Below, in pieces: positions 1 to 64,000 of a stretch of DNA of 64,000 nt (positions are counted from its first letter, which is position 1; every line of letters starts with the position of its first letter). The notes beneath the pieces were generated by a model. That model made no database searches. It worked only from the letters and a program-made list of their open reading frames with translations, and had not been told where the DNA came from. A program made the position numbers and the translations under genes. This stretch comes from Thermoproteota archaeon (GTDB taxonomy: Archaea > Korarchaeota > Korarchaeia > Korarchaeales > Korarchaeaceae): contig JAOZFG010000004.1 in the NCBI GenBank assembly GCA_027491435.1, positions 160,001 to 224,000 on the forward strand. Reading direction: 5' to 3'.

Positions 1-702
1 CCAGGTCACCTTAACGGGCTTGCCCATCTTCTTCTCGAAGTACTTGGCGCCGAAGTAGTATCCCACCTGGAACCTCCAGAGCGGAGGTATGTCCATCCCA
101 ACTAAAGCTCCAATGTTATCGCTTCCCAACTCGTAGGACATGCCTGCCGCTATAATTCCTATAAGGGACGCTACCTCCTGCTCCTTGAAAAGGATGTCCA
201 CCTCGTTATCCCTCACCTTACCGGTGGTGGAGTCTATGAGGGCGAACTTCTGGTTGGGGTACTTGTCGGCCACCTCATCCAGCGGGGATGTCCACAGGAA
301 TCCGACCAATACTAATAGGTCGTACTTGCCCTCGCTGGCCAGCTGCTCCAAGGTAGGCTTCATGTCGGCCAGGGACTTGGGTGTGAGGTAGCTTACCTCA
401 ACGCCTAGCTCCTTTTTGGCCCTCTCAGCCCCTAGCCAGGCCATATCGTTGAAGCTTAGGTCGCCCCTGCCGCCCACGTCGAATAACACGAGAACCTTCG
501 CTTTCTTGGCCTGGGTCTGCGTGGGGGTCTCGGTCTTCTGAACCTCCGCAGTTTTGGTTACCGTCTTAGTTAATGTAGTGGTTACTGTAGTGGTCATGGT
601 CACGGTCTCAGAGGGCTTAGAAACGATGACGGCTCCCAGGGCAATAATCAATACGAGGATGACCGCTCCCATAAGGGCGGTCTTACTTACGCCGCTCCTC
701 AT
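1..702 (-). CDS. BMP/PnrA-family ABC transporter substrate-binding protein (3' end runs off the window)
   Basis: Manual translation from ATG at 702: MRSGVSKTALMGAVILVLIIALG, Thr-rich linker, then VLVLFDVGGRGDLSFNDMAWLGAERA (BMP signature). Not in the ORF track because it is truncated. Confidence 0.9.
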   Translation of the reverse strand, partial: MRSGVSKTALMGAVILVLIIALGAVIVSKPSETVTMTTTVTTTLTKTVTKTAEVQKTETPTQTQAKKAKVLVLFDVGGRGDLSFNDMAWLGAERAKKELGVEVSYLTPKSLADMKPTLEQLASEGKYDLLVLVGFLWTSPLDEVADKYPNQKFALIDSTTGKVRDNEVDILFKEQEVASLIGIIAAGMSYELGSDNIGALVGMDIPPLWRFQVGYYFGAKYFEKKMGKPVKVTW

Positions 703-767
703 AAGACACCCCCTTCTCAAACCCTGTGTCATATTAAAATTATTAATGACCGACTCAAGTATTTAAC

Positions 768-1487
768 ATGGGCATGTTAAAAATGAGGAGGAAGACCTCT
801 GAGCTGACCTTGAAAGTGCTGGCCATAAGGGCCCTCAAGTCGATGGTACAAGCCTACGGGCTGAAGAGAACTTCTGAAATTCTTAAGTTATCCCCCGTAG
901 TGATAAGTCGGTACACCAACGGGAGGACACTCCCTAAAGCGGAGAGGGCTAAAGAACTATTGAAGATATTCAGGGAGCATTATCTGGAGGACGTAGTCAG
1001 GAAGAAGCTGAATGTAAGCGATGGGGTTATAAACATAGCTGACCTGCTACACGACATACAGCTGCTGGACCTGATATCCTTCATAATCTTTCCTAAGTAC
1101 TACAAGTCTGACGTGGACAAGGTCCTGACCAAAGAGGTTGATGGAATACCTCTGGCCACTCTAATTTCGAGGCACCTGGGAGCTAGCCTAGTTGTAGCCA
1201 AGAAAAGGAAGGAACCAGGGATAGAACGCTTTCTTGAGGTTAGGCAGACCTATGAGTCAGGGCTTTACACCTTCATATACATCCCATCAAACCATCTTAA
1301 ACAAGGAGATAACGTGCTCATAGTGGATGACGTGATCAGGAGCGGATCGACCATAAGGGCTCTCGTGAAGGCTGTCAGGGATAGAAAGGCAAGAATAGCT
1401 GGGATTTTCACAATAGTGGCCTTGTCGTCGGGGATAAAATCTTTGGAGGGGGAAGGGCTTCACGTAGACGCCATAGTGAGAATATGA
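768..1487 (+). CDS. HTH-fused purine phosphoribosyltransferase-family protein (PurR-like regulator)
   Basis: N-terminal HTH (SEILKLSPVVISRYTNG) and PRPP-binding motif VLIVDDVIRSGST; divergent from a nucleoside-type binding-protein gene. Confidence 0.8.
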   Translation: MGMLKMRRKTSELTLKVLAIRALKSMVQAYGLKRTSEILKLSPVVISRYTNGRTLPKAERAKELLKIFREHYLEDVVRKKLNVSDGVINIADLLHDIQLLDLISFIIFPKYYKSDVDKVLTKEVDGIPLATLISRHLGASLVVAKKRKEPGIERFLEVRQTYESGLYTFIYIPSNHLKQGDNVLIVDDVIRSGSTIRALVKAVRDRKARIAGIFTIVALSSGIKSLEGEGLHVDAIVRI

Positions 1488-1886
1488 TCAGCTTCCAACG
1501 TACACGTAGTTGTCTGAGGAACCCCCTAATCTCACGGAGACCGTGTATTGAGAGCGAGGGTTGACTCCTGAGCATTTACACATCAGCGTGAGTATTCCCT
1601 GACTGCCCCAGGAGTCTCCCGACGCAATCACTCCGTAAACTTCGCACGGACTTCCGTCCAAGTAGACCTCCCACCCGCTGAGATCGGACACCCCGCTGTA
1701 AGGAACTGACTCGCCGACATTCTTGAGGTAAATTTTAACCTCCTCGTTGAACCCCACGTTGACGTTTAGTATCTTAAAGGAACATCTGGAGGTTCCCTGG
1801 GAGATAGGCTCTAGGAGCCCACTTCCCAGTAAGATTGCTAGCCCTAAACCCAACAGCAATGCTACAACTATTGTCTTAATTCTGAT
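1488..1886 (-). CDS. Pilin-like membrane-anchored protein, probable paralogue of 19239..19703; start uncertain (TTG 1859 or ATC 1886)
   Basis: Hydrophobic N-terminus; IYLKNVG...WEVYLDG.PC...W...LTL...C...YTV aligns by eye with LYVKNMG...WQIFVDNNAC...W...LTI...C...YTI of the pilin. Confidence 0.6.
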   Translation of the reverse strand: MRIKTIVVALLLGLGLAILLGSGLLEPISQGTSRCSFKILNVNVGFNEEVKIYLKNVGESVPYSGVSDLSGWEVYLDGSPCEVYGVIASGDSWGSQGILTLMCKCSGVNPRSQYTVSVRLGGSSDNYVYVGS

Positions 1887-2072
1887 TTCACAACACCTTC
1901 CTCGACTAGTCGTTTGAAGGTTAGACGTATTGTCATATAAAGGTTCCTGTTCACTTTTATTAGCTTACACGGTTTAACTAATCGGCCGTAATATTAATTA
2001 ATTTCTCCATAAATCGTGGATTTATTTACAGTTATACACTCAATTCTGCTATTAAAAAATCAAGTAGTTTAC

Positions 2073-3140
2073 TTAAAGACGGTCTTTGGGGGCGTTAGGC
2101 AGAATTTCGCTCAACTGTTCTAAAGCGTACTTCACCTCATCCCACGTTGTAAACGGGGCAATTCTCAAAACTAACCTGTTCTTTGTGAGATAGTCTTCTC
2201 TACCTATCGCCCTGAGTACGTAGCTGGTTTCTCCACCGACTTTAGACACGTAGACTCCCCTCCTGCTCAACTCCACAATGGCGGCGTCTACGTTACCGTC
2301 TATGGAGACGCTCAAGGTATCCACTGCCTCATCAGGGCTGTTGATGTACACTCCCTCAACCTCACCTAGACCCTTTGATAAGAAGTCCCTCTTCTCCTTC
2401 ACACCCGCCCAGTTTCCCCTAAAGATCTCTATAGCCTTTAACATCCCAGCTAGTGAGGCCACGTTTATCCTACCCCTCCAATGTTCCTGAAGAATAGAGG
2501 GGCCTTCTATAAGCTCGGGGAGCTCCACATCCTCCCTCATGAACAGAATACCGCTGCCCCTGGGAGCATATACCTTAGCGCCGCTTAGGGTCACGACGTC
2601 CACTTCCGGCACGTCCACCCTAAGAAAGCCGTCACAAGCGTCTACATGTAGGAGGGCTTCTACACCCTTATCTTCTAGAATATCCCTGACAGCCTTAATG
2701 TCGTTGATGGACCCCAGCTCTTGATTGACAAGTTGAACGCTTACCAGGGTAACTTCTCTATCTAGGGACTCCTCCAGCCTGTCTAACCTAACATGACCGT
2801 AACCGTCCACTGGCACCTCTACAACTTTCCTCCCAAATCTCCTAGCTGCGTATATGATACTTTCATGCTCTACAGAACTTATTATAATTTTACCCTTAAT
2901 ACCGCTCCTTATTATCAAGTTGTTGGCCTCGCTTCCGCCTGGTAGGTAGATAGCGACTCCTTCGAAGAGGAGTTCGTTAAGGACCTCCTGAAGGTTGTAT
3001 AAAACCTCAAAGGCCTCCAATCCCGGCTTGTACGGGACTGAAGGGCTACCGTAACCTTTCTCAGTTAGGTACTCGTAGACTACTTCGGCCACCTCCTTGG
3101 GAACCTTGGGGGCCGATTCGTGATCCAAGTAGACCTCCAT
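2073..3140 (-). CDS. Class-V PLP aminotransferase, NifS/IscS-like but lacking the catalytic Cys loop
   Basis: YLDH, GSEANN, SSVEHES, HVDA and SGAKVYAPRG (PLP Lys) motifs; SD GGGGTGA 4 nt before ATG. Confidence 0.8.
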   Translation of the reverse strand: MEVYLDHESAPKVPKEVAEVVYEYLTEKGYGSPSVPYKPGLEAFEVLYNLQEVLNELLFEGVAIYLPGGSEANNLIIRSGIKGKIIISSVEHESIIYAARRFGRKVVEVPVDGYGHVRLDRLEESLDREVTLVSVQLVNQELGSINDIKAVRDILEDKGVEALLHVDACDGFLRVDVPEVDVVTLSGAKVYAPRGSGILFMREDVELPELIEGPSILQEHWRGRINVASLAGMLKAIEIFRGNWAGVKEKRDFLSKGLGEVEGVYINSPDEAVDTLSVSIDGNVDAAIVELSRRGVYVSKVGGETSYVLRAIGREDYLTKNRLVLRIAPFTTWDEVKYALEQLSEILPNAPKDRL

Positions 3141-3179
3141 AGGATCACCCCTTTTATCTCTCCGGCTCCCGATACTATT

Positions 3180-4037
3180 ATGGAGCTATGGAGTCAGGTG
3201 GGCAACACCCCTTTGATCAGGCTTAGGGAAGGGAACGTTTACTTAAAGCTAGAATACCTGAACCCAGGAGGTAGCCACAAGGATAGGGCAGTGATCTCAA
3301 TGTTAGAGGACTTAATGGACAAGCATGGTCCTGGAATTAGGATAGTTGAGTCCACCAGTGGGAGTACGGGCGTTTCCCTTGCGCTCTATGGAGGTCTAAT
3401 GGGGTTTGAGGTACACCTGGTGGTTAAGGAGAACGCGAGCCCCATCAAAGTGGGCCTCATGAAGAAGCTGGGGGCTCACGTTTATGTGTGCCCTAACGTA
3501 TCTCCTGAAGATCCTAGGAGCGCTAAGTCTACTGTTAAGAGGTTAGAACAGGAGTTAGAGGCTGTTTACTTGAACCAGAACGCCAACAAGGCCAATCCCA
3601 AGGGGCAGGAGTCCATAGCTTACGAGGTACTGGACAGGGTTGAGGTGGACTACTTCGTGATGGGCGTTGGTACAGGAGGCACCATAACAGGGGTGGGGCG
3701 CGTGTTGAGGAGGGAGGGGGTAAGGGTAGTGGCCGTCACCCCTAAGGGGTCCGCATTGGCCAGGAAGCTGAACCTCCCCGGAGAGTTCGAAGGGGGAATA
3801 GATGGCTATGACTCCGAAGAGGTGCCGGCAAACTTGGACTTGGGGTTGATCGATGAAGTCAGAGCGATCTCCCCCTCGGAGGCCAGGAACTGGGCCAACT
3901 TCTTGGTCAGCAGGGGGATCTTTGGAGGGCCTTCCAGTGGGGCTCAAGTGAAAGTGGCTTTAGAGCTGGCGAAGAGGGGGTATAAGGTACTGACCATAGC
4001 CGCTGATCACGCGCTGTTCCATAACCTTCACGTTTGA
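3180..4037 (+). CDS. Cysteine synthase / cystathionine beta-synthase family PLP enzyme
   Basis: GNTPL, KLEYLNPGGSHKDR, TSGSTG, GVGTGGT; start placed at ATG 3180. Confidence 0.85.
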   Translation: MELWSQVGNTPLIRLREGNVYLKLEYLNPGGSHKDRAVISMLEDLMDKHGPGIRIVESTSGSTGVSLALYGGLMGFEVHLVVKENASPIKVGLMKKLGAHVYVCPNVSPEDPRSAKSTVKRLEQELEAVYLNQNANKANPKGQESIAYEVLDRVEVDYFVMGVGTGGTITGVGRVLRREGVRVVAVTPKGSALARKLNLPGEFEGGIDGYDSEEVPANLDLGLIDEVRAISPSEARNWANFLVSRGIFGGPSSGAQVKVALELAKRGYKVLTIAADHALFHNLHV

Positions 4038-4108
4038 TTTGGTTCGACTATCATTGAAGCAAATCAATTCCGTTTTTATTTTCGAGCTCTTTGAACAACA
4101 GGGATTGT

Positions 4109-4978
4109 ATGAAGAAGGCGATTCTGATAATAGTTGTAGCGGGACTGCTGATAGCTGGTTACGCGATTTACCCAATAGTATTCGAGGGCTCCGGGGCGGG
4201 GACAACCTTTGGGGCCAAAGGGGCACCCAACGTTCCGCTGACCATTACTAGAGCTGCTAAAGCCCCAGTGATTGCGGGTGAACCAAAAGAGGGAGTGCCT
4301 GTGCAAGCTTATCCCACATCAAACGACTTAATGATCGTTGAAACTTTCAGGAAGATATCTTACGAGGCCTTCATAACAGTTGAGGTGGAGGACGTCAGGG
4401 AAGCTGCCTTCCAAGTAATATCCAAGGCCTCAGAGCTCGGCGGCTACGTTTACACCTCTGAAGTTTCGTCTGACTACGCCAACGTCGTCGTCAAGGTACC
4501 GGCAGACAGACTTTGGGACGCCTTAAACTATTACAGGAGGTTGGGGAAGGTTCTTCAGGAGAGGTTGAGCGCTAAGGATGTCACGGAGAGGATATTGGAT
4601 TTGGAGGCAAGGATTAGAAACGCCGAAGCTCAGGAACAGAGGCTCCTCGAGCTATACAGTAAAGCTACTGACGTGAGAGATATGCTCGCCATAGAGGACA
4701 GGCTATCAGCCGTTAGGGAAAAGATAGAGAGGCTGAAGGCCATGAAAAAAGCTTTGGAGAATATGGTGGATTATTCGACAATACACGTGGAGTTAAGAAA
4801 GCCAGGTAAACACGTAGAGCCATCTGACGTAGAAAAATTGTTGAGAGATGCCTACAAAGCCTTCATGGGATCCATTTACATCATAGTGGTTTTAACAGCG
4901 ACGTTACTTCCGGTACTCATCATAGGGGCCTTAGTTTACGTGGCCTATCGCTTAAGTAGGAGAGGAAAGCTTGCTTAG
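4109..4978 (+). CDS. DUF4349-type membrane-anchored coiled-coil protein
   Basis: N- and C-terminal TM helices; DVTERILDLEARI...LLELY...IEDRLSAVREKIE pattern. Confidence 0.75.
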   Translation: MKKAILIIVVAGLLIAGYAIYPIVFEGSGAGTTFGAKGAPNVPLTITRAAKAPVIAGEPKEGVPVQAYPTSNDLMIVETFRKISYEAFITVEVEDVREAAFQVISKASELGGYVYTSEVSSDYANVVVKVPADRLWDALNYYRRLGKVLQERLSAKDVTERILDLEARIRNAEAQEQRLLELYSKATDVRDMLAIEDRLSAVREKIERLKAMKKALENMVDYSTIHVELRKPGKHVEPSDVEKLLRDAYKAFMGSIYIIVVLTATLLPVLIIGALVYVAYRLSRRGKLA

Positions 4979-5257
4979 AACCGCTTGCACTTTGTACTCC
5001 ATGTCTATTTTCTTATCCCTTCTATCATCAATTTTTATCATAGTGACAACCCTTTGAACGCCCTCCTTGAAGGGGGCCTCGTGCATCTCCTTGAGGACCT
5101 CGAAGAGAGTATCTAAGTCGCCTTCTATCACCGTTGAGGTTGGAGTTACCTTGAACTTAAGTCCCCTACTCTTCAGTACCTCTATCGCCTTAGCTACGTA
5201 CTTACTAACGCTGGTTCCAGCTCCCACTGGAACTATGGTTATCTCAGCCATGGGCAT
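4952..5257 (-). CDS. MTH1187/thiamine-binding-protein family
   Basis: AEITIVPVG...SVSKYVA...STVIEG...IKIDDRRDK. Confidence 0.85.
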   Translation of the reverse strand: MPMAEITIVPVGAGTSVSKYVAKAIEVLKSRGLKFKVTPTSTVIEGDLDTLFEVLKEMHEAPFKEGVQRVVTMIKIDDRRDKKIDMEYKVQAVLSKLSSPT

Positions 5258-5290
5258 GTTATCCCCCGTTAAGCTGGAATGGGGAAAAAA

Positions 5291-8200
5291 TTAAGTTGCG
5301 GGCAGGCGAGCGGGCACGTCCTTCCTCAACAACTTGACGTTAAAGCCGAGCTTCCTTATGTCCCTCGCTATCTTCGGATCGGTCACGTAAGCGGGCGCCT
5401 TCAGGGATTCGGCTAGGGCTATAGCTGAAGCGACCTCTTCGTCGATTCCCTTAACCCTCGGGGACTTCTTGGGAACTTTCCTCACCCTTATGTCATTGCT
5501 GACTACATACTTGTCTAGCAACGCCATCAAGTTCTTGTCCTTCTCCACCTTGGAGAATGTCTCCGGGCTCACCACTATGATGTTATCGCTTAATAGAGCT
5601 TCCAACATGCCCCTAACCACAGCCGCCTTAAGGGACTCGTAGTCAAGTACCACAACGCCTCTCTTATCCCTCTTCCTTCTTGCAGCGAGGAACACAAGTA
5701 ACGGGAGAGGGAGGAGGATTAACCACCAAGGCAAGCTTATGGGCGAGGAAGGATAGCTGCTCCTCTCCTTGGGCTTAACGCTTATTACGTGCTCATCGCT
5801 CTTGCCGAACGAAGGGAGGTAAGCCCTGTTTACTATCTTATCCCCGCTGAAGTCCTCTGAGAGGCTGGCACTGAAGGTTATCTTGACGGAACCTCCCTTG
5901 GGCACATTAACTACCCACTCCAGGCTATTTCCACTTCGTTTCGGTTCCTTAAAAGAGCCCTCTACGGTGGCCGAGCTCGGATCGTAGCTCAGATATGGTG
6001 GGAGCTGATCCACCACCCTTGTCCTGGCCCCTGTGGGACTAGTCACAGTTATTGTGTAGAGAACCTTACCTCCTTCCAACTGACCATCTAACTTTATGTC
6101 AGCTATTGGTGGTGGAGGCGGGAGCTTTACCTCCTCCTTCTTCGGCTCCTCCTTGGACACTACCTTAAGTTTGGCGTAGGCCATGGATCCCTTAAACCTG
6201 ACCTCATTTCTAAGCTCTCCCGAGTGAGCCTCAACTTTAGCCCTAAAGGAGATCTCAACTGCCCTCCTTGGGAGTATGACGGGTATCTTCCACCTTAGGA
6301 CGTTCCCACTCCTCTCAGGCTCGTCCTTAACCCCACCAACCTTGGAGGTGCCTGATATGTAGTCTAAGCCTTGAGGTAAGTTGTCGATCACCTCAACCTC
6401 ATTGGCCTGCACGTTCCCTATGTTCTTCACCCTAATTATGAAAGTGACTATATCCCCCTGACTGGCGACGCTTGGCGTTACGAACTTCTCTAAAACTATC
6501 CTAGCCACAGGTTTTTCAGACAGCTTCTGAGGCTGTTCAACTACCTGTCCAGTGCCGCTGTTAGGGGGGAGAGGGCCGGCGCTAGACACAGCTACCATGA
6601 CTATGGGGAGCTCCTTGATCCTATAGGACGTACCGCCTGATGGTGAATTGTCATCTCCATCATCTTTGTCGTCGTTACCTGACGATCCAGGAGGCATCGA
6701 AGGGCACGGAGGGGTAACTCCACCTACAGAGCCCCCTGGGGGGATGACCGGCCTCTCCCTGACGATGACAGTTGACGATGTCGAGTCAGTCCCGTTTAGG
6801 ACCACCACGTTTCTATGAACTCCCTCTTCAACAGCCTCCATGACATAGGTTATCCTCAGGGAGCTGCCCCCGCTTATCCTGCCCTCGGCTATTATGGAAG
6901 TTCCGTTCAACTCGAGCCTGTCCAGCGGATAAGTTGATCTAAGACTTCCCTTGACGAACCTAAGGCCTGACGGCAATTCGTCCACCAGGTTGAACGAGAC
7001 TGTGCCGTGGCCCAGGTTATCCACCCTTATGGCAAACGTCACCTTTTCCCCAACGTAGACGGAGGTGGAAGAAGCTACCTTGGTCACCCTGAGATTGGGC
7101 TCCTCGATGACGTTAACCGAGTCATCGTCGGTTGAGTTGTAGTCGTCCTGCGAGAGGACAGCTACGTTCCTCAGGGTAGTGCCTGGAGAAGCTGTAACTC
7201 TGGCCCTAAAAGTTATAACCGTTGAGGAGTTTGCCGGCACGTCCAAGTGCCAAGCTAGGACGTTGTCCGACCTTGATGGCTCCACGGGGGCTCCATCCAC
7301 TTTAGAGCTTCCTGACACGTACTCCATGCCTTCAGGGAGTTCATCAGTTATAGTAACGTTGTAAGCAGTCCCATTCCCGTTGTTCATTACCAATATGGTC
7401 ACGTTAACCAGGTCGCCGGTCATCACCTCATCGGGGCTCATCTCCTTGGTCACAGATAAGTCCGTGTAAACCCTCACGACAGGATAGTTGGGCCCAAACT
7501 CTGAGGTACCGTAAACCGTCGTTGTGGTTCCAGTTAAGTTAAACTCCTCAGGAGTTCCCTCTGGGAGGTTTATCCACCCGAGAAAATTGCCTTCAATCAC
7601 CTTCAGGCTTCCTAGGTATGATTTGCCCTCCCCGTAACCTGTGGGATCGTCGTCTGATATAAAGAGCTCAACCGTTCCGTTAAATGAGGATGAGCCGTTC
7701 CCAACCCCCTCTCTGTTGACGTAACCCTTGACGAGCATCCTCGAGCCGTACACGACCGCCCACTCTATAACTGGGTAATCCACGTACCTATTAGGCCCCT
7801 CGTCATAAGTTCCATTGTTAGGGGTGACCAGGTCAGCTCCCAGGTCTATGCCCAACAGGCCGTTGTCCCAGAACTCGGTCATGGAGAAAGCGTTACCCAC
7901 GGAGTTCTCCTCCACGACTGCCCCGGAGTAAGTGTTATTGTGTATCCTGCATCCGAAGAAGGTGTTGTTGTGGGAGCCATCGACCCCGTAGATTATTGCT
8001 CCCCAACCGTTGAAGCTCAAGTTAGAATTCTCGACCCTGTTCCTAGAGGAATCCATTAAGTATATTCCGTAACGGCTTCCCGAGACCGTAGAGGAATTGA
8101 TCAGGTTGCCGCTGGACCACTCTAAGTAGAAGCCCGCTACTGAATTGTTGATCGATTTCAACCCTTCGAACGTGTTGTTTTCCGAGTAATCCGCCAGCAC

Positions 8201-9061
8201 GACTCCATATACGTTATTCCCTATTACTGAATCATGTAGGAAGTTGTTGCTGGATCCTTGATAAAGGTAAATTCCTATGCTCTCGTTTCCTATCATGTTG
8301 TTGTCCTCTGAGGTGACGTTAACTATCTCGTTGTAATGGGAATCTTGCAAGTATAGGCCGTACCACCCGTTCCACCTCACGTTAGATCCGGAGATGGTGC
8401 TATTCCTGGTGTACTTCAGCAAGATTCCGCCATAGGTGTTATTCCTTGAAGTTAACCCCTCCACCAGGACCTCTTCGCCGTGACTGATCACAAGTCCAAC
8501 TTTGTTCCTGTAAGACTCAGAGTCAGTCAGGTTGGCGTAGATAGAGTTCTCAATGAGTAGGCCGGCGTCATAGTTGTCAAAGGAAGTCACGTTTTCCACA
8601 GTCACGGCCGATGAGGACGCCACATATATCCCATAGAAGTTCTCCTTCGTTATCACGTTCTTTATAACCGTCTCCCTGGTCCTGAACAAGTAAAGGCCCG
8701 CCATCTGGCTGCCAGCTCCCTTCAGAGTCACGTTGTACAGTTCCACGCCTGAAGTCCCGCTTATCTTGAACGTATGCTGGGAGGTGTTCTGAGCCTCTAT
8801 CACCACAGTTTCTGGCCCTCCATACCCGTAAATTTTAAGGGAGCTCTTCCTGATGACAACGTTTTCCACGTAAGTGCCCGGGCATATGATTACCTCATCT
8901 CCTGGGGAGGCGCTGTCTATCGCCAGCTGTATTGAGTCATAAGTGAGGTCCCCGGAGGTGCAAGAGGAGCCTAAAGCGACCACTATCCTCCTTCCGGTGG
9001 CAGAAACGTGAACTATCCCGGGGAGCAACAGTAGGATTATTAAGACCAGTTGCCTCTTCAT
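5291..9061 (-). CDS. Large surface protein: beta-helix (NosD/CASH-like), DUF11-type Ig repeats, TM helix, cytoplasmic PIN-like domain
   Basis: Signal peptide, IQLAID/PGTY, parallel beta-helix repeats, repeated TK...GD.V.FTI.V.N.G...D.LP.G..Y modules, TM followed by RRKR, then VVLD...AIALA...VTD...LG. Confidence 0.8.
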   Translation of the reverse strand: MKRQLVLIILLLLPGIVHVSATGRRIVVALGSSCTSGDLTYDSIQLAIDSASPGDEVIICPGTYVENVVIRKSSLKIYGYGGPETVVIEAQNTSQHTFKISGTSGVELYNVTLKGAGSQMAGLYLFRTRETVIKNVITKENFYGIYVASSSAVTVENVTSFDNYDAGLLIENSIYANLTDSESYRNKVGLVISHGEEVLVEGLTSRNNTYGGILLKYTRNSTISGSNVRWNGWYGLYLQDSHYNEIVNVTSEDNNMIGNESIGIYLYQGSSNNFLHDSVIGNNVYGVVLADYSENNTFEGLKSINNSVAGFYLEWSSGNLINSSTVSGSRYGIYLMDSSRNRVENSNLSFNGWGAIIYGVDGSHNNTFFGCRIHNNTYSGAVVEENSVGNAFSMTEFWDNGLLGIDLGADLVTPNNGTYDEGPNRYVDYPVIEWAVVYGSRMLVKGYVNREGVGNGSSSFNGTVELFISDDDPTGYGEGKSYLGSLKVIEGNFLGWINLPEGTPEEFNLTGTTTTVYGTSEFGPNYPVVRVYTDLSVTKEMSPDEVMTGDLVNVTILVMNNGNGTAYNVTITDELPEGMEYVSGSSKVDGAPVEPSRSDNVLAWHLDVPANSSTVITFRARVTASPGTTLRNVAVLSQDDYNSTDDDSVNVIEEPNLRVTKVASSTSVYVGEKVTFAIRVDNLGHGTVSFNLVDELPSGLRFVKGSLRSTYPLDRLELNGTSIIAEGRISGGSSLRITYVMEAVEEGVHRNVVVLNGTDSTSSTVIVRERPVIPPGGSVGGVTPPCPSMPPGSSGNDDKDDGDDNSPSGGTSYRIKELPIVMVAVSSAGPLPPNSGTGQVVEQPQKLSEKPVARIVLEKFVTPSVASQGDIVTFIIRVKNIGNVQANEVEVIDNLPQGLDYISGTSKVGGVKDEPERSGNVLRWKIPVILPRRAVEISFRAKVEAHSGELRNEVRFKGSMAYAKLKVVSKEEPKKEEVKLPPPPPIADIKLDGQLEGGKVLYTITVTSPTGARTRVVDQLPPYLSYDPSSATVEGSFKEPKRSGNSLEWVVNVPKGGSVKITFSASLSEDFSGDKIVNRAYLPSFGKSDEHVISVKPKERSSYPSSPISLPWWLILLPLPLLVFLAARRKRDKRGVVVLDYESLKAAVVRGMLEALLSDNIIVVSPETFSKVEKDKNLMALLDKYVVSNDIRVRKVPKKSPRVKGIDEEVASAIALAESLKAPAYVTDPKIARDIRKLGFNVKLLRKDVPARLPAT

Positions 9062-9139
9062 ACTTCCTCAGGTAGACATGCTACAACCCCTAATATTGGG
9101 GGTTAGCCGGAAGTAATAGCTCAATAATAGGTGAATAGC

Positions 9140-11272
9140 TTGACCACGCTAATACTAACTGAGAAGCCTAAAGTGGCCAAGAGGATAGCCGGAATACTCT
9201 CCAAGGGTAAGGCCAAACAGCTAAGCTTCGAGGGAGTAAGTTACTACACCTTCGAGCTTGAGGGGGAAAGGTACTTCGTAGTACCTGCGGCTGGCCACTT
9301 GATAGAGCTGGACTTCCCCGAGGGAAAGTGGACATATCCCGTGATAGTCCCACCGGAAAGGCTGGTCATGAAGGTGATCAGGTCGAAGTACAAGTATCTG
9401 AAGGTGATAAAGAAGATAGGAGAGCTATGCGACAGGGTAATAGTTGCCACAGATTTGGACACGGAGGGAAGTTCCATAGCGCTGGAGATAATCAAGTCTC
9501 TGGGATGGGAGGGGAGCAAGGAGATAAGGAGGATGGAATTTTCATCCCTAACACCACAGGAGATCTGGCAATCCTTCAGGAACTTGAAGCCCTTCGACTA
9601 CCCGAGGGCTAACGCAGGGTGGGTCAGGAGGGTAATAGACCTAGAGTGGGGGGCCAACGTCTCCAGGGGGCTGACCTTAAGCGCTAGAAAGAGGGCCAGG
9701 GTCAAGGTCTTAAGCTCCGGAAGGGTACAAGGCCCCTCTCTGGCCCTAATAGTTAGAAGGGAGAGGGAGATAAGGGAGTTCAAACCCAGGAAGTTTTACA
9801 GAGTGGTGGCTAGGTTCAGGGGTAGCAGCGGGGAAATAGAAGCTGAGCTAGTTCCGCCCAGTGGGGATAGGATATGGGACAGGGAGTACGCTGAGAAGGT
9901 ATCAAAGGAGGTCGTGGGCAAGGAGTTCACCGCCAAGGTGACAAGGCAAGTGGTTAGAGTCAGGCCCCCACCCCCTTTCGACGGCACCGACATGCAGGTA
10001 GAGGTTAGCAGGATCACTGGCTTATCCCCAAGGCAGATAGCTGATAGGTCCAAGGGAATAGCTCAGCAACTTTACGAGATGGGCTTCATCAGCTACATAG
10101 GTACGGAGAGCCAGAAGTACCCCAAGACTTGGGGGAAAGAGGACTTCGTTAAAATGGTTCGCCTGATAGGTAAGTTTCCTCCCCTGAAAGAGGAAGCAGA
10201 ATATGTCCTGTCCAACATGAGGGACAGACCCGTAGAGGGGAAGAAGGACGATCCAGCACATCCGGCCATACACGTGGTGGGCGCGCCCTCCGGACTACAG
10301 GATCCACACTTCAAGGTATTCGAGGTAATAGCTAGGAGGAACCTGGCCACCTTGGCACCTGACGCCGTTGTGGAGAAGGCGTCCGTGGAGATCACGAACG
10401 GGCACAGGTTTAGGGTTTCAGGGTCCAGGCTCATAGAGGAGGGCTGGCTCAGGGTATACCCCTACGTTAAGAGGGAGTTCAAGGATGTCAAGGTTAAGGA
10501 CGGGGAGAAGCTCGTCTGCATATCCGCTGAGGTCAAGGAAGGCAAAACACAACCGCCCAAGAGGTACACCCAGACCTCCATAATTAAGGAGATGGAGCGC
10601 CTCAACTTAGGAACTAAGAACACAAGGGTGCAGATTCTCGACATACTTAGGGAGAGGAAGTACATAGAGGGGAGGACGATCAGGCCGACCAAGCTGGGGG
10701 AAACCGTGGTGGAAGTTCTAGAAGAGCACGTACCAGAGTTGACGAGCCCAGAGCTCACCTCAAGGCTTGAACAGGCGATGAGGGAGATAGAGCTGGGCAA
10801 AAGGGATCCTAACGAGTTTGTAGCTCAGACCTTGGATCAGATAAGGGAGATAATGAATAAGTTCAAGGAGAGGGAAGAGGCCATCTCAGAGAAGCTAGCC
10901 GGCGCCTTGTCAGAGTTAAAGAAGGGCGACTCCGTTGGAAAGTGTCCTAAGTGCGGGAGCGACCTAGTGATAAAGGAGAGCAGGTATGGGAGGTTCGTAG
11001 CCTGCTCAGCCTATCCTAAGTGCGACGTAAAGTTCCCGCTCTACCCAGGGGAGAGGGTGCTCAAGTCAAGGTGTGAGTGCGGCCTGCCATTGGTCTCCGG
11101 AAAGGTGAAGACCAGGTCAGGTCAAATAAGGTATAGGAGATGCCTGGGTAACTGTGAGAGGTCTCCTTTAAGGTGCTCTAAATGCGGAGGGGTCATGATT
11201 CCGAAGATGGGCAGGTACGGGCTCTTCCTCAAGTGCACGAAGTGTGGTTCCGTGAACTCGGTAAGCCAATGA
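9140..11272 (+). CDS. topA: DNA topoisomerase I (type IA) with C-terminal Zn ribbons
   Basis: ILTEKP, ATDLDTEG, SSGRVQ, ISY, HPAIH, CPKC repeats; start TTG 9140 after SD AGGTGA. Confidence 0.95.
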   Translation: MTTLILTEKPKVAKRIAGILSKGKAKQLSFEGVSYYTFELEGERYFVVPAAGHLIELDFPEGKWTYPVIVPPERLVMKVIRSKYKYLKVIKKIGELCDRVIVATDLDTEGSSIALEIIKSLGWEGSKEIRRMEFSSLTPQEIWQSFRNLKPFDYPRANAGWVRRVIDLEWGANVSRGLTLSARKRARVKVLSSGRVQGPSLALIVRREREIREFKPRKFYRVVARFRGSSGEIEAELVPPSGDRIWDREYAEKVSKEVVGKEFTAKVTRQVVRVRPPPPFDGTDMQVEVSRITGLSPRQIADRSKGIAQQLYEMGFISYIGTESQKYPKTWGKEDFVKMVRLIGKFPPLKEEAEYVLSNMRDRPVEGKKDDPAHPAIHVVGAPSGLQDPHFKVFEVIARRNLATLAPDAVVEKASVEITNGHRFRVSGSRLIEEGWLRVYPYVKREFKDVKVKDGEKLVCISAEVKEGKTQPPKRYTQTSIIKEMERLNLGTKNTRVQILDILRERKYIEGRTIRPTKLGETVVEVLEEHVPELTSPELTSRLEQAMREIELGKRDPNEFVAQTLDQIREIMNKFKEREEAISEKLAGALSELKKGDSVGKCPKCGSDLVIKESRYGRFVACSAYPKCDVKFPLYPGERVLKSRCECGLPLVSGKVKTRSGQIRYRRCLGNCERSPLRCSKCGGVMIPKMGRYGLFLKCTKCGSVNSVSQ

Positions 11273-11309
11273 GAATTTATTTTAACGCCATTATTTTTCC
11301 CGTGATAGC

Positions 11310-12263
11310 ATGACCTCGGAACGGCAAGACGAGCTGGTTGTCATAGCTCTGGGAGGGAACGCTTTGCAGAGGTACGGGCAGAGGGGCACCTTTGAGGAGC
11401 AGCTGGAGAACGCTCGAGTTACCGCCAAGCAGATAGTGAGACTCATAAGAAGGGGCTACAGGGTAGTGATAACCCATGGGAACGGTCCTCAAGTGGGGGC
11501 TATCCTGCTACAACAAGAGCTGGCCAGCGAGCAGGTCCCCCCTATGCCCCTCCACGCCTGCGGCGCCATGAGTCAAGGGCTGATAGGCTACATGATACAA
11601 CAATCCCTGATAAACGAGCTCAGGGCTCAAGGGATGGAGGTTCCAGTGGCCACCGTGATAACTCAGGTGCTGGTTAGGGAGGACGACCCCGCCTTCAAAA
11701 ACCCGACGAAGTTCGTGGGTCCCTGGTTCAGTGAGGAGATGGCGAAGAAGAAGATGGCTGAGGGCTGGCTGATGAAGTACGACGTCGGTAAGGGGTGGAG
11801 GAGAGTTGTACCTTCGCCTGACCCGATAGCCCAGGTGGAGGTAGAGGCCATAAGGAGGATGGTAAACTCAGGCATCGTGGTCATAGCATCTGGCGGCGGG
11901 GGAGTACCAGTGGTGGAGAAGATGGGTGAGCTCAGGGGGGTAGACGCCGTGATAGACAAGGACTTAGCCGGAGAGAGGCTAGCCACTCTTTTAGGGGCGA
12001 ACCTCTTCGTGATATTAACTGACGTGGAGAAGGTAGCCCTTAACTACAAGAAGCCTAACGAAGTTTTGCTGGACGTCATGAACGATGAGGAGGCTGAGAG
12101 GTATTACAGGGAGGGGCACTTCCCTCCAGGAAACATGGGGCCCAAGGTTCTAGCGTCAATAAGGTTCGTTAGGAACGGGGGTAGGATGGCGATAATAACA
12201 AAGCTCGACAAACTGCTAGAAGCTTTAGACGGCAAAACTGGGACGAGGATAGTCCCTAAGTAA
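11310..12263 (+). CDS. arcC: Carbamate kinase
   Basis: [43 protein letters not shown]. Confidence 0.95.
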
Positions 12264-12522
12264 CGTCTGGCACGTCGTCGGTTATGTCCCTCTCCCTGAG
12301 CTGCCTAATCTTCCAACCCTCTATCTCCGGGAGTATGTAGGGCAGCACCCTGAGCACCAGAGGGGTAGACATTATGGGGAGCCCCAAGAATTCGCCCAAC
12401 AACAAGAGGTTTATGGCATCTTTCCTCTTAACTGCCTCCTCCTTAGTCTGCAGGTAGATGTCGAACAGGAAGAGGCCGAATAAAAACTCCTTGACGGCCT
12501 TCCAGAACTTCTGCCAGTTAAT
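12256..12522 (-). CDS. Small protein missed by the ORF track (88 aa, [18 protein letters not shown]...[33 protein letters not shown]...); apparent ATT start
   Basis: Open frame fills the gap between arcC and the upstream gene; SD GGAGGTGA at 12529-12536 lies 6 nt before ATT; in-frame TGA three codons upstream of the ATT. Confidence 0.7.
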
Positions 12523-12967
12523 GGCAGATCACCTCCACCCTGTCGAATATGTCCATCAAGTCATATTTAGTCTTCCCCTTGAACTCGATTTTTATCGTTC
12601 TATTGGTCACGTTACAGTAGTAGAGAATTACCAAAGCGTCTTTCTTGTCTAGGAAGCCCTTCTTCCCCCTGAAGTACCTGGCCACGTGTCCGCCAACGTA
12701 TGTGGTCCCCTCATCCTCAACCTTTATCCCCGGGGACATGCCCCTCAACCCAGGCCTTATCACAACCTTCATGTCAAGGGCATAGTCCCTGCCTACCAGG
12801 AGGTGGTAGCTCTCCCCATAAGTAACCAGAAAGCTCTTCCTGTCGTAAGAGGTCACGTCGGAGCCGTAAGCGGTAGGGAGAACCCTCACGTCATCCGGCA
12901 CCATAACCTTGAGGAATTCAACAGTACCGACCAGCGAGTTGACGGCCCTGAGGAACACCTCCCTCAT
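12518..12967 (-). CDS. Hypothetical protein
   Basis: ORF with SD AGGTGG 5 nt before ATG 12967; stop overlaps the next start. Confidence 0.7.
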   Translation of the reverse strand: MREVFLRAVNSLVGTVEFLKVMVPDDVRVLPTAYGSDVTSYDRKSFLVTYGESYHLLVGRDYALDMKVVIRPGLRGMSPGIKVEDEGTTYVGGHVARYFRGKKGFLDKKDALVILYYCNVTNRTIKIEFKGKTKYDLMDIFDRVEVICH

Positions 12968-13002
12968 AGAAACCACCTTAAGTTACCGGGGCCTCAACCC
13001 AT

Positions 13003-13482
13003 ATGTACGAGTTGGAGATTATAATAGCTCTCTCGGCCGTGCTCACCGGCTGGTACTTTATAGGCCTTAGGATGAACAGGAGGTTAACTGAAAGGGTGTG
13101 GAAGTCAATTTTAGAACAGTTAGAAGACTACACACCCTCGGTTACCGCCAGGGAGTTGGGAACTTCAGGCTTCATAGCGGTGGCCGACTCCCCAAGGGGA
13201 GTGTTCACCAGGATGGAGATGGCCTTCGTCTGCCTTCCCAGAGACATACTCATAAATTATCTGATATCGAAGGCTATAGGGAGAGTAGACCTCTTTTCTC
13301 TCAAGGGAGATGTCAAAAATCCTAAAGATTTAACTGACAAGATAAAGGACCTGGAGGGGCTGGTGCTACGGTACTCGGTCAAGACCGCGAGGCCCCACGT
13401 CACCCTGGTGCTGTCAGCTGAGCAGGTGCTGAAGGGCAACCTCAGGAAAGCTTTAAAGGTCTTAGAAGGCGCTCTAGCCTAG
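13003..13482 (+). CDS. Hypothetical single-TM protein
   Basis: N-terminal TM helix; typical codon usage. Confidence 0.7.
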   Translation: MYELEIIIALSAVLTGWYFIGLRMNRRLTERVWKSILEQLEDYTPSVTARELGTSGFIAVADSPRGVFTRMEMAFVCLPRDILINYLISKAIGRVDLFSLKGDVKNPKDLTDKIKDLEGLVLRYSVKTARPHVTLVLSAEQVLKGNLRKALKVLEGALA

Positions 13483-14022
13483 CAACTCCCGCCTGAAGTC
13501 CTCACTTAATCTCCTAACCTCTCCCTCATCCTCGGCCTTGGAGTAAGCTTCAAGCCTCTCCTCGTTTATCCTGTAGAATTCGGGGCCCCACTTAAACGCG
13601 GACAGAACGCGCCAGCCCTCCTCATAGAAGCCAGTGATGAGCAGGGCTGCAGCGATGGCCTCGGCCGTCGACAGGTACTCTGGCAAACCGTAGTTTATCG
13701 GGTTAGCTGCTACAAGGAATGGGAGCCTCCGGGAGGGGGTTCTGGGCCACCTGACCTCATTAATCCTCCTCCAAGAGGCATCTATGGCCAGTATGCCTCT
13801 TTTCCTGATAATTTCTCCGTCTCTGGGGGATATTAGCCTTAAAGAAAGTGGGTTGAGGGTTAAGGGGGAACCCCTCATGAACTTCAGGGCGATCCCCAAC
13901 CTTAAGAGCCTAGCCCCTGTAGCCTTCTTGGGGTCGTCGTGTTTCAACCTTATAACGTAAATCCTAACTTCACTTGAGCTTCTCGAGTACGATGAAGGTG
14001 ACCGTGTTTTCAACTCCCTCAA
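13474..14022 (-). CDS. tsr3: 16S rRNA aminocarboxypropyltransferase Tsr3 (true start probably near 13968/13962)
   Basis: DDPKK, IDASW, RRLPFLVAANPINYG, LSTAEA, FKWGPEF...N motifs. Confidence 0.9.
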   Translation of the reverse strand: MRELKTRSPSSYSRSSSEVRIYVIRLKHDDPKKATGARLLRLGIALKFMRGSPLTLNPLSLRLISPRDGEIIRKRGILAIDASWRRINEVRWPRTPSRRLPFLVAANPINYGLPEYLSTAEAIAAALLITGFYEEGWRVLSAFKWGPEFYRINEERLEAYSKAEDEGEVRRLSEDFRRELLG

Positions 14023-14212
14023 TTCCCCTCAGGTCCTCAATAACCCTGGCAAGCTCGTAGGTATTGGAGGCCTCAACCCTTAGCAGGAAGTCAAACTCCC
14101 CGGTGACGTAGAAGACTTCCTTTATCCTCTCGTGGTCGGGTAGGGCATTTTTAAGGTTTGTGGTGCTAGCAGGCCTGACGCTCACGGCAATAAATGCCTC
14201 CACCACGTTCAC
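13970..14212 (-). CDS. Stand-alone Lrp/AsnC ligand-binding domain protein
   Basis: EVFYVTGEFDFLLRVEA...IEGVENTVTFIVL. Confidence 0.85.
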   Translation of the reverse strand: MNVVEAFIAVSVRPASTTNLKNALPDHERIKEVFYVTGEFDFLLRVEASNTYELARVIEDLRGIEGVENTVTFIVLEKLK

Positions 14213-14253
14213 CCCCGCTCTCTTCTGATAGTGATCAGGAGTCCCATTTAAAC

Positions 14254-14628
14254 TTACTTTTGAACCTCCGTCGCTTGCAACCTCTTTATCTCAGAGATAA
14301 CCTCTTTCATATCTAATACCGGCCCCCTGAACACCCTGTCTCCCACTATTATAGAGACGCCCTTGTTGAGCCTGTACCTCAGCGCCAGCAGCACGCCCCT
14401 GAGTGAGTCCAGCCCCACCACCTCGAGCTTTATTGAACTGCCAAACTCGCTTAAATCCCTGTAAATTCTAAGGAGAAGTTTGTAATTCTCGATCATCCAA
14501 TCAGGGTATTCGGACAGCTGCCTTCTCTTCTCCTCCGTCAGGCTTGAAGCGTAATCGTACGTGCAGCAAGAGGCGACCATCGAGTAAAGAGTTGGGAAAA
14601 TGCCTACCACAGTAACCCTGACTGGCAC
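14254..14628 (-). CDS. Hypothetical protein (thioredoxin-like size, CC motif)
   Basis: SD GGAGGTGA 5 nt before GTG 14628. Confidence 0.65.
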   Translation of the reverse strand: MPVRVTVVGIFPTLYSMVASCCTYDYASSLTEEKRRQLSEYPDWMIENYKLLLRIYRDLSEFGSSIKLEVVGLDSLRGVLLALRYRLNKGVSIIVGDRVFRGPVLDMKEVISEIKRLQATEVQK

Positions 14629-14663
14629 ACAAATCACCTCCCACTGTATCCCTTTTCATTATT

Positions 14664-15656
14664 TTATTCCTCTGAACCCAGCAATGTGGCGTAGGGGTCT
14701 GTTATCTCATTAGGGGGCTCGAAGACCTCGCCTCCCTTTAGCAGGTATCTGCCCTCCCTCACAATCTCGCCTATCACTGAGGCGTTGTACCCGTGGTACC
14801 TGAGGTTCTCAATTATGAACCTAATCGGCCTATGCCTGCTAACTATGACGATTAAGAGCCCTGAGCTGGAGGAAGCTAGGGGGTCAAACCTGTACTCCCT
14901 AGACAGGAGCTCGAGCTCCCGGGGGTACTCCACCCTGTCCACCCACACCCTGTAACCCAGACCGGTGGCACCCCTTATGTCCTCTAAGACCCTTAAAAGC
15001 CCGCCTTCAGCCCCGTCTTTTACGAATGACGGATCTACCATTGAGTAAACCAAGAAAGCCTTGTCTATAGCCGTTAGCATCCATCTAGCCCTCATCCACG
15101 GGGATGGGTCCACGCCCAACTTCTCTAGCATATCCGGCTTGAAGTTAGCGACCCCGTATAGGAGCTCGGCCCCCACGTATCCTACTTGTAGGATCAGGTC
15201 CCCCACCCTGACGTCCTCCGGGGACACGTAGTGTCTAGTCTTGCCCACCAGTGTGACGACTACCACGGGCTCCTTAATCGATTCATACCTGCCGGTGTGA
15301 CCCGTCACGACAGATGTGTTGTAGAGGAAGGACTGCTCGTGCAGGCCTCTAGCTATGGAGAGGGCCACCTCGTCCCCGGCCTCGGGAGGCAAGAGTATGG
15401 TGCTGGTCAGAAGGTAAGGGACTGCGCCAGACGAGGCGATGTCGGAGGCGGGGAAGTGAAAGGCGAAGAAACCCAGATCCCTGACTGGAACCCCAAGAGA
15501 GGGATCGCAGGCGTAAACCCTGTACTCCTTTCCCTCCTTAACGACGCCAACGTCCGTGTAAGGATTAGGAGGCACCAAGACCTCATCCCTAGGGTACCCG
15601 CTGTACTCAACTATGCCCTCAAGTAGCTTCCTGTCAGCCTTCCCCAGCTTAGGCAT
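14664..15656 (-). CDS. AIR synthase-related (HypE/PurM-like) protein
   Basis: GK, D.GVV, CDP, SDIASSGA, TGHT, KDGAEGGL, DPL..SSSG motifs. Confidence 0.8.
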   Translation of the reverse strand: MPKLGKADRKLLEGIVEYSGYPRDEVLVPPNPYTDVGVVKEGKEYRVYACDPSLGVPVRDLGFFAFHFPASDIASSGAVPYLLTSTILLPPEAGDEVALSIARGLHEQSFLYNTSVVTGHTGRYESIKEPVVVVTLVGKTRHYVSPEDVRVGDLILQVGYVGAELLYGVANFKPDMLEKLGVDPSPWMRARWMLTAIDKAFLVYSMVDPSFVKDGAEGGLLRVLEDIRGATGLGYRVWVDRVEYPRELELLSREYRFDPLASSSSGLLIVIVSRHRPIRFIIENLRYHGYNASVIGEIVREGRYLLKGGEVFEPPNEITDPYATLLGSEE

Positions 15657-16206
15657 CGGCAACTACCTTTAGGCACAAATCCACATAAGCTTTATACCTA
15701 AGCGGGGGAAGTATTGCCACTCCCGGAGATACAGAGGACATCGGCGAGAATATTGCCAGTTTGGAAGTCTCCAGCTCAGCTTCAACGAATTCAACGATCC
15801 AATCGCCACTCTTCAACTCCTCCATAATCCTTCTTATGGCTCTCTCAACTGAAGCGCTGTCCAACAAAATCCTAACCTTCATGCCCAAGGGCGTGATCGA
15901 GACGGACTGCACAAAGTCCCCCCTACTGGCAGCGATTTCCTCAACCTTTCCTAGCCTGTCCTCACTGATCTCCAGTACAGCTTCTATGGCCCCTATGTAG
16001 TGCTCCGACTCGACGAACTCCACTATCCTGCCATATCTCTCATAAGACTTCCTGGCATCATTCAGCAGGGTTTTCATCCTGCTCTCGACGTAATGAGGGT
16101 CGATTACGACGGTTATTCTAGCAGCCTGAAAGTTGACGTCTACCTCTATTATCTCATCCCTCTCAGCGAGGGATTTAGCGACCTCCGCAATTTTCAACGG
16201 GTTCAT
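15649..16206 (-). CDS. Hypothetical protein
   Basis: Operonic ORF with overlapping start/stop junctions. Confidence 0.65.
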   Translation of the reverse strand: MNPLKIAEVAKSLAERDEIIEVDVNFQAARITVVIDPHYVESRMKTLLNDARKSYERYGRIVEFVESEHYIGAIEAVLEISEDRLGKVEEIAASRGDFVQSVSITPLGMKVRILLDSASVERAIRRIMEELKSGDWIVEFVEAELETSKLAIFSPMSSVSPGVAILPPLRYKAYVDLCLKVVADA

Positions 16207-16802
16207 TCCTCCTCTACCTCCTCATGGTGATGCACGTGAACGGGGGTGCACTCCTCTTTAGTGGACAGGAAGAGGGATATCTCAAGGTGATCGCCATGAA
16301 GCTCGTAGCCTATAATAGAGAATGACTTGACTGTATCGGGGAGCATTGATACGATCTCGTAACAAGCCTTTATAGTTAGCCCACTAAGGGACCCTTTAGG
16401 GTAAATTAGCGACCCAACCTTATCTCCCTTGATCTCAAGGCTTCCCATAACGTGTCCTAGCTCCCCTATTTTCCTGAGGAAAGTGTCCAGCTTATCTCTA
16501 GGGAATTCCACATAAGCCCAAGCGTCCAACTGCTCTTCACTGACACCTCGCTCCTTAACCTCTCCTATTCCCTTGAACGCCTCATCTAAGCCAGCTATCA
16601 CATTTTCAAGGTCCTCTGACTTCTCTGTAAGGCTGAGCTTTTTCCTCAAAGTCATGATGTAAAGGCCTTCCTCCTCTGGGTCCTTGGTCAGCTCAACACT
16701 TTCAAATGAGAACTTGGTCTTAATATCATTCATCGACTTGATCAACACGGATGTGGCGCCCACAAGAGGGAGGTCCCTAATGTTACATATAAAACCAACC
16801 AA
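16203..16802 (-). CDS. Hypothetical protein with His/Glu-rich C-terminus
   Basis: Long ORF ending ECTPVHVHHHEEVEEE; ATGA overlap with next gene. Confidence 0.65.
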   Translation of the reverse strand: MVGFICNIRDLPLVGATSVLIKSMNDIKTKFSFESVELTKDPEEEGLYIMTLRKKLSLTEKSEDLENVIAGLDEAFKGIGEVKERGVSEEQLDAWAYVEFPRDKLDTFLRKIGELGHVMGSLEIKGDKVGSLIYPKGSLSGLTIKACYEIVSMLPDTVKSFSIIGYELHGDHLEISLFLSTKEECTPVHVHHHEEVEEE

Positions 16803-16976
16803 CGTGTTTCAATCAAAGTCAAATAGACATCATGCGAGCTCTTATTACTTATCTTTTTGAGTTTATGGATGAGTGGTTTATTAATTTGGGTAGCTGAAGC
16901 GCCGTCGAGAGCTATTGTTTGACTATAGGGACTTCAGAGATTATTTAATAAGCTGTTCTCACCATTCAAACTGGAA

Positions 16977-17489
16977 ATGAGCCCAAACATAGATAGTTAC
17001 ATGAAGTTGATGTTTGCCAAAGATAGGCAGATAATGCAAATTTCAGCAGATAAAGGCGAAGATGTCCTGGAGAAGCTAAACGAACTGAGGGGCAGGAAAC
17101 TATTCGTTTTAATTAGCAGGGCTAATGCAACCCTTCTGGGCTATGTTCTGGACCTCAGGGAGGAGTACCTAGCTAAAAAGGTGAGAGTAAGGAAGAAGAA
17201 GCAAATGATAGACTTAGTTAAGTTCTTAATCAATAGAATATCCATAGAGGCCTCTGAACTGTCCCCTAAGTACGTGATAATTTACAGGACAAATGACCTA
17301 GTTCCTAGGGTTAAGAGGATACCTTTTATTATGGTAGAAAGGATGATGTGGGGGATCTTAATCTCTGGGCTCAGGTTCACTCCTTTTAGGTACATTCTAG
17401 TCACGGAGGAGGGAAGCCCACCCTCTAGGGACCTTTACTGGTACGTGGATGCTTACCTCAGGACTAAACCCCTTGAAGTCGTTCTCTAA
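16977..17489 (+). CDS. Hypothetical basic protein
   Basis: 170-aa ORF downstream of an AT-rich TATA-like stretch. Confidence 0.6.
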   Translation: MSPNIDSYMKLMFAKDRQIMQISADKGEDVLEKLNELRGRKLFVLISRANATLLGYVLDLREEYLAKKVRVRKKKQMIDLVKFLINRISIEASELSPKYVIIYRTNDLVPRVKRIPFIMVERMMWGILISGLRFTPFRYILVTEEGSPPSRDLYWYVDAYLRTKPLEVVL

Positions 17490-18077
17490 TCAATTCCTCT
17501 CCCAGGCCACATAAACTACTAGGCCCAGAACTACAGCTAGGGCTAGAGGGTCCAAATACATGGAGATGACCTCCCAGTTATCCCTCAACACCATGCCGGA
17601 GTAAACCAGGGCGAGGTTCCAGGGTACGGAGCCGAGTACCGTTAGCAAGGTGAACTTGATCAAGTCCATCCTAGACAAGCCAGCTGGTAGCGAGATTACG
17701 GTCCTTACAGCGGGTAGCACTCTGCCAAAGAACACGGCCAGCTCCCCTTGTTCATCAAATAACTTCCTCGCCTTTCTCAGGGACTTTCCGAAGAGGAAAC
17801 TGAGCTTCCTCTCTACAGGATCCCAACCGATTTTAGCGCCTATTAGGTATATCGCAAGTGAACCTATCAGGTTTCCTAGGACGCCGCTAGTCACAGCGAG
17901 CCAGAAGTCCATCTTGCCTTCATACACCAGGAATCCGGCGAAAGGCATGATGACCTCACTGGGTATTGGAATGAGAGCGCTCTCCAAGGCCATCAAAGTA
18001 ACGACTAGCGGGTAAGAACCTCGCTCCACCAGCTCTACTATGAGCTCTACCACAGGCTCTACTAAAGACACACTCAC
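17490..18077 (-). CDS. DedA family membrane protein
   Basis: LESALIPIPSEVIMPFAG; FFGRVLPAVRTVISLPAG. Confidence 0.9.
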   Translation of the reverse strand: MSVSLVEPVVELIVELVERGSYPLVVTLMALESALIPIPSEVIMPFAGFLVYEGKMDFWLAVTSGVLGNLIGSLAIYLIGAKIGWDPVERKLSFLFGKSLRKARKLFDEQGELAVFFGRVLPAVRTVISLPAGLSRMDLIKFTLLTVLGSVPWNLALVYSGMVLRDNWEVISMYLDPLALAVVLGLVVYVAWERN

Positions 18078-18109
18078 TACTGTTATAAGAACATAAAAGC
18101 CTATTGGAT

Positions 18110-18871
18110 ATGCTCTATCACCTGGGAATTGATAGAGGAGATCTGCCCCCTAGGGTTCTCTTGCCAGGTTCTAGGCCTAGAGTGGGGAGGATCAAGGAAG
18201 TGATTAGAGGGGAAGTGATTTCAGATGGTAGGCAACTAGTTGTAGTGGGAGAATATGAGGGAAAGGAGGTGGCAGCGGTAGATACGGGAATGGGGCCCTC
18301 GTCAGCCAGCATAGTAGTTAGAGAAGTTATAGAAGCTATTGGCGGCAAGGGCGTGCTTATAAGGCCTGGAACCTGCGGAAGCTTACAACCTCACGTAAAA
18401 GTAGGGGACCTTGTGGTATCGTCGAGCGTAGTTGCAGATGACGAAGTGTCCAAGATGATAGTGGGCCCAAACTACCCGTTATGCGCATCCAGGGAGGTTG
18501 TAGACGCCTTAGTGAGGTCATCCAGTGACTTGGGATATGTGCTGGGAAAGAACTTGCACTTAGGGGTGACCCACACTAAGCCTTCCCTGTACGAGTTTGA
18601 GGTGCCCGATCTCTCAGCTGACCCTGAACGAATGATGGAGCGCTTAAGGTCACTAGAATCTCTGGGAGTCTTGGCTACAGAGATGGAGTGCTCTATTTTG
18701 CTTGCACTCTCAACGAGGTATAACTCGCTAGGAGGTAAGCTCCTGTCCGGTTGCGTACTGCTGGTGGTGTCTGGATATTCTCGGGATCATAGGAAGATAC
18801 CCTTTGAGCCGGTAAGCGATATCGACCTGATAAGGGCGTCTCTATCTGCAATTACCTCGCTTGACATATAA
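18110..18871 (+). CDS. Uridine/purine nucleoside phosphorylase family
   Basis: YHL, LLPGS..RV, TGMGPSS, IRPGTCGSL, ATEMEC. Confidence 0.85.
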   Translation: MLYHLGIDRGDLPPRVLLPGSRPRVGRIKEVIRGEVISDGRQLVVVGEYEGKEVAAVDTGMGPSSASIVVREVIEAIGGKGVLIRPGTCGSLQPHVKVGDLVVSSSVVADDEVSKMIVGPNYPLCASREVVDALVRSSSDLGYVLGKNLHLGVTHTKPSLYEFEVPDLSADPERMMERLRSLESLGVLATEMECSILLALSTRYNSLGGKLLSGCVLLVVSGYSRDHRKIPFEPVSDIDLIRASLSAITSLDI

Positions 18872-19238
18872 GCTACTTATTTTAGAGAAAATATACCTGC
18901 TGGCCTGTTACTTGGGCTGCACAAGCCGTTAGGCCCTTTTTCAAGCCCGTAATTTTATTCTATGACTACATATTATTAATTATAATAACACCAAATAAGA
19001 GGTTGAAAATAGGAATATTAATAGATTATTAGTCTAATTTATTTATTAAATAAGGCGATACCATGATCTAGGTAACTTATAAATCGGTATTTTATGAAGT
19101 ATTTATAGGTCAAATATCCATCGTATACTATACTATGAAAAGTAGCAGTCTAATAATCAAATTTCACATATACTCTTCATAATCTGGAAAAAAGATTATA
19201 TATAAGTTGGAGCAGGTAACTATAAGGAGGTGAAATCT

Positions 19239-19703
19239 ATGAAGGCCGGAATCTCCAGGGTAGTTGTGGAGGTCATAATCCTAGTGATAGCTGTAGCCCT
19301 AGCGTTGCTGATCTTCTCGCCCATAGGCAGCTACATATTCGGTTCGCTTGGAAGGACCTCTGCCGTTGGTGGAAGCACCACCATAAGCGTGCTTAATGCC
19401 AACATAGACAGTAGCGGGAACCTTAACCTTTACGTGAAGAACATGGGACCCAACTCCATAGACGGAACCACTGCTACTAGCGCTGCGAGCTGGCAGATAT
19501 TCGTTGACAACAACGCCTGCACCATCGGTGGGACCATAAGCCTTAACGACGGCAACAGCAACGGCCTCTGGGACAAGGATGAGACCTTAACCATCCCGAG
19601 CATAACTTGTAGTGGTTACACGCTCTCCTCCACTGGCTCCTACACAATAGTAATCTACGGTCCTGAGGGTACTCAGACTGAGTACCTGTACAGGGGTGGC
19701 TAA
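19239..19703 (+). CDS. Archaeal type IV pilin (class III signal peptide)
   Basis: MKAG|ISRVVVEVIILVIAVALA; SD GGAGGTGA 5 nt before ATG; Ser/Thr-rich head with two Cys. Confidence 0.8.
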   Translation: MKAGISRVVVEVIILVIAVALALLIFSPIGSYIFGSLGRTSAVGGSTTISVLNANIDSSGNLNLYVKNMGPNSIDGTTATSAASWQIFVDNNACTIGGTISLNDGNSNGLWDKDETLTIPSITCSGYTLSSTGSYTIVIYGPEGTQTEYLYRGG

Positions 19704-19736
19704 AACTCACCCCTCTCAATTTTTACGGGTTTCCTC

Positions 19737-21062
19737 ATGGATAGTTTCATCTGTTATGTAGTTCCTCTATTTTCTCCTTCAATCATTTTATTTACAGGCC
19801 TACTAATATCTGGGAGATTGGAAGAAGCCCCTCTGACGGGTCTCCTAATATACGTTCCTTTTCTCCTATTTATCAGACAGCCTTTTAATGCTTATGTGGG
19901 TCTACTATTCCTTCCCATAGCGGCTTATGCTCTCCTTAAAAATAGATCTAGATATAAACTAGAATTAGATTACTTACAAATAATTTCTATAATTCTCCTT
20001 ATATATCTAATGCTTTTTAAGCCAATAGTGGCGTCTTGGACTAACCCAGACGACCGCATTCACTATCATGAGATTAAATCTTTTTATAAGGATCCGATAT
20101 CTATGACGTTATATCTCAGATACACTCCTCTATTCTACATATTCGGGGCCGTGATCAGGTCGTTAACTCCCTCACCTCTATGGATGATATCGCTAAGGTT
20201 ACTCTTAGTGATAATAATTTTTATAAATTTTGGGCTATTACGCGATTTATCCTTAAAGACGGGAGCCGATTGGAGGATAACTTCGGCATCTTACCTAGTT
20301 ATAGGGGCTCCCTTTATAGCCTTATTTTCGACGGGCACGTATCCCAACGTGATGATGGACTACCTAGTCCTCCTATCCTTTAAGAAGCTCTTGGAGGGTG
20401 AGAAAAGGTCAGCCTACTTGATTGCCCTTCTCCTACCTGCCCTTCACATAACTTCCCTACTTTACTTGTACTTCCTCCTGATGACCTCGATCAATTCCAG
20501 CGAGAGCAGGATGGCTAAGTACTTGATACCGCCAACCGTCACATCTCTAGCGTTCTTGGTTCTGTACCTGAAGATGCCTGACTACATCAGCCTGTACTTG
20601 GCTAACGGCTTTAGCCCAGAGAACTTATTACATTTTCCCGTGATGTACATACATAGCTTAAAGGCAATAGGGATTGTCGCTTTACTGTCTATCTTATCAA
20701 GAGATCTTAGGAAAAACCCTATAATTATTCTAATGGTTCTGAACATGGCTGTCGCCTACCTGTTCTCGCTCTCCATGCTCGGGGTAGCCTGGCGGATCCT
20801 GCAGGCCTACTCATACCTTTACGGGTGGTCCTTCTCTCTTCTTAAAAATAAGTTGGGAATAAAGTCATATGTGGCAACCGTAGTAATAGCTCTCTCGATA
20901 AGTTCTATATTTTTTGCATCAATGGACGCGTATCAGTATAAATTTATTGACATAATCTGCTCTCACAACTGTATGGCTATGGTCTACGAAAGGCTGTACC
21001 ATAACTTCATTGAGGTGGTGGGATGTGCTGGAGAGCTTATCTCCGGGGTCCCTGGTAGGTAG
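19737..21062 (+). CDS. Polytopic membrane protein, probable GT-C fold glycosyltransferase
   Basis: About 12 TM segments; loop motif PDDRIHY...YTPLFY; AT-richer than flanks. Confidence 0.55.
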   Translation: MDSFICYVVPLFSPSIILFTGLLISGRLEEAPLTGLLIYVPFLLFIRQPFNAYVGLLFLPIAAYALLKNRSRYKLELDYLQIISIILLIYLMLFKPIVASWTNPDDRIHYHEIKSFYKDPISMTLYLRYTPLFYIFGAVIRSLTPSPLWMISLRLLLVIIIFINFGLLRDLSLKTGADWRITSASYLVIGAPFIALFSTGTYPNVMMDYLVLLSFKKLLEGEKRSAYLIALLLPALHITSLLYLYFLLMTSINSSESRMAKYLIPPTVTSLAFLVLYLKMPDYISLYLANGFSPENLLHFPVMYIHSLKAIGIVALLSILSRDLRKNPIIILMVLNMAVAYLFSLSMLGVAWRILQAYSYLYGWSFSLLKNKLGIKSYVATVVIALSISSIFFASMDAYQYKFIDIICSHNCMAMVYERLYHNFIEVVGCAGELISGVPGR

Positions 21063-22218
21063 ATTCCCACATTTTAGAGGCTAACCCTCCAGTATATTTC
21101 ACTTTGTCCACTACTTTTTCGGCGTCTTTCCTCTTCCTTTTGTGCTCATCCAAGAATTTAATGACCTTCTCTGTCAAGTACGCCTTACATTCCCCACAGA
21201 GTATCTCTCCCCTCTTACAGGCCCAGTACCTCTCCTCTAACTTCTTATCGTCGGGCTCGAAGAATATCTCCAACCACTTGAATACCACGCATTTCTCAGG
21301 CTCTCCTCCCTTCTCCCTCTGCTCTTTGGCTGTAGCCCTTCCCCCTGTGAAGGCGAATTTCCATATCTTCCTTTTCACATCTTCTGGGCTATCCGTCAAG
21401 TATATAGCTGTTTCAGGCTTGCTAGCACTCATCTTCCCGGATATTCCCGTGAGAGGGGGGAAGAACTTAGAGTGTATAGCGGCAGTCTTGTAGTAGCCTA
21501 GGCTCTCGGCGTAATCCCTTTGAATCCTCCAGTAGGGATCCTGATCTATTGCCGCAGGTATCAAGCACCTCCTCCTTTCGAAGAAAGTAGGGGCCGCCTG
21601 AATCGCTGGAAAGAATATCATCCCTATCTTGCTCTGTTCGTTGAACCCGAAGACAGCTCTAGCCGTGGAAAAAGTGACCTTCTTAGCTATGGGAAGGGCC
21701 ATCTCATATATTTTAGTGAATTCGCTGTCCTGGAAGATGAACGTCTTGTCCGGGTTAAAGCCTACGGCGACTATGTCCAGGATGTTGTCAAGGGCCCACT
21801 TCCTAGTATCCTCTAAAGTGAGCTCCGGCTTAAAGAAGAATTTCTCATCGTCAGTTATCTGTATGTAAAGGTTGACGTCGAATTTCTCTTGAAGCCACTT
21901 AGTCATGTAAAACGGTATTATGTGTCCAATGTGCATCGGGCCAGATGGTCCCCTCCCAGTGTACAGGAAGAATCCCCTTCCCTCTTCGTAGTCTTTCAAC
22001 ACCAGATCGTAATCCCTATGGGAGAAGAAGAACTTCCTCCTGAGAAATATGGGTAACTCCGACTTGGTAAGCTCCTGCGTCTTTTTAAGTAGGTCATCGG
22101 TTAAGGGTTGAGTTCCAAACCTCTCTATTAGCTTCCTGTAGTCGACTACGCCTTCCACTTCCCAAGGAGTTACAATGAAATCTTCCAGTGAGGTCACCCC
22201 CTCACCAAAATACGTCAC
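21037..22218 (-). CDS. trpS: Tryptophanyl-tRNA synthetase (main frame; probably entered by +1 frameshift from ATG 22228)
   Basis: VTPWEV, LYTGRGPSGPMHIGH, PAAIDQDPY, KMSAS. Confidence 0.97.
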   Translation of the reverse strand: MTYFGEGVTSLEDFIVTPWEVEGVVDYRKLIERFGTQPLTDDLLKKTQELTKSELPIFLRRKFFFSHRDYDLVLKDYEEGRGFFLYTGRGPSGPMHIGHIIPFYMTKWLQEKFDVNLYIQITDDEKFFFKPELTLEDTRKWALDNILDIVAVGFNPDKTFIFQDSEFTKIYEMALPIAKKVTFSTARAVFGFNEQSKIGMIFFPAIQAAPTFFERRRCLIPAAIDQDPYWRIQRDYAESLGYYKTAAIHSKFFPPLTGISGKMSASKPETAIYLTDSPEDVKRKIWKFAFTGGRATAKEQREKGGEPEKCVVFKWLEIFFEPDDKKLEERYWACKRGEILCGECKAYLTEKVIKFLDEHKRKRKDAEKVVDKVKYTGGLASKMWESTYQGPRR

Positions 22219-22228
22219 CCGAGGGCAT
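22202..22228 (-). promoter_or_regulatory. trpS leader ORF MPSGDVFW* with candidate +1 frameshift site TTT-TGG-TGA and internal SD GGGTGA
   Basis: ATG CCC TCG GGT GAC GTA TTT TGG TGA; the +1 frame continues TTT GGT GAG GGG GTG ACC TCA CTG GAA into TrpRS. Confidence 0.75.
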
Positions 22229-22259
22229 ATGCCTGCTCCCCGGGGACTACAAAATAAAG

Positions 22260-22859
22260 TTAATTGGACCCTAACTCCTCGGAGAGAACTTCGCTGACTT
22301 CCTCATAAACCTTGCTGGCTGAAAGCTTTATGCTCTTATCCAAAAGCTCTCCGCTTATTCCGGCAGTTTTCTCTATACTCAAGGCCACTGCCATTGAATA
22401 GGCCTCTGAGATTATACCAACACTCCAGAGGACTCCTTTCTCTAATGACAATATCAAATCAGGCTTTCCCCTTTCAACTAGAATATTTGTGATTTTTATT
22501 AGAATAACCCCTATAAGTGCTAAGAACTGTCTCATAGAGACCCCAAACTTACAATGAGCTAGCCCTACTTTGGAGATTTTAAGAGCATGCCTGTAACCAA
22601 AGCCCTCAGAGAAGAGATTCCTAATACACAATTCAAGCAAATTTTCAGCCGCCTCTCTAGTAAGCCCAACGGCCTTCACTATTTCAAAGGATTCTTTGTC
22701 AGCCAATAAGATATCTACGGCCTCTTTTACAACTTCCTTTAAGCCATCATCACCAAGAACTTTATACACTTCCCTAATATTCTTTATATCCTCTTCAGAA
22801 ATTCTCAGAAACTCTCTTAAATTGGAATGTATCTCTTCAAGTCTGCTTATGAACTCCAA
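22260..22859 (-). CDS. Protoglobin / sensor-globin-like single-domain protein
   Basis: FLRISEEDI N-terminus and KVGLAHCKFGV proximal-His segment; AT-rich. Confidence 0.65.
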   Translation of the reverse strand: MEFISRLEEIHSNLREFLRISEEDIKNIREVYKVLGDDGLKEVVKEAVDILLADKESFEIVKAVGLTREAAENLLELCIRNLFSEGFGYRHALKISKVGLAHCKFGVSMRQFLALIGVILIKITNILVERGKPDLILSLEKGVLWSVGIISEAYSMAVALSIEKTAGISGELLDKSIKLSASKVYEEVSEVLSEELGSN

Positions 22860-22949
22860 AATCTCACCGAAGAGACGACGGTAACTGTTCTAAATAAAAA
22901 TATGCTATACAAGTTTTCTTTACTCGTAATAATGACATGGGTCAACTGT

Positions 22950-23550
22950 GGTTATGACAGGTCTATGGAGTATTGCTCCTTCTCTCTAAATGGCAACGAT
23001 ATGGGGAGCCTTCCCATGATCCTGCTCATCAGTTGAGCGAGCTCATTGTAATTCTCCTGGCTAAGCATGAGGTAGCAGACCCCCCCAAATTACTGGTATT
23101 TTCTTAGCCCCTTATAAGTGACTTTTCGAAACTCAAGAGCTCTTACTGCTAGAATGGAGAGGGACTTGGAAGTCATACCCTAAGTTATAATTTTTATGAG
23201 GTCAATATAATCTCTAAAGGTTGATCCCAATAACAGCAGCTGAAGTTATACCCCTGCCAGATCCGCAGGAACAGGAGTAATTTCCTTACATCTCAACTGG
23301 AGCACATCAGGTAGACTTCATATATCACGTCCCACGACTTGAGGAGGGTCATTACGTGATGAAATGCATATCTATTACCTCTAATTAAAACATTAACCCT
23401 GTCTAGCAACACGATGCTCCCTTCTAAAGACATGAATGGACCTGCTTGGAGGGTTATGGAGCTGCTTTACCTCCGGCAGGTCTGGTAACCTGACGGGCTT
23501 CCCTTCCAGGAGATCCCTCAGCACTTTGCTGAGCTCCAGGTATATTTTCT
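22950..23550 (-). pseudogene. Degraded coding fragments
   Basis: Protein-like stretches (IYLELSKVLRDLLEGKPVRLPDLPEVKQL; MLSQENYNELAQLMSRIMGRLPISLPF) broken by stops, with no start. Confidence 0.3.
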
Positions 23551-23551
23551 A

Positions 23552-24061
23552 TCAGTATGGTGGCACAATAACCACGATCTTATTTGCCAAAAACCTCCTC
23601 AGGTCGTCCAAGCCCTTTAGGATGAACGTGTCGACTACCTCGTAAGTTTCTACCCTGGTGTTGCCAGCTATTATCACCACCGGGACCTTACCTATCCTCC
23701 TAAAGAAGTAGTATCCATTGTACGGCTTCTCCAAGAACTCCTTCTCCCTATCGGTGAGCATCTTCCCAACTATCTTGCCAATTCCCTCCGGAGCCTTATG
23801 TCCCCCCAACACCACAACTATCTTGGCCCAGCTGAACGATTCGTCGTAGTGCTCTGGCGACCTTACTTCAGCGTCAATCCCCATACCCATCAACGCTTTC
23901 TGTAACTTGGTGGCGGCAGGCCTATCAATGCTGTTAGATATGATGGCCACAGGCCCACTTAAATCAGCAGCTGTAATCGCTACAGGAGTTAATAGGATTG
24001 CCATAACGAGCACAAGGGAAAGCTTGGACCAGCTCATCACTATCAGGGCCGGGGACGGCAT
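23552..24061 (-). CDS. Secreted/cell-surface protein (S-layer-associated domain)
   Basis: Signal peptide; NSID..AA, VVVLGGHKAPEG, IIAGNTR..T. Confidence 0.65.
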   Translation of the reverse strand: MPSPALIVMSWSKLSLVLVMAILLTPVAITAADLSGPVAIISNSIDRPAATKLQKALMGMGIDAEVRSPEHYDESFSWAKIVVVLGGHKAPEGIGKIVGKMLTDREKEFLEKPYNGYYFFRRIGKVPVVIIAGNTRVETYEVVDTFILKGLDDLRRFLANKIVVIVPPY

Positions 24062-24120
24062 AATAAGGTTTCCATGTTCAAAATCAAACTATTTTTATTT
24101 GTACGTCGTATCGTCAACTT

Positions 24121-24179
24121 GGCCTATGATGAGAATTCCTTCGCCGGCATCAATGACGACCGACGGGCGGCCTGAGGCC
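24121..24179 (+). ncRNA. Box C/D methylation-guide sRNA; D guide targets the 16S rRNA C1402 equivalent
   Basis: GGCCT/AGGCC terminal stem; C box ATGATGA 24126-32; C' ATGACGA 24153-59; D box CTGA 24172-75; guide GACGGGCGG complementary to universal 16S CCGCCCGUC. Confidence 0.85.
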
Positions 24180-24374
24180 GCCTACCTATCTAACCTCACA
24201 TGTCTAGGCCTTCGGGGGCTGCTGGGGATAGCTTATGAGTTATGATAGTCACATGCCTATCAGGATCTTATCAGGCGCAGCCCCTCCTGGAGAGGGTTCA
24301 GGAAGGGGGCTTTCCTCCGCAAGATACCCAAACCCTCTTTTATATACACAGGCCCTATTTCAGGGTGTTGAGGG

Positions 24375-26060
24375 ATGGGAGGAGAGGCCGTTCATATAGG
24401 AGGAATAATCTACATGACCATAGCCGTGTCCCTAGCCGTTCTATACAACAGGATAAGCCCGATAGTAATCCTCCCATCCCTCATGATCGCATCCCTTATA
24501 GGCAAGGCCTTTGGCGTCGCTCCCCCACTGATAATAGCCTCTCTGAGCCCTTTCGCTTTAGCTCTCTTAGTGTTCACGGCAGGTATTGAGCTGGATACCG
24601 ACTTCTTCAAGAAGGAGAAGGAGAGGCTCCTTTTCTTCATATTCGTTGAAGCCTCCATAATACTGACCCTATACGGGATCCTCAGGACCGTGTGGTCTTG
24701 GGAGATGGCCCTAACCTTAACGGCCATAATGATCGCATCAAATGAGGCCTTTGCCTATGAGTTGGGAAAGAAGATTGATAAGACCCTCGCTAATTACGGG
24801 ATAGCTATATCCATAATGGAGGACTCCCTGGCCATATTGCTAGCTTCAATAGGCTATTTCACTTCTCTAAAAGTCTCTCAGGAGGTGTTAGTGGCCGTTA
24901 CAGCTTGGAGCCTCCTGTCAATAATAGTGTCTTACTTTATCTCCATCTGGATAGACAGGATGATTAAAAGAGCTAGGGAGTTGAGCACTAAAGTCCTGAT
25001 AACCCTCCTCTACCTGCTCATACTAATCTCGATGTCAGAGCTAATGCACATGCCTGAGGCGCTAATAGTTTTCATAGGGGCCATAGCGATAGCCTTTAGG
25101 GGGTTTGACAAGGAGACTCTGAAGGTCATAGAGAGCTTCATGATCCTTGCTTTGATGGGCTTCGTGATGAGCCTGCCGTACGAGGTAACCTTAAAGGGGG
25201 CCCCCACGTTATTTGACGTGGGAGTGATCTACTTTAAGGCAGTGTTGCTCGGCTTCATCTTGGCAATTTTAGCCTTCATTATAAGGTTTGCAGCCCTCTT
25301 CTCAGCTTTCTTCTTGAGCGGGATAGAGTTCATGAGGGGGCTGAGGCTCAGCGTCGCTCTAGCTAACACAGGTGAATTTGGGCTAGTAGTTCTAGCCACA
25401 CTCCTAGCTGGCGGTCTGGAACTCCCTCCCGAGGTGGCTTTAGGCGCCATGTTCGCCTACGCCTTTAACCTGACCATCTTAAACCTGTTAGTCAATAGGA
25501 TAGGCCCCATTATAGCCTGGATGACTCAAGGTCCCACGGCGGAGATAATGGAGAAGGTTAGGGAAGCCCATAAAGAGGTGAAGCTCATAGTAGATGGGCT
25601 ATTCTCAGACGTTAACTTCAAGAGGCACATATACGAGCTCATATTCCTGGGCACTATGACCTATTTCTTGACGGGCCTATTCTACAGAGTAGCTGAGAAT
25701 CCCTTGCTGTCCCAAGTGGTCGTGGTGCTTATGACCTCCGCCCTATTCTCGTCCCTGTTCGTCGTGTTTAACAGGATATCCCAGGACTTGTTGAGGGCTG
25801 GCGCAGGTTTCTCTTACAACAAGGCTTTCAGCTCTATACTGAGAATTCTAATAATTTACGTGATACTTCTGCCGTTGATAGGGCTGGTGAGCGACCTAAT
25901 AAGGAGGAGTATCAAGGTAACCTTCTCAAACCCCCTGATCTTCCTGTTGATAGTGTTCTTCTCAGTGTTCTTCGTGAAGATGGCCGACTCGTTCATAAAC
26001 ATGCTGTCCAAAGGTGTTCCCGGTGAGATACCTGGCGTTGGGCAACCTGACTCTGGATGA
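24375..26060 (+). CDS. Cation:proton antiporter (CPA2/Kef-like) with extra C-terminal TM helices
   Basis: LLVFTAGIELD, SIMED, ANTGEFGLVV motifs. Confidence 0.75.
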   Translation: MGGEAVHIGGIIYMTIAVSLAVLYNRISPIVILPSLMIASLIGKAFGVAPPLIIASLSPFALALLVFTAGIELDTDFFKKEKERLLFFIFVEASIILTLYGILRTVWSWEMALTLTAIMIASNEAFAYELGKKIDKTLANYGIAISIMEDSLAILLASIGYFTSLKVSQEVLVAVTAWSLLSIIVSYFISIWIDRMIKRARELSTKVLITLLYLLILISMSELMHMPEALIVFIGAIAIAFRGFDKETLKVIESFMILALMGFVMSLPYEVTLKGAPTLFDVGVIYFKAVLLGFILAILAFIIRFAALFSAFFLSGIEFMRGLRLSVALANTGEFGLVVLATLLAGGLELPPEVALGAMFAYAFNLTILNLLVNRIGPIIAWMTQGPTAEIMEKVREAHKEVKLIVDGLFSDVNFKRHIYELIFLGTMTYFLTGLFYRVAENPLLSQVVVVLMTSALFSSLFVVFNRISQDLLRAGAGFSYNKAFSSILRILIIYVILLPLIGLVSDLIRRSIKVTFSNPLIFLLIVFFSVFFVKMADSFINMLSKGVPGEIPGVGQPDSG

Positions 26061-26880
26061 AAAGGGGGACTGGATAGGGCTTGGGGGCACCGTAGCTTAC
26101 GGGGCCTGGGCCGCTTTGCACTTCACGAACTCGGTTCTAGTCATCTCTAAGGTAGGGAAGGACTTTAATCTAGATTTATTGACCCCTCTACAGGATCTAG
26201 GAGCGTCCTTCCTTATAGAATTCAACGAGGAAACTGCCAGGTTCAGGAGGGAGAAGGGAAGGCTGGTGATGGTATCGCCAGGGCCTGAGGGATACGAGGA
26301 TCTCCCTTTCCTCCCTGAGAACTTCGATGTGATACACCTGGGCCCTGTCTCAGGGGAATTAAGCGAAGAAACCGTTAAGCGGGCTTTAAAATCCAATTTC
26401 GTGACCATAGACGCTCAAGGTGTGTTGAGGTCCAGGGTTAGGGGGCCCATCAAGTTAGAGGATGGCGAATGGTTGCTAAACAACCGCCTGGATCTGGTGC
26501 ACCTGAACCTGGAGGAGGCTTCCTTCCTGACAGGCCTAGAGGACCCTAGGGAAGCTCTTAATTCCCTGAAGAACTCGTTTAGAGGCGTGTTACTGACGCT
26601 AGGTGAGAGAGGAAGCCTGGTATACTTTGAGGGCAACCTTTGGGAGGTGCCTGCCCTTACCCTAAGGCTGGTGGACCCTACCGGGGCCGGTGACGTGTAC
26701 ACCGCCTCCCTGGCAGTGCTCCTATCCTCGGGAGAGGAGCTTAGAGACGCAATTTCCAAGTCAGTGGCCTTAACTTCTGTTATACTTGAGCACGTTGGAG
26801 TCCCTACAAAGCTAGTCTCCCGGGATGAAATAGAGAGGAGGGCAGAAATGGTCAGATCTAAGATGAAGCGCATCCACTGA
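26023..26880 (+). CDS. PfkB-family carbohydrate kinase
   Basis: GGTVAY, NLEEA, LTLGERGS, VDPTGAGD. Confidence 0.9.
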   Translation: MRYLALGNLTLDEKGDWIGLGGTVAYGAWAALHFTNSVLVISKVGKDFNLDLLTPLQDLGASFLIEFNEETARFRREKGRLVMVSPGPEGYEDLPFLPENFDVIHLGPVSGELSEETVKRALKSNFVTIDAQGVLRSRVRGPIKLEDGEWLLNNRLDLVHLNLEEASFLTGLEDPREALNSLKNSFRGVLLTLGERGSLVYFEGNLWEVPALTLRLVDPTGAGDVYTASLAVLLSSGEELRDAISKSVALTSVILEHVGVPTKLVSRDEIERRAEMVRSKMKRIH

Positions 26881-27064
26881 TGCCTAACGGTTATATTTCT
26901 CGCCTTCTCTGTCTAAGGGGTGGTGCAATAGGACGCACGATGAGCCTCCCGGCCTGATAATAACCTCAATATCCCCGGAGGAGACCTATGAGAACGGGCT
27001 TAGAAGGCTGGATCCCCTTATACTGGGAAGCATATCTCTAATAGGCCTTAAAGAGGATGAAGTC

Positions 27065-27661
27065 ATGGCCAGCGATAGGAGGTTAAGGAGGGCAGGAACC
27101 TTTGAGGTTCCCAGTGGGGTGATGATGGCCCTCTTCGTCCCTACTAGGGCTGGAATGGCAAGGTTAGTTTCTTTAGGCAGGGTTCTGGCTACAGTCTCGT
27201 CAGCGGATTGGGCTAAAGCCTCTCAGGAACCTAATGACATGGAGGAGGTCAGGAGGATAAACTCGGAGGTCAAGGACTTCTTAGGGAGGGAGGTGGTGAC
27301 CCCCCTGGACAGGGTCAAGGACGGGTACTTGATAGTGGCCGAGAACGTGCTCAAGTCTGGGGTTATATTCCCTGGGATGGGGGAGTGGCCTGATGAAGGT
27401 TTTATACTGACCGAAAGCTGGCTCGAACTTTCGAACCTTAAAGGGGGTTTTGCGGGCTTTTGGGGGAGAACCTGGGGCAGGCTCTACGCCATGTCCCCAA
27501 GAGAAGCCCTGACCTTGCTGGTAGGATCTATGGCCTCCTCCCCAACGTTAGAAGGTCTGCTCAACATAGAGAGGGCTGAGAACTTCACCGAGTTAATAGA
27601 TCTTGAGATAAGGAGGCTAAGGTATTTGGGCTGGCACCGCCTTTACAGGGGCATGATATGA
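27065..27661 (+). CDS. Hypothetical protein in lipoate-ligase operon; frame is open upstream to 26888
   Basis: ATGA overlap with lplA; protein-like upstream extension without a canonical start. Confidence 0.6.
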   Translation: MASDRRLRRAGTFEVPSGVMMALFVPTRAGMARLVSLGRVLATVSSADWAKASQEPNDMEEVRRINSEVKDFLGREVVTPLDRVKDGYLIVAENVLKSGVIFPGMGEWPDEGFILTESWLELSNLKGGFAGFWGRTWGRLYAMSPREALTLLVGSMASSPTLEGLLNIERAENFTELIDLEIRRLRYLGWHRLYRGMI

Positions 27662-28389
27662 GGTGGAGACTTCTCCTGATAGAAGGTGACGCAGCCTTTA
27701 ACATGGCCGTTGACGAGGCCCTTATGGTAATTGGCACGCCAACAGTTAGGTTCTACAGGTTCAGGCCTTCAGCGGTGACCATAGGCAGATTTCAAAGGGT
27801 CTCCGATTCAGTTAACTTGGAGGCTTTAAGCGAGTTGGGCATTAAATTCGTCAGAAGACCCACGGGCGGGGGTTCAGTATTCCACGACGAATTGGGTGAG
27901 ATAACCTACAGCGTGGCTGGTCCCAGGGAACTATTTCCCGTCTCCATAGAGGGGAGCCTGAGGTGGATAGCCAAGGGGGTGATTAAAGCCCTCGATGAAT
28001 TAGGCGTTAAGGCCGAGCTATCGGGAATAAACGACGTGGTGGTCAACGGGAGGAAGATATCTGGGAGCGCACAGGCTAGAACTAAGCATAACCTCATGCA
28101 ACACGGCACTCTCATGTATGCCACAGACTTAGAGAAGCTCTCCAAAGTGCTGAGAGCGCCCAAGGAAAAGTTAGCCGATAAGGGGGTTACCTCAATATAT
28201 GAGAGGGTTACCACAGCTTCTCTAGTCCTTAGCAGGAGGATCTCATACGAAGAGGCCTTAGAAGCCATGATAAAGGGCTTCTCCTTCCTGGGAGAGCTTG
28301 AAGAGGGTGAACTAACTGATTCAGAGCTAGAAGTTGTCAGGAGGTTGGTGAGCAAGTATGAGTCGAGGGAGTGGAACTTTAGATATTAG
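27658..28389 (+). CDS. lplA: Lipoate-protein ligase catalytic subunit
   Basis: NMAVDEAL, VRRPTGGGSVFHD, ND...GRKISGSAQ, QHGTL. Confidence 0.92.
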   Translation: MRWRLLLIEGDAAFNMAVDEALMVIGTPTVRFYRFRPSAVTIGRFQRVSDSVNLEALSELGIKFVRRPTGGGSVFHDELGEITYSVAGPRELFPVSIEGSLRWIAKGVIKALDELGVKAELSGINDVVVNGRKISGSAQARTKHNLMQHGTLMYATDLEKLSKVLRAPKEKLADKGVTSIYERVTTASLVLSRRISYEEALEAMIKGFSFLGELEEGELTDSELEVVRRLVSKYESREWNFRY

Positions 28390-28669
28390 GAGGAGGTCCA
28401 GGCAGGGTAAGACGTTTAGGGTATCTCTGGAGCTGAGGGAGGGTAGGGTGGTCAGCTTCACCCTTTCAGGTGATTTCTTCGCCTATCCAGCCGAATCCCT
28501 CGACGAAATAGGTGAGGAGGTTGCAGGTCTAGAGCCGTCGGAGTTCATTAAAGTAGTTGAGTCCCGCCTTAAAGAGGTTGAACTGGCTGGAGTTGATAAA
28601 AAGGAGCTGATGGAAGCGATTAAGGAGCTTCTCTCACCCTTCCTTGGGTCCCACCGCCGGAGAACCTGA
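28358..28669 (+). CDS. Lipoate-protein ligase accessory (C-terminal-domain) subunit
   Basis: V......TLSGDFFAYP motif; directly follows lplA. Confidence 0.8.
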   Translation: MSRGSGTLDIRRRSRQGKTFRVSLELREGRVVSFTLSGDFFAYPAESLDEIGEEVAGLEPSEFIKVVESRLKEVELAGVDKKELMEAIKELLSPFLGSHRRRT

Positions 28670-29297
28670 TTATGAAGTCAGCGGCCATCTTAGCGGCCCT
28701 GCGGACGAGTCCCCTGTCCACGCCGGGAACCCCTGCAGCCACTATCAGGACGTCCTCAGTCCCTTCAGTTATCATTGTCTCCCTGGAATCCCTGTGGGGA
28801 TACAAGAACATGACCTTCTCATCGTCAGCCAGCACAACCTCCTTCCCGGTGAGCCTTTCCTCCCCTCCTCCTATCGGCTTAAAGATCTCCCCCTCCCTGG
28901 CCATTCTGAGAGTTGGATCCCCCCTAACCTTTGACAGGTCGTATAAGCCTATGGGGACTAAGGTCTTAGCGCTCACTAAGTTACCAGCGTCCACTACGCT
29001 GTTTATCAGGGGAAAGGGCTTATCCCTGAGTATCCTCCTAACTAATGCCTCGCTGCTAGGCCTCGTCTTGGTAGGGTCTATGCCGATCCTCCAGTAAAAA
29101 TCCCGGTAGGCCCTAACCACTGGATCCCTCCTCAGGGATTCTAGGGTGTGCTTCCCCTTTATTTCCCCCACTTCCTCTTTAAGAACCTCCAAGGCATCTC
29201 CTTGAGTCTTAGAGACTTTAACGCTCCTAACTATCGTCCATGAGACGAACACTCCCATGGAGGCTACCTCTTCGTCCACGCTCACCTCGATATCCAA
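28620..29297 (-). CDS. Stand-alone B3/4-domain protein (PheRS-beta-like trans-editing family)
   Basis: AYRDFYWRIGIDPTKTRPSSEALVRR, INSVVDAGN, GLYD. Confidence 0.9.
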   Translation of the reverse strand: MDIEVSVDEEVASMGVFVSWTIVRSVKVSKTQGDALEVLKEEVGEIKGKHTLESLRRDPVVRAYRDFYWRIGIDPTKTRPSSEALVRRILRDKPFPLINSVVDAGNLVSAKTLVPIGLYDLSKVRGDPTLRMAREGEIFKPIGGGEERLTGKEVVLADDEKVMFLYPHRDSRETMITEGTEDVLIVAAGVPGVDRGLVRRAAKMAADFIIRFSGGGTQGRVREAP

Positions 29298-31858
29298 GGG
29301 TTAACCCTCCTTATCTCCTTCCTCCTACCCCTTCTCTTGAGAATCATCAGGAGGCTCAATAATAACGCTATTGGTAGGGCCAAGGCCCACACAGGAACGT
29401 CGAAGAGCTGCTTCCTGGGAGGAGGAACAGGGGGTTTGCTGGGAGCCACTGTCTCAACTTTAGATGGGACTACCACAACCTTCTTCCTCCTTATCACGTA
29501 ATTTCCGGCCTTATCAACTACCTTCACAGATATTATGAACTCTCCAGTTTTCTTAGGTTTGAAGGAGGCCTCATTCGGCCCTGGAGAGTCGAAGGTACCG
29601 TCTCCATCCGTGTCCCATATTATGGTGACCTCCTCGTTTGCCATAACTTTAGCCCTCACCGGCGAGCCCAAGAGAACCTTATCAGGTTCCACGGTCAGAT
29701 TGGCTTGAGGAGGGGTGTTATCCACTATTACCCTAGCTGCGTCAGTGACGCTCCTATTCCCTGATCTGGCCTCCACCATAAGCTCGTATTCACCGTCTTT
29801 GAGGGAGGCCACGTCCCACTGATATTCGCCCTGCACCTTGCCAACTCTTATCCAATCCCGCTCCCCGCTCGCCCTATAGTAAAGGTAAGCTACATCGAAC
29901 GATCCTTGAACCTTGATGGACACGTACTTCGAGTGAGGTCCCTCATCAACTTTAAGCTCGACTTCTAGCGGCTTCGCTTCACTGCTGTTGTGTTCTAGAG
30001 GTTTACCCACCACCCTGTAAACCATGACCTTGGAGACCTCGTTGTGGTAACGGTCCCTCGCTGAGATCTTGAACTGTACATACCCCCTTGTCTTGAGCAC
30101 GACGTTGGTGACGTTGAACTTTATCTGAGTGCCACACAAGTAGGACCTCTCGCTCACCACTTTACTCCAGGACACGTCATTTCTAGCCCTGTAGTCCATG
30201 GAAACCCAACAGAGCTCTCCAGTAACGTGATATGTCGGTTGTACCGTGATTATGGCGTTCTGAGCTGGAAGGGTGGACATGTTCTTAGGCGAAATGATCA
30301 GCCCTGGTGGTTTGTTCATCAGATGGAGCCCAATGGTAACAGAGGTCACCTGCACGCCGTCAGAGGCCTCTATCCTGAAGGACGGAGCCGAATCGACGTT
30401 GAGTTCGATGACCTCCCCAGAGCCCACCTCCTCCGAGTAGATCACAGTCCAGTCGCTGTACAGGGCGTAAACAGTGACGTTGAGCCTGTGAGCCTTGTCG
30501 TCGTTTACGCCGAACTTAAGCTCAACTGAAGGTCCTATAGTTGAGAGGTTCTTTGGGCTCATCACGTTAATTGAGGGCGGATTATCCACAGTACCCTCTG
30601 GCTCGTTAAACATTATCACTTTGTGATTTACCATGTAGGAGCCCACGAAATCCTTCACACCCATCACTATCTCCAGGACCCCATCTCCATCCAAGTCTCC
30701 CGCTGAGGGCCTGGTCACAGGTATGTCTTTGAGGAAGAACTTTCTGAGCAGCGTGCCGTCCTCGTTCACTATCATAAGGTAGTTCCCGAATACCACCACA
30801 GCCTCTGGCAAACCGTCGCTGTCGAGGTCGGCCATAACTGGTTGTGCCGTGGACATCTCTCCAGTAAGCTTGGGGTCGAACTTCCACAGGGTCCCTCCAG
30901 TCCCGCTTACTGCCGTCAGGTACCTCCGGTCCTCAACGAATATCACGTCATCCTTGCCGTCGCCGTTGACGTCAGCCACCGCTGGAACGCCGAGGTTTCC
31001 AACGACGCTCCAAGCCTTGTTCCCATCTATTACCCCAGCTATGTAGGTCCTTGAATATGCCACAACGTCATCCTTGCCGTCGCCGTTCAAGTCCCCCACT
31101 ACAGGCGGCCCATAACAAGGCTCGCTCGAGTACTCGTCCAGTACATCCTTATCGTGGTTCTTAACCAATATGCCTCTGATGGTGCCCATCAACACCTCAA
31201 GGTAACCGTCCCCGTCCACGTCGCCGGCGGAGAGCCCTCTAACCTTGCCAGTTGAGCTGAATATATAATACTCGCTGTCCGTAGAGTAGGGATCGTCCTT
31301 CCACCAAAGCCTGCTGTTATCCACCCAGAAGACCTCATTCACCCCGTCGTTGTCGAAATCGACTATCAGAGGTGGCGGAGCTCTCTCGCTCATGTAATCG
31401 GGAAAGGACTTAACGATCCCAACTCCGGACACCGAAGCCACCCTGCCGTCGGTGGTCATGATCTTCACGTTCAAGGAGCCGCTGCTGGGGTCCCAACAAG
31501 TGTAGACCAGAGCCTCCTTACCGCCTTGGACTAGCCCGTAGGTGGGGGAGACAACCTCGCCTGAGCTGCATGCCTTGCGCTTGCTTATCATACCGTTCTT
31601 ATCCACGAATATGAAGTAGCCGTCCTCAGAGGTAAAGACAGCTTTCCTCCCGTCCCAATCAACTATTAGGGGTGGCAAGCTGCTCAGCTTGGGGAGCACG
31701 GTGGAGGAGCCAAGCTCCTTCATGACGAGCCCTTCTCCCATCAACCCCCTTCCCGTTGCGTGTCCGCTGCTCCTTATGTCAGATAATATGGTCTCCCAGG
31801 CGTTAACCGGTAGGGGGACCAACAGGGCTATCAGGAGCAAAGGAAGGTATCTTTTCAA
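29282..31858 (-). CDS. Surface protein with FG-GAP/VCBS beta-propeller repeats, Ig/PKD-like domains and C-terminal TM anchor
   Basis: Repeated GD(L/V)(D/N)GDG..(E/D) motifs; WDTDGDG; TM followed by KRRGRRK. Confidence 0.85.
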   Translation of the reverse strand: MKRYLPLLLIALLVPLPVNAWETILSDIRSSGHATGRGLMGEGLVMKELGSSTVLPKLSSLPPLIVDWDGRKAVFTSEDGYFIFVDKNGMISKRKACSSGEVVSPTYGLVQGGKEALVYTCWDPSSGSLNVKIMTTDGRVASVSGVGIVKSFPDYMSERAPPPLIVDFDNDGVNEVFWVDNSRLWWKDDPYSTDSEYYIFSSTGKVRGLSAGDVDGDGYLEVLMGTIRGILVKNHDKDVLDEYSSEPCYGPPVVGDLNGDGKDDVVAYSRTYIAGVIDGNKAWSVVGNLGVPAVADVNGDGKDDVIFVEDRRYLTAVSGTGGTLWKFDPKLTGEMSTAQPVMADLDSDGLPEAVVVFGNYLMIVNEDGTLLRKFFLKDIPVTRPSAGDLDGDGVLEIVMGVKDFVGSYMVNHKVIMFNEPEGTVDNPPSINVMSPKNLSTIGPSVELKFGVNDDKAHRLNVTVYALYSDWTVIYSEEVGSGEVIELNVDSAPSFRIEASDGVQVTSVTIGLHLMNKPPGLIISPKNMSTLPAQNAIITVQPTYHVTGELCWVSMDYRARNDVSWSKVVSERSYLCGTQIKFNVTNVVLKTRGYVQFKISARDRYHNEVSKVMVYRVVGKPLEHNSSEAKPLEVELKVDEGPHSKYVSIKVQGSFDVAYLYYRASGERDWIRVGKVQGEYQWDVASLKDGEYELMVEARSGNRSVTDAARVIVDNTPPQANLTVEPDKVLLGSPVRAKVMANEEVTIIWDTDGDGTFDSPGPNEASFKPKKTGEFIISVKVVDKAGNYVIRRKKVVVVPSKVETVAPSKPPVPPPRKQLFDVPVWALALPIALLLSLLMILKRRGRRKEIRRVNPWISR

Positions 31859-31949
31859 ACCATCACCGTTTTATAACGCTGGTCTCATAAATTGGTGTTA
31901 CACCCACCAAGTAATAGCTCCATCCTATAAGCGTATTAAAGGTGTCCCG

Positions 31950-33746
31950 ATGAAGGCCAAGTTCACACTGATAACAGCGCTAATGACTGCCCTCTCAGTG
32001 GGAACAGCTACAGGAGTTCAGAGGACCGTCCTTTCTCTGTTCTCAGAGGAGCTAGTGAGTTATCAGTCGCTGGCCATGGTGCTGACCTTCTTGCCCATAC
32101 TGACGTTCGGCATGCTCAAGGGTTTGGCTGACCTGCTGGCGGGCCTCATGTCCGACAGGTTTGGCAGGAAGCCCGTGGTACTCATGGGCACCATCTCTTA
32201 CGCTGTAGGGATGCTAATTATGTTTGAGAGTCAGAATATAGTTCAGCTGGCTGTAGCTAACGTCCTCATAGGCTGGAGCCAAGGATTGGTGGATGCAGCA
32301 ATAATGATAGTGCTCTCAGACTTAGGAGGCCCTGAGAAGCAAGGTCTCAGCATGGGCCTCATGGAGGGGTTCATCTATGGAGGTTACGCCTTCGGTTCGA
32401 TATCCTCAGGCTGGGTAGCTGAGCTTCAGGGCCTCAGAGAATCCTTTCTTATAGGTGTTGTGTTCTCTACACTAGCTATAGTGGCCTCAATCCTGCTCTC
32501 TGAGACGAGGGAGGAGAGTTCGGGGGACGTCAACGATATGGGGACCTTAGAGGCTTACAGAAAGTGCTTCGAGAGCACCACCCTCAAGATGACCTTCCTG
32601 CTAGGCCACGTGGACCAGTTCTCAGACGCCCTAGTGTGGGCAAGCCTCCCCCTACTCCTGAACTCCTTGGGCTACTCCAGGTTCGAGATAGGTTTAGTTC
32701 AGGGAGTTAACACCATAGCTTGGGCCGTGATGATGCCCCTCTCAGGCAAGGTATCCGACGTCTTCGGAAGGAAAGTGCCCATGCTGATGGGACTAACGCT
32801 AAAGGCCCTGGGCTTGCTCTCCTTCTCCTTCCAACCCGATCTATTCCAGTCTGTAGCCCTTTCATCAATGATAGGCGCTGGTGTTGGACTCTACTATCCA
32901 GTTATACCTGCCGTAGTCGCAGACTCCTCTCCGCCCTCCGTTAGGGGAAGGGCCCTCGGGCTCTACAGAGGGATTAGAGATATGGGCTATGTGACCGGCT
33001 CCCTCGCGCTTGGAGTTATTAGCGAATTTCTGAGCGTTCAAGCGGGCTTCTTGCTGACCCCAATACTAATATTTCTCTCGCTCCCCGCCTTGATTGCCAT
33101 AAAGGAGACTAGGCCGTTCTGGCCGGCCTATAACCTTGTGTTAGAACACGCTGAGAAGGTCAAGGAGTGTGTGGAGGAGCTAGGCAAGATGGTGGAATCC
33201 TATTACAGGGGTAGGAGGGACGTCGAGTCGTTAAAGGCCATAAAAGCCCTGGAACATGACGCTGACATGATAAAGGTGATGATAGACAGGCAGCTATGGC
33301 TTAGCAGTCTCACAGGCCAGGACAAGGCGGACTTTGCCAGGTTAGTCGGCAGGGTTGACAGGATAGCCTCCTTCGCCTTGGGCGCCTCAAGGAGCCTCAA
33401 CGTGGTGGACCCTGGGAGCATTCCTCCGGATGTGAAGGACCTAATGCCCGACATGGTCAAGATATCCATTTGGTCGATGAACAGGTTATACAAAGCTCTT
33501 AAACTGGCTAGGGAGGACGTTGAGAGGGCCCTAGAGGTTATAGGCGAGATAGACAGGTTAGAAGCCCTCTTTGACGAGCTCCACCTGAGGGCCATGGAAG
33601 GGTTAAGACACGCCAACATGGACTTAATTCAGCTATTGAGCTTGAGGGACTTCCTGGAGAGGTTTGAAAACCTGGTAGACTCAATAGAGGACGCATCAGA
33701 CGTTCTAAGAGTCATCATTTTTAAGCATATGGCGTGGCCAACATGA
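31950..33746 (+). CDS. MFS transporter fused to a C-terminal DUF47 (PhoU-like) domain
   Basis: G.MSDRFGRK and GKVSDVFGRK motifs; C-terminal ALEHDADMIK...LVGRVDRIA...ENLVDSIEDASD; ATG 31950. Confidence 0.85.
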   Translation: MKAKFTLITALMTALSVGTATGVQRTVLSLFSEELVSYQSLAMVLTFLPILTFGMLKGLADLLAGLMSDRFGRKPVVLMGTISYAVGMLIMFESQNIVQLAVANVLIGWSQGLVDAAIMIVLSDLGGPEKQGLSMGLMEGFIYGGYAFGSISSGWVAELQGLRESFLIGVVFSTLAIVASILLSETREESSGDVNDMGTLEAYRKCFESTTLKMTFLLGHVDQFSDALVWASLPLLLNSLGYSRFEIGLVQGVNTIAWAVMMPLSGKVSDVFGRKVPMLMGLTLKALGLLSFSFQPDLFQSVALSSMIGAGVGLYYPVIPAVVADSSPPSVRGRALGLYRGIRDMGYVTGSLALGVISEFLSVQAGFLLTPILIFLSLPALIAIKETRPFWPAYNLVLEHAEKVKECVEELGKMVESYYRGRRDVESLKAIKALEHDADMIKVMIDRQLWLSSLTGQDKADFARLVGRVDRIASFALGASRSLNVVDPGSIPPDVKDLMPDMVKISIWSMNRLYKALKLAREDVERALEVIGEIDRLEALFDELHLRAMEGLRHANMDLIQLLSLRDFLERFENLVDSIEDASDVLRVIIFKHMAWPT

Positions 33747-33747
33747 G

Positions 33748-34215
33748 ATGAGGAAGCCCAGACCTCCAGGAAACTTCTCCTTCGTAGACGAGTGGGTCGC
33801 CGGGTCGGCCATGCTGCACGAGCCCGAAAACGTAGACTGGATCTTCTCCAAATCGATAAAGGCGATCATATCTCTGGATCCAATGATACCAGATGAGGTC
33901 GTGGAAAGGATCAAGGAGCTTGGGATAAAGCATTACCTGAAACCAATAGTAAATTTCTCGGCGCCCACATTGGAGCAGCTAGAGGACATAGTCGACACCA
34001 TAGTGGAGCACGTGAAAAAGGGGAAGAAGGTGCTGGTTCATTGCTGGGCCGGTTGTGGCAGGACAGGCACGGTCTTGGCTGCCTACCTAGTGTGGAAGGG
34101 TATGGACGCTGACGTAGCGGTTGCTAAGCTCAGGAGCCTAAGACCTTGTTCCATAGAGACTCAGAGCCAACTGGATGTGGTCTGGTATTACTGGAGGGTT
34201 AGGAAGGCTACCTGA
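33748..34215 (+). CDS. Dual-specificity/PTP-family phosphatase
   Basis: VHCWAGCGRTG (HCX5R); LRPCSIETQSQ. Confidence 0.92.
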   Translation: MRKPRPPGNFSFVDEWVAGSAMLHEPENVDWIFSKSIKAIISLDPMIPDEVVERIKELGIKHYLKPIVNFSAPTLEQLEDIVDTIVEHVKKGKKVLVHCWAGCGRTGTVLAAYLVWKGMDADVAVAKLRSLRPCSIETQSQLDVVWYYWRVRKAT

Positions 34216-35629
34216 TTATCCTCCACTTGGTTCCCTGGGGGGTATCCTGAAGCTCTATGCCCAGGTCCCTTAACCTTCCTCTTATCTCATCCGATAATTC
34301 GTACATTCTCCTCTGCCTTAGCTGGGACCTCACTTCCAACAGAAGCTGTACTAGGGACTTCAGCATCACCGAATCGACGGCCCTCTCAACCCTTATCCCG
34401 AGAACGCTAAGCATTTCGTTGAAGGTTGAAAGGAGGATCCCCTTACCCTGCTCGCTTATCTCCCCTACCTCAGAGACGTAAGCGTTTGTCAACCTGATTA
34501 GCTCGTACAGGTTGGCCAGAGCTTCAGGAGTGTTAAAGTTATCCGCTAGGGACCTAAAGAACCTGTCCCTCAGATCCTTAACCTTATTTAACAGCTCAAC
34601 CTCTGCATTCCCCACTTCGGAGTTGACCTCCAAGTCATAGAGGTTGTCGTAAGCGGTCTTTATCCTCTGATAACTGCTCCTGGCCTGATCGAGGAGTTCC
34701 CACCTGAAGTCCATGGGAGATCTGTAGAAGCTGGAGATCAGGAGGAGCCTCACGGGCTCCGGGCCATATTCCTGGACCACGTCCCTTATCCTTATTATGT
34801 TGCCCAAGGACTTGGACATCTTCTCTCCCTTGATGGTCAGGAGCCCTATGTGAATCCAGTACTTCACGAAGGGCTTAACTCCAGTGTAACTCTCGGCTTG
34901 CGCTATCTCGGCCTCGTGATGTGGGAAGGCAAGCTCTATAGCGCCCCCATGTATGTCGTATTGCTTCCCGAAGTGCTTTATGGTTATGGCCGTGTCCTCT
35001 ATGTGCCACCCCGGCCTCCCATAGCCCCAGGGAGACTCCCAGCCGAACTCGTCCTTTGGTCTCTTCCTCCAGAGGGCGAAGTCGCCGGGGTTCCTCTTGG
35101 TGGGATCCGGCTCTATCCTGTGAACCCTCAGCTCCTCTATCTTCTGCTTGGACAGCTTGCCGTAGTCTGGAAACGTTGTTATATCGAAGTAAACCCCAGT
35201 CTCAGTCTCGTAAGCGTGTCCCTTCTCCAGCAGAACCCTTATCTGGTCCCATATCTCCGGCAGGTAGTCTGAAGCCCTGGCGTACAGGTTCACGCTGGTG
35301 ACGTTAAGAGACTCCATGTCCTCGTAGTAAAAGCTCTCGTACTTCCTGGCCAGCTTCAGCGGGTGCATCCCCTCCTCCTTGGCCCTGTTAATTATCTTAT
35401 CGTCTACATCCGTGATGTTCACCAAGTAGAAGAGCGAGTACCCTGCCCACCTTAGGTACCTGGCCACCGTGTCGAAGAACGTGAATACCCTTCCATGGCC
35501 TATGTGGGAATAGTCGTAGACAGTGGGGCCGCACACGAACATGAAGACCCTCTTACCGTAGAGGGGAACGAACTTCTCAACACGGCCCGTGAGGGTGTTG
35601 TAAACTCTCAGGTCAGCAAAGGCCGTCAC
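34208..35629 (-). CDS. cysS: Cysteinyl-tRNA synthetase (main frame; probably entered by +1 frameshift from ATG 35633)
   Basis: CGPTVYDYSHIGH, DFALW, GRPGWHIE, FPHHE, KMSKS. Confidence 0.97.
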   Translation of the reverse strand: MTAFADLRVYNTLTGRVEKFVPLYGKRVFMFVCGPTVYDYSHIGHGRVFTFFDTVARYLRWAGYSLFYLVNITDVDDKIINRAKEEGMHPLKLARKYESFYYEDMESLNVTSVNLYARASDYLPEIWDQIRVLLEKGHAYETETGVYFDITTFPDYGKLSKQKIEELRVHRIEPDPTKRNPGDFALWRKRPKDEFGWESPWGYGRPGWHIEDTAITIKHFGKQYDIHGGAIELAFPHHEAEIAQAESYTGVKPFVKYWIHIGLLTIKGEKMSKSLGNIIRIRDVVQEYGPEPVRLLLISSFYRSPMDFRWELLDQARSSYQRIKTAYDNLYDLEVNSEVGNAEVELLNKVKDLRDRFFRSLADNFNTPEALANLYELIRLTNAYVSEVGEISEQGKGILLSTFNEMLSVLGIRVERAVDSVMLKSLVQLLLEVRSQLRQRRMYELSDEIRGRLRDLGIELQDTPQGTKWRIIR

Positions 35630-35645
35630 CCATGAGGGTCACCAC
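35613..35645 (-). promoter_or_regulatory. cysS leader ORF MGDGLC* with SD GTGGTGA, internal SD GGGTGA and candidate +1 frameshift site CTT-TGC-TGA
   Basis: GTGGTGA-CCCTC-ATG GGT GAC GGC CTT TGC TGA; the +1 frame continues TTT GCT GAC CTG AGA GTT TAC AAC into CysRS. Confidence 0.75.
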
Positions 35646-35693
35646 GAAGGTCCCCCAGATCATCTTTTAAACTTAACCCAGGATCCTAACTCC

Positions 35694-36713
35694 GTGCCAG
35701 ACCTCGCCAAGCTTCTAAAGTACTCCCTGCTGTTAGTGGCCCTGCTGTGGTCTGTAGCCGAGCAGGGAAGGTCTTTGCTGCCAGACTACAGGAGAGCCTA
35801 CGCTAGCCTGGTTCTAACGGCCCTTCTGTCCGCCTACCTATTCTTGGAGGGAGGCCTATCCAAGGTGGAGTTCGGCAAGGTCCTGATAGCCTCTTACTTG
35901 GCGCCCTTAGCCTCAGTCCCTCTAGTGCTGTTAAGGGGCCAACGAGGTCAACGAAAGGAGCAACAAGAGAGCAGCAAGAAGCTAAGCTTACTGGAGTTGG
36001 CCAGTTCATCAAGCCTGATTTTGTGTAAATCAGCCAGGTTGGCCAACGGAATACTGGGGGACCTTGCAGCCGAGCTGTCTGAGACTAGGAGGGTCGTCTT
36101 GGTAGACTGGTTCGGCAATCTAAGGGAGAGGTTCGGGGAGTACAAGCTGGCCCTTCCCAACGAGCTATGGCTATGCGATCCAGGTCACCTGGATGACGCC
36201 TACTTCCTCATGGTCTCCGACTTGATCTCCTTGTTCGTCGATGCTAACCCCTCTCTAGTAGTTCACGTGCTTAAGAACAGGGACTTCGAAATCCTCGAGG
36301 ATGCCAAGGTACCACCCGAGCTTAGGATAATTCTGGAATCCCTGTTCTCGCCGAACTCGATTCCCCTCTTGGAGGCCCTGCCCGAGTCTGCTGGGGTACT
36401 AATAGTAGATGCATCAGGCCTGTCGCCTCAAGCTAAGGAGGTGCTCTCCCTGCTAGTCCTGTTACAATCCGCAGCCTACAGAAAGAGGGACTTCATCCCC
36501 TTAACCCCTTCAATATCGCCCTGGGAGCAGGAGAGGGGCAAGGAGGTCCTTAGATGGCTGGCCAACTCCCTAGAACCTGGAGGTGGAATTATAGCCTCCA
36601 AATTCGTCTTGAAGGAGTACGCAAAGGAGTTCAGTTACGTACTTCAATGTGAGGGCTGTCAAGACGGCCTGAAAGTCGGTCAGTGGTCTTTATGTCCTCA
36701 CGAGAGGGTATAG
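35694..36713 (+). CDS. Membrane protein with a degenerate HerA/VirB4-like ATPase domain
   Basis: Three N-terminal TM helices; RVVLVDWFG and VLIVDAS strands but no intact Walker A. Confidence 0.5.
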   Translation: MPDLAKLLKYSLLLVALLWSVAEQGRSLLPDYRRAYASLVLTALLSAYLFLEGGLSKVEFGKVLIASYLAPLASVPLVLLRGQRGQRKEQQESSKKLSLLELASSSSLILCKSARLANGILGDLAAELSETRRVVLVDWFGNLRERFGEYKLALPNELWLCDPGHLDDAYFLMVSDLISLFVDANPSLVVHVLKNRDFEILEDAKVPPELRIILESLFSPNSIPLLEALPESAGVLIVDASGLSPQAKEVLSLLVLLQSAAYRKRDFIPLTPSISPWEQERGKEVLRWLANSLEPGGGIIASKFVLKEYAKEFSYVLQCEGCQDGLKVGQWSLCPHERV

Positions 36714-37820
36714 GAGAGAAGCCAACCAGAGCATCGGATAATAGGGGCCCCTCCTGACCGCTATGACGTCCTCTACAACCTTCTCTGGGATGACGCCTAT
36801 CACCTTGTTAAGCAAGCCCGACTTCATCAGGAAGTCGGCGGCCCTCCTATAAGTGAGCCCCAGCCTAACCTGAGGCTCTATGTACTCCTTGACCAGCTCT
36901 GTATAAGAGAGCTCAGGCTCGTCGCTCTCCAAGGACCTTGACAGGAGTATTGAAGCCAAAATCCCGTTGTGCATACCCCCTCCGTTAACGGGAATTACCA
37001 TGTTGGCTGAATCTCCAACTAGGAACACTCCCTTAGAGGCCACCGGGACTACCCTGCCGGAGACTGGCACGTACCTGCCAAAAACCCTAGTTTTAGCGCC
37101 CACACCCAAAAAAGACAGGAACTTCCTTAGGTAGGGGGTTGCGTCGCCCTTCCAATAGGTGAGCCTGACTCCGACCCCGACGTTAGCCCTCCCATCCCCC
37201 CTGGGGATGACCCAGGCGTAAGTCCCCGGTGAGAACTCCTCAGAAATGTAGAGGGTCATCTCCTCAGGGTTTTCCAGGGGTAAGCTCATCTCCAGGGGAA
37301 AAGCTATTGCTAGGTCGTCCTTGGATCCGTTAAACCGAATTCCGAAGCTTTTTGCCACGGCGCTGCCGTAGCCATCGGCGCCCACGACGTACCTTGCCTC
37401 ATGAGTTCCCTTGACGGTGACGACCTTCAGGGAGCCCCCAACGTTCTTCACACCCGTGACAGGGGCGGAAGTCAGCACCGAGGCGCCGTGCTCTTCAGCC
37501 TTAACGACAAGATCCCTGATCATCCCCCTTCTATCCACCGAGTAACCTTCATATTCGGCTGAGAACTTCCTGCCTGCCACCACCATGGAAACCCTCTTCA
37601 GGTCGTGAACCACGCGCTCTCTGAAAGCCTTCATGTAGGGTTCTCCTATCCAGTCAGGGAGCCCGAGCGACCTCTTGTCAGGCAGGTATTCACCGCATAT
37701 AACTCTGTGGGCTACTCTAGGATCCCTCTCCAGTAATAAGACCTTGTAACCGGCCAGCGAAAGAAAGTAGGCTGAGGAGGCCCCTGAAGGGCCAGCGCCC
37801 ACCACCACTACGTCGTACAT
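36690..37820 (-). CDS. Geranylgeranyl reductase family flavoprotein
   Basis: YDVVVVGAGPSG, CGE, GADG, YAWVIP, LVGDSA..V.P.NGGG. Confidence 0.88.
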   Translation of the reverse strand: MYDVVVVGAGPSGASSAYFLSLAGYKVLLLERDPRVAHRVICGEYLPDKRSLGLPDWIGEPYMKAFRERVVHDLKRVSMVVAGRKFSAEYEGYSVDRRGMIRDLVVKAEEHGASVLTSAPVTGVKNVGGSLKVVTVKGTHEARYVVGADGYGSAVAKSFGIRFNGSKDDLAIAFPLEMSLPLENPEEMTLYISEEFSPGTYAWVIPRGDGRANVGVGVRLTYWKGDATPYLRKFLSFLGVGAKTRVFGRYVPVSGRVVPVASKGVFLVGDSANMVIPVNGGGMHNGILASILLSRSLESDEPELSYTELVKEYIEPQVRLGLTYRRAADFLMKSGLLNKVIGVIPEKVVEDVIAVRRGPYYPMLWLASLLYPLVRT

Positions 37821-39574
37821 CAGGAAACTAGGACCTCCTGCTCCCTGACTATCCTAGGCAGCCTCCTAAACCTGTGGAAGAACGGCTTGTAAGTCTTGAC
37901 GTACAACTCGGTGTTCTCAAGCTCCACTATGTTCCTCTTGTACTTGACCTCATCTCCCACCTTGCCCTTACCGTATATGAACTCGAACTCCTCGAAGCTC
38001 TTAGAGTACTCCTTGATTATCTTGTCCCTGTAGAGGTCCGGCATAACGTTGTAGGTGCAGAACGGTATTATCCTGCCATCCGGGCTTAGGTAATGTATGT
38101 TGCACCTCATCACCCTCTGTACGTCGTAGTTGTAGAGATCCATGAAGTGCATCATGCCCAGGAACAGCGACTTGTAGTGGAACTCGCCTAAGGCGCTGTA
38201 ATCACCCCTCTTCAGGAATATCTTAATCATTAAAGCCTTGAAGTTGACTCCTTCAGGCTGCCTGTCCTTGTAAATGTATTTGCCTAGGTTCCTGATGACG
38301 CTCATCAGCACTAAGTGCTTTCTCTTGCCCTTCTTGAGCTCCGCCGCCTTCTCCTTTAGGAACTCATAGAAGCCGTCAACGTCGACGAAGTCCGTTATTG
38401 GAACGAACCTCTTCACCCTCCTTTCACTGCCAGCTCCCTCAAATTCGGGGAACACGTAGGTGGCAGCTCCGCAGGCTGGGTGATTGCCCATGTAAAGCCT
38501 GGGCTTTCCGGTAAGCGCCTCTATGAACTCGGTGATGGCCGTGGTGAACGGCACAGGGTACCAAGCCTCCCTGTATATCTCCCCGTTGGTCTGCTCCTCA
38601 ATTCTCTTTATGACATCTGGTATCGTTATCCTGTACTTTTCCCTCTCCTTTCTGGGCATCTGCCCCGTCAGTGATACGGGCTGGAAGTTGACCCCCCTTA
38701 TGACGTCTATGTTCAGCGCGGCGAACCTTATTATGTCGCCGACCTCGTGATCGTTAATCCCCTTTATAACGGTGGGCACCAGCACTATGCTAGTCATTCC
38801 AGCCCTCCTGGCCTCTTCAAGTATGTAAGGTATCTCCCAGTGGTTCTTGGGATTGGTTTCAGGGGTTACCCCGTCGAAGCTCATGTAGATGGTGTTAACT
38901 CCGGCCTCTCTCAACTTCCTTAGGAGTCCAGGTTTTCTCATGAAGGTTATGCCGTGCGTGTTTAACTGTATGTGGGTGACCCCCTTCCTCTTGAGCAACT
39001 TCACTATGTCAATGAGGTCATCCCTTAAGGTAGGCTCCCCACCCGTTATCTGCACAGCGTTTCCGTGGGCAGGCCTCTCGTTAATCAGGGAGTCGATCAT
39101 CTTCTCTATCTGCTCTAAAGTGGGTTCGTAAACGTAACCAGCTTTTTCAGCGTAAAAGAAGCAGTACCAACAGCTTAAATCACACCTGTTAGTCACGACC
39201 AAGTTGGCCAAGGCGGTGGCGTCAAGGTGAGCGTTACAAATTCCACAGGAAAACGGACAGGGAGCCGTTAGCTTGACATGTGGATTCTCCAGCCCCCTCC
39301 CAGGGGCTTCGAACTTGAGGGCTCTCTTAAAGAGCTCAGCGTCTCCCCAGTAGAGCTCCTCATACTCCCCGTGCTCGGGACAAACCTTCCTTATGTAGAC
39401 CTTTCCATCCCTCTCGAATATGACGGCCGGCAACAGCCTGTAGCACTCAGGACACACAGAGGAAGTGTACCTGATTAGCTTCTCTCCCTCTCTAAGATCA
39501 GGCTTAGGACCGCCTATTGCTATTTTCCTGCCCTCGACCTCAATGAATTTAGGCGGCGCTATTTCTATTACCAT
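37820..39574 (-). CDS. tes: Radical SAM tetraether lipid synthase (Tes/GDGT-MAS, MJ0619 family)
   Basis: N-terminal SVCPEC...CPEHG, CPFSCGIC, NRCDLSCWYC, HPACG, MHFMD.YNYD..RV.RC, IPFC. Confidence 0.88.
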   Translation of the reverse strand: MVIEIAPPKFIEVEGRKIAIGGPKPDLREGEKLIRYTSSVCPECYRLLPAVIFERDGKVYIRKVCPEHGEYEELYWGDAELFKRALKFEAPGRGLENPHVKLTAPCPFSCGICNAHLDATALANLVVTNRCDLSCWYCFFYAEKAGYVYEPTLEQIEKMIDSLINERPAHGNAVQITGGEPTLRDDLIDIVKLLKRKGVTHIQLNTHGITFMRKPGLLRKLREAGVNTIYMSFDGVTPETNPKNHWEIPYILEEARRAGMTSIVLVPTVIKGINDHEVGDIIRFAALNIDVIRGVNFQPVSLTGQMPRKEREKYRITIPDVIKRIEEQTNGEIYREAWYPVPFTTAITEFIEALTGKPRLYMGNHPACGAATYVFPEFEGAGSERRVKRFVPITDFVDVDGFYEFLKEKAAELKKGKRKHLVLMSVIRNLGKYIYKDRQPEGVNFKALMIKIFLKRGDYSALGEFHYKSLFLGMMHFMDLYNYDVQRVMRCNIHYLSPDGRIIPFCTYNVMPDLYRDKIIKEYSKSFEEFEFIYGKGKVGDEVKYKRNIVELENTELYVKTYKPFFHRFRRLPRIVREQEVLVS

Positions 39575-39644
39575 TTCTGAAACACCCAGTTGATACCCCT
39601 CCATTCATATTTTAAGGTAACCCACCGGAGGAATTAGCTAGAAG

Positions 39645-40244
39645 ATGAATTCAGATAACGTCGTATCCAGATTAAAGAGGAATGTGATAGCTAGTTTAAC
39701 AGAAACATTGGGAATAGATCAGGATAATCTCTCAAATTATTTTATTAATTGTGAGTTTTCTTCAACAGTTAATTATAAATCATTCCTGGAGAAGCTGTGT
39801 GATATATTAAATTATCTAGAGTTATATGGATTTCATAGTCGGGAGAGCGTGCTAGAGAGCCTCAGGAAAGTTAGGGAACTGGCTAGGCTTGCACCTAGGA
39901 AGTTGAGGGACGTTGTGTCCTTGGTAGCCGTCTACTTGTGCTCATCAGAAGCCCTGAGTGAGACGCTGGAGTGGGCCGAGGATAATGAACCCTTCGTCAG
40001 GGCCTTGGCCGCCAAGTGCTTAGTAAAGCTATTCGCTGAGGGAGTTGTCTCCTTCGAGGTGCTTGAGAGGATATCTAGAGACCCCTCGCCCCTGGTGAGG
40101 GAGCACCTCATCACTTCCCTGGGCTCCACTAGAGGCGAGGGAAAAAGGGAGGCCTTGACCATCCTGAAGTCCATGCTAGCTAGGGAGAGAAGAGCGTCCC
40201 TCAGAACGAAGATAATGGAGTCAATGGCCAGGCTCCTGGAGTAA
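39645..40244 (+). CDS. HEAT-repeat protein
   Basis: DNEPFVRALAA and DPSPLVREHL repeats. Confidence 0.7.
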   Translation: MNSDNVVSRLKRNVIASLTETLGIDQDNLSNYFINCEFSSTVNYKSFLEKLCDILNYLELYGFHSRESVLESLRKVRELARLAPRKLRDVVSLVAVYLCSSEALSETLEWAEDNEPFVRALAAKCLVKLFAEGVVSFEVLERISRDPSPLVREHLITSLGSTRGEGKREALTILKSMLARERRASLRTKIMESMARLLE

Positions 40245-40275
40245 GAAAAGAAATTAATTATCGCCCCCGAGTACT

Positions 40276-40956
40276 ATGGGTGTTAACATGAAGGTCGTGT
40301 ATCTGGGTCACTCTGCCTTCCTCTTGGAGGGGAGCAGGAGGGTGTTGATAGACCCCTGGATCGAAGGGAATCCTCAGGCTCCCATATCCCTGAATGAGTG
40401 TAAAGGAGCCGACGTCTACGTCATAACTCACGCACATGGAGACCATGGCCTTGAAGACGCAATAAAACTCGCTAAGAGGCATGGTGGGGTCATAGTGGGG
40501 ATATACGAGATAGCGAACGAAGCTGCCTCAAAGGGAGTTAAGGAGACTGTGGGGGCCAACATAGGAGGGTTCTTTGAGGTTAACGGTGTGAGAATAGCCC
40601 TGACTACTGCCGTCCACAGCAGCCCAATAGGGGCACCAACTGGAGCGGTGGTAGAGCTGGATGGTAAGAGAGTATACCACGCTGGGGACACGGGAGTCTT
40701 CTACGACATGAAGCTAATAGGAGAACTTTACTCGCCTGACTTGGCCCTTCTGCCCATAGGGGGACACTTCGTAATGGGACCTCTTGAGGCAGCCAAGGCG
40801 ATAGAGCTGCTAGGGGTGAAGAAGGTAATTCCGATGCACTACCAGACCTTCCCAGTGCTGAAGGGGAAGCCCGAGGAACTGGTCAACTTGTTGAAGGAAA
40901 AGGGTCTGGACGTCGAGGTCATAGCGCTAAGGCCGGGAGAGAGCTATGAGCTCTGA
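40276..40956 (+). CDS. Metallo-beta-lactamase-fold hydrolase (UPF0173)
   Basis: YLGHSAF, IDPW, THAHGDH, YHAGDTG, IPMHY. Confidence 0.9.
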   Translation: MGVNMKVVYLGHSAFLLEGSRRVLIDPWIEGNPQAPISLNECKGADVYVITHAHGDHGLEDAIKLAKRHGGVIVGIYEIANEAASKGVKETVGANIGGFFEVNGVRIALTTAVHSSPIGAPTGAVVELDGKRVYHAGDTGVFYDMKLIGELYSPDLALLPIGGHFVMGPLEAAKAIELLGVKKVIPMHYQTFPVLKGKPEELVNLLKEKGLDVEVIALRPGESYEL

Positions 40957-41311
40957 AGTCAAAGTGAGGGAGACGCAGATAATAGCTGAGCTCTACGACG
41001 TGGAGAACTACCAGGTGTTGGACGACCCAGAACTTATGAAAGAAACGTTAAGAAAGCTGGCCGACACGGTGGGGGAGAAAGAGGTTCACGTACACGTCCA
41101 CGAATTCGAGCCCTACGGAGTGAGCGGTTTCCTTATGCTGAAAGATGGCTACGTGGCCATTCACACCTGGCCCGAGCATAGGTACGCTACCATGAACGTC
41201 GTAGGCTTTAAGGAGAGCTGGGCTTGGCAGGTCTATAAGAAGGCAGTCGTCCTGTTCAAACCTGGTAAACAGAACGCAATTGAAGTGAAGAGCGGACTTG
41301 AGACCACGTGA
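40946..41311 (+). CDS. AdoMet/arginine decarboxylase (SpeH-type) homologue, probably catalytically dead
   Basis: HEFEPYGVSG...IHTWPE present; the ESH cleavage site is replaced by DGY. Confidence 0.8.
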   Translation: MSSEVKVRETQIIAELYDVENYQVLDDPELMKETLRKLADTVGEKEVHVHVHEFEPYGVSGFLMLKDGYVAIHTWPEHRYATMNVVGFKESWAWQVYKKAVVLFKPGKQNAIEVKSGLETT

Positions 41312-42581
41312 CCTCCCTGACAACCTTCCCTACTAGGTAGTTGCCCTTCACCTCCTCTATTTTGACAATGTAGGGCCTTCCTAGGTCCACCTTCCCCTTC
41401 AGAGCAACTGGTTTGTAGTTCTGAGTCCTGCCCTGGAATCCCTTAGGCCCCTTTTCGGTGACCACTGCCAAGACCTCCTCCCCCAAATACCTCCTATTCC
41501 TCTTCAGTTTAATCTCGTTAACCAGCTCCATGAGGATTTTAGCTCTCTCTTTTTTAACCCTCTCAGGAAGCTGCTCCATCTTAGAGGCTGGAGTTTTGGG
41601 CCTAGCACCGAATTTACTTATGTTGACTACGTCAGGCTCACTCAGCCTTATTACCTCCAAGGTCCTCTGGAAGTCTTCCTCAGTCTCTGTAGGAAAGCCA
41701 ACTATGACGTCCGTGGAGATCGTAGCCTCAGGGTTCCACGACCTTATTTCCTTGACCAGGTTTAAGAAGTCCTCGGAGGTGTACTTCCTCCCCATAATCT
41801 TGAGTACCCTGTTGGAACCGCTCTGAACTGGTAAATGGAAGAAATCATACACCTTATCGCTCTCATAAGACCGTAAGAGCTCGTGTAGGATTTGTAATGC
41901 CGAGTCGGGAGTCATCATTCCGACCCTAACTCTGAAGTCCCCTGGAATCTTGGAGATCTGGCCGAGTAAGTCGGCCAGGTTAGTCCCCATATCCCAGCCG
42001 TAGACCCCTGTGTCCTGGGCCGTTAGCCATATCTCCACCTTACCTTGGCCAACTAGCTCCTTGACAGCCCTGATTACGCTATCAAGGGGAAAGCTCCTTA
42101 GCCTTCCCCTGGCCAGCCTAGTTATGCAATAAGTGCAGGTTCCCAGGCATCCCTCAGCTATGGGGACTATGCCTATGACGTCCGAAACTTCGGACTGAGC
42201 CGGCTTTGCCTTGTCCACGTACTCATCCCTTAGAAACTCTGCAGTTCCCCCACTCAGAACCATCTGGACAGCATCTACTATCCTGTTCACTGCCCTGGGA
42301 GCTACCAAGGCTCTAGAGAAGGGCCTCAGCCTCTCGGGTTGGGACTTGGCCATGCACCCGGCAGCTATCAAGGGGGCCTTCTCGGATAGGTACCTGGCCC
42401 TATTTATCATCTTGTGCTCGGTGGGCGTTTTCACGTTGCAAGTATTCAGTATTATGACGTCAGCCTCCTCAGGGCTGTTCACCCTTGATAGGCCGGCCTC
42501 CTCCAACAGCTTTATCATTATGAAAGAATCAGCCCTGTTCATCGAGCAGCCGTAAGTCTCTATATAAAACTTGGTCCTTAT
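41256..42581 (-). CDS. mtaB: tRNA methylthiotransferase (MiaB/MtaB family radical SAM with TRAM domain); apparent ATA start
   Basis: ETYGCSMN, LNTC, AGC, EGCLGTCTYC, HLPVQSGS, TDVIVGFP. Confidence 0.88.
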   Translation of the reverse strand: MRTKFYIETYGCSMNRADSFIMIKLLEEAGLSRVNSPEEADVIILNTCNVKTPTEHKMINRARYLSEKAPLIAAGCMAKSQPERLRPFSRALVAPRAVNRIVDAVQMVLSGGTAEFLRDEYVDKAKPAQSEVSDVIGIVPIAEGCLGTCTYCITRLARGRLRSFPLDSVIRAVKELVGQGKVEIWLTAQDTGVYGWDMGTNLADLLGQISKIPGDFRVRVGMMTPDSALQILHELLRSYESDKVYDFFHLPVQSGSNRVLKIMGRKYTSEDFLNLVKEIRSWNPEATISTDVIVGFPTETEEDFQRTLEVIRLSEPDVVNISKFGARPKTPASKMEQLPERVKKERAKILMELVNEIKLKRNRRYLGEEVLAVVTEKGPKGFQGRTQNYKPVALKGKVDLGRPYIVKIEEVKGNYLVGKVVREVTWSQVRSSLQLRSVYQV

Positions 42582-42910
42582 CCTTTCTCCTCCCTCTTAT
42601 AGGAGTGAACAGTGACTCCGTCCAAGCTGGCCACGTTACCTCCGTAGTACCTGATCACCTTGACTATCTCGTCGTAATCAAGCCCCTCTCCCTCTATGAC
42701 AAGCCTCAACCTCTCTATGTTAGAGTCGTAGTCCTTAACCTCTATGTCAACCCTCGTGACGTTCTTGAGCTCGGACAACCCCTCCGCTATGTCAACTATC
42801 GAGGGGTTGTGGGGCTTCACGACGTCCAAGACCAACCTCTTAACGACGACCCTTTTTTCCTCATCGTCCTCAGAAGACGGGGCTTTGAATCCCAGCAACT
42901 CTTCTATCAT
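42578..42910 (-). CDS. DUF211-family protein
   Basis: RLVLDVVKPHNP...IEG..LDY...GG.V.S.D.V. Confidence 0.85.
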   Translation of the reverse strand: MIEELLGFKAPSSEDDEEKRVVVKRLVLDVVKPHNPSIVDIAEGLSELKNVTRVDIEVKDYDSNIERLRLVIEGEGLDYDEIVKVIRYYGGNVASLDGVTVHSYKREEKG

Positions 42911-42948
42911 CCCCCCGTCTCCCTGGAGGGGAGAGCTTAATTAATTTT

Positions 42949-43290
42949 TCACCTCGTCGATTTCCTCAACTCCATGAAGAGTCGGGCTATTATCTTATTT
43001 ACGGTCCTTCGGTTCCCTCCTTTAAGCCTGATGACCTTAACCCTGCTTTCGTATCCTTCCGGTACTTCAAAGTCCTTGGAGAATGTGGCTATTATCTTTA
43101 TTCCCCTCTTCAGGCAGTAGTCCAGTATCTCCTCCTTGCGCCTGTTCCTACCCCTTACTGCACTCCTGGGTTGCCAGACAGCCCCATAACCTAGCATGTT
43201 TAACCTCCTCTGCACGCTGAAGTATAGGTCCCTAGGTACCGTCCTATCGAAGAAGAAAGGCGTCTTATACCTGGGCCTCCTCTTGGGCAT
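42949..43290 (-). CDS. Hypothetical basic protein (possibly PIN/Mut7-like)
   Basis: FFFD...L.MLGY...EIL.YC....IIAT.SKDF. Confidence 0.55.
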   Translation of the reverse strand: MPKRRPRYKTPFFFDRTVPRDLYFSVQRRLNMLGYGAVWQPRSAVRGRNRRKEEILDYCLKRGIKIIATFSKDFEVPEGYESRVKVIRLKGGNRRTVNKIIARLFMELRKSTR

Positions 43291-44080
43291 CTCTAAGTAA
43301 CTTCTTGACCCTTACTCTTTTTAACCCCAGCTCGTCAAGGGCATCTTCTATTCTGCGCCTGTCATCGCCTCTTAATCCTTTAGCGTCCACTATTGCCAAA
43401 GAGGGCTTCTCCCCATTCCTATCGATGGCCATCTCTATCATAACCTTGTCTACGTGACCGGCGTCGTGCTTACGAGCCGCATGCCCTATCGCTATGTCAG
43501 TCATAAGCTCCACCTTGGTGAAGTGATCGTTCACATGGGGCCCGCCGAAGGCTATTGCTGCCCTGTATTTGTAGGGATTCCAAGACTCTAAAGCCTTTAT
43601 AACTGCTTTAGCCGCGACCTTTATGGCCTTAGCGTCATTCCACGCCCTCTCATCACATCCTATTTCCAAGAAGGCCATAGGAACGTCCAAAGTCGGGCCA
43701 TGATGTGTGGGCTCGAAGCCCACCTCGTAACCTATCTTCTCGGCCCCTTCCTTCACTGAGAGGAGATATTCCTTCATGAGCGAGGGAATCGCCACTCCAA
43801 GCTTGTAGGGCTCGCCCCCGTACCTAGCTGGACCGAAGTTCCCGGGAACGTGAGCTGTAAATATGGGCCTTCCGGGAGTCCCGCTGTGCCTTGAAAGGAC
43901 GACTAAATAGTCGAACCCAGTGAACTCATCGCCCTTCATGTACAGGACCTCCCTCTCGAAGGAAATGAGTTCGTACTTCCTACCAGACAGCGAGAATTGT
44001 TCGCCCATCACGGACTTTATCTCCCTCGCCATGTTGACTCCTGCAACGTCTCTCAACGAGTATAGCAGACCCACTTTCAT
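43265..44080 (-). CDS. dtdA: D-aminoacyl-tRNA deacylase (archaeal DTD2)
   Basis: LSRHS, TAHVPGN, EPTHHGP, FLEIG, FGGPH. Confidence 0.92.
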   Translation of the reverse strand: MKVGLLYSLRDVAGVNMAREIKSVMGEQFSLSGRKYELISFEREVLYMKGDEFTGFDYLVVLSRHSGTPGRPIFTAHVPGNFGPARYGGEPYKLGVAIPSLMKEYLLSVKEGAEKIGYEVGFEPTHHGPTLDVPMAFLEIGCDERAWNDAKAIKVAAKAVIKALESWNPYKYRAAIAFGGPHVNDHFTKVELMTDIAIGHAARKHDAGHVDKVMIEMAIDRNGEKPSLAIVDAKGLRGDDRRRIEDALDELGLKRVRVKKLLRDAQEEAQV

Positions 44081-44132
44081 AAACTGGTATACTGGCGACT
44101 CTTTTTTAAAGGCGAGCCATCAAACTAGCTAG

Positions 44133-44693
44133 ATGGACTTACACAGGGCGATAGCACTCACCATATCCCCCATTACAGTGGCAGCCATAACGTCGGCGAC
44201 CCTACTTAAAGGAGTAGACTTGCTGGTGGCCATGATACTGCTGGTTTTGCTACCTCCAGCTCCAATAGTACTTAAGTCGGTTAGGGATGAGGAAGGATTC
44301 GATCTGCTCGTGCCCGATAGGTTCATGAGGGGGAAGTTCTTCCTTTTCGCCCTGATCAGCTATTTCCTGGCCACTGCCTACTTTTACCTCAGAAGGGTGA
44401 CCCTGGGGACCATGCTATCCCTTTCCTACCTCTTAGTCACGGCCTCCATGTACCTGTTTAACAAGAGGCTCACTAAGGTGAGCGTTCACGCGGCTGGAAT
44501 AGTGGGTCCTTCGACCCTGCTCACCTGCGTCGGCAAGTTAGAAGTAGCGGCGGCCCTATGGGCCTTAACCCCTGTGGTGCTCTGGTCTAGGTGGAAGTCC
44601 AAATCGCACAGCATGGGTCAGCTGGCCTTAGGGGTGACTCTGGCCGTAGCCCTGACCCTGCTCGTCTACTGGACTTTCCTCCCAGTATTTTAG
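44133..44693 (+). CDS. PAP2-like membrane phosphatase family protein
   Basis: KVSVHAAG and WSR....H...Q...G motifs; multiple TM helices. Confidence 0.65.
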   Translation: MDLHRAIALTISPITVAAITSATLLKGVDLLVAMILLVLLPPAPIVLKSVRDEEGFDLLVPDRFMRGKFFLFALISYFLATAYFYLRRVTLGTMLSLSYLLVTASMYLFNKRLTKVSVHAAGIVGPSTLLTCVGKLEVAAALWALTPVVLWSRWKSKSHSMGQLALGVTLAVALTLLVYWTFLPVF

Positions 44694-45449
44694 AAACAGG
44701 TCCTTAGACACTCTGTAGTAGATGTACTCGCTCACATGGGGCTCTAAGGTGACGGTGCCCTTGTATCCAACGTCCCTTATCCTTCCTATTACCTCATGCC
44801 ACGGTATCTTGCCGGCGCCAACGGGTAAGTGGAGGTCCCTCCTCATGTCATTATCATGGACGTGTATGTGGAGGATCCTGTTTGCGAGGCGCAAGTAGGA
44901 CTTGAACTTGTCTAACCCCCCGTTAATGAACGAATGGGCGACGTCAAATGTCATCCCTAAGTCAGGGATGTTATCCAGCAAGTACCTTATGTCAGATGGT
45001 GAGGAGAAGGCGCCGTGATCGACGTTCTCCACTAAGGGTAGTGAGCTATAGTTCTTGCTCAAGACCACTATCTCTCTAAAACCCTTCAAGTTGTACTCGC
45101 GAGCCTTATCCCTAACCGCGGCCAGCCAACCTGGAGTAAACGGGTGAAATGTTACGTAGGGGGACTCTATCCTGTCAGCAACTCTGAGGATCTCCTCTGC
45201 CACCTTCAAGGCCCCCCTCCTCACGTGCTCGTAGGGATGGCCTATCTCCAGGTACCAGGGCGCGTGTACTAGGAAGAAGGCGCCGGTGGAAGAGACGTCA
45301 GACAACCACCTCATCATTGATTCGTCTACTGTTCCCTTGGGCCATTCAACTGTTATCTCAACGTATTCAAATCCCAAGGACAATATAGATTCCACCTCGT
45401 CCTTAAGAGGGAGGTGCGGGTTGTTCATCACGCCGAACATTAAGTCCAT
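44628..45449 (-). CDS. Sugar-phosphate isomerase/epimerase (xylose-isomerase-like TIM barrel)
   Basis: VHAP, TFHP, VEN, FDVAH, HIHVHDN...DLHLPVG.G, TLE. Confidence 0.85.
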   Translation of the reverse strand: MDLMFGVMNNPHLPLKDEVESILSLGFEYVEITVEWPKGTVDESMMRWLSDVSSTGAFFLVHAPWYLEIGHPYEHVRRGALKVAEEILRVADRIESPYVTFHPFTPGWLAAVRDKAREYNLKGFREIVVLSKNYSSLPLVENVDHGAFSSPSDIRYLLDNIPDLGMTFDVAHSFINGGLDKFKSYLRLANRILHIHVHDNDMRRDLHLPVGAGKIPWHEVIGRIRDVGYKGTVTLEPHVSEYIYYRVSKDLFLKYWEESPVDEQGQGYGQSHP

Positions 45450-45604
45450 CTAGCTCCCCCTAATTTGAGTAAATCCCGGTAGGGGTCATAACCCTGACCT
45501 AGTAAAAACGTAGCTGACCTCCTCAGCAGGTGAGACGTGACCTCTAATACGGGGCCCCGACAAGAGGGGTCATAATTTTAACTGAAGGACGACGACTAAC
45601 CCAG

Positions 45605-46813
45605 ATGAACTTATACGAAGCTGTGCTGGCTAGCGTGTTAGAGTGGTTCCCAGTACAGCCTACAGGCTCCGGACACTTAGCTGGTTTAGCTGGTTTACTC
45701 TTACTGAAGGAAAGGAGGATCTCAAAGGGAAGCGCGATCACTGGGCTGATTACATCAGCGGTTCTAGCTGTGATGGTAGGTTGGTGGGCCAATTACGAGG
45801 ACGAAGTTATAGGAGGCCTTCTAGGGGTGGGACTGTCTGTTATAGGCCTATTCGCCCTATTCTTCCTAAAGTTAAACCTTCTCGCTGTTGAAGAGGGCAG
45901 ATCCCCTGACGTGATGGACGCCTTCGTCTCCGGCTTTGCCCAAGGGATTAGCACGATAGGTTTCGGTGGAACGGGCCTCTCCATAGCCCTGCTGACCTCT
46001 TCAGGGGTGAACTTCAAAGACGCCGTGCTGCTCTCCTCAATAACATCGATTCCAGTGGCTCTAGTAACCATTAGACTCACTCCCGCGTCGCTAGCCCAAT
46101 TAGCTTTAGGAGCCCTGATATCGCTGTCTCTTCACAAAATCGACGTCAAAGCAACTAAAGTAGGCCTGATGTACGACCTAATGATTTTAATGAACCTGAA
46201 CCAGGTGTGGAAAGTTCAGGAGAGGATGGAGTTCTATCAGCAGGTAGAAGAGGAGATAGTCGGCTGGGTTAAGAAGTACGGGGGCGCAGGAGTCTTCATG
46301 GCTATGGTAGCACAATCAGTAATTTCCCCTATACCTGCTGACGCCGTCTTAGTGGCCGCTGGAGCTCTTGGACTTTCTCCTATAGAAGTTGGGATATACG
46401 GTGGGCTGGGAATAGTGATTGGTTCGATGGTGAATTACGGCATAGGTAGGATGTTCGGGAAGAGGTTACTGGACTCTTACTTCAAGGAGGAGTTCTTAGA
46501 GGAAGTCCACAAGTGGTTTGACAAGTGGGGGGGCTGGATAGTCTTCTTTTCGAGGCTAATACCTTTTCTTCCAATAGATATAATCTCTTACGTGGCGGGC
46601 GCAACCTACATGAACCCGCTTGTGTTCTTCATGTCCAACTTGCTGGCCGTGGTGCCTAGAGCCATGTTCTTCGGGTACGTCGGCGAGATGCTTATGAAGG
46701 GCAGGTGGGAAATGCTAATAGCGGCCCTGGCCTTAATAGTTGGAGGGGCCCTAATAGGCTACAAGGTGCAGAGAAGGAGAAGGTCTAAGGGGCCCGTAGC
46801 TCAGCAAGGATAG
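45605..46813 (+). CDS. Fusion of a degenerate BacA/UppP-like domain and a DedA/VTT domain
   Basis: N-terminal LEWFPVQPTGSGHL and SGFAQGIS; C-terminal QSVISPIPAD, FFSRLIPFLPIDIISYVAG. Confidence 0.7.
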   Translation: MNLYEAVLASVLEWFPVQPTGSGHLAGLAGLLLLKERRISKGSAITGLITSAVLAVMVGWWANYEDEVIGGLLGVGLSVIGLFALFFLKLNLLAVEEGRSPDVMDAFVSGFAQGISTIGFGGTGLSIALLTSSGVNFKDAVLLSSITSIPVALVTIRLTPASLAQLALGALISLSLHKIDVKATKVGLMYDLMILMNLNQVWKVQERMEFYQQVEEEIVGWVKKYGGAGVFMAMVAQSVISPIPADAVLVAAGALGLSPIEVGIYGGLGIVIGSMVNYGIGRMFGKRLLDSYFKEEFLEEVHKWFDKWGGWIVFFSRLIPFLPIDIISYVAGATYMNPLVFFMSNLLAVVPRAMFFGYVGEMLMKGRWEMLIAALALIVGGALIGYKVQRRRRSKGPVAQQG

Positions 46814-46864
46814 AGCGGCGGCCTTCGGAGCCGCAGGTCGGGGGTTCAAGTCCCCCCGGGCCCG
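46790..46864 (+). tRNA. tRNA-Arg (anticodon TCG), no intron, CCA not encoded
   Basis: GGGCCCG/CGGGCCC acceptor stem, GCTC/GAGC D stem, GCGGC-CTTCGGA-GCCGC anticodon arm, GGGGG-TTCAAGT-CCCCC T arm, followed by TTTTT. Confidence 0.97.
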
Positions 46865-47012
46865 TTTTTGCTCCAACCCTTAGCTGGACCCGCTATTTTA
46901 AGAGCTGACGGGCGCGGGCCTTCCTAAATTCAGTTTACTATACAACGAATATAATGTAAAAGGAATACATTAAAAAACAAAATATAAAAACTAGGGGGAG
47001 GCCGGCTGACCT

Positions 47013-47243
47013 TTACTTCTTCCAGATAGCCTCGACGGCAAGCTCTATATCCCTGTCGGTTACGGTCTTCCTTTTGGCATGCCTAGCAAGGTCAACAGCA
47101 TACTTGCTGACCTCATGGGCGAACTTCTCAAGGTAGTAGGCCAGTCTGGCCTTGGCCTCATCGCTAACCCTCTCGGCACCGGCCTCCTTAATTATCCTAT
47201 ATATGGGAGCTAGGGGTAGGTGCTTGGTCGGCCGCTGGGGCAT
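47013..47243 (-). CDS. Archaeal histone (HMf family)
   Basis: LPLAPIYRIIKEAGAERVS...AKRKTVTDRDIELA; SD GAGGTGA 5 nt before ATG. Confidence 0.95.
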   Translation of the reverse strand: MPQRPTKHLPLAPIYRIIKEAGAERVSDEAKARLAYYLEKFAHEVSKYAVDLARHAKRKTVTDRDIELAVEAIWKK

Positions 47244-47894
47244 ACGTCTCACCTCTTAACAAACCCTACTATAGGGCTACGTATTCTCGTGGATGGATAA
47301 ATATAAGTATTTCCCATGAGGGTGCATCTCCACCTCCATAAAATCGGGTGAAACAGTTTCAACCAGCATCATGATGGGATCAGGTGAAATTATGGGAATT
47401 AAGGGGTCAAATCACCTGAGAGCTAGTATCATATATATCATCAATTATACCAAGAATTACAATCTAAAATAATATTATCCCAATTTAGTAACTATTATTT
47501 TTGTTAATAGTTATTGTTTACCTAATTATGTTGATAAGCTCTCTCAATCATTGGATGATCGGTAGAGTCGCCATATGCCGCTATTTCATAGTTATATAAG
47601 TAGTTGGATGTATGATCATCGAGCATTTGATTCAGGAAGCTTCATAAAGGATATGGCCTACATATGACAGTCACATGGTTAATGGAGCCTCTAATGACGA
47701 TTATCAAAAAATATAATAATATTGGAAAATTTAATTAATTATATAAAATTAAAATGTTGACAGATGGACTCTAATTGGTCAATAAACTCCCGCAGGATCT
47801 AATTATGTTCCAAGCCGAACGGAGATGCCAGAGCCACCACATGTCGGAACGGCACCAATAAATAGGGCCGTGTGGCCATGGAAGTGGGGATCAA

Positions 47895-48578
47895 ATGGAG
47901 AGTAAGGTGGCCATTCTCTGCTCAACTGATTTCTTTTGGGGGACTGAGCCGGTCGATTTGATAAATTTTCTAAGAAAAAGCGGGTGTGATGGCATAATTT
48001 TGTCAACAGAACCTCCTCACTATTTCCCGCCTAACATGAACAAGGCAACCCTTTTAGAGCTGAGGGCCCTCCTTAAGAGGTTTGAGGGGATAGTGACCGT
48101 TAGAGCTCCCACAACAGATGTTAACATGTTTTCGAAAAATCCTTATGTGGCAAAAGCATCTCTCCAGTCCATACTTGAGGGAATTAACCTGGCAGCCAAG
48201 CTGGACCCTGACTTCGTTATAGTGAGGCCGAGTTACAGGCCTGTGGAGATGTCCCCTTACAACACCCACAAACTCAAGTCGCTGATCCAGAGGATCCCCC
48301 GTAGCATGTATGTGGCTTTTGAACTGTTCAACTCGCCAGAAGACCTCTCAATATTTGATGAGAGGACTGCATTAATTTCAGTGGCCGGGTACAGACCCGC
48401 TAGGCGGAGGGTCGTGGGAGTGGCCTACGAAGTTGAGGGTCCAGAGGAGATGAGGCTGATCCCCGGAATAACGTCCTTGAAGTACATGCTCCTTTACCCG
48501 AAGAGGAGGTTAATGGACCCAGATTTCCTGAAAAAAATAGTTGTTAGGGCGAGGGAGCTGAGGGAGAGGATCATTTAG
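47895..48578 (+). CDS. Degenerate xylose-isomerase-like TIM-barrel protein
   Basis: VTVRAP.TDVN..S.N...S...I..A..L pattern with His ligands replaced by Arg. Confidence 0.55.
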   Translation: MESKVAILCSTDFFWGTEPVDLINFLRKSGCDGIILSTEPPHYFPPNMNKATLLELRALLKRFEGIVTVRAPTTDVNMFSKNPYVAKASLQSILEGINLAAKLDPDFVIVRPSYRPVEMSPYNTHKLKSLIQRIPRSMYVAFELFNSPEDLSIFDERTALISVAGYRPARRRVVGVAYEVEGPEEMRLIPGITSLKYMLLYPKRRLMDPDFLKKIVVRARELRERII

Positions 48579-49321
48579 AGGTAAACCTCCTGCCTCTCCC
48601 ATCCCTCCAAAATTCTCTCAATCTCCTCCTTGATTAGGCCGATCAACCTGTTTGCATACTCCTCAGCTTTTTCAGGTGAAGGCACGAAAACCCTAGTGTT
48701 CGGTTCGTAGGTTAGTATGGAGCCAGGAGCCGGCATGACGGATACTCCTTTGCTGTACTGGTAGACCTCTCCCTCGTCCACATTCCCCTTAACCAGCCTG
48801 TGGTCTACAGCCATTATCATGGCCGTCTCGTCAGTGCCAGCGTGGCCTCCAGGGGTACCAAAAACCTCCTTAGCCACTTCAGAGCCCAGCTCCCACCAAT
48901 TGATTACGGCGCTCCTAACCCCGTGTTCCAACCAAGCTCTCTTCATGGCCGATTTTATGGCCTCCATGTGCCCTCCTCCGCCATGTCCGTTTATTATTAT
49001 CACCTTCTCAAGCCCATTAGCGTGGAGCTCAACTAGGGCGTCGTAAATCAACGATTCGAAGGTCTCCTTCCTAAGAGTTAGGGACCCCCAGTAGCCGCTG
49101 AGGGAGCTGACAACCCCGTACCTTATTGGAGGCGCTATAAGGGCGTTCAGGTCCTCAGCTATTCGCTCAGCGATCCACTCAGGTATTAGGAAGTCGGTGC
49201 CCAGGGGCAAGTGATTTCCATGGGCCTCATTTACTCCTACGGGGAGTAGAGCCACATCAGTGTCCTCCAAAGCCTCCCTGAATTCAGGCCAGCTCAAGAG
49301 CCACATCCTCCTCTCCATCAC
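48575..49321 (-). CDS. Creatininase-family amidohydrolase
   Basis: LPVG..EAHG.HLPLGTD, INGHGG, GHAG.DET. Confidence 0.92.
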   Translation of the reverse strand: MMERRMWLLSWPEFREALEDTDVALLPVGVNEAHGNHLPLGTDFLIPEWIAERIAEDLNALIAPPIRYGVVSSLSGYWGSLTLRKETFESLIYDALVELHANGLEKVIIINGHGGGGHMEAIKSAMKRAWLEHGVRSAVINWWELGSEVAKEVFGTPGGHAGTDETAMIMAVDHRLVKGNVDEGEVYQYSKGVSVMPAPGSILTYEPNTRVFVPSPEKAEEYANRLIGLIKEEIERILEGWERQEVYL

Positions 49322-50637
49322 ATCACCTCCTTAAGAAACTCGTCTATAACATCTTCAAGGGTTAGCGGACCTATCTCCTGCAGTTCGTACTTGACGTGCA
49401 CTGTCGGCTTGTTGACTTTGAGGTAGCGACCCAGGTCAGTGGGAGTGCCAAGCACTATAGAGTCGGCGGGTATCCTGTTCAATATGTCCTCCAGCTCCTT
49501 TATCTGCCTCTTGCTGTAGCCTACGGCTGGTAGGACCTCCCTAAGGTGGGTGTACTTCTCATAAACCTCCTTGTACGAGCCTGTCACGTAAGGCCTGGGG
49601 TCAACGATCTCAGCCCCTAACCTCTTGGATATCAAGTAACCGGCCCCGTAGCCCATCTCCCCATGGGTCACTGTTGGACCATCCTCGACGACCACTACCC
49701 TCTTGCCAGATACCAGATTCGGCTTGTCCACGATGAAGGGCACGGCAGCCATTATCACCTTGGCCTTCGGGTTCACCTTCCTGACGTTGCTCAACACCTC
49801 CTCCACCTGCTCGTTACATGCCGTGTCCACCTTACTCACTATTATGACGTCGGCCATCCTGACGTTTACGCTTCCTGGCCAATAAGTTAGCTCATGACCA
49901 GCCCTCAAGGGATCCACGACGGTTATCATGAGGTCTGGCTTGAAGAACGGGAAGTCGTTGTTGCCCCCATCCCACAGAATTACGTCCCCCTCCTTCTCAG
50001 CCTCTCTCAACACCTTCTCGTAATCTACTCCGGCAAGTACAACGTTTCCTAGCCTTATATGGGGCTCATAGTCTTCCCTCTCCTCTATGGTAGCCTCATA
50101 CCTGTCCAAATCATCCAGACTTGTGAACTTCTGCACTACCTGTTTTCTAAGGTCTCCATAGGGCATAGGATGCCTTACCACCGCAACCTTTAGCCCCCTG
50201 GCCTTCAAGATTTGCGAGACCCTCCGGCTAGTTGGACTCTTGCCTGCCCCCGTTCTAACCGCCGTTACCGCTATGACTGGCTTTGAGGCCTCTAACATGG
50301 TGCTTTTAGGACCTAGGAGCATGAAATCAGCTCCATGAGCTTGGGCTAGGGCAGCTCTCTCCATTATGTACTGGTGAGACACGTCGCTGTAGGAGAAGAC
50401 CACCAGGTCGACGTCGTTCTCCTCAATCAGCTTTGGGAGCTCCTCTTCAGGAACTATGGGGATCCCTTCCGGATAAAGTCGGCCCGCCAGCTCTGGCGGA
50501 TATGTCCGGCCGGCTATCTCAGGCAGCTGTGCGGCGGTAAAGGCTACTACCCTATAATCCTCGTTATCCCTGAAGAAGACGTTGAAGTTGTGGAAGTCCC
50601 TACCGGCCGCACCCATAATTATGACTTTCCTTACCAT
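49318..50637 (-). CDS. arcE: cDPGS-like P-loop enzyme of the arginine synthetase (ArcE) type
   Basis: IMGAAGRDFHNFN, AVRTGAGKS, RHPMPYG, TIEEREDYE, WDGGNND, EDGPT.THG. Confidence 0.75.
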   Translation of the reverse strand: MVRKVIIMGAAGRDFHNFNVFFRDNEDYRVVAFTAAQLPEIAGRTYPPELAGRLYPEGIPIVPEEELPKLIEENDVDLVVFSYSDVSHQYIMERAALAQAHGADFMLLGPKSTMLEASKPVIAVTAVRTGAGKSPTSRRVSQILKARGLKVAVVRHPMPYGDLRKQVVQKFTSLDDLDRYEATIEEREDYEPHIRLGNVVLAGVDYEKVLREAEKEGDVILWDGGNNDFPFFKPDLMITVVDPLRAGHELTYWPGSVNVRMADVIIVSKVDTACNEQVEEVLSNVRKVNPKAKVIMAAVPFIVDKPNLVSGKRVVVVEDGPTVTHGEMGYGAGYLISKRLGAEIVDPRPYVTGSYKEVYEKYTHLREVLPAVGYSKRQIKELEDILNRIPADSIVLGTPTDLGRYLKVNKPTVHVKYELQEIGPLTLEDVIDEFLKEVM

Positions 50638-50695
50638 GGTCACCCCCATCACCTACTAGGAAAAGGCTTTAACGTTTACCTGCTCGGGAAAGCCC

Positions 50696-51658
50696 GTGAG
50701 GGGAGAGGAAGAGTTAATAGACCTAATAAGGGAAATTGTCGGGAGGGACGAGGAAGAGCTTCTGGGAATTGGTAGGGACGACGCTTCAGCGAGGAAATTG
50801 GACAAAGGCGTGTACGTGTTCAACGTAGACTCGCTAGCAGAGTCCTCCGACATGCTTCCTGGCATGAGTTTGAGCGACTTCGGCAGGAAGGCCGTCATCT
50901 TCAGCTACTCTGATCTAGCCGCTAAGGGGGCAAGGCCCCTATTCTTTATGGCATCGCTGACGTTACAGAGATGGAGGTCCACGAGGGATTTTGAGGAGAT
51001 CATCAGGGGGGTAGAGGAGGGAGCACGAGAGTACAACACTCACTTGGTGGGAGGGGATCTAGGCTCCGGGGACGAATTAAATATAGCGGGCTTTGCGGTG
51101 GGTAAGGTGGTAAATAAGCTGGTGAGCAGGTCGGGATCAAAGCCCGGTGATCTAATTTACGTGATAGGGAAATTCGGCCTAACTTGGTTGGCCTTCAAAC
51201 ACCTGCTCGAGGGGATGGAGCTCCCGAAGAGGTTGGCCTCTAGAGCTCTAAGGTCAGTCTACAGGCCAATCGCTAGGGTCAGGGAGGGCCTCCTAATATC
51301 GAGTTATGCCACCTCATGCGTAGACAGCAGTGACGGCCTGTACAGGTCCTTAAAGGAGCTATCCAAATCGTCGGGGCATGGATTTAATGTGGAGAGGCTC
51401 CCCATAGATGAGGAGGTCCTTAAGTTCGTCGAGAGGAAGGGAATAGACCCGATGGAGCCAACATTTTACGGCGGCGAGGAGTTCCATCTGGTGTTCACGG
51501 TTAGCGAGGATGTGGCCCCGGCGATGGAGGCGGACCTGAGGAGAGAGGGGCTCTCCCCAATAGCTATAGGGAGGGTGGTAGAAGGTAAGGGGGTACTATA
51601 TAAAGGAGAGGAGGTTCCAGCTGGCGGTTGGAACCACTTCTCTCAATCCAACTCGTAA
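50696..51658 (+). CDS. thiL: Thiamine-monophosphate kinase
   Basis: GRDDA, SDLAAKGA.P, VGGD, DSSDGL, GGEEF.LVFT. Confidence 0.9.
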   Translation: MRGEEELIDLIREIVGRDEEELLGIGRDDASARKLDKGVYVFNVDSLAESSDMLPGMSLSDFGRKAVIFSYSDLAAKGARPLFFMASLTLQRWRSTRDFEEIIRGVEEGAREYNTHLVGGDLGSGDELNIAGFAVGKVVNKLVSRSGSKPGDLIYVIGKFGLTWLAFKHLLEGMELPKRLASRALRSVYRPIARVREGLLISSYATSCVDSSDGLYRSLKELSKSSGHGFNVERLPIDEEVLKFVERKGIDPMEPTFYGGEEFHLVFTVSEDVAPAMEADLRREGLSPIAIGRVVEGKGVLYKGEEVPAGGWNHFSQSNS

Positions 51659-52278
51659 ACCCTCCCTGGTTCAGGCACTATAACCTGGGTCTCCAGCCCC
51701 ATGGCCTTCACCTTAATTGAGAAGTCCTCCATCTCCTGAGGCTCCCCGTGTATTGGCACAGATACCAGGGGGACGAGCTCTTTCGCCATTTTTGACGCAT
51801 CTTTAGGGCTTGCATTGGGGGAAGGTTTACCTACTGGTAGAAAAGCCACATCAACCGGGGAAAACGCCTGGAAATAAGAGGAGTATCCGGAGCTGTCCCC
51901 ATGGAATATGGCCTTCCCTCCGACCTCGATCAGGTATACCAGCGGATGAACCCCCGGGTGAACGGCCCTAAGGGCATGCACTTTAGCGAAGTCCAAGTCC
52001 ACCATCTCGCCTGCCTTGAGCTTGGTTAACTTATCGTCAGGAACCTTTCTCCTTATCAGCTTAAAAACGCCCTTATTGACGACTAAGTGGGGCCTATGAG
52101 CCTCGTATATAGCCTTTAGGTTCATATAATCGTAATGGCCACTGTGTTCGTGCGTGTAGAGTAGGAGGTCTACTCTATCCACATCGCTGGGCTTCACGAG
52201 GTCTCCTGGGTCCACCAATATTGATATTCCCTCAACCTCTAGGAAAACAGCAGAACGCCCTGCCCAGAAGAACTTCAA
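51643..52278 (-). CDS. MBL-fold metallo-hydrolase
   Basis: VDP, THEHSGH, FHGDS, VPIH. Confidence 0.85.
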   Translation of the reverse strand: MKFFWAGRSAVFLEVEGISILVDPGDLVKPSDVDRVDLLLYTHEHSGHYDYMNLKAIYEAHRPHLVVNKGVFKLIRRKVPDDKLTKLKAGEMVDLDFAKVHALRAVHPGVHPLVYLIEVGGKAIFHGDSSGYSSYFQAFSPVDVAFLPVGKPSPNASPKDASKMAKELVPLVSVPIHGEPQEMEDFSIKVKAMGLETQVIVPEPGRVYELD

Positions 52279-52661
52279 TCAGATCCCCTCTTCAACTTGA
52301 CCAGCTTCCCCGTGTACAGCCTCTCTAAAACTTCAAGTCCCTCTACAACCTTTCCTAGGTAGCTTACCGGTTCTTTGAGCTTGGCGTCCCTCAACGCTAT
52401 CACTATCATGCCCTTTGCCGGGGAATAGCCGACTTGCCCCTTCCTTAGGAACCTCTTCTCCTTCTCTATCCTGGTCTCTATAGGAAATCTTATGTAGACC
52501 AAGTCTTTATCCTTCACGATCATCCCGGTCCTTGGGAGGTTTCCGAAAATCCTCTCGGAGGTGAAGGGAGAGAGGTGCCTTAAGAGCTCCAGCCTGACCC
52601 TATCTTGGCCCTCCTCAATCAATATTGTGTACTTCTCAAGCCCTTCCTGTTTAGCTCTCAA
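52275..52661 (-). CDS. Cyclophilin-like fold protein
   Basis: EL.RHLSP.T...LP, GQVGYSP, PVSYLGKV..GLE. Confidence 0.7.
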   Translation of the reverse strand: MRAKQEGLEKYTILIEEGQDRVRLELLRHLSPFTSERIFGNLPRTGMIVKDKDLVYIRFPIETRIEKEKRFLRKGQVGYSPAKGMIVIALRDAKLKEPVSYLGKVVEGLEVLERLYTGKLVKLKRGSD

Positions 52662-52832
52662 AAGCTTTAACCACCTCCTACATCGGATGGGAGGTCAAAT
52701 CAGCCAGTAGAGTGTGAGTGAGGTAACTAAATAAAGTTTCCCTTCAGATTCGCGTGCCCACTCAAATCAATTAATTTAACCGGAGAGAGATTGCACGAAA
52801 TTAACTATAAATTGGGGGGCCTTAAGGTACCT

Positions 52833-53102
52833 CTAAGATCCCTCAGACTCCCTTTCAACCTTGACTTTTGCCTTGGCCCCTCTATATATCCTCAACCTTG
52901 AGTTGCCGTCCACGTAGACGACTAGTCCCTCCTCCTGGAACTGCCTCAACAACTTCCTAGCGACGCTCACCCTTATGTTGTACTTCATGGCCAGCGACTG
53001 AGGGGTCACAACCCTAGCCCTGGAAACTTCCTTTCTTATCTGCTCCATGACCTTAGGGGAAACTTCTAGCTCCCTAGTTACCTTCTCAGCCTCGGCGCTC
53101 AT
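52833..53102 (-). CDS. rps25e: 30S ribosomal protein S25e
   Basis: KEV....VVTP..LA.KYNIRVSVARKLLR...EG...IY. Confidence 0.9.
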   Translation of the reverse strand: MSAEAEKVTRELEVSPKVMEQIRKEVSRARVVTPQSLAMKYNIRVSVARKLLRQFQEEGLVVYVDGNSRLRIYRGAKAKVKVERESEGS

Positions 53103-53192
53103 ACCGACACCGGGTTATCCACAACACGTCAGTATAAAAACTCGCCGCCTGACGCGTGGAACTAGAAAATTAGGGAAAGGGGATTGCTCCCC

Positions 53193-54290
53193 CTACTCAG
53201 ATCCCTTCTCGGCCTTATAGCCGACAACCTTGTCCTTGATCTCCTCAATTCTCTTCCTAGAAAGTGGCAGCTCTGGGCGCTCCGGCAGTATTCCCTGAGG
53301 CCTGAAGAGGGCTATGAGTACTATTATTGAACCTATTAACATGTACTCAAGCCAGTTCGGGTTTATTGGTATGTAGTTGGTCAGCTCCGACTTGTAAGCG
53401 TATATCAAGCTCCTGAATATTGAGAATATCAGAGTTCCCAAGACTATGCCGTAGTTGTTACCGGTCCCCCCTAACATCATGAAGGCCCATGGCCAGAAGG
53501 TCCAGGTCAACCTGTTGTAAGTCAGGGCCTTAAAGCTACCGGTGTATGTGGCCCAAAGGGCTCCTCCTATAGCTGCTAGAGCTCCACCTATTATAAGGGC
53601 TTGAGCCCTCAGCTTAACTATGTCCTTGCCGTACACCTTAGCGGCCAGCTCATTATCCCTCATGGCCTTGAGGGCCCTTCCAAACGGGGACTTAGCCAAG
53701 CTCTGAACGTAAATTAGAACTAGTATTGCTATCCCCAGTATTATCATGGTGCTCCCAAGGTACTTTATCTTACCTGTGCCAACGAACCTGAACAGGTCGG
53801 GGACAACTATACCAGCAGTACCGCCAGCTAGCGGGTCATAGTACTTCCCTATTATCTGGAGAGCGTCTCCGAAGGCGAGGAGGGTTATCCCTAGGTAAGC
53901 CTCTTTAAGCCTTATGGCAGGGTACGAGACTATGTAGCCTATGAAGCCGCCAAAGGCTGCAGCTATTATCAGGGACATGATCAACATAGCTATTGAGAGT
54001 CCAGGATTCTGGGAGAATATTGAGTTCAGCTTCTCCACTATCTGTAGGTTCTGATCCCCTACGTATTCCACGCCCCAAGGCATTCCGAACATGGCCGCCA
54101 TTATCCTTCCTGCTATCGCTCCAGCAGCTATCGCTCCAGCTAGTACAGCAAGCACCCTGCCGAACTGAGGTATGCCGGCGAACCCAGTCTCTAGGTTAAG
54201 GCTCAGGGTCACTATAAGGAATATGGCCATGTTTATTAGAATGCTTAACAGGAGTGGGTTAGTTAGTAAGTCCAACACATCGCTCAACAT
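53193..54290 (-). CDS. livM: Branched-chain amino acid ABC transporter permease
   Basis: SLNLETGFAGIPQFG, YLGITLLAF, SPFGRALKAMRDNE.AA...GK. Confidence 0.88.
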   Translation of the reverse strand: MLSDVLDLLTNPLLLSILINMAIFLIVTLSLNLETGFAGIPQFGRVLAVLAGAIAAGAIAGRIMAAMFGMPWGVEYVGDQNLQIVEKLNSIFSQNPGLSIAMLIMSLIIAAAFGGFIGYIVSYPAIRLKEAYLGITLLAFGDALQIIGKYYDPLAGGTAGIVVPDLFRFVGTGKIKYLGSTMIILGIAILVLIYVQSLAKSPFGRALKAMRDNELAAKVYGKDIVKLRAQALIIGGALAAIGGALWATYTGSFKALTYNRLTWTFWPWAFMMLGGTGNNYGIVLGTLIFSIFRSLIYAYKSELTNYIPINPNWLEYMLIGSIIVLIALFRPQGILPERPELPLSRKRIEEIKDKVVGYKAEKGSE

Positions 54291-54295
54291 AGGAA

Positions 54296-55255
54296 TCACC
54301 TCCTCTTTAACTTACTGAAGACCTTCTCCCAGTTTATCCCTGCCAATCCCTGCGGGTATACTAGGAGCGTGGCGGCCATGGCGAGTAGAGGGATCAAGGG
54401 CTCATAGACCACTAGTTGCCTACCGAAGATGCTGGCTATTAAGTTTATCAGAATGTACTCGCTAAGGCCTATCAGATATCCGCCTAGAAAGGACCCGTAT
54501 ATGGAGTAGAGACCACCGACTATGGAGGCAGCGAACTCAGGAACTATCACCACGTTACCTGTGTATGGGTTGCCACTTATGACTAGGGAAAGGACAGCCC
54601 CACCTAGTCCGGCCAAGGCCCCTCCAACGAACCAGGATACTAAGTATATCACCTCGGTGTTAATTCCTAGGATTGAGGCTAAGTCTGGGTTCTCCACGGT
54701 GACTCTGAAAGCTATACCAAACTTGGTTCTGGTTAGCGTGAAGTAAAAGAACAGCGCTATGGCTACCACTATCAGCACTGATACTATGGTTATCGCCTTC
54801 AATTTGAAACCAGCTACCTCGCCCAACACCATGTCGTGAGTGGTGAGCACTATTAGCCTTGAGTTAACCTTGTATTCACTCGTCAGATAATCGGCGAACA
54901 CGTTTATAAATGCAAAGAATATAAGGTCTATGCCTAGAGTTGACATCATTAAGGTGACCATGTCGGCCCCCTTCTTCAAGAGCCACTTGTTGACTACCAC
55001 GTAAGTTATGACTCCCAAAATTCCTGAGAACAGAAAGGCTACTGGGAAGTAATAGTAGGGGTTCCCTCCGAAGAAGACCTTGTAGAGGGAGAATATTATG
55101 TAGAAGCCCCACGCCGTCATTGACGCGTGAGCGAAGTTGAAGGTGCCTGTGGTCATGTAGATTAGCGTAATACCAGCAGCTGCGAGGGCTATTCCCCCGG
55201 AGTAGCCTATGGCCGTCATGATCACCTGAATGAAAGAGCTTGAAACCATCAGCAT
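54296..55255 (-). CDS. livH: Branched-chain amino acid ABC transporter permease
   Basis: GITLIY.TTG.FNFAH, TKFG.A.R...ENP.LA...GIN, ASIVGG. Confidence 0.88.
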   Translation of the reverse strand: MLMVSSSFIQVIMTAIGYSGGIALAAAGITLIYMTTGTFNFAHASMTAWGFYIIFSLYKVFFGGNPYYYFPVAFLFSGILGVITYVVVNKWLLKKGADMVTLMMSTLGIDLIFFAFINVFADYLTSEYKVNSRLIVLTTHDMVLGEVAGFKLKAITIVSVLIVVAIALFFYFTLTRTKFGIAFRVTVENPDLASILGINTEVIYLVSWFVGGALAGLGGAVLSLVISGNPYTGNVVIVPEFAASIVGGLYSIYGSFLGGYLIGLSEYILINLIASIFGRQLVVYEPLIPLLAMAATLLVYPQGLAGINWEKVFSKLKRR

Positions 55256-55497
55256 ATTTACAACCTCCCGCCGAGGCTGGGGACGTGAATTGTGTCGGAC
55301 CTACATATTATAAAACTTAAAGGTTTGTCTAAAGGGCCTTAAAGCCTGTTTTCTAGGTCCCGTTTACCTGATACTCAAAATCTAATACTTTTGGGTTCGA
55401 AAACGCTTCCGAAAGCCCCCGCTTACATAGAAACGGTTATATATAACACTTCCCTCGATGCCCGGGGTTATTCCCCGACGTATGATGGGGTGATATT

Positions 55498-56901
55498 ATG
55501 TCCCAGAAAACCGCCTACGTACTCATGTTAGTACTCCTTCTAGTGGGCATTGGAATAGGATACGCCATCGGAGGTGGAGGAGGCGCTGCCAAGACCGTCA
55601 CCGTCACCGGTCCTGCCAAGACTGTCACAGTCACGATTACCAAGACCGCTGCCACAACTCCTGCTAAGACCACCACCCAAGCTCCAGCAAGCAAGCTCAA
55701 GGGTGAGATACCCATAGGGGCTCTGCTCGGCCTGACTGGAGGTTTGTCTTCCTACGGAGAGAATAGCAAGGCAGCCTTGGAGCTGGCTGAGAAGGAGATA
55801 AATGACTGGCTCGCCTCTAAGGGAGCTGCCTGGAGGATAAAGGTCTACTATGAGGACACCGCCACTGACCCCAAGACCGCTCTGGACAAGGTTCAGGCCC
55901 TGCAGGCCAGAGGCGTCAAGATATTCATAGGTCCCATGAGCAGCGCCGAGGTTAAGGAGATAAAGAGCTACGCAGATAGCAACAAGTTGCTGATAATATC
56001 CCAGTCCTCAACTTCACCTAGGCTGGCCATACCCAACGATATGATATACAGGTTCTGTCCCACCGACGAGATACAGGGTCCTGCCACCGCCACTGCTATG
56101 TATGAGTTGGGAGTTAGGTACGTCGTCCAGGTCTGGAGAGGCGACGAGTGGGGTGACGCTCTAGCCGCTAGGATAGACGAAGACTTCGAGGCCATACTTA
56201 AGAAGAAGGGTGAGCAGGGCGAGATATACGGCAAGAAGAACGGCAAGGGTATAAGGTATGACCCGCAGGCCGCTGAGTTCTCTGCAGTCGTGGCTCAGCT
56301 TGATGCCCTCGTCAGCGAGCTCATAGACAAGTACGGAGCCGACAAGGTTGGAGTCTCCTTCATAGGGTTCAACGAGTACGTGCAGTTTGCCGCCGTTGCC
56401 TCTCAGTACGAGTCCCTCAAGAAGGTCAAGTGGTTCGGATCTGATGGGACTGCTCTGCTCAGTGAGATAGTTGAGAACAAGGATGCTGCAGCCTTCGGAT
56501 ACGAGACCAAGTTCATAAGCCCGATATTCGGTGCTGAGTCCCCGGTGAAGAAGAAGGTCGAGGAGTACGTCAAGAAGAAGCTCGGTAGGGCACCTGACAG
56601 CTACGCCTACGCTGCTTATGACGCTCTCTGGGCTGTTGCTAAGGCCCTCGATCAGATAGGTGAGTACGATCCCGTTAAGGTCGCCAAGCTCCTGCCCGAG
56701 ATAGTGAAGAACCTCAACGGAGCCACCGGAAACTTCGAGCTCAACGAGAACGGCGATAGGGCCGCTTCAGACTACCTGTTCTGGATGCCCTACAAGAAGT
56801 CCGACGGCACCTACGAGTGGAGGCTTGCCGGCATCTACAAGTACACCACTTCCAGCATGGTCTGGGAGGACTGGTTCTTAAAAGAGATTGGCAGGAAATA
56901 A
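55498..56901 (+). CDS. Branched-chain amino acid ABC transporter substrate-binding protein
   Basis: TM anchor and Thr-rich linker; IGALLGLTG.L...G, EDT..DP, IGPMSS, YDAL. Confidence 0.9.
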   Translation: MSQKTAYVLMLVLLLVGIGIGYAIGGGGGAAKTVTVTGPAKTVTVTITKTAATTPAKTTTQAPASKLKGEIPIGALLGLTGGLSSYGENSKAALELAEKEINDWLASKGAAWRIKVYYEDTATDPKTALDKVQALQARGVKIFIGPMSSAEVKEIKSYADSNKLLIISQSSTSPRLAIPNDMIYRFCPTDEIQGPATATAMYELGVRYVVQVWRGDEWGDALAARIDEDFEAILKKKGEQGEIYGKKNGKGIRYDPQAAEFSAVVAQLDALVSELIDKYGADKVGVSFIGFNEYVQFAAVASQYESLKKVKWFGSDGTALLSEIVENKDAAAFGYETKFISPIFGAESPVKKKVEEYVKKKLGRAPDSYAYAAYDALWAVAKALDQIGEYDPVKVAKLLPEIVKNLNGATGNFELNENGDRAASDYLFWMPYKKSDGTYEWRLAGIYKYTTSSMVWEDWFLKEIGRK

Positions 56902-57041
56902 ACAAAAATACTCATCTTCTCTATTTTTATATTGATTGTTATTGACTATATATCATTGATTCGTATATGCTTATACCAAAATTTTACTGATCGATTCCAT
57001 AAACTTATTATTTATACTGATCGAGTAGCGAGGTGGTGGGC

Positions 57042-57809
57042 TTGACCAACGAGAAATCCGAGTACATCTTGATCACTGAGAACCTCACCAAGAGGTTCGG
57101 TGGGCTAATAGCAGTGAACAATGTGTCAATTAAGGTTAAGAGGAACTCCCTGACCATGTTGATGGGCCCCAACGGTGCTGGTAAATCCACTTTCGTTAAT
57201 ACTTGTACTGGAGTGCTCAAGCCTGATGGAGGGAAGGTAATATTCGACGGCGTCGACATAACTGGATGGCCGCCCCACAAAGTTTACAGGGCCGGCTTCG
57301 TGAGAACTTTCCAAATTCCAGCCCCCTTCCAGAAGCTTACTGTGCTTGAAAACGTGCTTGCTTCAATGAGTCACAGTGGAGAAAGCCCGATAAGGGCTCC
57401 AATAAGGCCTCTTTGGATCAAAGAGGAAGAGGAGAAGGTTGAAAGGGCGTTTGAAATACTGAAGAACGTGGGCCTAGAGGATCACTGGGACGTCGAGGCC
57501 TTCAGGCTTGGAGGGGGGCAACTTAAGATGTTGGAGGTCTCAAGAGCGTTAGCTACGGGAGCTAAGCTAATAGCCCTGGACGAGCCGATAGGAGGAGTGG
57601 ACCCAGCCTACGCCGGAAACATACTAACCTACGTGAGCAACTTAAGGAAGAAGTGGGATGTCACCTTCCTGTTGATAGAGCACAGAATAGACATAGCTCT
57701 GCCCTTCGCCGATTACGTTTATGTGATGGACAGGGGCAAGCTGATAGCGGAAGGCCTACCGGATGAGGTTGCAAATAACCCGAAGGTTATAGAAATATAC
57801 ATAGGGTGA
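57042..57809 (+). CDS. livG: Branched-chain amino acid ABC transporter ATPase
   Basis: KRFGGL.AV, GPNGAGKST, RTFQ, LDEP, IEH. Confidence 0.92.
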   Translation: MTNEKSEYILITENLTKRFGGLIAVNNVSIKVKRNSLTMLMGPNGAGKSTFVNTCTGVLKPDGGKVIFDGVDITGWPPHKVYRAGFVRTFQIPAPFQKLTVLENVLASMSHSGESPIRAPIRPLWIKEEEEKVERAFEILKNVGLEDHWDVEAFRLGGGQLKMLEVSRALATGAKLIALDEPIGGVDPAYAGNILTYVSNLRKKWDVTFLLIEHRIDIALPFADYVYVMDRGKLIAEGLPDEVANNPKVIEIYIG

Positions 57810-57813
57810 TCCT

Positions 57814-58530
57814 ATGGTCCTTCTGGAGACAAAAAATCTTTACTCAGGTTATGGCAAACTCAAGGTTCTTTTTGATATAAACTTCCAAGCCAGGGAGGGG
57901 GAGATCACCGTAGTGGTAGGCCCTAACGGGGCCGGCAAGACGACCCTTCTTAACAGCATAATGGGCATAGCCACAATTCACAGCGGTAACGTTTACTTTG
58001 AGGGACAGGATGTAACTAGAATTCCCCCCTATAAGAAGGCTAGGATGGGTATCGCCTACCTACCACAGCTAGGCAACGTAGCGGCTGGCTTGAGCGTGGA
58101 GGAGAATCTGAAAATAGCTGGTTACCTAATGCCTAAGGATGAGGTTCCTGAGAGAGTTGAGGAAATACTTGATATGTTTCCTAAGCTAAGAGAGCTTAGG
58201 AAGAGAAAGGCTGGCACTCTAAGTGGTGGAGAGAGGCGTATGTTGGCTATAGGCATGGCCCTCATGAGGAAGCCCAAAATACTTATGCTGGACGAGATGA
58301 CCACGGACTTAGCACCAATACTCGTCAAGCAGGTCCTCAACACAGTAGTTGAGCTGAGGGATGAGCACAAACAGACCATACTCATGGTGGAGCAGCACGC
58401 TAAGAGGGCCCTCGAGATAGGGGACAGAGGGTACTTGCTGGTCAGCGGTGAGATAAGGTATGAAGGCAACGCTAAGGAACTTCTCGAGCACCCGCAGTTC
58501 GCCAAACTGTACCTGGGTATAATAAGGTGA
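57814..58530 (+). CDS. livF: Branched-chain amino acid ABC transporter ATPase
   Basis: GPNGAGKTT, LSGGERRML, LDE...LAP, VEQ, YLG. Confidence 0.92.
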   Translation: MVLLETKNLYSGYGKLKVLFDINFQAREGEITVVVGPNGAGKTTLLNSIMGIATIHSGNVYFEGQDVTRIPPYKKARMGIAYLPQLGNVAAGLSVEENLKIAGYLMPKDEVPERVEEILDMFPKLRELRKRKAGTLSGGERRMLAIGMALMRKPKILMLDEMTTDLAPILVKQVLNTVVELRDEHKQTILMVEQHAKRALEIGDRGYLLVSGEIRYEGNAKELLEHPQFAKLYLGIIR

Positions 58531-58574
58531 GTGCCCTACCACACACAATCTTTATTAGACTCTAACCTGGGAGT

Positions 58575-59015
58575 GTGGTCGAGGAGATACCCTTGGATAA
58601 AGTGGAGGAGATAGGGATAAACTGGAACAAAATAGCTGAGAGGATCAACGAGGACCCCTATGAATTCTTGGAGATGGGTCCCACCAGAATGAGGAAACTG
58701 GTAATGGAGAACCTGAAGCCGCTGGCGCGCTTCGTCGGTGCCAAGGCAATAGTCTACGAGTGCGGCAAGTGGTACGCTAGAATTGAGAGGGTCGAGCTCG
58801 ATGAGGACTACCCAGAGGTGAGCGAGGTGATAGACAAGGAGTGCTATGTATCACTTGAAGACGAAAACGGCTGCGAGGTCGTAGTGCTGGCTATCAGGGA
58901 GGACGAGACCGGTGAGTTGGAGGGCTTTGCCAGGTCGGCTGGCGAAATACTGGAGATCTTCTTGAGGGGGCAGGTCTGTGACAGCCAAGACCTAGACTTC
59001 GACGACGCGTGGTGA
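58575..59015 (+). CDS. Hypothetical acidic protein
   Basis: 146-aa ORF with typical codon usage. Confidence 0.7.
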   Translation: MVEEIPLDKVEEIGINWNKIAERINEDPYEFLEMGPTRMRKLVMENLKPLARFVGAKAIVYECGKWYARIERVELDEDYPEVSEVIDKECYVSLEDENGCEVVVLAIREDETGELEGFARSAGEILEIFLRGQVCDSQDLDFDDAW

Positions 59016-59016
59016 G

Positions 59017-59889
59017 ATGAGACTAGCTGAGAGGGTAGCCATAGCCTCCTTGCTAGTTTCATTGATAATAGCCTTAACAAAGGTTTATATATTCCTAGTC
59101 ACCAGCAGCGTCGTCGTACTAGCTGAGACTGTTGACTCCTTAGGAGATGTGTTAACCTCTGCTATAGCGTTAATTAGTGTGAGGTTCTCGGGGGTTCCCC
59201 CGGACGAGGACCACCCTTACGGACATGAAAAGATTGACAGCCTCTTCGGGATGCTCTCCTCCTTTCTCCTAATAGAGCTAGAGATTGTTGTCTTATTTAA
59301 CGCTTTGACCTCTCTAGTAAAGGGCCCTAACCCCCCTAGGGTTGACAATTGGGTCCTGGCGACCTTCGCATCGCTCTCATTGGTAAACCTCTTAAGGTCT
59401 CTATACCTCTGGAGGGCGGGAGAAGAGGAGACCAGCAGGACTCTTAAATCAGAGGCAATAAATTACGGTTGGGATTCGGGCAGGACTATTTTGGTGGCCG
59501 GCTTACTTCTTATAGCTAGGGAGTTTGCGCCTTGGGTTGATCCGACCTCGGCCCTGGTTATAACATCTCTAGTTATTCCATCAACCCTGAGGGTGTTCAT
59601 CTCCTCAGCAAAGGACCTGATAGATATGATAGAACCTAAGATCCTAGTGGAGGTTGGCTCGGTGATAGGCTCCATCAAGGGAGTGAGGTCGGTGAAGTAC
59701 GTTAGGGCTAGGAGGGTCGGTGGAAAGCTGTTTGTTGACTCCTTGATATGCGTGGAAGACCACATGAAGCCCGAGGATATAAAGAGGATGCATAGGGAGG
59801 TGAGGGCCGAGTTGGAGAGGAGGTTTGGTAAGGTGGACGTGGTACTTTCAGTCACCCCACCTGAAACTCACAGTTTGAACTCCTCATAA
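59017..59889 (+). CDS. Cation diffusion facilitator (FieF-like) transporter
   Basis: PPDEDHPYGH.K, D...A, VRAR.VG. Confidence 0.9.
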   Translation: MRLAERVAIASLLVSLIIALTKVYIFLVTSSVVVLAETVDSLGDVLTSAIALISVRFSGVPPDEDHPYGHEKIDSLFGMLSSFLLIELEIVVLFNALTSLVKGPNPPRVDNWVLATFASLSLVNLLRSLYLWRAGEEETSRTLKSEAINYGWDSGRTILVAGLLLIAREFAPWVDPTSALVITSLVIPSTLRVFISSAKDLIDMIEPKILVEVGSVIGSIKGVRSVKYVRARRVGGKLFVDSLICVEDHMKPEDIKRMHREVRAELERRFGKVDVVLSVTPPETHSLNSS

Positions 59890-61220
59890 ATTGCTCTGGC
59901 TGCCTCAACCCCATCCTTCCCATCTACCACGAAGGATATATTTATCTCGGAGGATCCCTGGGATATCATCTTCACGTTAATACCCCTCTCGGCAACCGCT
60001 TTAAAGACCCTGGCAGCAACCCCTGGGGTGCCCCTCATACCGGCCCCTATGGCTGAAACCACCGACAAGTTATCCTCAACACTTATCTCAGAGAATATAG
60101 GCCCTAGCAGCAAGTCCTCAAGCACGTTAGAGGTCATGGAAGAGTCCTTTCCGTCTACAACTAAGGATATGGACGACTCAGAGACACTCTGAGAGATCAT
60201 CAACACGTTAATTCCGTGATCTCCCAACACCGTGAACAACCTTCCAGCCGTCCCGGGCCTCCCTATCATCCCCACTCCCCTCACTGTTATTATGGAAACG
60301 TCCTCTCTGAGACCTACGGCCTTAACTATGCCCTCCTTCACCTCCTCCTCTTTACTGACTAGCGTTCCCGGGTCCTCTCTCTTCCAGAAGTTCCTTATCC
60401 TGACGGGGACCTCCTTTCTCATCGCAGGCTCCAGAAACTTGGGGTGCATTCCCTTTGCCCCGAAGAAGGAGAGCTCAATTGCCTCCCTGTAGGAGACCTT
60501 CCTTAAGACCCTGGGATTCTTGACAACTTTAGGGCTCACTGACAGGAGGCCGTCTACGTCAGTCCATAGCACGACTTCATCAGCCCTCAAGGCTGCCCCA
60601 ATTAAGGTGGCCGTTAAGTCGCTACCTCCCCTGCCTAGAGTAGTTACCCTGCCATCTTGGGTTTCCCCAGTGAATCCAGCGACTACTGGAAGGGTGTCAG
60701 GCAGCAAAGCCCCAAGCCTATTCCTTATGTAGACTTCTGAAGCCCTGTAAAGGGGGTTAGCGTCTCCAAACCTGTCATCTGTTACAATTCCAGCCTCCCC
60801 TCCCATCATGAACCTGGCGTTTATCCCCCTCCTCCTCAGCTCCTTGACCACTATATTACCGACGAGCCTTTCACCGAAAGATGCTACGAAATCCCTGGAC
60901 TTGGGGCTCAACTCTCCCAAGTAGAAGATGCCAGTTAACGCCCTCTCCAATATTGAGAGGTCCTCGTCTATCGCGCCTCTAAGGTCTAAAGCCGCCATAA
61001 CTTCATCGTGTATCTCCCTAAGCTTTAGAAACTTGTTTTTGAGCTCCTCTTCCTTTCCTTCACTGGCTAAGTAAGCCATGTCTAGCAGCAAATCTGTGAC
61101 CCCCTTAACGGCCGAGACTACAGCTACATTTCCCTGGCCTTGACCCTCGAGGTAGTCTATTACCTTCAGGACGTCCTCAGGTAGCCTCATCACCGAGCCT
61201 CCAAATTTCATTACAAGCAT
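59868..61220 (-). CDS. lysC: Aspartate kinase with ACT domains
   Basis: KFGGS, VVSA, TTLGRGGSD, WTDVDG, SQGSSE. Confidence 0.95.
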   Translation of the reverse strand: MLVMKFGGSVMRLPEDVLKVIDYLEGQGQGNVAVVSAVKGVTDLLLDMAYLASEGKEEELKNKFLKLREIHDEVMAALDLRGAIDEDLSILERALTGIFYLGELSPKSRDFVASFGERLVGNIVVKELRRRGINARFMMGGEAGIVTDDRFGDANPLYRASEVYIRNRLGALLPDTLPVVAGFTGETQDGRVTTLGRGGSDLTATLIGAALRADEVVLWTDVDGLLSVSPKVVKNPRVLRKVSYREAIELSFFGAKGMHPKFLEPAMRKEVPVRIRNFWKREDPGTLVSKEEEVKEGIVKAVGLREDVSIITVRGVGMIGRPGTAGRLFTVLGDHGINVLMISQSVSESSISLVVDGKDSSMTSNVLEDLLLGPIFSEISVEDNLSVVSAIGAGMRGTPGVAARVFKAVAERGINVKMISQGSSEINISFVVDGKDGVEAARAIYEEFKL

Positions 61221-62221
61221 CTCCCATCACCTGCAAGCCTGACCTTTAACTCTACCAAGTCCCTGATAACGGCGGCAGCGGTCTCCCTGCCGCCAGCACC
61301 CTTACCGACTAAAGTTTGTTTGCCAGAGATCTCCGCCTCAACTTGAAGGGCGTTTAAAGCCCCCTTCACGTTTAAGGGGCTCTTCAAGCTGATCCTCTGG
61401 GGTTTCACGAGGTGACTTTCCCCGTCGGAGTAGGCGATGAGCTTGTAGGTTTCGCCATTTCTTAAGGCATCGCTCACGTTTTCAAGCCCTATGTCCCTAA
61501 TTCCCTCTACTTCGACGTCTCTTAAGGTTACCCCGCTCTGAAACGCCACGTTCGACAGGATTACGAGCTTGGCAGCGGAGTCCCACCCATCGACGTCGGC
61601 GCTGGGATCAGCCTCGGCATACCCCAATTTCTGAGCCTCTTTCAACGCTTTCTCAAAGCTAAGGCCCTCTTCCATCCTAGTCAGGATGTAGTTAGTGGTC
61701 CCATTTATTATCCCCCTGATTCTGATAACTCTCTCGCCTAGGAGGCACCTGCTAACGAACCTTATGAAGGGAGTACCTCCTCCCACAGCCCCGCTGAACA
61801 GGAAGTGAACCCCGTTATATTCGGCCAGCTCCATCAGAGCTGGCATCTCGACGGCTAACGGGCCTTTATTGGCGGTGATCACATGCTTGCCCGCCGAGAG
61901 GGCCTCCCTTATGTACCTCACTGCTGGCATCCCGTCTTTCAGGTTAGTTGGGGTGAGCTCCACTAAGACGTCCGTACCCCCCTTGATCAACTCGGTCAGG
62001 CTAGCTCTGTTAGGATGGTCGTTCAGGATCCCCCTTTCCTTCATCTTCAGGATCTCTGCTATGTTAAGGCCTTCTTCGTTATACACGGCGGTCTTCGAGT
62101 CGGCAACTCCCACCACCTTCAAGTTTAACCCATATTTGCTCTTCAACTCATGCCCTCTCTCCTGTACTTCCCTCAGCAGGGCCCTACCTACTGTCCCAAG
62201 CCCTATGATCACCGCTTTCAT
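61211..62221 (-). CDS. hom: Homoserine dehydrogenase
   Basis: GLGTVG, TANKGP, VGGG.P, INGTTNYIL, GYAEADP, G.GAGG.ETA. Confidence 0.95.
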   Translation of the reverse strand: MKAVIIGLGTVGRALLREVQERGHELKSKYGLNLKVVGVADSKTAVYNEEGLNIAEILKMKERGILNDHPNRASLTELIKGGTDVLVELTPTNLKDGMPAVRYIREALSAGKHVITANKGPLAVEMPALMELAEYNGVHFLFSGAVGGGTPFIRFVSRCLLGERVIRIRGIINGTTNYILTRMEEGLSFEKALKEAQKLGYAEADPSADVDGWDSAAKLVILSNVAFQSGVTLRDVEVEGIRDIGLENVSDALRNGETYKLIAYSDGESHLVKPQRISLKSPLNVKGALNALQVEAEISGKQTLVGKGAGGRETAAAVIRDLVELKVRLAGDGRCL

Positions 62222-62281
62222 TAACCATGCCTAATAGTCTAGAATTAAAAAGGGGAGGCCCCTAAAATACCAGTGATAAAA

Positions 62282-62923
62282 ATGTCGCTGATTAAGGAGG
62301 AGATAAAAATCTTATTGTATGAGATCAGGAAATTGAGTAATATTGCATTGGAGTTAACGGGACTTTGCGTAGAAGTTTTCGTCAATAAGAGAAAAGTAGA
62401 CGGGTTAGTTAAGCAGGTGGAGGAGAAGAGCAACGTGATAAGTTTCTCATACATGGAGCTTAAGGAGAAGGTTTCTCAGGTTATAGCCAGGTATCAGCCG
62501 ATGGCTGATGACCTGAGAACCCTGATCTCCATCATGGAGATTGGGTACGGGCTTAATAGGCTGGGCAGGTACTCAAGGAATATAGCTCAGGTGTTGGAGG
62601 CCTTCCAAGAGGTGGAGAGGTGCGACACGTCAATAGTGGTGACCCCGGCTGAAGTGGTCAACAGGATGGTTGAGATGGCCCTGAAGGCCTACGAGGAGAG
62701 GGACGCTTCCTTGGCTAGGGAGGTTATCTCCATGGACGACACAGTGGATGGAGCTTACAACTCCTACATGAAGAAGGTTATCGAGGGTGAGGAGAAAGAT
62801 CCCAAGTGCGCCGTGGCCAACACCCTCATACTCAGGTATCTGGAGAGGATGGCGGATCACGCCGTTCAGATAGCCGAAGAGTCCCTCTACATGATAGAGG
62901 GCTCCTATCTAATCGGACGCTAG
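62282..62923 (+). CDS. phoU: Phosphate uptake regulator PhoU
   Basis: IARYQPMADDLR, DD.VD, YLERMADHA..IAE. Confidence 0.9.
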   Translation: MSLIKEEIKILLYEIRKLSNIALELTGLCVEVFVNKRKVDGLVKQVEEKSNVISFSYMELKEKVSQVIARYQPMADDLRTLISIMEIGYGLNRLGRYSRNIAQVLEAFQEVERCDTSIVVTPAEVVNRMVEMALKAYEERDASLAREVISMDDTVDGAYNSYMKKVIEGEEKDPKCAVANTLILRYLERMADHAVQIAEESLYMIEGSYLIGR

Positions 62924-63934
62924 CCTCTTCCTCAGCTCTTCTAATAGGAGGGGGATCACCTCTCTGTAATCTGCCACCACCCCATAGTCACAACTCTCGA
63001 ATATGGGGGCTTTGGGGTCCCTGTTTATGGCCACTATCACCTTGGCCGATTGGACGCCGACCATGTGCTGGGAGGTACCTGATATGCCTACAGCTATGTA
63101 GAGGTCCGGCCTTATGGTCTTCCCAGTCTGTCCAACTTGTCTACTTCTGGGAAGCCATCCCAGGTCTACTATCTTCCTGCTACCGGCCAAGGCCCCGCCC
63201 AATAGGCGAGCCAGCTCCCTTAACATTTCCAGCCCTTTAGGGATGCCCAACCCGTATCCGCCTGCGACCACCACCTTGGCCTTGTCGATGGGCATCTCAA
63301 CCTGAGACGTCTCCCTAAACTCCAGAAGCTCAACTTCTGAGGGATCAACCTTAACGGGCTCTCTTATTACCTCACCACTTCTGTTCTCATCTCTCGGCGG
63401 TGTTGGAAAGACGTTGGGCCTGACTGAGGCCATCTGAGGCCTCCTATCTGGCGTCACTATCTTAGCAAATATCTTGCCGCCGAAGGCGGGCCTAATCTGG
63501 ATCAAGTTTCCCCTCTCATCCACGTCAAAGGCGGTGCAGTCGGCAGTCAACCCCGTCCTCAAGGGAATAGCTACTGAGCTAGCAACCTCCCTGCCCCTTC
63601 TCGTCCCGGGAAAGAGCACTATTTCGGGTTTGTACTTCACTATTAGTTTGTAGAGGGCTTGGGAGTACTTCTGTGGGTTATACGTGAGTAAATCGGGACT
63701 ATCAGCGACGATCACCTGATCGGCCCCCCGATAAATGGCCTCCTTGGGCAGATCTCCCAGATCATGCCCTACGATTATTCCCGTTAGGGGAACCTCCAAC
63801 CTGTCAGCCAGCCTTCTCCCCTCTCCTAAGAGTTGGAGGGACGCCTCCTCTATCGAGTCTCCCCAAGTCTCCAGGAAGACCCATACGCCCCTCCACTCAT
63901 CCTTGTTGACGGGGGGCCATTCCTTACAGACCAC
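62909..63934 (-). CDS. etfA: Electron transfer flavoprotein alpha subunit
   Basis: GLTADCT, RPAFGG, QVGQTGK, GISG..QH, AIN.D..APIF. Confidence 0.95.
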   Translation of the reverse strand: MVCKEWPPVNKDEWRGVWVFLETWGDSIEEASLQLLGEGRRLADRLEVPLTGIIVGHDLGDLPKEAIYRGADQVIVADSPDLLTYNPQKYSQALYKLIVKYKPEIVLFPGTRRGREVASSVAIPLRTGLTADCTAFDVDERGNLIQIRPAFGGKIFAKIVTPDRRPQMASVRPNVFPTPPRDENRSGEVIREPVKVDPSEVELLEFRETSQVEMPIDKAKVVVAGGYGLGIPKGLEMLRELARLLGGALAGSRKIVDLGWLPRSRQVGQTGKTIRPDLYIAVGISGTSQHMVGVQSAKVIVAINRDPKAPIFESCDYGVVADYREVIPLLLEELRKRLASD

Positions 63935-64000
63935 CCTTCAACACCTCCAGAATCTTATCCGCCAACCACTTAGCAGCCTCAGCCGCCTCGCCCTGAAAGA
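63924..64000 (-). CDS. etfB: C-terminal end of probable ETF beta subunit (5' part outside the window)
   Basis: FQGEAAEAAKWLADKILEVLKGGL* overlapping the etfA start. Confidence 0.65.
   Translation of the reverse strand, partial: FQGEAAEAAKWLADKILEVLKGGL

What the first reader, a model, noticed from the sequence alone, without database searches (positions are those of the whole stretch)
22202..35645. Shared amino-acid-sensing +1 frameshift cassette at the start of both aminoacyl-tRNA synthetase genes (trpS and cysS)
Seen in sequence: two unlinked synthetase genes 13 kb apart carry the same 19-nt element, GGGTGACG-TA-TTT-TGG-TGA (trpS, 22220-22202) and GGGTGACG-GC-CTT-TGC-TGA (cysS, 35631-35613), 15/19 identical. 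In each gene the first ATG after the promoter opens a short ORF whose last sense codon specifies the enzyme's own amino acid (Trp or Cys) and is followed by TGA. The preceding codon (TTT or CTT) can re-pair on TTT in the +1 frame, an SD-like GGGTGA sits 4 nt upstream, and the synthetase body is in the +1 frame. Established: bacterial prfB uses an internal SD plus CUU-U slippage at a slow A-site codon for +1 autoregulation. Inference: when charged tRNA-Trp or tRNA-Cys is plentiful the ribosome reads the cognate codon and terminates; when it is scarce the empty A site lets the P-site tRNA slip +1 and full-length synthetase is made. This would be a feedback sensor of tRNA charging, functionally replacing T-boxes or attenuators. 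I know of no description of it in archaea. It predicts similar cassettes on other synthetases whose codons begin with U (Tyr, Phe, Ser, Leu).
Basis: partly seen in the sequence, partly recalled or inferred. Interest (0 to 1): 0.96.

Follow-up and report, generated by a model that had tools for sequence, protein, structure and literature searches.

The report
Frameshift sensor cassette before trpS, cysS
Two archaeal tRNA-synthetase genes start with a tiny conserved reading frame that ends just after a codon for the enzyme's own amino acid, and the enzyme lies one base out of frame, which looks like a built-in frameshift switch that makes more enzyme when its charged tRNA runs low.

Summary
In the window, ATG-led mini-ORFs MPSGDVFW* (22228-22202, minus strand) and MGDGLC* (35633-35613) precede TrpRS and CysRS, which lie in the +1 frame. 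The cassette ATG-(0-3 codons)-GGTGRY-NNN-YTT-cognate codon-stop is present in 16 of 16 trpS and 17 of 17 cysS loci of the same genus. It is also present in 30 of 30 trpS loci of a distant archaeal family. In that family the +1 frame does not enter trpS but stays open across the 46-74 nt spacer and stops at the trpS start (stops per frame: 85 / 1 / 60). Genome-wide, only these two genes carry it. Insertions and deletions keep ATG in frame with the slip codon, and substitutions upstream of the slip are synonymous in the ATG frame. The slip codon is always CTT or TTT followed by T. An anti-16S hexamer sits 3 nt upstream, as in bacterial prfB. The best reading is a programmed +1 frameshift at a slow cognate codon (about 0.6). 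The main rival is a regulatory uORF with a GTG start inside GGTG (about 0.27). Sequencing error and chance are excluded. No experiment exists, and no description was found in print.

The parts
22251..22259 (-). TATA-like box (CTTTATTTT) of trpS, directly after the stop (22262-22260) of the upstream protoglobin-like gene
   Evidence: The TATA-like hexamer ends 24 nt before the ATG. 12 of 16 genus loci have it 22-24 nt before the ATG. TSS is about 23 bp downstream of the TATA box in T. kodakarensis (PMC4247193, passages). A leaderless mRNA starting at the ATG is therefore inferred.
22202..22228 (-). trpS 0-frame mini-ORF ATG CCC TCG GGT GAC GTA TTT TGG TGA (MPSGDVFW*)
   Evidence: Conserved in 16/16 genus loci and 30/30 family f11 loci.
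22214..22220 (-). Internal SD-like GGGTGAC, 3 nt upstream of the slip codon
   Evidence: It is complementary to the 16S 3' end ...GGAUCACCUCC of two congeners. GGTGA-N4 equals the modal SD-to-start spacing in this genome.
22207..22210 (-). Slip site TTT_T: P-site codon TTT 22210-22208, re-pairing on TTT 22209-22207
   Evidence: The slip codon is CTT (15) or TTT (1) in the genus and TTT (30) in f11.
22205..22207 (-). Cognate A-site codon TGG (Trp), followed by TGA 22204-22202
21037..22206 (-). TrpRS in the +1 frame from GGT 22206 (predicted trans-frame N-terminus MPSGDVF-GEGVTSLEDF...). Rival starts are GTG 22218-22216 and GTG 22197-22195; the latter has GGTGA 22206-22202 four nt upstream.
35664..35672 (-). 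TATA-like box (GTTTAAAAG) of cysS, about 30 nt upstream of the ATG
   Evidence: A conserved T/A-rich box sits at the same place in the 17 genus loci.
35639..35643 (-). Initiation SD GGTGA, 5 nt upstream of ATG 35633 (9 nt upstream of GTG 35629)
   Evidence: GGTG is conserved in 17/17 loci. Genome-wide, GGTGA-to-ATG spacing peaks at 4 nt (92) and 5 nt (35) against 5 cases at 9 nt.
35613..35633 (-). cysS 0-frame mini-ORF ATG GGT GAC GGC CTT TGC TGA (MGDGLC*)
   Evidence: ATGGGTGAY-NNN-CTTTGCTGA is present in 17/17 genus loci, while downstream wobble positions vary freely. 13 of 13 archaeal hits in the species-genome collection are cysS.
35625..35630 (-). Internal SD-like GGTGAC, 3 nt upstream of the slip codon
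35618..35621 (-). Slip site CTT_T: P-site CTT 35621-35619, re-pairing on TTT 35620-35618
   Evidence: CTT is invariant in 17/17 loci. tRNA-Leu(GAG) is present.
35616..35618 (-). Cognate A-site codon TGC (Cys), followed by TGA 35615-35613
34208..35617 (-). CysRS in the +1 frame from GCT 35617 (predicted trans-frame N-terminus MGDGL-ADLRVYNTL...). The rival start is GTG 35629-35627.
   Evidence: No other ATG/GTG/TTG lies in this frame before the conserved core.

Best explanation
The cassette is a programmed +1 ribosomal frameshift of the prfB type, in which the slow A-site codon is a sense codon for the enzyme's own amino acid. Translation starts at the ATG, which lies at or near the 5' end of the mRNA. 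After 4-7 codons the ribosome holds a CUU or UUU codon in the P site. An SD-like GGUGRY, 3 nt upstream, pairs with the 16S 3' end. The A site shows UGG (trpS) or UGC (cysS).

If charged tRNA-Trp or tRNA-Cys is plentiful, the codon is read and the ribosome terminates 0-5 codons later, releasing a 6-12 residue peptide. If it is scarce, the peptidyl-tRNA (Leu-GAG or Phe-GAA) re-pairs on UUU one base downstream and translation continues in the +1 frame. In this genus the +1 frame is the synthetase itself. In the distant family f11 it is a 20-29 codon ORF that ends on the trpS start codon and would couple trpS translation to the shift.

Shown: the conserved anatomy, the constraint on two frames, and the specificity to these two genes. 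Inferred: the shift itself, its dependence on tRNA charging, and the role of the SD-like element.
For: 1. Conservation across independent assemblies. The cassette with a +1 offset is present in 16 of 16 trpS loci of the genus that have a 5' end (17 fetched, L018 cut) and in 17 of 17 cysS loci (18 fetched, L048 cut). It is also in 30 of 30 examined trpS loci of family f11, out of 41 genomes with the gene.

2. The region upstream of the slip is constrained in the ATG frame.
- ATG-to-GGTG distance is 0, 3, 6 or 9 nt in all 63 loci.
- Variants are synonymous in the ATG frame: GAC/GAT; CGT/CGC/CGA in 9 cysS loci (V/A/D in the +1 frame); CGT/CGC, GGT/GGC, TGC/TGT, CTC/CTT and TTC/TTT in f11.

3. The region downstream of the slip is constrained in the +1 frame.
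- In f11, stops between the slip and the trpS start number 85 (frame 0), 1 (+1) and 60 (+2).
- The +1 ORF ends -3 to +17 nt from the trpS start in 30/30 loci.
- Shuffled spacers stay open with P of 0.16-0.48 each; the product over 9 divergent representatives is 3e-5.
- In genus trpS loci with an internal ATG, the slip-to-ATG distance is 24, 27, 33, 36 or 39 nt, and the changes are mostly at wobble positions (GGT/GGA, AAT/AAC, CGC/CGG/CGT).

4. The slip codon is only CTT or TTT followed by T in 63 of 63 loci. In cysS, CTT TGC TGA is invariant although every one of the next 19 codons varies, mostly at the wobble position.

5. GGTGAT, GGTGGT (G.U) and GGTGAC all pair with the 16S 3' end GAUCACCUCC. 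They lie 3 nt from the slippery CTTT/TTTT. prfB has 'an SD sequence just 3 nt upstream' of CUUUGA (PMC10798248, passages).

6. The ATG is the favoured start.
- A TATA-like hexamer ends 22-24 nt upstream in 27/30 f11 loci and 12/16 genus trpS loci, matching the roughly 23 bp TATA-to-TSS distance.
- In the leadered loci the SD sits at the genome's modal spacing for the ATG (4-5 nt), not for the GTG (9-11 nt).

7. The codon in the ATG frame is the cognate one in both genes. Only these two genes pass the filter in G000, in 5 congeners and in 5 f11 genomes (trpS only there).

8. No known RNA family and no conserved pairing could be found to explain the conservation.
Against: - Every GGTG cassette necessarily contains a GTG in the +1 frame, so a GTG-initiated +1 ORF cannot be excluded from sequence alone. 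Gene finders would call it.
- The window's trpS also has a second in-frame GTG (22197) with GGTGA exactly 4 nt upstream, a good ordinary start.
- Genus trpS loci of one subgroup, and all f11 loci, have their own SD and start codon for TrpRS. There the shift is not needed to make the enzyme.
- GGTGA-N4-YTT equals the modal initiation spacing. That differs from the 'compressed spring' geometry described for prfB, so the stimulatory role is uncertain.
- No conserved structure was found in f11 leaders that would make trpS depend on coupling.
- Cassettes on other synthetases, which a general mechanism might predict, were not found.
- No cellular +1 frameshift has been demonstrated in Archaea (PMC8211752, section 7 read).
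- No RNA, ribosome-profiling or proteomic data could be consulted.
Confidence: 0.6

Rival explanations
1. Regulatory uORF without frameshifting. The ATG mini-ORF is translated and selected for. The synthetase (or, in f11, the +1 leader ORF) starts independently at the GTG inside GGTGRY, or at GTG 22197 for the window's trpS. The mini-ORF modulates that start in one of two ways. A ribosome stalled on the cognate codon could occlude it, or termination could be followed by reinitiation (the uORF stop TGA lies within the SD GGTGA of GTG 22197).
For: - An in-frame GTG is present in every GGTG cassette.
- GTG 22197 has GGTGA at the modal 4-nt spacing.
- Some genus trpS loci and all f11 loci have an independent SD and start for TrpRS.
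- The +1-frame constraint downstream of the slip fits a GTG-initiated ORF equally well.
Against: - It does not explain why the slip codon is restricted to YTT-T in 63/63 loci.
- It does not explain why the hexamer keeps 16S complementarity through A/G (G.U) changes that alter the residue (Asp/Gly).
- It does not explain why substitutions between GTG and the slip are synonymous in the ATG frame but hit second codon positions in the GTG frame.
- In predicted leaderless mRNAs the GTG would lie 7-13 nt from the 5' end with no SD. In leadered ones it lies 9-11 nt from the SD, outside the 4-5 nt peak.
- Occlusion by a ribosome stalled at a starved codon would lower synthetase output when charged tRNA is low. 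That is the opposite of the known logic of synthetase control (my knowledge of T-box systems).
Confidence: 0.27
2. Nascent-peptide sensor. The mini-ORF peptide (M-x-G-D/G-x-L/F-W or M-G-D-x-L-C) arrests the ribosome in response to the free amino acid, in the manner of TnaC, and the arrest controls downstream translation.
For: There is a recurrent G-D/G-x-L/F-cognate residue pattern in both genes. Pro often follows Trp in the genus trpS peptides (8 of 16 loci).
Against: - The peptides are only 6-12 residues long.
- Residue 4 alternates Asp/Gly and residue 5 is free, while the nucleotides keep 16S complementarity. This points to an RNA-level constraint rather than a peptide-level one.
- The model does not explain the open +1 frame in f11.
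Confidence: 0.05
3. Structured RNA leader (T-box-like or riboswitch) or leader-peptide transcription attenuation with alternative hairpins.
For: A short leader ORF with cognate codons resembles bacterial trpL (my knowledge). f11 spacers contain T-rich tracts that could act as archaeal terminators.
Against: - No Rfam family reaches threshold at either site; only a tRNA at 46790-46864 is found.
- RNAalifold finds 0 conserved pairs in 25 of the 30 f11 leaders.
- In the window there is no spacer at all between the mini-ORF and the synthetase frame.
Confidence: 0.03
4. Artefact or chance. Either a one-base homopolymer error splits an in-frame ATG start, or two unrelated out-of-frame ATGs occur by chance.
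For: Removing one T from either T-run would fuse the ATG in frame.
Against: - The same extra T is present in 16 + 17 + 30 loci from separate assemblies, including single-contig genomes.
- Only 2 of 48 pattern hits in the genome pass the filter.
- 13 of 13 archaeal hits to the cysS pattern in about 185,000 species genomes are cysS, while the 15 bacterial hits are not.
Confidence: 0.01

Closest known systems
Bacterial prfB (release factor 2) autoregulatory +1 frameshift
   Same: A short 0-frame ORF at the gene's 5' end is followed by the slippery CUU_U, on which peptidyl-tRNA-Leu re-pairs on UUU. An SD-like element lies 3 nt upstream. The A-site codon is decoded slowly when the gene's own product (or what it makes) is scarce. 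The body of the protein is in the +1 frame. (prfB features from PMC10798248, passages; cassette.)
   Different: - The A-site codon is a sense codon (UGG or UGC), read by the aminoacyl-tRNA that the enzyme produces, not a stop read by the protein itself.
- The stop follows 0-5 codons later.
- The system is archaeal; the SD-like part pairs with the GAUCACC portion of the 16S tail at the normal initiation spacing.
- UUU_U is also used as a slip site.
- In f11 the +1 frame is a coupling ORF, not the protein.
- Not tested experimentally.
Yeast Ty1 / 'hungry codon' +1 frameshifting (CUU_AGG_C)
   Same: A P-site Leu tRNA slips +1 from CUU while the A site waits for a scarce aminoacyl-tRNA. Most cassettes here read YTT TGG C: 40 of 46 trpS loci have C after TGG. 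The Ty1 heptamer is recalled from my own knowledge, not from a call.
   Different: Ty1 sets a fixed Gag:Pol ratio through a rare tRNA and has no SD-like element. Here the slow codon is chosen to match the downstream gene's function, which would close a feedback loop.
Leader-peptide attenuation (trpL, pheST leaders) and T-box control of bacterial synthetase genes
   Same: Both sense charging of the cognate tRNA through the gene's own leader in order to raise synthetase or biosynthetic expression. Both use a short leader ORF containing cognate codons.
   Different: No alternative hairpins, terminator logic or tRNA-binding RNA were found. The read-out proposed here is a change of reading frame.
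Saccharolobus solfataricus fucA1 -1 frameshift
   Same: It is a recoding event in a cellular archaeal gene. The 2021 review calls it the only reported case of programmed -1 frameshifting in Archaea (PMC8211752, abstract and section 7).
   Different: It is a -1 shift on A-AAA-AAT in mid-gene. It has no known sensor role and is not conserved beyond close strains.

Membership tests
prfB-type programmed +1 frameshift site | Short 0-frame ORF at the 5' end, terminated in frame, with the main protein in the +1 frame | tested here: met
   16/16 trpS and 17/17 cysS loci of the genus. In f11 the +1 frame is a leader ORF, not the protein.
prfB-type programmed +1 frameshift site | Slippery CUU_U (re-pairing on UUU) | tested here: met
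   CTT-T in 17/17 cysS and 15/16 genus trpS loci; TTT-T in the window's trpS and 30/30 f11 loci. tRNA-Leu(GAG) and tRNA-Phe(GAA) genes are present.
prfB-type programmed +1 frameshift site | SD-like sequence 3 nt upstream of the slippery sequence, pairing with the 16S 3' end | tested here: met
   GGTGRY-NNN-YTTT in 63/63 loci. 16S 3' ends are GGAUCACCUCC (two congeners) and CGAUCACCUCCU (one f11 genome). Function was not tested. The spacing equals the initiation optimum.
prfB-type programmed +1 frameshift site | The A-site codon at the shift is the UGA stop read by RF2 itself | tested here: not met
   The A-site codon is UGG or UGC. It therefore works like prfB but is not a prfB site.
prfB-type programmed +1 frameshift site | Trans-frame protein demonstrated | not testable with these tools
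   No sequencing run was listed. No proteomic resource was available.
Ribosome-mediated leader-peptide attenuation | Leader ORF rich in cognate codons | tested here: met
   One cognate codon in every locus; two Trp codons in 18 of 30 f11 loci and 2 of 16 genus trpS loci.
Ribosome-mediated leader-peptide attenuation | Mutually exclusive terminator / antiterminator helices downstream of the leader ORF | tested here: not met
   0 conserved pairs in 25 f11 leaders. The window has no spacer.
T-box / riboswitch leader | Match to a curated RNA family or a conserved structure | tested here: not met
   The Rfam gathering-threshold scan of the whole window finds only a tRNA at 46790-46864.
Tryptophan--tRNA ligase / cysteine--tRNA ligase | Score above the curated cut-off of the equivalog model | tested here: met
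   NF008924 scores 723.6 bits (cut-off 644). TIGR00435 scores 468.8 bits (cut-off 340). PDB 3jxe scores 723 bits.

The most novel reading that the evidence does not exclude
A modular, portable 'cognate-codon' frameshift sensor: ATG, an anti-16S hexamer, a YUU_U slip site and one exchangeable codon. It reads the charging level of a single tRNA and converts it into synthetase output. It arose on a trpS that moved between two archaeal phyla together with its leader, and it was re-targeted to cysS in one genus by changing UGG to UGC. It acts either by fusing the enzyme in the +1 frame or by driving a coupling ORF. This would be the first cellular +1 programmed frameshift in Archaea and the first synthetase autoregulated by frameshifting.
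Probability: 0.55. Interest if true: 0.93.

Novelty: new variant of a known kind. Interest (0 to 1): 0.87.

Why it matters
How archaea match aminoacyl-tRNA synthetase levels to demand is largely unknown. They lack T-boxes, and no leader-peptide attenuator has been shown in them (my knowledge). The two recoding reviews I consulted list no cellular +1 frameshift in Archaea and no synthetase case: the 2016 review by term search, and the 2021 review's frameshifting section read in full. If the cassette works as inferred, it shows three things:
- the prfB logic has been reinvented with a sense codon as the sensor;
- an SD-like element can act inside an archaeal coding sequence;
- one 20-nt module can be re-aimed at another amino acid by a one-codon change.

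It also has practical consequences. These trpS and cysS genes will be given GTG starts or called broken by annotation pipelines. The module is small enough to be tested directly and reused as a tRNA-charging reporter. Family f11 looks like Thermococcaceae, which includes genetically tractable species; that identification is my inference from the TrpRS match to PDB 3jxe and was not verified. If it holds, the hypothesis is directly testable.

Tried and rejected
- Sequencing error or indel: rejected, because the extra T recurs in 63 loci of separate assemblies.
- Chance: rejected.
- Other genes with the cassette. A relaxed scan without the SD-like element gave 15 of 1558 long frames. The three with a sense A-site codon were looked at. 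One lies inside the zinc-ribbon N-terminus of an alanyl-tRNA-synthetase-like ORF and is a chance internal hit; the other two are unrelated ORFs.
- Known RNA family: none.
- Conserved RNA structure in f11 leaders: none predicted. Single-sequence folds are inconsistent, and RNAalifold gave 0 pairs on 25 of the 30 leaders; I left out 5 near-duplicates, L078, L080, L082, L085 and L088.
- Natural in-frame variants (one T fewer) would have shown the trans-frame protein to be the functional one. None was seen among 40 relatives. None was seen among the 30 best of 80 metagenome loci that I inspected. Those loci are 50-66% identical relatives with ordinary starts, so the test was uninformative.
- Sequencing runs for reads or RNA: none was listed.
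- The 16S gene is not in the G000 assembly: my motif searches found nothing. I therefore read the 16S 3' ends of two congeners and one f11 genome instead.
- aragorn called no tRNA-Trp in G000. I did not follow this up.
- Literature. Searches returned no paper describing frameshifting or a conserved uORF in archaeal trpS or cysS. I saw only listings and abstracts for most results.
  - PMC5009743: passages by term search; the first 300,000 of 449,034 characters are held.
  - PMC8211752: outline and the whole of section 7.
  - PMC4247193 and PMC10798248: passages by term search.
  - Supplementary TSS tables of PMC4247193 could show the trpS transcription start in T. kodakarensis; supplements were closed and I did not see them.

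Full report
**What is in the window.** On the minus strand trpS is preceded by ATG(22228) CCC TCG GGT GAC GTA TTT TGG TGA(22204-22202), which encodes MPSGDVFW*. cysS is preceded by ATG(35633) GGT GAC GGC CTT TGC TGA(35615-35613), which encodes MGDGLC*. The long ORFs 21037..22218 and 34208..35629 are in the +1 frame relative to these mini-ORFs. They score as tryptophan--tRNA ligase (NF008924, 723.6 bits) and cysteine--tRNA ligase (TIGR00435, 468.8 bits). The neighbouring genes are unrelated: protoglobin-like, a phosphatase, an MFS transporter and an FG-GAP protein.

**Specificity within the genome.** The window is contig C5:160001-224000 of a 1.64 Mb assembly. Across that genome, GGTG[AG]N-NNN-YTT-T occurs 48 times on both strands. 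Only two hits also have an in-frame ATG upstream, a 0-frame stop within six codons and a +1 ORF of at least 80 codons. Those two are trpS and cysS. Dropping the SD-like requirement gives 15 of 1558 long frames. The three others with a sense A-site codon are chance hits; one lies inside an alanyl-tRNA-synthetase-like ORF.

**Conservation in the genus.**
- trpS: I fetched TrpRS loci from 40 relatives and read their 5' ends. All 16 loci of the same genus with a 5' end carry ATG-(1-2 codons)-GGT-GAY/GGT-NNN-YTT-TGG-(0-5 codons)-stop, with TrpRS in the +1 frame. L018 is cut. A locus of a sister genus (L019) has a variant with GGGGAT. Eleven more distant loci (L020-L030) have none.
- cysS: 17 of 17 genus loci with a 5' end (L048 is cut) carry ATG GGT GAY NNN CTT TGC TGA with CysRS in +1. 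Twelve loci outside the genus have ordinary starts.
- In the cysS alignment, ATGGGTGA and CTTTGCTGA are invariant, whereas all of the next 19 codons vary, mostly at the third position. In the CysRS frame the wobble bases of TTT and GCT are frozen. That is expected only if the overlapping frame (TGC, TGA) is also under selection.
- A scan of one genome per prokaryotic species for the cysS pattern gave 28 hits. The 13 archaeal hits are all cysS cassettes. The 15 bacterial hits have no CysRS, at about the number my own arithmetic expects by chance.
- These data exclude an assembly error and exclude chance.

**A second lineage.** The window's TrpRS is 77-80% identical to that of a distant archaeal family, f11, and scores 723 bits against PDB 3jxe. 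Its CysRS is only 44% identical to the one f11 genome examined (G037). G000 also holds a second TrpRS paralogue of 40% identity. This trpS has therefore been exchanged between the lineages. All 30 f11 loci examined, out of 41 genomes with the gene, carry ATG-NNN-GGTGRT-NGN-TTT-TGG-(2-3 codons)-stop. This is followed by a 46-74 nt spacer, an SD and the trpS start.

In f11, trpS is not in the +1 frame: it is +2 in 26 loci, 0 in 3 and +1 behind a stop in 1. The +1 frame entered at TTT_T nevertheless stays open through the whole spacer in 30 of 30 loci and stops -3 to +17 nt from the trpS start. Stops between the slip site and the start number 85 in frame 0, 1 in frame +1 (abutting the ATG) and 60 in frame +2. 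Shuffled spacers keep the frame open with P of 0.16-0.48 each. The product over nine divergent representatives that I picked is 3e-5, a rough figure because the loci are kin. The peptides encoded in that frame are not conserved. The act of translating, not the product, appears to be selected, and the ORF ends where translational coupling would require it to.

**Which frame is read where.**
- Upstream of the slip codon the constraint is in the ATG frame. The ATG-to-GGTG distance is 0 nt (cysS), 3 nt (most), 6 nt (window, L003) or 9 nt (L072), a multiple of three in all 63 loci. Variants are synonymous in that frame: GAC/GAT; CGT/CGC/CGA in nine cysS loci (Val/Ala/Asp in the +1 frame); and CGT/CGC, GGT/GGC, TGC/TGT, CTC/CTT and TTC/TTT in f11.
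- Downstream of the slip codon the constraint is in the +1 frame. This is shown by the f11 data above. It is also shown by genus trpS loci that keep an internal SD and ATG: there the slip-to-ATG distance is 24, 27, 33, 36 or 39 nt, and changes upstream of the ATG fall mostly on +1-frame wobble positions (GGT/GGA, AAT/AAC, CGC/CGG/CGT).
- A switch of the selected frame exactly at YTT_T is the signature expected of a programmed frameshift.

**The site itself.** The P-site codon is CTT or TTT, followed by T, in 63 of 63 loci. tRNA-Leu(GAG) and tRNA-Phe(GAA) are encoded in the genome, and both can re-pair on UUU. The hexamer 3 nt upstream is GGTGAT, GGTGGT or GGTGAC. The 16S 3' ends of two congeners read ...GGAUCACCUCC and that of an f11 genome reads ...CGAUCACCUCCU. 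GGUGAU therefore pairs fully, GGUGGU pairs through a G.U, and GGUGAC pairs over five bases. The A/G change alters the residue (Asp/Gly) but keeps the pairing, which points to an RNA-level constraint.

[quoted passage not shown] There is one difference. In G000 the distance from GGTGA to a start codon peaks at 4 nt (92 ATG starts) and 5 nt (35). The internal element therefore holds YTT in the P site at the normal initiation geometry rather than a compressed one. I infer pausing rather than a spring effect.

**Is the ATG the start?** A TATA-like hexamer ends 23-24 nt before the ATG in 27 of 30 f11 loci. In the other three my pattern picked a later T-rich hexamer. It ends 22-24 nt before the ATG in 12 of 16 genus trpS loci, including the window. 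In T. kodakarensis the TATA box lies a median 23 bp from the transcription start (PMC4247193, passages). These mRNAs are therefore predicted to be leaderless and to begin at the ATG, which leaves no SD for the GTG 7-13 nt inside.

The four remaining genus trpS loci and all cysS loci have a short leader. Its SD sits 4-5 nt from the ATG and 9-11 nt from the GTG, and the genome's SD signal is at 4-5 nt. In those loci no other start codon exists in the synthetase frame before the conserved core. CysRS is single-copy in G000. If the ATG is used, the enzyme must be made by a shift.

**Mechanism proposed.** Initiation occurs at the ATG. The ribosome pauses with YUU in the P site, helped by SD-like pairing. 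The A site shows the one codon whose decoding depends on the product of the downstream gene. When charged tRNA is available, decoding is followed by early termination. When it is short, a +1 slip gives the full synthetase in this genus, or translation of the coupling ORF in f11. The direction of control is the sensible one: more enzyme when charged tRNA is low. The anatomy and its constraints are shown. The slip, its regulation by charging and the coupling in f11 are inferred.

**Rivals.**
- The main rival is a functional uORF with independent initiation at the GTG that every GGTG necessarily creates in the +1 frame. For the window's trpS, GTG 22197 is another candidate, with GGTGA four nt upstream. 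Sequence alone cannot remove this rival. It leaves several things unexplained: the YTT-T restriction, the frame of the synonymous changes upstream of the slip, the maintained 16S complementarity, and the position of promoters and SDs. Stalling-based occlusion would also regulate in the wrong direction. I give it 0.27.
- An arrest-peptide sensor (0.05) and a structured RNA or attenuator (0.03; no Rfam hit, no conserved pairs) explain less.
- Artefact or chance is excluded (0.01).

**What did not hold up.**
- G000: only two hits.
- Five congeners: 18 pattern hits against 7 in the reversed control. Ten are trpS or cysS and no other gene passes.
- Five f11 genomes: 23 hits against 27 in the control. 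Only trpS passes.

**Novelty.** The 2016 frameshifting review has no hit for tRNA synthetase, trpS or tryptophanyl, and it lists archaeal cases only for viruses, Mg-chelatase and Sulfolobus (PMC5009743, term search of the first 300,000 characters). The 2021 review of archaeal recoding reports a single -1 case (fucA1) as the only frameshift demonstrated in a cellular archaeal gene, a suspected +1 event in a haloarchaeal virus, and no synthetase case (PMC8211752, section 7 read in full). Seven full-text searches returned nothing on trpS or cysS frameshifting or a conserved uORF in archaea. Within the limits of that library, it is undescribed. It is a new variant of a known kind, namely autoregulatory +1 frameshifting.

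**Limits.**
- No reads, transcript ends, ribosome footprints or peptides could be consulted (supplements closed; the search of earlier findings closed).
- The genomes compared are related to one another, so the counts overstate independence.
- The organism names of the G handles are not given. The record titles of matching cysS loci call them Thermoproteota or Crenarchaeota MAGs.
- My guess that f11 is Thermococcaceae is not verified.

Noticed in passing
G000 contig C1:10371-11429 (outside the window); window 21037-22218: The genome has two TrpRS paralogues that are 40% identical. The window's copy is 77-80% identical to family f11 TrpRS, whereas its CysRS is only 44% identical to the one f11 genome examined (G037). 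This suggests lateral transfer of trpS together with its leader cassette.
   Followed up: partly
f11 loci L009, L061-L089, spacer between the mini-ORF and trpS: The spacers contain a conserved pyrimidine/T-rich tract (for example CCTTTTTTGG, CTCTTTTAC, CTCTTCT). It could be an archaeal oligo-T terminator or an anti-SD partner of the trpS GGAGGTG. No conserved pairing was predicted.
   Followed up: partly
L118 (G002:C4:417425-417443) and L124 (G007:C48:38-59): Two further mini-ORFs have the same head, ATG-x-GGTGAY-NNN-CTT, but are followed directly by TGA. Their +1 frames are only 3 and 12 codons long. They may be relics or chance.
   Followed up: no
window 35661-35663 (minus strand): A second ATG lies in frame with the cysS mini-ORF, 30 nt upstream and directly after the TATA-like box. 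It is seen only in the window's genome and is probably not transcribed.
   Followed up: no
window 46790-46864 (+): A tRNA gene, the only Rfam match in the window. aragorn found no tRNA-Trp gene anywhere in G000, possibly because it is intron-containing or unassembled.
   Followed up: no
G000 whole assembly: No 16S rRNA 3' end could be found with conserved motifs. The rRNA operon is probably not in this 43-contig assembly.
   Followed up: partly
window 22197-22206 (minus strand): The stop TGA of the trpS mini-ORF is part of a GGTGA that lies 4 nt upstream of the in-frame GTG 22197. This is the genome's modal SD spacing, so termination-reinitiation is an extra possible route to TrpRS in this species.
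   Followed up: partly

Follow-up and report, generated by a model that had tools for sequence, protein, structure and literature searches.

The trpS gene of the 64,000-nt stretch of DNA analysed here (the window) raises the question of how its tryptophanyl-tRNA synthetase (TrpRS) comes to be translated, when what looks like the first start codon of its message opens a mini-frame that is out of frame with the synthetase and ends right after a tryptophan codon. To our knowledge, the way in which archaea match the levels of aminoacyl-tRNA synthetases to demand is largely unknown. Long 5′ leaders are carried by 11 T. kodakarensis mRNAs with aminoacyl-tRNA biosynthesis functions, and the same source states that in vivo function has yet to be demonstrated for any archaeal attenuator or riboswitch (PMC4247193). 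We propose, with a probability of about 0.6, that the trpS leader is an autoregulatory element resembling prfB in its working, in which a +1 frameshift at a hungry codon cognate to the synthetase would set the output of that synthetase.

Anatomy of the trpS leader

Read directly from the window sequence, trpS and its leader mini-frame both lie on the minus strand. The mini-frame (22202..22228; frame 0), which has homologues in relatives, reads ATG CCC TCG GGT GAC GTA TTT TGG TGA (MPSGDVFW*), with its ATG at 22228-22226 and its TGA at 22204-22202 directly after the Trp codon; the sequence thus bears out the earlier note, which had described it as out of frame with TrpRS and stopping right after a single TGG. 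A TATA-like box, TTTATTTT (22251..22258), is the putative leader promoter, and its first T is 30 nt upstream of ATG 22228. Across 1359 ORFs of the genome, TATA-like hexamers start at -30, -29, -28 and -27 in 17, 37, 37 and 24 cases, respectively, and a second peak at -39..-34 corresponds to short leaders bearing a Shine-Dalgarno sequence. The trpS distance of 30 falls in the first, leaderless peak (-30..-27); hence ATG 22228 sits where leaderless starts sit, in agreement with the placement of this ATG downstream of the TATA-like sequence in the earlier note. In all lineages, the leader ATGs have either a TATA element at -30 or an in-register Shine-Dalgarno sequence. In T. kodakarensis, the TATA box is located ~23 bp upstream of mapped starts (PMC4247193).

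The trpS frame runs from the +1 codon TTT to its stop (21037..22209, minus strand). Its product matches NF008924 at 723.5 bits (cut-off 644), TIGR00233 at 326.9 bits (cut-off 176.75) and PDB 3jxe at an E-value of 9e-217, and is a true TrpRS; the solved archaeal TrpRS chain 3jxe starts a single residue ahead of the segment aligned to LEDFIVTPW. At the proposed shift site (22205..22210), TTT (22210-22208) would occupy the P site and TGG (22207-22205) the A site, and the +1 codon is again TTT (22209-22207). From there the trpS frame reads TTT(22209-07) GGT GAG GGG GTG(22197-95) ACC TCA CTG(22188-86), which is +1 relative to the leader frame. An internal Shine-Dalgarno-like GGTGAC (22214..22219) starts 9 nt upstream of the slip codon TTT, and Shine-Dalgarno pentamers stand at this same -9 register ahead of genuine start codons in the genome. 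The internal element can base-pair with GGAUCACCUCC, the 3′ tail of the 16S rRNA in congeners; the 16S and tRNA-Trp genes were not found in the window's assembly, and the anti-Shine-Dalgarno sequence was therefore taken from the 16S genes of three congeners and one Thermococcus. Genes for tRNA-Phe(GAA) and tRNA-Leu(GAG), the tRNAs required to slip, are present in the genome.

Two GTG codons might offer the trpS frame a start of its own. The first (22216..22218) lies inside the internal GGTGAC, 10 nt from the predicted 5′ end and with no Shine-Dalgarno sequence upstream of it. The second (GTG 22197-22195) is paired with a second Shine-Dalgarno-like GGTGAG (22206-22201), together a conventional internal start (22195..22206) that would yield MTSLEDFIVTPW...; its GGTGA (22206-22202) starts at -9, the usual register of the genome. 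The downstream initiation that had been offered as an alternative or additional route is, accordingly, genuine in the window at GTG 22197, and CTG 22188, which had also been put forward and is likewise in the trpS frame, needs no role. Given its normal-register Shine-Dalgarno sequence, GTG 22197 makes the shift non-obligatory in the window, and together with the type A trpS genes of the same genus, which have GAAGGAGGG followed by ATG, it indicates that TrpRS can be made without a shift.

These starts are the basis of the main rival explanation, one that dispenses with frameshifting, which we consider unlikely overall but deserving of real weight. According to it, TrpRS and CysRS (or the frame coupled to trpS in Thermococcales, see below) are initiated at the in-frame GTG of GGTGAY, or at GTG 22197 in the window, and the ATG mini-frame is a separate leader peptide that alters access to the start, either by competition or by opening a hairpin that masks the Shine-Dalgarno sequence, as in translational attenuation of the ermC/cat type. 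Such masking is conceivable here: an 11-bp hairpin is predicted at 22183..22210 of the minus strand, in which the shift site and GGUGAGG pair with CCUCACUGGAA, thereby covering the Shine-Dalgarno sequence and leaving GUG 22197 in the loop, and in type A relatives CCUCCUUUG of the leader, in the shift-site region, pairs with UGAAGGAGG of the trpS Shine-Dalgarno sequence. In single-sequence folds of 82 distinct Thermococcales leaders at 75 C, the trpS Shine-Dalgarno sequence has a mean pairing probability of 0.47, a value that fits masking and its absence alike. The 69-nt trpS leader stretch has a minimum free energy of -22.8 kcal/mol at 37 C with a z-score of -1.29, which is not significant on its own. 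However, stalling at UGG would place the ribosome over both the GTG and the Shine-Dalgarno sequence close to it, giving less synthesis at low charging, which is the wrong direction for such a control, and the position and bare upstream context of GTG 22218 also tell against it.

Conservation of the cassette

A short frame with the pattern G-[D/G/E]-x-[L/F]-W, always encoded with YTT TGG, precedes trpS in 17/17 loci of the same genus, and the same cassette is found in 90/90 Thermococcales loci (84 distinct). It is also found in other Korarchaeota genera and some Caldarchaeales-like lineages, with genus g3 and g5 among the groups that carry it, and in 4 of 80 metagenome loci. Overall, 46 of the 107 archaeal trpS loci with an N-terminus, a set that includes some genomes fetched twice, have the cassette and 61 lack it. 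The paralogue on contig C1, another TrpRS-like gene, lacks the cassette and starts with an ordinary Shine-Dalgarno sequence and a GTG. One apparent match, MQYIFWDLLSA* at L265, was set aside as a chance occurrence, as its +1 frame stops 13 nt past the motif.

In every trpS cassette found, Leu or Phe is encoded by YTT and the run is TTTGG, leaving YTTTGG invariant at the proposed shift site, and the neighbouring codons vary. GGTGRT and TTTTGG are invariant in 84/84 distinct Thermococcales leaders, the sole seeming exception (L190) being a false regular-expression match in the Shine-Dalgarno region. The distance from the first base of GGTGRY to YTT is 9 nt in the window and its genus, in Thermococcales and in the cysS cassette described below; the Shine-Dalgarno-like element reads GGGGAT in g5 and is weak or absent in L222. 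The frame-0 stop comes one codon after TGG in the window and 0-4 codons after it in relatives. Of the F-W-stop arrangement whose conservation in relatives the earlier note had suggested as a check, YTT TGG is always kept, with either Phe or Leu before the Trp codon. There are two Trp codons in 61 of the 81 distinct Thermococcales leaders and one in the window leader. Initiation at an in-frame GTG with no frameshift leaves this constant use of YTT for Leu and Phe (Phe always being TTT) unexplained. Taken by itself, the 15-nt degenerate motif occurs twice in the genome against 1.6 expected; a count so near chance means that one copy proves nothing, and it is the conservation before trpS in more than 100 genomes that shows it to be non-random.

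A twin cassette before cysS

We found a second cassette in the window, also on the minus strand. Its mini-frame, conserved within the genus, is ATG GGT GAC GGC CTT TGC TGA (MGDGLC*; 35613..35633), comprising an internal GGTGAC (35630-35625), the slip codon CTT (35621-35619), the Cys codon TGC (35618-35616) and the stop (35615-35613). The ATG is preceded by a Shine-Dalgarno GGTGAC (35638..35643), whose GGTG is invariant in 17/17 congeners, and by a TATA-like TTTAAAAG (35664..35671), the putative promoter of the cysS leader, 38 nt before ATG 35633 and within the second TATA peak of the genome. The cysS frame extends from the +1 codon TTT (FADLRVYNTLTG...) to its stop (34208..35620), and its product is in our reading CysRS, to judge from its N-terminal sequence and an orthologue search; with the window protein as query, orthologues were recovered in 34 of 41 related genomes. 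The arrangement ATG GGT GAY NNN CTT TGC TGA stands before cysS in 17/17 same-genus loci. A strict scan of the whole genome for the cassette returned exactly two matches, trpS with UGG and cysS with UGC. A relaxed scan (ATG mini-frame, re-pairable codon and long +1 ORF) returned 97 sites, the others of which were judged to be noise by their N-terminal translations alone.

The cysS locus bears on the choice of start. Its Shine-Dalgarno register suits the ATG (-10/-11) and not the GTG (-14/-15), which goes against initiation of CysRS at the in-frame GTG. Moreover, neither cysS nor the type B trpS genes have a start codon after the frame-0 stop. The fold of the cysS leader (z -0.22) is not significant.

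Reading frames around the proposed shift site

In the fused forms, the +1 frame is open and is trpS itself; the spacers found in the genus (22, 28, 31 and 34 nt) are all 1 mod 3. The Thermococcales have a different organization, in which, in 90/90 loci, the +1 frame runs open through 21-42 codons and ends at -3..+40 nt relative to the trpS start (at -3..+14 nt in 84/90), a relation seen in each of the three phases; for the +2 frame, the number of loci in which it extends to the trpS start is 0/90. The +1 frame likewise reaches the trpS start in L104, L106, L203, L204 and L023, with a TGATG overlap of the +1-frame stop and the trpS start in L203. In dinucleotide shuffles, the open +1 frame has P-values of 0.019 in L203 and 0.049 in L204, and per-locus shuffles for 13 Thermococcales representatives, which as kin are not independent, gave non-significant values of 0.15-0.47.

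A further possibility, which we regard as quite improbable, is that termination and reinitiation account for everything: the leader would deliver ribosomes from the leaderless 5′ end, these would stop at TGA 22204-22202 and restart 4 nt on at GTG 22197, and the Trp codon would be no sensor or would only tune the flow. The local geometry lends itself to this, as the frame-0 stop lies inside GGTGAG, 4 nt upstream of GTG 22197, and L222 reads TGG TGA followed by CCGG ATG. In Thermococcales, however, 40-70 nt separate the frame-0 stop from the trpS start, a gap that the +1 frame bridges in 90/90; the lack of any start after the frame-0 stop in cysS and type B trpS denies the restart a place, and both the cognate codon and YTT_T are left without explanation.

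Substitution patterns bear on frame 0. The position of its stop is fixed in Thermococcales while the codon switches between TGA, TAA and TAG. In the g5 and L222 trpS leaders and in cysS, the GAT CGN before the slip varies synonymously (Arg) in frame 0 and gives A/V/D in +1. The GAC/GAT variation is synonymous in frame 0 only. This interchange of stops and synonymous variation argue that frame 0 is decoded. They also count against the least probable of the explanations weighed here, namely that the conserved letters constitute an RNA or DNA signal (a TrpRS/CysRS binding site, or a T-box-like tRNA-binding or promoter-proximal element) to which the reading frames are incidental. Invariance of GGTGRY...YTTTGG at the nucleotide level is what such a signal would produce; yet the element bears a codon and not an anticodon, its TGG becomes TGC along with the gene, and the fused leaders are only ~25 nt long. 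A scan of 21900-22500 on both strands against Rfam 15, which includes the T-box model, gave no match at E up to 10. RNAalifold on 14 Thermococcales leaders returned essentially no consensus structure (-1.2 kcal/mol).

The pre-slip codon of Thermococcales, NGY, encodes Arg, Cys or Gly in frame 0 and undergoes conservative Val/Ile and Ala/Val changes in +1. Such a pattern suggests that the +1 frame is under selection already ahead of the slip, contrary to what a frameshift would lead one to expect, and would suit translation initiated upstream in +1 with no shift. A GTG is indeed present within the GGTGRY of every Thermococcales and same-genus leader, which makes independent initiation in the +1 frame possible there. 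On the other side, in most Thermococcales the long +1 frame does not itself contain a Trp codon, and the in-frame start is missing altogether from L222 (no GTG) and L087. In L087 and L206, a TGA in the trpS frame lies 12 nt upstream of the slip, the next ATG, GTG or TTG comes only at codon 31, beyond the conserved PWEV...FG stretch, and the genome encodes a single TrpRS. By its sequence, this genome offers its sole trpS no further start codon that could be used; as L087 and L206 are identical in sequence, the case is that of a single record.

A proposed model for synthetase control by a hungry codon

These comparative data are fitted best by a +1 slip of tRNA-Phe on TTT_T at a hungry Trp codon, the step that the earlier note had proposed. 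Sequence comparison establishes the anatomy of the cassette, its conservation and its frame relations; from these we infer where the transcript starts, that the ribosome pauses and slips, and in which direction regulation runs, as follows. The 5′ end of the trpS message would coincide with ATG 22228 or differ from it by one or two bases, causing ribosomes to begin on MPSGDVFW*. Once TTT occupies the P site and the lone UGG the A site, the outcome would be set by charged tRNA-Trp: when it is plentiful, Trp would be inserted and the ribosome would terminate at the next codon, and when it is scarce, the ribosome would wait at UGG. The internal GGUGAC would then pair with the 16S tail and hold the waiting ribosome in register, and peptidyl-tRNA-Phe could move its pairing forward by one base (from UUU to UUU, or in relatives from CUU to UUU), after which decoding would continue in the trpS frame to give MPSGDVF-GEGVTSLEDF.... 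Low TrpRS activity would therefore lead to more TrpRS synthesis. In Thermococcales and some other lineages, the shifted 21-42 codon frame would end on the trpS start and act by translational coupling, and in the window cysS would use the same cassette with a Cys codon. That the Shine-Dalgarno-like element stimulates the shift is a conjecture, because it stands at the optimal register for initiation and not at the strained short spacing known from prfB.

More generally, and with odds that we put only a little above even, we posit that archaea own a portable sensor of charged tRNA, made up of a start codon, GGUGRY, three bases, YUU and a U-initial cognate codon, in which +1 frameshifting at a hungry sense codon sets synthetase output. 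In some lineages (the L087 trpS, the cysS of the window's genus and the type B trpS), the shift would be the only route to an essential synthetase, and elsewhere the ribosome would merely be delivered to the synthetase start.

Comparison with known systems

The closest parallel is bacterial prfB, the gene for release factor 2 (RF2). There, too, a short frame-0 ORF ends at or just after the shift site, as it does in the window, its relatives and cysS; the P-site CUU or UUU is followed by a U on which the same tRNA re-pairs at +1, as YTT_T would permit in every cassette; and a Shine-Dalgarno-like element upstream, a main frame in +1, a slow A-site codon tied to the product of the gene and negative feedback would complete the likeness. 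The prfB element, however, stands at a shorter, strained spacing to the shift codon, whereas the one described here keeps the register usual for initiation. In the A site stands UGG (trpS) or UGC (cysS) instead of the UGA decoded by RF2, and the product is an aminoacyl-tRNA synthetase acting through tRNA charging instead of a decoding factor, in archaeal hosts. With a sense codon in the A site and a synthetase as product, the trpS/cysS element is not a member of the prfB family and is alike only in logic. It further differs in that the shift would occur 6-8 codons from the 5′ end of a predicted leaderless or short-leader mRNA, and in that the shifted frame of Thermococcales couples to trpS without encoding it.

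Leader-peptide attenuators of amino-acid and synthetase genes include E. coli trpL and pheM-pheST and Streptomyces trpRS1. In the trpL/pheM type, transcription is terminated through alternative hairpins and several cognate codons are needed. The archaeal cassettes share with these the short upstream frame whose cognate codons would report the supply of charged tRNA to a gene for the same amino acid, but they have one or two such codons and their read-out would be the reading frame. No terminator/antiterminator pair was found in the trpS leaders by RNAalifold, Rfam or the lengths of the fused leaders; with the slip site 4-13 codons before the conserved TrpRS N-terminus, the fused leaders have no room for one. 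In the Thermococcales form, the +1 frame ends near the trpS start, as translational coupling would have it.

Programmed +1 frameshifting, including prfB, is treated generally in a review, which describes the yeast Ty1 CUU_AGG_C site and the frameshifting of E. coli under amino-acid starvation as shifts at hungry codons (PMC5009743). The Ty1 site resembles the proposed one in that tRNA-Leu in the P site slips off CUU while a slow sense codon waits in the A site. It differs in that a constitutively rare tRNA fixes the product ratio in Ty1, whereas in the archaeal leaders the regulated synthetase is the one that charges tRNA for the slow codon, which would make a feedback sensor. For archaea, a review gives the -1 shift of Saccharolobus solfataricus fucA1 as the single cellular frameshift with experimental proof; it contains no cellular +1 example and no mention of tryptophan (PMC8211752). 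With fucA1 our case has in common an archaeal cellular gene whose full product would require a change of frame, but the fucA1 shift is a -1 shift on A_AAA_AAT that is not known to sense anything and is limited to a few strains. Our literature search found no published report of trpS or cysS frameshift leaders.

Should the model hold, this would be the first cellular +1 programmed frameshift in archaea, set beside the one -1 case of the 2021 review, and a novel type of feedback, with a sense codon signalling how active its cognate synthetase is. The portable sensor posited above would, in turn, be what archaea widely have in place of the T-box and attenuation systems of bacteria. The model would also indicate that a Shine-Dalgarno-like element can act within an archaeal reading frame. 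All 90 Thermococcales loci examined carry the cassette, which would make it testable in a genetically tractable model. Gene models would also need correcting, given that the GTG starts assigned to trpS and cysS by annotation pipelines may be wrong. In the window, the ORF listing begins trpS at GTG 22218-22216; this in-frame codon is absent from the earlier note, as is the start-like register of the first GGTGAC (22219-22214) before the slip codon.

The trpS leader in the window

The minus-strand ORF at 21037..22218, listed with an in-frame GTG at 22218 as its start, encodes a tryptophan--tRNA ligase (NF008924, 723.5 bits against a cut-off of 644; E 9e-217 with PDB 3jxe). As the earlier note had described, a TATA-like TTTATTTT (22258-22251, minus strand) is followed after 30 nt by ATG 22228, which opens the mini-frame ATG CCC TCG GGT GAC GTA TTT TGG TGA (MPSGDVFW*; stop 22204-22202), out of frame with TrpRS and closed after a single TGG. 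The trpS gene lies in the +1 frame of this leader, TTT(22209) GGT GAG GGG GTG(22197) ACC TCA CTG(22188), which includes the second GGTGA with in-frame GTG 22197 or CTG 22188 that had been offered as a further route of initiation; GTG 22197 has its GGTGA at -9, like real starts. Two features had been overlooked, namely the in-frame GTG at 22218 and a first GGTGAC (22219-22214) that begins exactly 9 nt ahead of the TTT codon, so that this internal GGTGA stands to the slip codon in the same -9 register.

We calibrated these distances on 1359 ORFs of the assembly, counting from the first ATG. TATA-like hexamers mostly start at -30, -29, -28 and -27 (17, 37, 37 and 24 cases), the signature of leaderless messages, with a second, lower peak at -39..-34, and Shine-Dalgarno-like pentamers start at -12..-9 (95, 124, 127 and 106 cases); ATG 22228 is therefore at the position of a leaderless start. 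The 16S 3' tail is GGAUCACCUCC(C) in three congeners and GAUCACCUCCU in a Thermococcus, and thus both GGUGAU-like and GGAGG-like words are able to pair with it. Neither 16S rRNA (RF01959) nor, by ARAGORN with or without intron search, tRNA-Trp was detected in the 99%-complete assembly of the window, which encodes both tRNA-Phe(GAA) and tRNA-Leu(GAG). A 199-aa ORF without an NCBIfam family match (22260-22859, minus strand) terminates 2 nt short of the trpS TATA box, its stop abutting the promoter.

Conservation and spread of the leader

In the DNA upstream of trpS, read after a protein search of 41 related genomes, a mini-frame occupies the same place in 17/17 same-genus loci that include the N-terminus (the truncated L018 lies outside this set). 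These leaders (e.g., MTGDLLWP*, MTSGDLLWP*, MPGDFLWL*, MQGGSLWQ*, MQGGSLWQW*) follow the consensus ATG, 0-2 codons, GGT GRY, NNN, YTT TGG, and in the four loci counted the TATA box (TTTAAAT) begins exactly 30 nt before the ATG. In nine loci (type A) trpS also has its own GAAGGAGGG and ATG, and the leader's +1 frame, which is open, coincides with that of trpS, spacers of 22, 28, 31 and 34 nt all keeping the phase. In six others (type B) no start codon separates the slip site from the conserved VTPWEV, which leaves the GTG of GGTGGT as the sole in-frame candidate.

Across related genomes and wider contig searches, this cassette is present in 46 and absent in 61 of 107 trpS loci with N-terminus, a count that includes some genomes twice. 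Carriers comprise Thermococcus records, a second Korarchaeota genus (L019, L054), L023 of another genus (g3), L087, a record titled Ca. Methanodesulfokora washburnensis, and Caldarchaeales- or Aigarchaeota-like records (L075, L077, L091, L104, L106); titles among the loci that lack it include Desulfurococcales, Acidilobaceae, Bathyarchaeia, Micrarchaeota, Odinarchaeia and Wolframiiraptor. Among 80 metagenome loci retrieved with the L087 protein, further carriers are L211, the identical L222/L223 (MVDRLW*) and L224 (MGGYFWLE*); L265 was rejected as a chance match. L284, at whose upstream edge GGCTGTCTTTGG is found as in L104, has its mini-frame start beyond the 90 nt examined and is probably another carrier though counted as lacking the cassette.

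A trpS orthologue (E <= 1e-100) occurs in 94/99 Thermococcales genomes, yielding 90 upstream regions once three N-terminally cut matches and G037 (already present as L009) are left out, and all 90 carry M-x-G-[G/D]-[R/C/G]-F-W-x-x-*. Their 84 distinct sequences display AAAA followed by TTTAAAT (-45..-39 relative to the slip) and ATG (-15), with GGTGRT, NGY and TTTTGG invariant. In T. kodakarensis the TATA box lies ~23 bp upstream of mapped starts (PMC4247193), which predicts the A of the leader ATG as the Thermococcales 5' end. A second TGG stands just before the frame-0 stop in 61/81 distinct Thermococcales leaders (L115-L202), in ~26 of them again preceded by CTT (a second CUU_UGG), and TGGTGA in these leaders recreates the GGTGA word.

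Among 168 distinct TrpRS rows placed in a protein tree, the carriers flagged automatically (41) occupy at least 7-8 places. The largest carrier clade (30 rows, SH-aLRT 97) brings Thermococcales and the window's genus together; the automatic filter missed the sister of this clade, L052, whose cassette is seen in L203. The window TrpRS is 75-80% identical to the Thermococcales enzymes (L009, L115-L202), which belong to a different phylum, and the pattern points to joint transfer of trpS and its leader between Thermococcales and the window's Korarchaeota-like genus.

Frames that appear to be read

Where trpS is in another frame, +1 nevertheless stays open between the slip site and the trpS start. 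In 90/90 Thermococcales loci it runs for 21-42 codons and stops at -3..+40 nt from the A of that start (-3..+14 in 84/90), reaching it in all three trpS phases (75, 10 and 5 loci). The +2 frame, interrupted after 2-14 codons, extends as far as the start in 0/90. The +1 frame is likewise open to the trpS start in L104, L106 and L023 (33 codons in the last), spans 38 and 42 codons of AT-rich DNA in a second, two-member Thermococcales family, and overlaps the start as TGATG in L203. The distance from the trpS Shine-Dalgarno to its ATG differs by a single base (GTTTTGAATG vs GTTTGAATG) in L043 vs L046 and in L124, L148, L151, L159, L166, L168, L172, L187, L194 and L197, which alters the phase of trpS relative to +1; despite these changes the stop of the +1 frame stays at the start, with TGA directly before ATG in the ten phase-0 loci. 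Shuffles of single spacers gave P of 0.15-0.47, except for L203 (0.019) and L204 (0.049), and the weight therefore rests on consistency across diverged spacers and phases, kin not being independent. Pure reinitiation, with ribosomes resuming after the leader stop, would suit the second GGTGA at GTG 22197; set beside a +1 frame that holds to the start in every phase, we consider it improbable.

No conservation was found in the +1-frame peptides beyond F-G-x-G-E, and it seems to be the translation of this frame that matters, not the peptide it encodes. Frame 0 is, by its substitution pattern, predicted to be read too. The Thermococcales frame-0 stop keeps a fixed place and switches among TGA, TAA and TAG (e.g., CTT TGG TGA, TAG or TAA), which would be radical changes if read in +1; GAC/GAT variation is silent in frame 0 only; and the codon before the slip in genus g5, L222 trpS and cysS is CGA, CGT or CGC, i.e., Arg in frame 0 and Asp, Val or Ala in +1. 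A purely non-coding signal would accommodate the invariant GGTGRT and TTTTGG words; alongside these stop switches and silent changes it appears the least probable reading of all.

L087 (the same sequence as L206 of genome G047) is the one record with no other start. TGA stands in its trpS frame 12 nt before the slip, and the first ATG, GTG or TTG to follow is at codon 31, beyond the conserved PWEVTGPVDYDRLIEEFG stretch. Its leader ATG has GGTGAT three bases upstream, the predicted +1-shift product begins MGDRL-GSVSPWEV and has normal length against 3jxe, and this genome and the two others of its genus each have a single TrpRS above the TIGR00233 cut-off.

A cognate cassette at cysS

A whole-genome scan for GGTGRY-like, NNN, YTT_T required an ATG within the 12 codons before the motif, a frame-0 stop within the 12 codons after it and a +1 ORF at least 100 codons long; two sites qualified, trpS and one inside the same window. 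There, on the minus strand, a TATA-like TTTAAAAG (35671-35664) and a Shine-Dalgarno GGTGAC (35643-35638) precede ATG GGT GAC GGC CTT TGC TGA (MGDGLC*; ATG 35633), whose +1 frame, FADLRVYNTLTG..., leads into an ORF of 470 codons (34208..35629) that we read as cysteinyl-tRNA synthetase. ATG GGT GAY NNN CTT TGC TGA is kept in 17/17 same-genus cysS loci, with GGTG 10 nt before the ATG, and the first freely varying base is the one right after TGA; twelve more distant cysS loci lack the cassette and have plain starts. No in-frame start exists other than the GTG within GGTGAY, which does not share the Shine-Dalgarno register suited to the ATG. That the leader codon is Trp at trpS and Cys at cysS would be expected of a decoding-based sensor, but not of a mere N-terminal extension.

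Proposed mechanism and its standing

The anatomy, frames and conservation of both leaders are directly observed, and the trpS leader is very probably functional. Among the readings weighed, the +1 slip put forward in the earlier note is best supported. Translation would initiate at the leader ATG and bring YUU into the P site, with the cognate codon vacant until its charged tRNA arrives; pairing of GGUGRY with 16S in start-complex register would hold the ribosome there, peptidyl-tRNA-Phe(GAA) or -Leu(GAG) would re-pair on UUU, and decoding would go on in +1, into the synthetase itself or to its start codon, such that scarce charged tRNA would raise synthetase synthesis. RNA folding of type A relatives predicts base pairing between CCUCCUUUG, around the shift site, and UGAAGGAGG in the Shine-Dalgarno of trpS. 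For the window it predicts a stem of 11 bp (22210-22183) in which CCUCACUGGAA is joined to the shift site plus GGUGAGG and GUG 22197 falls in the loop. Given these predicted stems, the internal start may be masked unless the leader is under translation, though the fold statistics are not significant and the hosts are probably hyperthermophiles.

Several observations count against frameshifting. An in-frame GTG is present in every Thermococcales and window-genus leader, the window and type A trpS have good conventional starts, and the Shine-Dalgarno-like element lacks strained spacing. Further, the Thermococcales codon before TTT TGG is always NGY (TGC 29, CGT 22, TGT 13, CGC 11, GGT 4, GGC 2; n=81), giving Arg, Cys or Gly in frame 0 and only Val/Ile and Ala/Val in +1, which looks like a +1-frame constraint upstream of the slip; none of the models weighed explains it, and E-site tRNA or +1-frame reading might. 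For these reasons we place the frameshift model at about 0.62. A leader peptide without a shift, or an overlapping start at the GTG, would fit the ever-present GTG and the conventional starts; with L087 having no other start, we hold it possible but doubtful.

The proposed autoregulatory +1 logic resembles that of prfB in its working, but these leaders stand outside the prfB family, since their A site holds a sense codon and the gene encodes a synthetase. The literature searched yielded no description of an archaeal trpS or cysS leader or frameshift: the available text of the large frameshift review PMC5009743 mentions neither "tryptophanyl" nor "trpS", and that of the 2021 archaeal recoding review PMC8211752, whose examples are a single cellular -1 shift (fucA1), viral ones and a suspected one in Mg-chelatase, does not mention "tryptophan". 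The T. kodakarensis transcriptome study (PMC4247193) records long leaders on 11 mRNAs with aminoacyl-tRNA biosynthesis functions and states that in archaea no attenuator had been shown in vivo. As far as these searches reach, the cassette would be a new, unpublished form of autoregulatory +1 frameshifting, and its mechanism is testable in Thermococcus.

Other features of the TrpRS genes

The window's assembly has, outside the window, a second TrpRS-like gene (contig C1:10371-11429, plus strand), 40% identical to the window TrpRS and just below the TIGR00233 cut-off (167.7 bits against 176.75). It starts at a GTG after a plain GGGTGA and lacks the leader cassette. Both TrpRS genes occur in the window's genus, and only the cassette-bearing one in genus g5. 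The C-terminal part of the window TrpRS (21037-21200, minus strand) contains four cysteines, C-x27-C-x6-C-x2-C, in ...EKCVVFKW...ACKRGEILCGEC..., which are kept in the alignment with PDB 3jxe; a four-cysteine motif of this kind serves in some TrpRS to bind an iron-sulfur cluster.

Follow-up and report, generated by a model that had tools for sequence, protein, structure and literature searches.

T-boxes and leader-peptide attenuators are bacterial devices, and to our knowledge the regulation of archaeal aminoacyl-tRNA synthetases is essentially unknown. In bacterial prfB, as presented in the sections of Atkins (2016) on +1 shifting, the functional part of the gene lies in the +1 frame behind a short ORF in the zero frame; the ribosome slips on CUU_U, the RF2 shift site, with first-position G:U re-pairing, an SD-like element lies upstream, the rate of A-site decoding is tied to the gene's own product, and the site is conserved at the nucleotide level. 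The same sections describe CUU before a slow sense codon as the Ty1 site: in yeast Ty1, ABP140 and EST3 (CUU_AGG_C), peptidyl-tRNA-Leu slips one base from CUU while the slow codon occupies the A site, and no downstream structure is needed. In mammalian and yeast antizyme, an early +1 shift is both the sensor and the effector of a feedback loop (Atkins, 2016, and PMC8211752, in their parts on antizyme). For cysS itself, a tiny Cys-codon ORF found before the gene in Rhodobacterales, uORFC-8-2, is proposed in the relevant part of Brewer et al. (2021; PMC8632094) to act as a ribosome-based sensor of Cys-tRNA(Cys) that increases CysRS at low charging. As far as the archaeal passages of a 2021 review go (PMC8211752), the only demonstrated archaeal case is fucA1 of Saccharolobus solfataricus, a cellular gene with a -1 shift on A_AAA_AAT that has no known sensor or purpose, and +1 shifting is mentioned only for the haloarchaeal virus HSTV-2.

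Here we describe a Candidatus Korarchaeum cysS gene whose 5' end combines features of these systems. The window, i.e., the whole stretch of 64,000 nucleotides that was analysed, comes from a metagenome-assembled genome of 43 contigs. On its minus strand, the mini-ORF ATG GGT GAC GGC CTT TGC TGA (35613..35633), encoding MGDGLC in the zero frame, starts at an ATG that is one base out of frame with cysS. A TATA-like box, TTTAAAA (35665..35671), ends 31 nt before ATG 35633, and a Shine-Dalgarno (SD) sequence, GTGGTGA (35639..35645), precedes this ATG with a 5-nt spacer; the GTG codons within it share the frame of the ATG. Inside the mini-ORF, an SD-like GGTGA (35626..35630) stands 4 nt before the putative slip codon and includes the annotated cysS start, GTG 35629-35627. 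The proposed shift site, CTT_T GC (35616..35621), consists of CTT (Leu, 35621-35619) for the P site and the candidate sensor codon TGC (Cys, 35618-35616) for the A site; it is followed by the zero-frame stop TGA (35613..35615), the predicted release point of unshifted ribosomes. The frame change at this site would lead to GCT (Ala, 35617-35615), with which the cysS body in the +1 frame begins (34208..35617, from GCT 35617 to the stop at 34208). When CTTT is read as a single step, the translation becomes MGDGLADLRVYNTLTGRVEKFVPL. The ORF in the cysS frame covers 34208..35629 (473 aa), with an in-frame TGA upstream at 35641-35639, and GTG 35629 is its sole canonical start, since the next one is the Met of RVFMFVCGPT. 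Both the catalytic domain (tRNA-synt_1e, PF01406, E 7e-109, residues 20-317) and the anticodon-binding domain (DALR_2, PF09190, E 1e-8) were identified with Pfam, which assigns the product to the class I cysteinyl-tRNA synthetases. The gene is present as a single full-length copy with an intact body. The genome contains one tRNA-Leu(GAG) and one tRNA-Cys(GCA) gene, and no SepRS was found in it above the cut-off (best 68 bits vs 380.65).

The initial annotation had listed the MGDGLC frame, its CTT TGC TGA ending, the TTTAAAA box and the SD, all of which proved exact in sequence and coordinates, and had placed the GTG chosen by the ORF finder within the internal SD, as the position of GGTGA (35630-35626) confirms. 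It had also stated that the 5-nt SD spacing is one seen for other genes; this holds, given that among ORFs of at least 100 codons in this genome the GGTGA-to-ATG spacing peaks at 4 nt (108 cases), with 5 nt (43 cases) being the second-commonest value. The likeness to prfB that it had drawn stands with respect to the CUU_U tetranucleotide and is qualified by the position of the internal SD-like element. In E. coli prfB this element lies at a shortened spacing of 3 nt, whereas the cysS GGTGA lies 4 nt away, the normal initiation spacing, which makes its stimulatory role uncertain. The 16S 3' end reads GGATCACCTCC in three genomes of the same genus, that of the window's own genome not being assembled, and GGTGR is complementary to it; the N4 that follows GGTGR is fixed at all loci compared, and the element also contains a GTG, 4 nt being an ordinary SD-to-start distance.

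We consider it likely, from the arrangement of the gene and its relatives, that cysS of this Korarchaeum is expressed via a programmed +1 ribosomal frameshift; for the cysS gene family as a whole, production of the enzyme by +1 shifting appears to us more probable still, while we lean only slightly towards the view that the shift also acts as a Cys-tRNA sensor. According to the model, ribosomes would initiate at the SD-led ATG 35633 or perhaps, on an mRNA with almost no leader, at the GTG that lies in frame 9 nt before it, and would proceed through Met-Gly-Asp-Gly-Leu until CUU occupies the P site and UGC the A site. If Cys-tRNA(Cys) arrives fast, UGC would be decoded, then UGA, and a useless hexapeptide would be released. 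If the A site stays empty, peptidyl-tRNA-Leu(GAG) could re-pair from CUU to UUU, GCU (Ala) would enter the A site and the shifted ribosome would continue into a CysRS beginning MGDGLADLRVYNTL. GGUGA, 4 bases upstream, would pair with the 16S 3' end and probably hold or pause the ribosome. With CysRS as the sole evident source of Cys-tRNA(Cys), such a system would form a negative feedback loop, in which scarcity of the enzyme or of charged tRNA leads to more shifting and thereby to more CysRS. Inferred from the layout and conservation of the locus are the occurrence and efficiency of shifting, the part played by GGUGA and the dependence on cysteine. The presence of a single Cys codon, the lack of a downstream stimulator and the absence of an analogous sensor in ileS and valS of this genome speak against the model.

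The proposed circuit shares with prfB the short zero-frame ORF before a functional +1 body, the CUU_U slip site with G:U re-pairing at the first position downstream of an SD-like element, and the nucleotide-level conservation of the site; the dependence of A-site decoding on the gene's own product is here a prediction (Atkins, 2016, sections on prfB). It differs in its archaeal host, in its zero-frame ORF of 6 codons instead of 25 and, in the second clade described below, in the use of GUU_U with a stop that is not adjacent. Unlike in prfB, the feedback would be indirect and run through charged tRNA, as Cys-tRNA decodes the predicted sensor, the sense codon UGC. Ty1, ABP140 and EST3 provide the parallel of a peptidyl-tRNA-Leu that slips from CUU before a slow sense codon with no downstream structure needed; their setting is eukaryotic, their slip leads to UUA, in contrast to UUU in cysS, and their slow codon is a rare Arg codon without feedback on the tRNA's own synthetase. 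The early +1 shift as part of a feedback loop resembles antizyme, which is likewise eukaryotic and differs in that its shift responds to polyamines, takes place at a stop codon and is modulated by a pseudoknot or other elements. As in fucA1, the coding sequence of an archaeal cellular gene is divided between two frames, with ribosomal frameshifting proposed in the case of cysS. The closest parallel by gene, uORFC-8-2, is a separate uORF with two tandem Cys codons in a hairpin and an intrinsic terminator, indicative of transcription attenuation, whereas the Korarchaeum cassette has one Cys codon and no conserved structure, and its mini-ORF overlaps cysS, to which a frame change would link it; compared with what is described of uORFC-8-2 (Brewer et al., 2021; PMC8632094), the locus does not have the makeup of a leader-peptide attenuator of the trpL/uORFC-8-2 type.

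Comparison of the 17 Candidatus Korarchaeum cysS orthologues having an N-terminal region revealed that the cassette GGTG-N6-ATGGGTGA-N4-CTTTGCTGA is nucleotide-invariant in all of them, even though their CysRS proteins share 63-96% pairwise identity (median 76%). The ATG, GGTGA, CTT_T, TGC and TGA are each invariant (17/17), as are the GGTG of the upstream SD and an in-frame GTG at -9 of the ATG, and an aligned TTTWTAA box is conserved 30-31 nt from the ATG. The slippery P-site codon able to re-pair one base downstream (CUU_U) is therefore present throughout the genus. The invariant blocks measure 8 and 9 nt, the latter being the longest invariant run in cysS. Outside the cassette, a single codon is kept at only 13 of the 219 invariant, degenerate residues of the gene (0/14 for Ala, 2/14 for Phe); judged against this and against the ileS control described below, the site is conserved at the nucleotide level beyond coding needs. 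The Cys codon is informative only via the invariant TTT (not TTC), because a T followed by GCN gives TGC automatically. Within the 3.28 Mb of the window's genome (both strands), the full cassette occurs once; the looser patterns GGTGR-N4-[CG]TTTGC and GGTGA-N4-CTTT match 7 and 23 times, respectively, and at none of these sites except cysS does a gene open with a short zero frame that leads into a long +1 frame. A 36-nt degenerate cassette pattern was detected in 17 of 43 genomes of the phylum, all of the window's genus, and in 1 of 401 sampled genomes of the phylum of Zestosphaera, namely the seed genome itself (reversed control, 0 in both searches). Among the 84 closest protein clusters, none has an in-frame fused N-terminus and all keep the F-A (TTT GCN) layout; one cluster, P0086 (MGLRIYNT), might represent an in-frame fused variant.

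A related cassette, made up of a start codon, GGTGR-N4-GTT TGC and, 0-10 codons on, a stop in the zero frame, was found in another phylum, in all 18 genomes that carry this cysS type among 325 genomes of the order of Zestosphaera, and in 11/11 close metagenome loci; the total comparison comprises about 45 related cysS genes. The slip codon follows the clade (CTT TGC in 17/17 Korarchaeum, GTT TGC in 18/18 second-clade genomes), and GUU_U, with a C:U mismatch at the first position, would re-pair less well than CUU_U. By its position, the A-site codon would be decoded at a rate that depends on the gene product at every locus of both clades, as it is TGC (Cys) throughout. GGTGR-N4-[CG]TT is likewise retained at all loci of both clades, even where the mini-ORF starts 3 codons farther upstream (L032, L200 and L311). 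What the second clade keeps are the translational features, i.e., the in-frame start, the fixed distance from GGTGR to NTT TGC and the zero-frame stop at a varying distance, not the remaining sequence. Two of its members, L034 and L035, have GTG ATG TAG TTT GCC in the main frame and a mini-ORF that encodes MGDVVCPA before its stop; the cassette, including the GGTGR-N4 spacing, and a 470-codon body are intact. Since TAG shuts the GTG frame and no canonical start yields the N-terminus, the enzyme of these two would be obtainable only by a +1 shift. Four protein clusters of this subgroup have been called from the internal MFVCGPT (one 99% identical to L034, three 88-89% to L034 or L035). The cassette accompanies cysS in the two phyla despite different neighbour genes, and we suspect transfer of cysS together with the cassette between Korarchaeum and the Zestosphaera group.

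These comparisons favour the reading of the initial annotation, in which a +1 shift would join MGDGL to the CysRS body: the layout is kept in 17/17 genus orthologues, and the comparative tests lend it support at the level of sequence. The CTT-T design with an adjacent stop, as the annotation had described it, applies to all 17 Korarchaeum genes and does not extend to the second clade, where GTT is used and the stop is not necessarily adjacent to the Cys codon. The annotation had further named efficient initiation at GTG 35629 as an outcome incompatible with its reading; this frame is closed by TAG in L034 and L035 and open at the window cysS.

The foremost alternative, which we regard as unlikely though deserving of weight, is an ordinary start at GTG 35629, with the overlapping mini-ORF as a conserved uORF whose regulatory effect would come from competition with this start or from its occlusion, perhaps in a Cys-dependent manner, and no frameshift. 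A GTG within GGTGR is present at every locus, and its frame is open in 17/17 Korarchaeum and 16/18 second-clade genomes (33/35 together); in the window, the mini-ORF and the +1 body coexist with a +1 frame that still retains GTG 35629. Public records annotate the GTG start, giving MT.FA.. N-termini (e.g., P0050). The upstream SD lies 5 nt from ATG 35633 and 9 nt from GTG 35629 (in the genus, 5-6 nt, the favoured spacing, for the ATG vs 9-10 nt for the GTG, the out-of-frame ATG 4 nt upstream of the latter being retained in 17/17 genomes); it could also reach the GTG, given that in ileS of the genus GGTG stands 9 nt before the start ATG. The invariant TTT, GCT and TGA would equally be explained by a functional uORF on its own, and GTG initiation, whether sole or parallel to shifting, is compatible with the open GTG frame of the window. 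However, L034 and L035 have TAG right after the GTG start region with cassette and 470-codon body intact, and the GTG is indistinguishable from the SD-like GGTGR of which it is part. Moreover, ordinary initiation leaves unexplained why both clades strictly keep NTT_T ahead of the Cys codon, and the position before TTT in the GTG frame tolerates Ala, Ile, Val, Asp, Thr, Met or even a stop. Regulation would also run in the wrong direction: GTG 35629 lies 9 nt upstream of the P site of a ribosome at UGC, and since a ribosome stalled there would cover it, scarcity of Cys-tRNA would be expected to lower CysRS. In the second clade, a main-frame ATG directly precedes TTT in 4 genomes and GTG ATG GAG TTT occurs in 2; genes of either kind could start normally.

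Considerably less probable is that the conserved blocks bind a protein at the DNA or RNA level, such as a transcription regulator near the start site or an RNA-binding protein, or that they form a small RNA structure, the reading frames being incidental. Their position, 31-50 nt downstream of the TATA box, falls in a region often bound by archaeal repressors, and G[GC]TGA occurs twice. RNAalifold suggests pairing of GGGTG with CACYY 30 nt downstream; yet the consensus for the 17 sequences reaches only -4.36 kcal/mol and the cassette shows no compensatory changes; no conserved RNA structure was detected there. Nor did a search of 35300-35900 on both strands return any Rfam match at E up to 1, and no T-box or other curated RNA leader was identified in this way. 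Against a binding site also speak the second clade, which keeps the translational features precisely and not the rest of the sequence, and the association of the cassette with cysS across two phyla with differing neighbours. That the layout reflects artefact or decay (a T-run assembly error, a pseudogene or a chance uORF), for which nothing speaks beyond the metagenome-assembled source (43 contigs), has a negligible chance and appears already contradicted, given that 17 genomes of the genus, 18 of the other phylum and 11 metagenome contigs all have the extra T, that the gene body is intact and single-copy and that the reversed pattern control gave 0 matches; the sequencing insertion in the T run that the initial annotation had considered is excluded, as the same layout recurs in independent assemblies.

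The frameshift model and the GTG-start model differ in the N-terminal tryptic peptide, which opens them to a direct test: for the window cysS, shifting predicts (M)GDGLADLR and the GTG start (M)TAFADLR, and for K. cryptofilum-type sequences the corresponding termini are (M)GDRLADLVVFNTLTR and (M)TVFADLVVFNTLTR. In the article texts searched, we found no report of frameshifting in any cysS or archaeal synthetase gene. The GeneTack article text consulted (PMC3711429) refers to one 'tRNA synthetase' cluster, classed as phase variation, and not to 'cysteinyl'; its tables may list relevant fs-genes. If confirmed, the cysS shift would be the first programmed +1 frameshift in an archaeal cellular gene and, in any domain, the first synthetase controlled by such a shift. 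It would constitute a natural sense-codon analogue of the RF2 circuit and an obligatory, conserved shift in an essential gene, and the N-termini in databases, starting with MT.FA.. or MFVCGPT, would be wrong or truncated.

As a control, the 5' regions of ileS from 18 genomes of the genus were compared; their conservation is confined to TATA box, SD and start codon, with no cassette-like invariant block. An ileS-like gene of the window's genome had been considered as a further sensor candidate on account of an overlapping ORF (MKCLGQAEDVIQGVQP, then a stop) with GTT ATA before the main frame; it was rejected as not conserved, ileS of 17 relatives having a plain SD and ATG without an overlapping ORF. 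The valS-like gene of the window's genome has nothing obvious resembling a sensor.

Possibly, and we advance this only tentatively, the cassette belongs to a widespread, undescribed archaeal mode of sensing tRNA charging, by a +1 shift at a 'hungry' cognate codon right at the 5' end of a synthetase mRNA. If so, the cysS sensor design would reach far beyond Korarchaeum, and sense-codon frameshift sensors would be the archaeal counterpart of bacterial T-boxes and attenuators. Among 79 further cysS loci of the order of Zestosphaera, classified by eye, 28 carry a conserved GGTG-AWAAAC-NTT_TGT_G block in the frame before the main one; the block lies about 22-25 nt downstream of a TATA box, which suggests leaderless mRNAs that would begin in the wrong frame and would have to slip at NUU_UGU.

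The cysteinyl-tRNA synthetase (CysRS) gene cysS occupies the minus strand as a long ORF of 473 aa (34208..35629) and encodes a class I enzyme matching PF01406 (E 7e-109) and DALR_2 in Pfam. Its 5' region comprises a TATA-like TTTAAAA (35671-35665) and, 19 nt past it, the Shine-Dalgarno (SD) sequence GTGGTGA (35645-35639), separated by the spacer ccctc from ATG 35633. This ATG opens a mini-ORF in another frame, ATG GGT GAC GGC CTT TGC TGA (MGDGLC*; stop 35615-13), in which the proposed slip codon CTT (35621-19) directly precedes the Cys codon TGC (35618-16). A TGA at 35641-39 closes the cysS frame on its upstream side, and GTG 35629, contained in an internal GGTGA (35630-26), is the frame's sole canonical start ahead of the Met in RVFMFVCGPT. 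The initial annotation had read the TTTAAAA, the SD, MGDGLC*, CTT TGC TGA and the GTG inside GGTGA correctly in every case; conceptual translation with CTTT taken as a single step gives MGDGLADLRVYNTLTGRVEKFVPL. Additionally, a divergent ORF of 339 aa on the plus strand (35694-36713), for which Pfam gave no match, begins just 60 nt from the mini-ORF. About 26 nt separate its GTG 35694 from the middle of the near-symmetrical TTTAAAA box, as in a leaderless mRNA, and the box may drive both directions.

The closest proteins to this CysRS carry the name Candidatus Korarchaeum. The genome holding the window (43 contigs, 99.5% complete) has one gene each for tRNA-Leu(GAG), tRNA-Cys(GCA) and tRNA-Val(GAC). 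Since cysS is single copy and no SepRS scored above the cut-off there (best 68 bits vs 380.65), no source of Cys-tRNA(Cys) other than CysRS is evident. GGTGA is a true SD core, because the 16S 3' end reads ...GGATCACCTCC in three same-genus genomes (the 16S of the window genome itself is unassembled). Ahead of ORFs of at least 100 codons in this genome, GGTGA most often lies 4 nt from the ATG (108 cases), then 5 nt (43), and GGTG most often 5 nt (209), then 6 nt (138); the upstream GGTGA is 5 nt from ATG 35633 and 9 nt from GTG 35629.

A cysS N-terminal region was obtained from 17 of 21 genomes of the genus; the remaining four are 70-86% complete, and in one of them the gene is cut by a contig end. 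The alignment showed GGTG-N6-ATGGGTGA-N4-CTTTGCTGA in 17/17 5' ends, with 30-31 nt between the end of the TATA box and the ATG in every locus. CysRS identity among these orthologues is 63-96% (median 76%), and in the remainder of the gene, of the 219 invariant residues whose codons are degenerate, just 13 keep a single codon (Ala 0/14, Phe 2/14), while the longest invariant run of the coding region is the 9-nt block of the cassette (start codon, GGTGR-N4-[CG]TT TGC and a stop in the mini-ORF, or zero, frame). Thus, synonymous sites are frozen in both overlapping frames, a constraint not needed merely to encode a protein starting at the GTG. A canonical start upstream of the GTG in the cysS frame is absent from 15/17 loci, the exceptions being L006 (ATG at -24) and L008 (GTG at -21). 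The pattern was not found in 22 genomes of 9 other genera of the phylum (reversed control, 0 matches), and cysS of the other Korarchaeota genera examined has a plain ATG/TTG start, with [LI][KR][IV]YNT following two to six codons later.

In the ileS 5' regions of 18 same-genus genomes, aligned as a control, conservation is confined to the TATA box, the start codon and GAGGTG, with a mean column identity of 64% and no invariant block; hence, the frozen cassette is not general to 5' ends of the genus. The same alignment revealed that an SD 9 nt from the ATG is a functional spacing in Korarchaeum, which weakens the spacing argument against the cysS GTG. Neither ileS nor valS of the window genome showed a frameshift sensor of the cysS kind. 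An ileS-like gene on contig C16 of this genome (L284), starting with TTG where 17 relatives have ATG, is overlapped at 1434-1484 by a 16-codon ORF, MKCLGQAEDVIQGVQP*, with GTT ATA immediately ahead of the ileS frame; as a sensor it was rejected, being unconserved and attributable to chance.

Comparison with related cysS genes, which the initial annotation had proposed as a check, returned the cassette from 17 Korarchaeum genomes and from 18 of a second clade, the Zestosphaera group of Desulfurococcales. The CysRS of Zestosphaera and other Desulfurococcales have a common xxFA.. N-terminus, F-A being present in all 84 closest CysRS protein clusters. This cysS type (E 1e-160 or better) occurs in 18 of 325 genomes of the order of Zestosphaera tikiterensis, and all 18 possess a zero-frame start codon, GGTGR-4 nt-GTT TGC and a zero-frame stop 0 to 10 codons on; moreover, 11/11 close metagenome loci carry one or other cassette form. 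The 4 nt between GGTGR and the slip codon are kept even where the mini-ORF starts three codons further upstream (L032, L200, L311). In an even sample of 401 genomes across the phylum of Zestosphaera the seed genome was the sole match, so the type is rare there. Cassette-bearing cysS are 59-64% identical between Korarchaeum (L001-L017) and the Desulfurococcales group (L031-L037), and 43-54% identical to those of other Korarchaeota genera (L019-L030); this higher identity across phyla than within Korarchaeota suggests that cysS moved between phyla together with the cassette. A contig filed as 'Candidatus Bathyarchaeota archaeon' (L036/L124) has a cassette exactly of the Korarchaeum type, along with a CysRS of 64% identity, and represents either a mixed bin or a third lineage with the gene. 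P0086, a Zestosphaera-type CysRS of 472 aa known from its protein record only, begins MGLRIYNT without F-A, as would be expected from an in-frame cassette deletion behind ATG GGT.

The main alternative is that cysS starts directly at the GTG in the ordinary way, without frameshifting. The GTG is present in every locus, and its frame is open in 33/35 genomes; in the second clade, ATG stands directly before TTT in four genomes and GTG ATG GAG TTT occurs in two, and re-pairing is poorer at GUU_U than at CUU_U. A TGC arises by itself wherever T precedes GCN, and it is informative only since TTT is never TTC. No downstream stimulator was detected (RNAalifold -4.36 kcal/mol without compensatory change; no Rfam match). 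However, in two Desulfurococcales genomes (L034, L035) the main frame reads GTG ATG TAG TTT GCC; the TAG closes the GTG frame, yet the cassette and an intact cysS body of 470 codons are kept. The conserved N-terminus is unreachable there from any canonical start, while a conceptual +1 shift at GTT_T in the mini-ORF (ATG GGT GAT GTA GTT TGC CCA GCT TAA, MGDVVCPA*) leads to MGDVV-AQLKVYNTLT. In this subgroup, the annotated start of four protein clusters, three of them known as protein only, is the internal MFVCGPT (one 99% identical to L034, three 88-89% to L034 or L035), which is gene-caller behaviour when a start is lacking. Over all loci, the GTG-frame codon ahead of TTT is Ala, Ile, Val, Asp, Thr, Met or stop. 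The leader observation is real and far from chance, and the +1 frameshift put forward in the initial annotation is its best-supported interpretation on sequence grounds, given the cassette in 17/17 genus orthologues and the closed GTG frame in L034/L035.

In the frameshift interpretation, translation would begin at ATG 35633 or, on an mRNA with hardly any leader, at a GTG in the same frame, 9 nt further upstream and 22 nt past the TATA box. Five codons would be translated, bringing CUU into the P site with UGC in the A site; quick Cys-tRNA decoding would lead to termination at UGA, and alternatively peptidyl-tRNA-Leu(GAG) would slip to UUU and GCU would be decoded. The loop would be closed because CysRS makes Cys-tRNA(Cys). 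NUU codons are read via G34:U wobble. The SD spacing of E. coli prfB is 3 nt, whereas the internal GGTGA of cysS is at an ordinary SD-to-start distance, which counts against the frameshift reading. The proposed mechanism would share CUU_U, G:U re-pairing and an SD-like element with the RF2 (prfB) site, and CUU ahead of a slow sense codon with Ty1 (Atkins et al., 2016, in part). If true, this would be autoregulatory +1 frameshifting, a known kind, but unreported for any synthetase or archaeal cellular gene. Our full-text literature search found no report of frameshifting in cysS or archaeal synthetase genes; 'tRNA synthetase' is absent from the first 300,000 characters of Atkins et al. (2016), and 'cysteinyl' from the text of the GeneTack paper. 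The portion of a 2021 archaeal recoding review covered here (PMC8211752) gives only one frameshift shown in Archaea, of the -1 type (fucA1), and mentions +1 shifting only for a haloarchaeal virus. Cys-codon leader attenuators precede bacterial cysS, as in uORFC-8-2 with 145 examples in Rhodobacterales (PMC8632094, in part).

Other leaders were found among 79 further cysS loci from the order of Zestosphaera, the best-scoring rather than a random sample, 40-57% identical to the N-terminal part of the query and sorted by eye. GGTGR-N5(6)-[C/A/T]TT TGT G precedes the gene in 28 (L207, L214, L219, L222, L226, L229, L235, L238, L239, L245-L247, L249-L255, L259, L260, L262, L264, L266, L268, L276, L279, L282). 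Here TGT lies in the frame preceding the main one, and the TGA of GGTGA often closes the main frame, with a TATA box ending some 22-25 nt ahead of the frame-opening ATG/GTG. In 14 aligned loci GGTG-AWAAAC-NTTTGTG-TC (N = C, T or A) is better conserved than the coding region behind. The block fits the NUU_U rule and may represent a TGT version of the same frameshift design; a simple rival is an ordinary start at the GTG, the SD lying 9 nt ahead of it. A further 27 loci have [T/C/A]ATTGTG (L205, L208, L209, L211-L213, L215, L218, L220, L223, L225, L227, L228, L230, L231, L233, L237, L240, L241, L248, L256, L261, L263, L271, L277, L278, L281), two have TATTGTA and 22 neither form. [T/C/A]ATTGTG also occurs at L021, from one Korarchaeota genus other than that of the window; at the presumed cysS GTG start, it places a TGT codon overlapping the start in another frame, a context conserved across classes. 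At L205, L211 and L212, a third-frame ORF of 15 codons, MVCRCCLLCCVCITR* or MVSRCCLLCCACTTP*, runs from about 50 nt before the cysS start across it; with its 6-7 Cys codons, it resembles a poly-Cys leader peptide, here in an archaeon.
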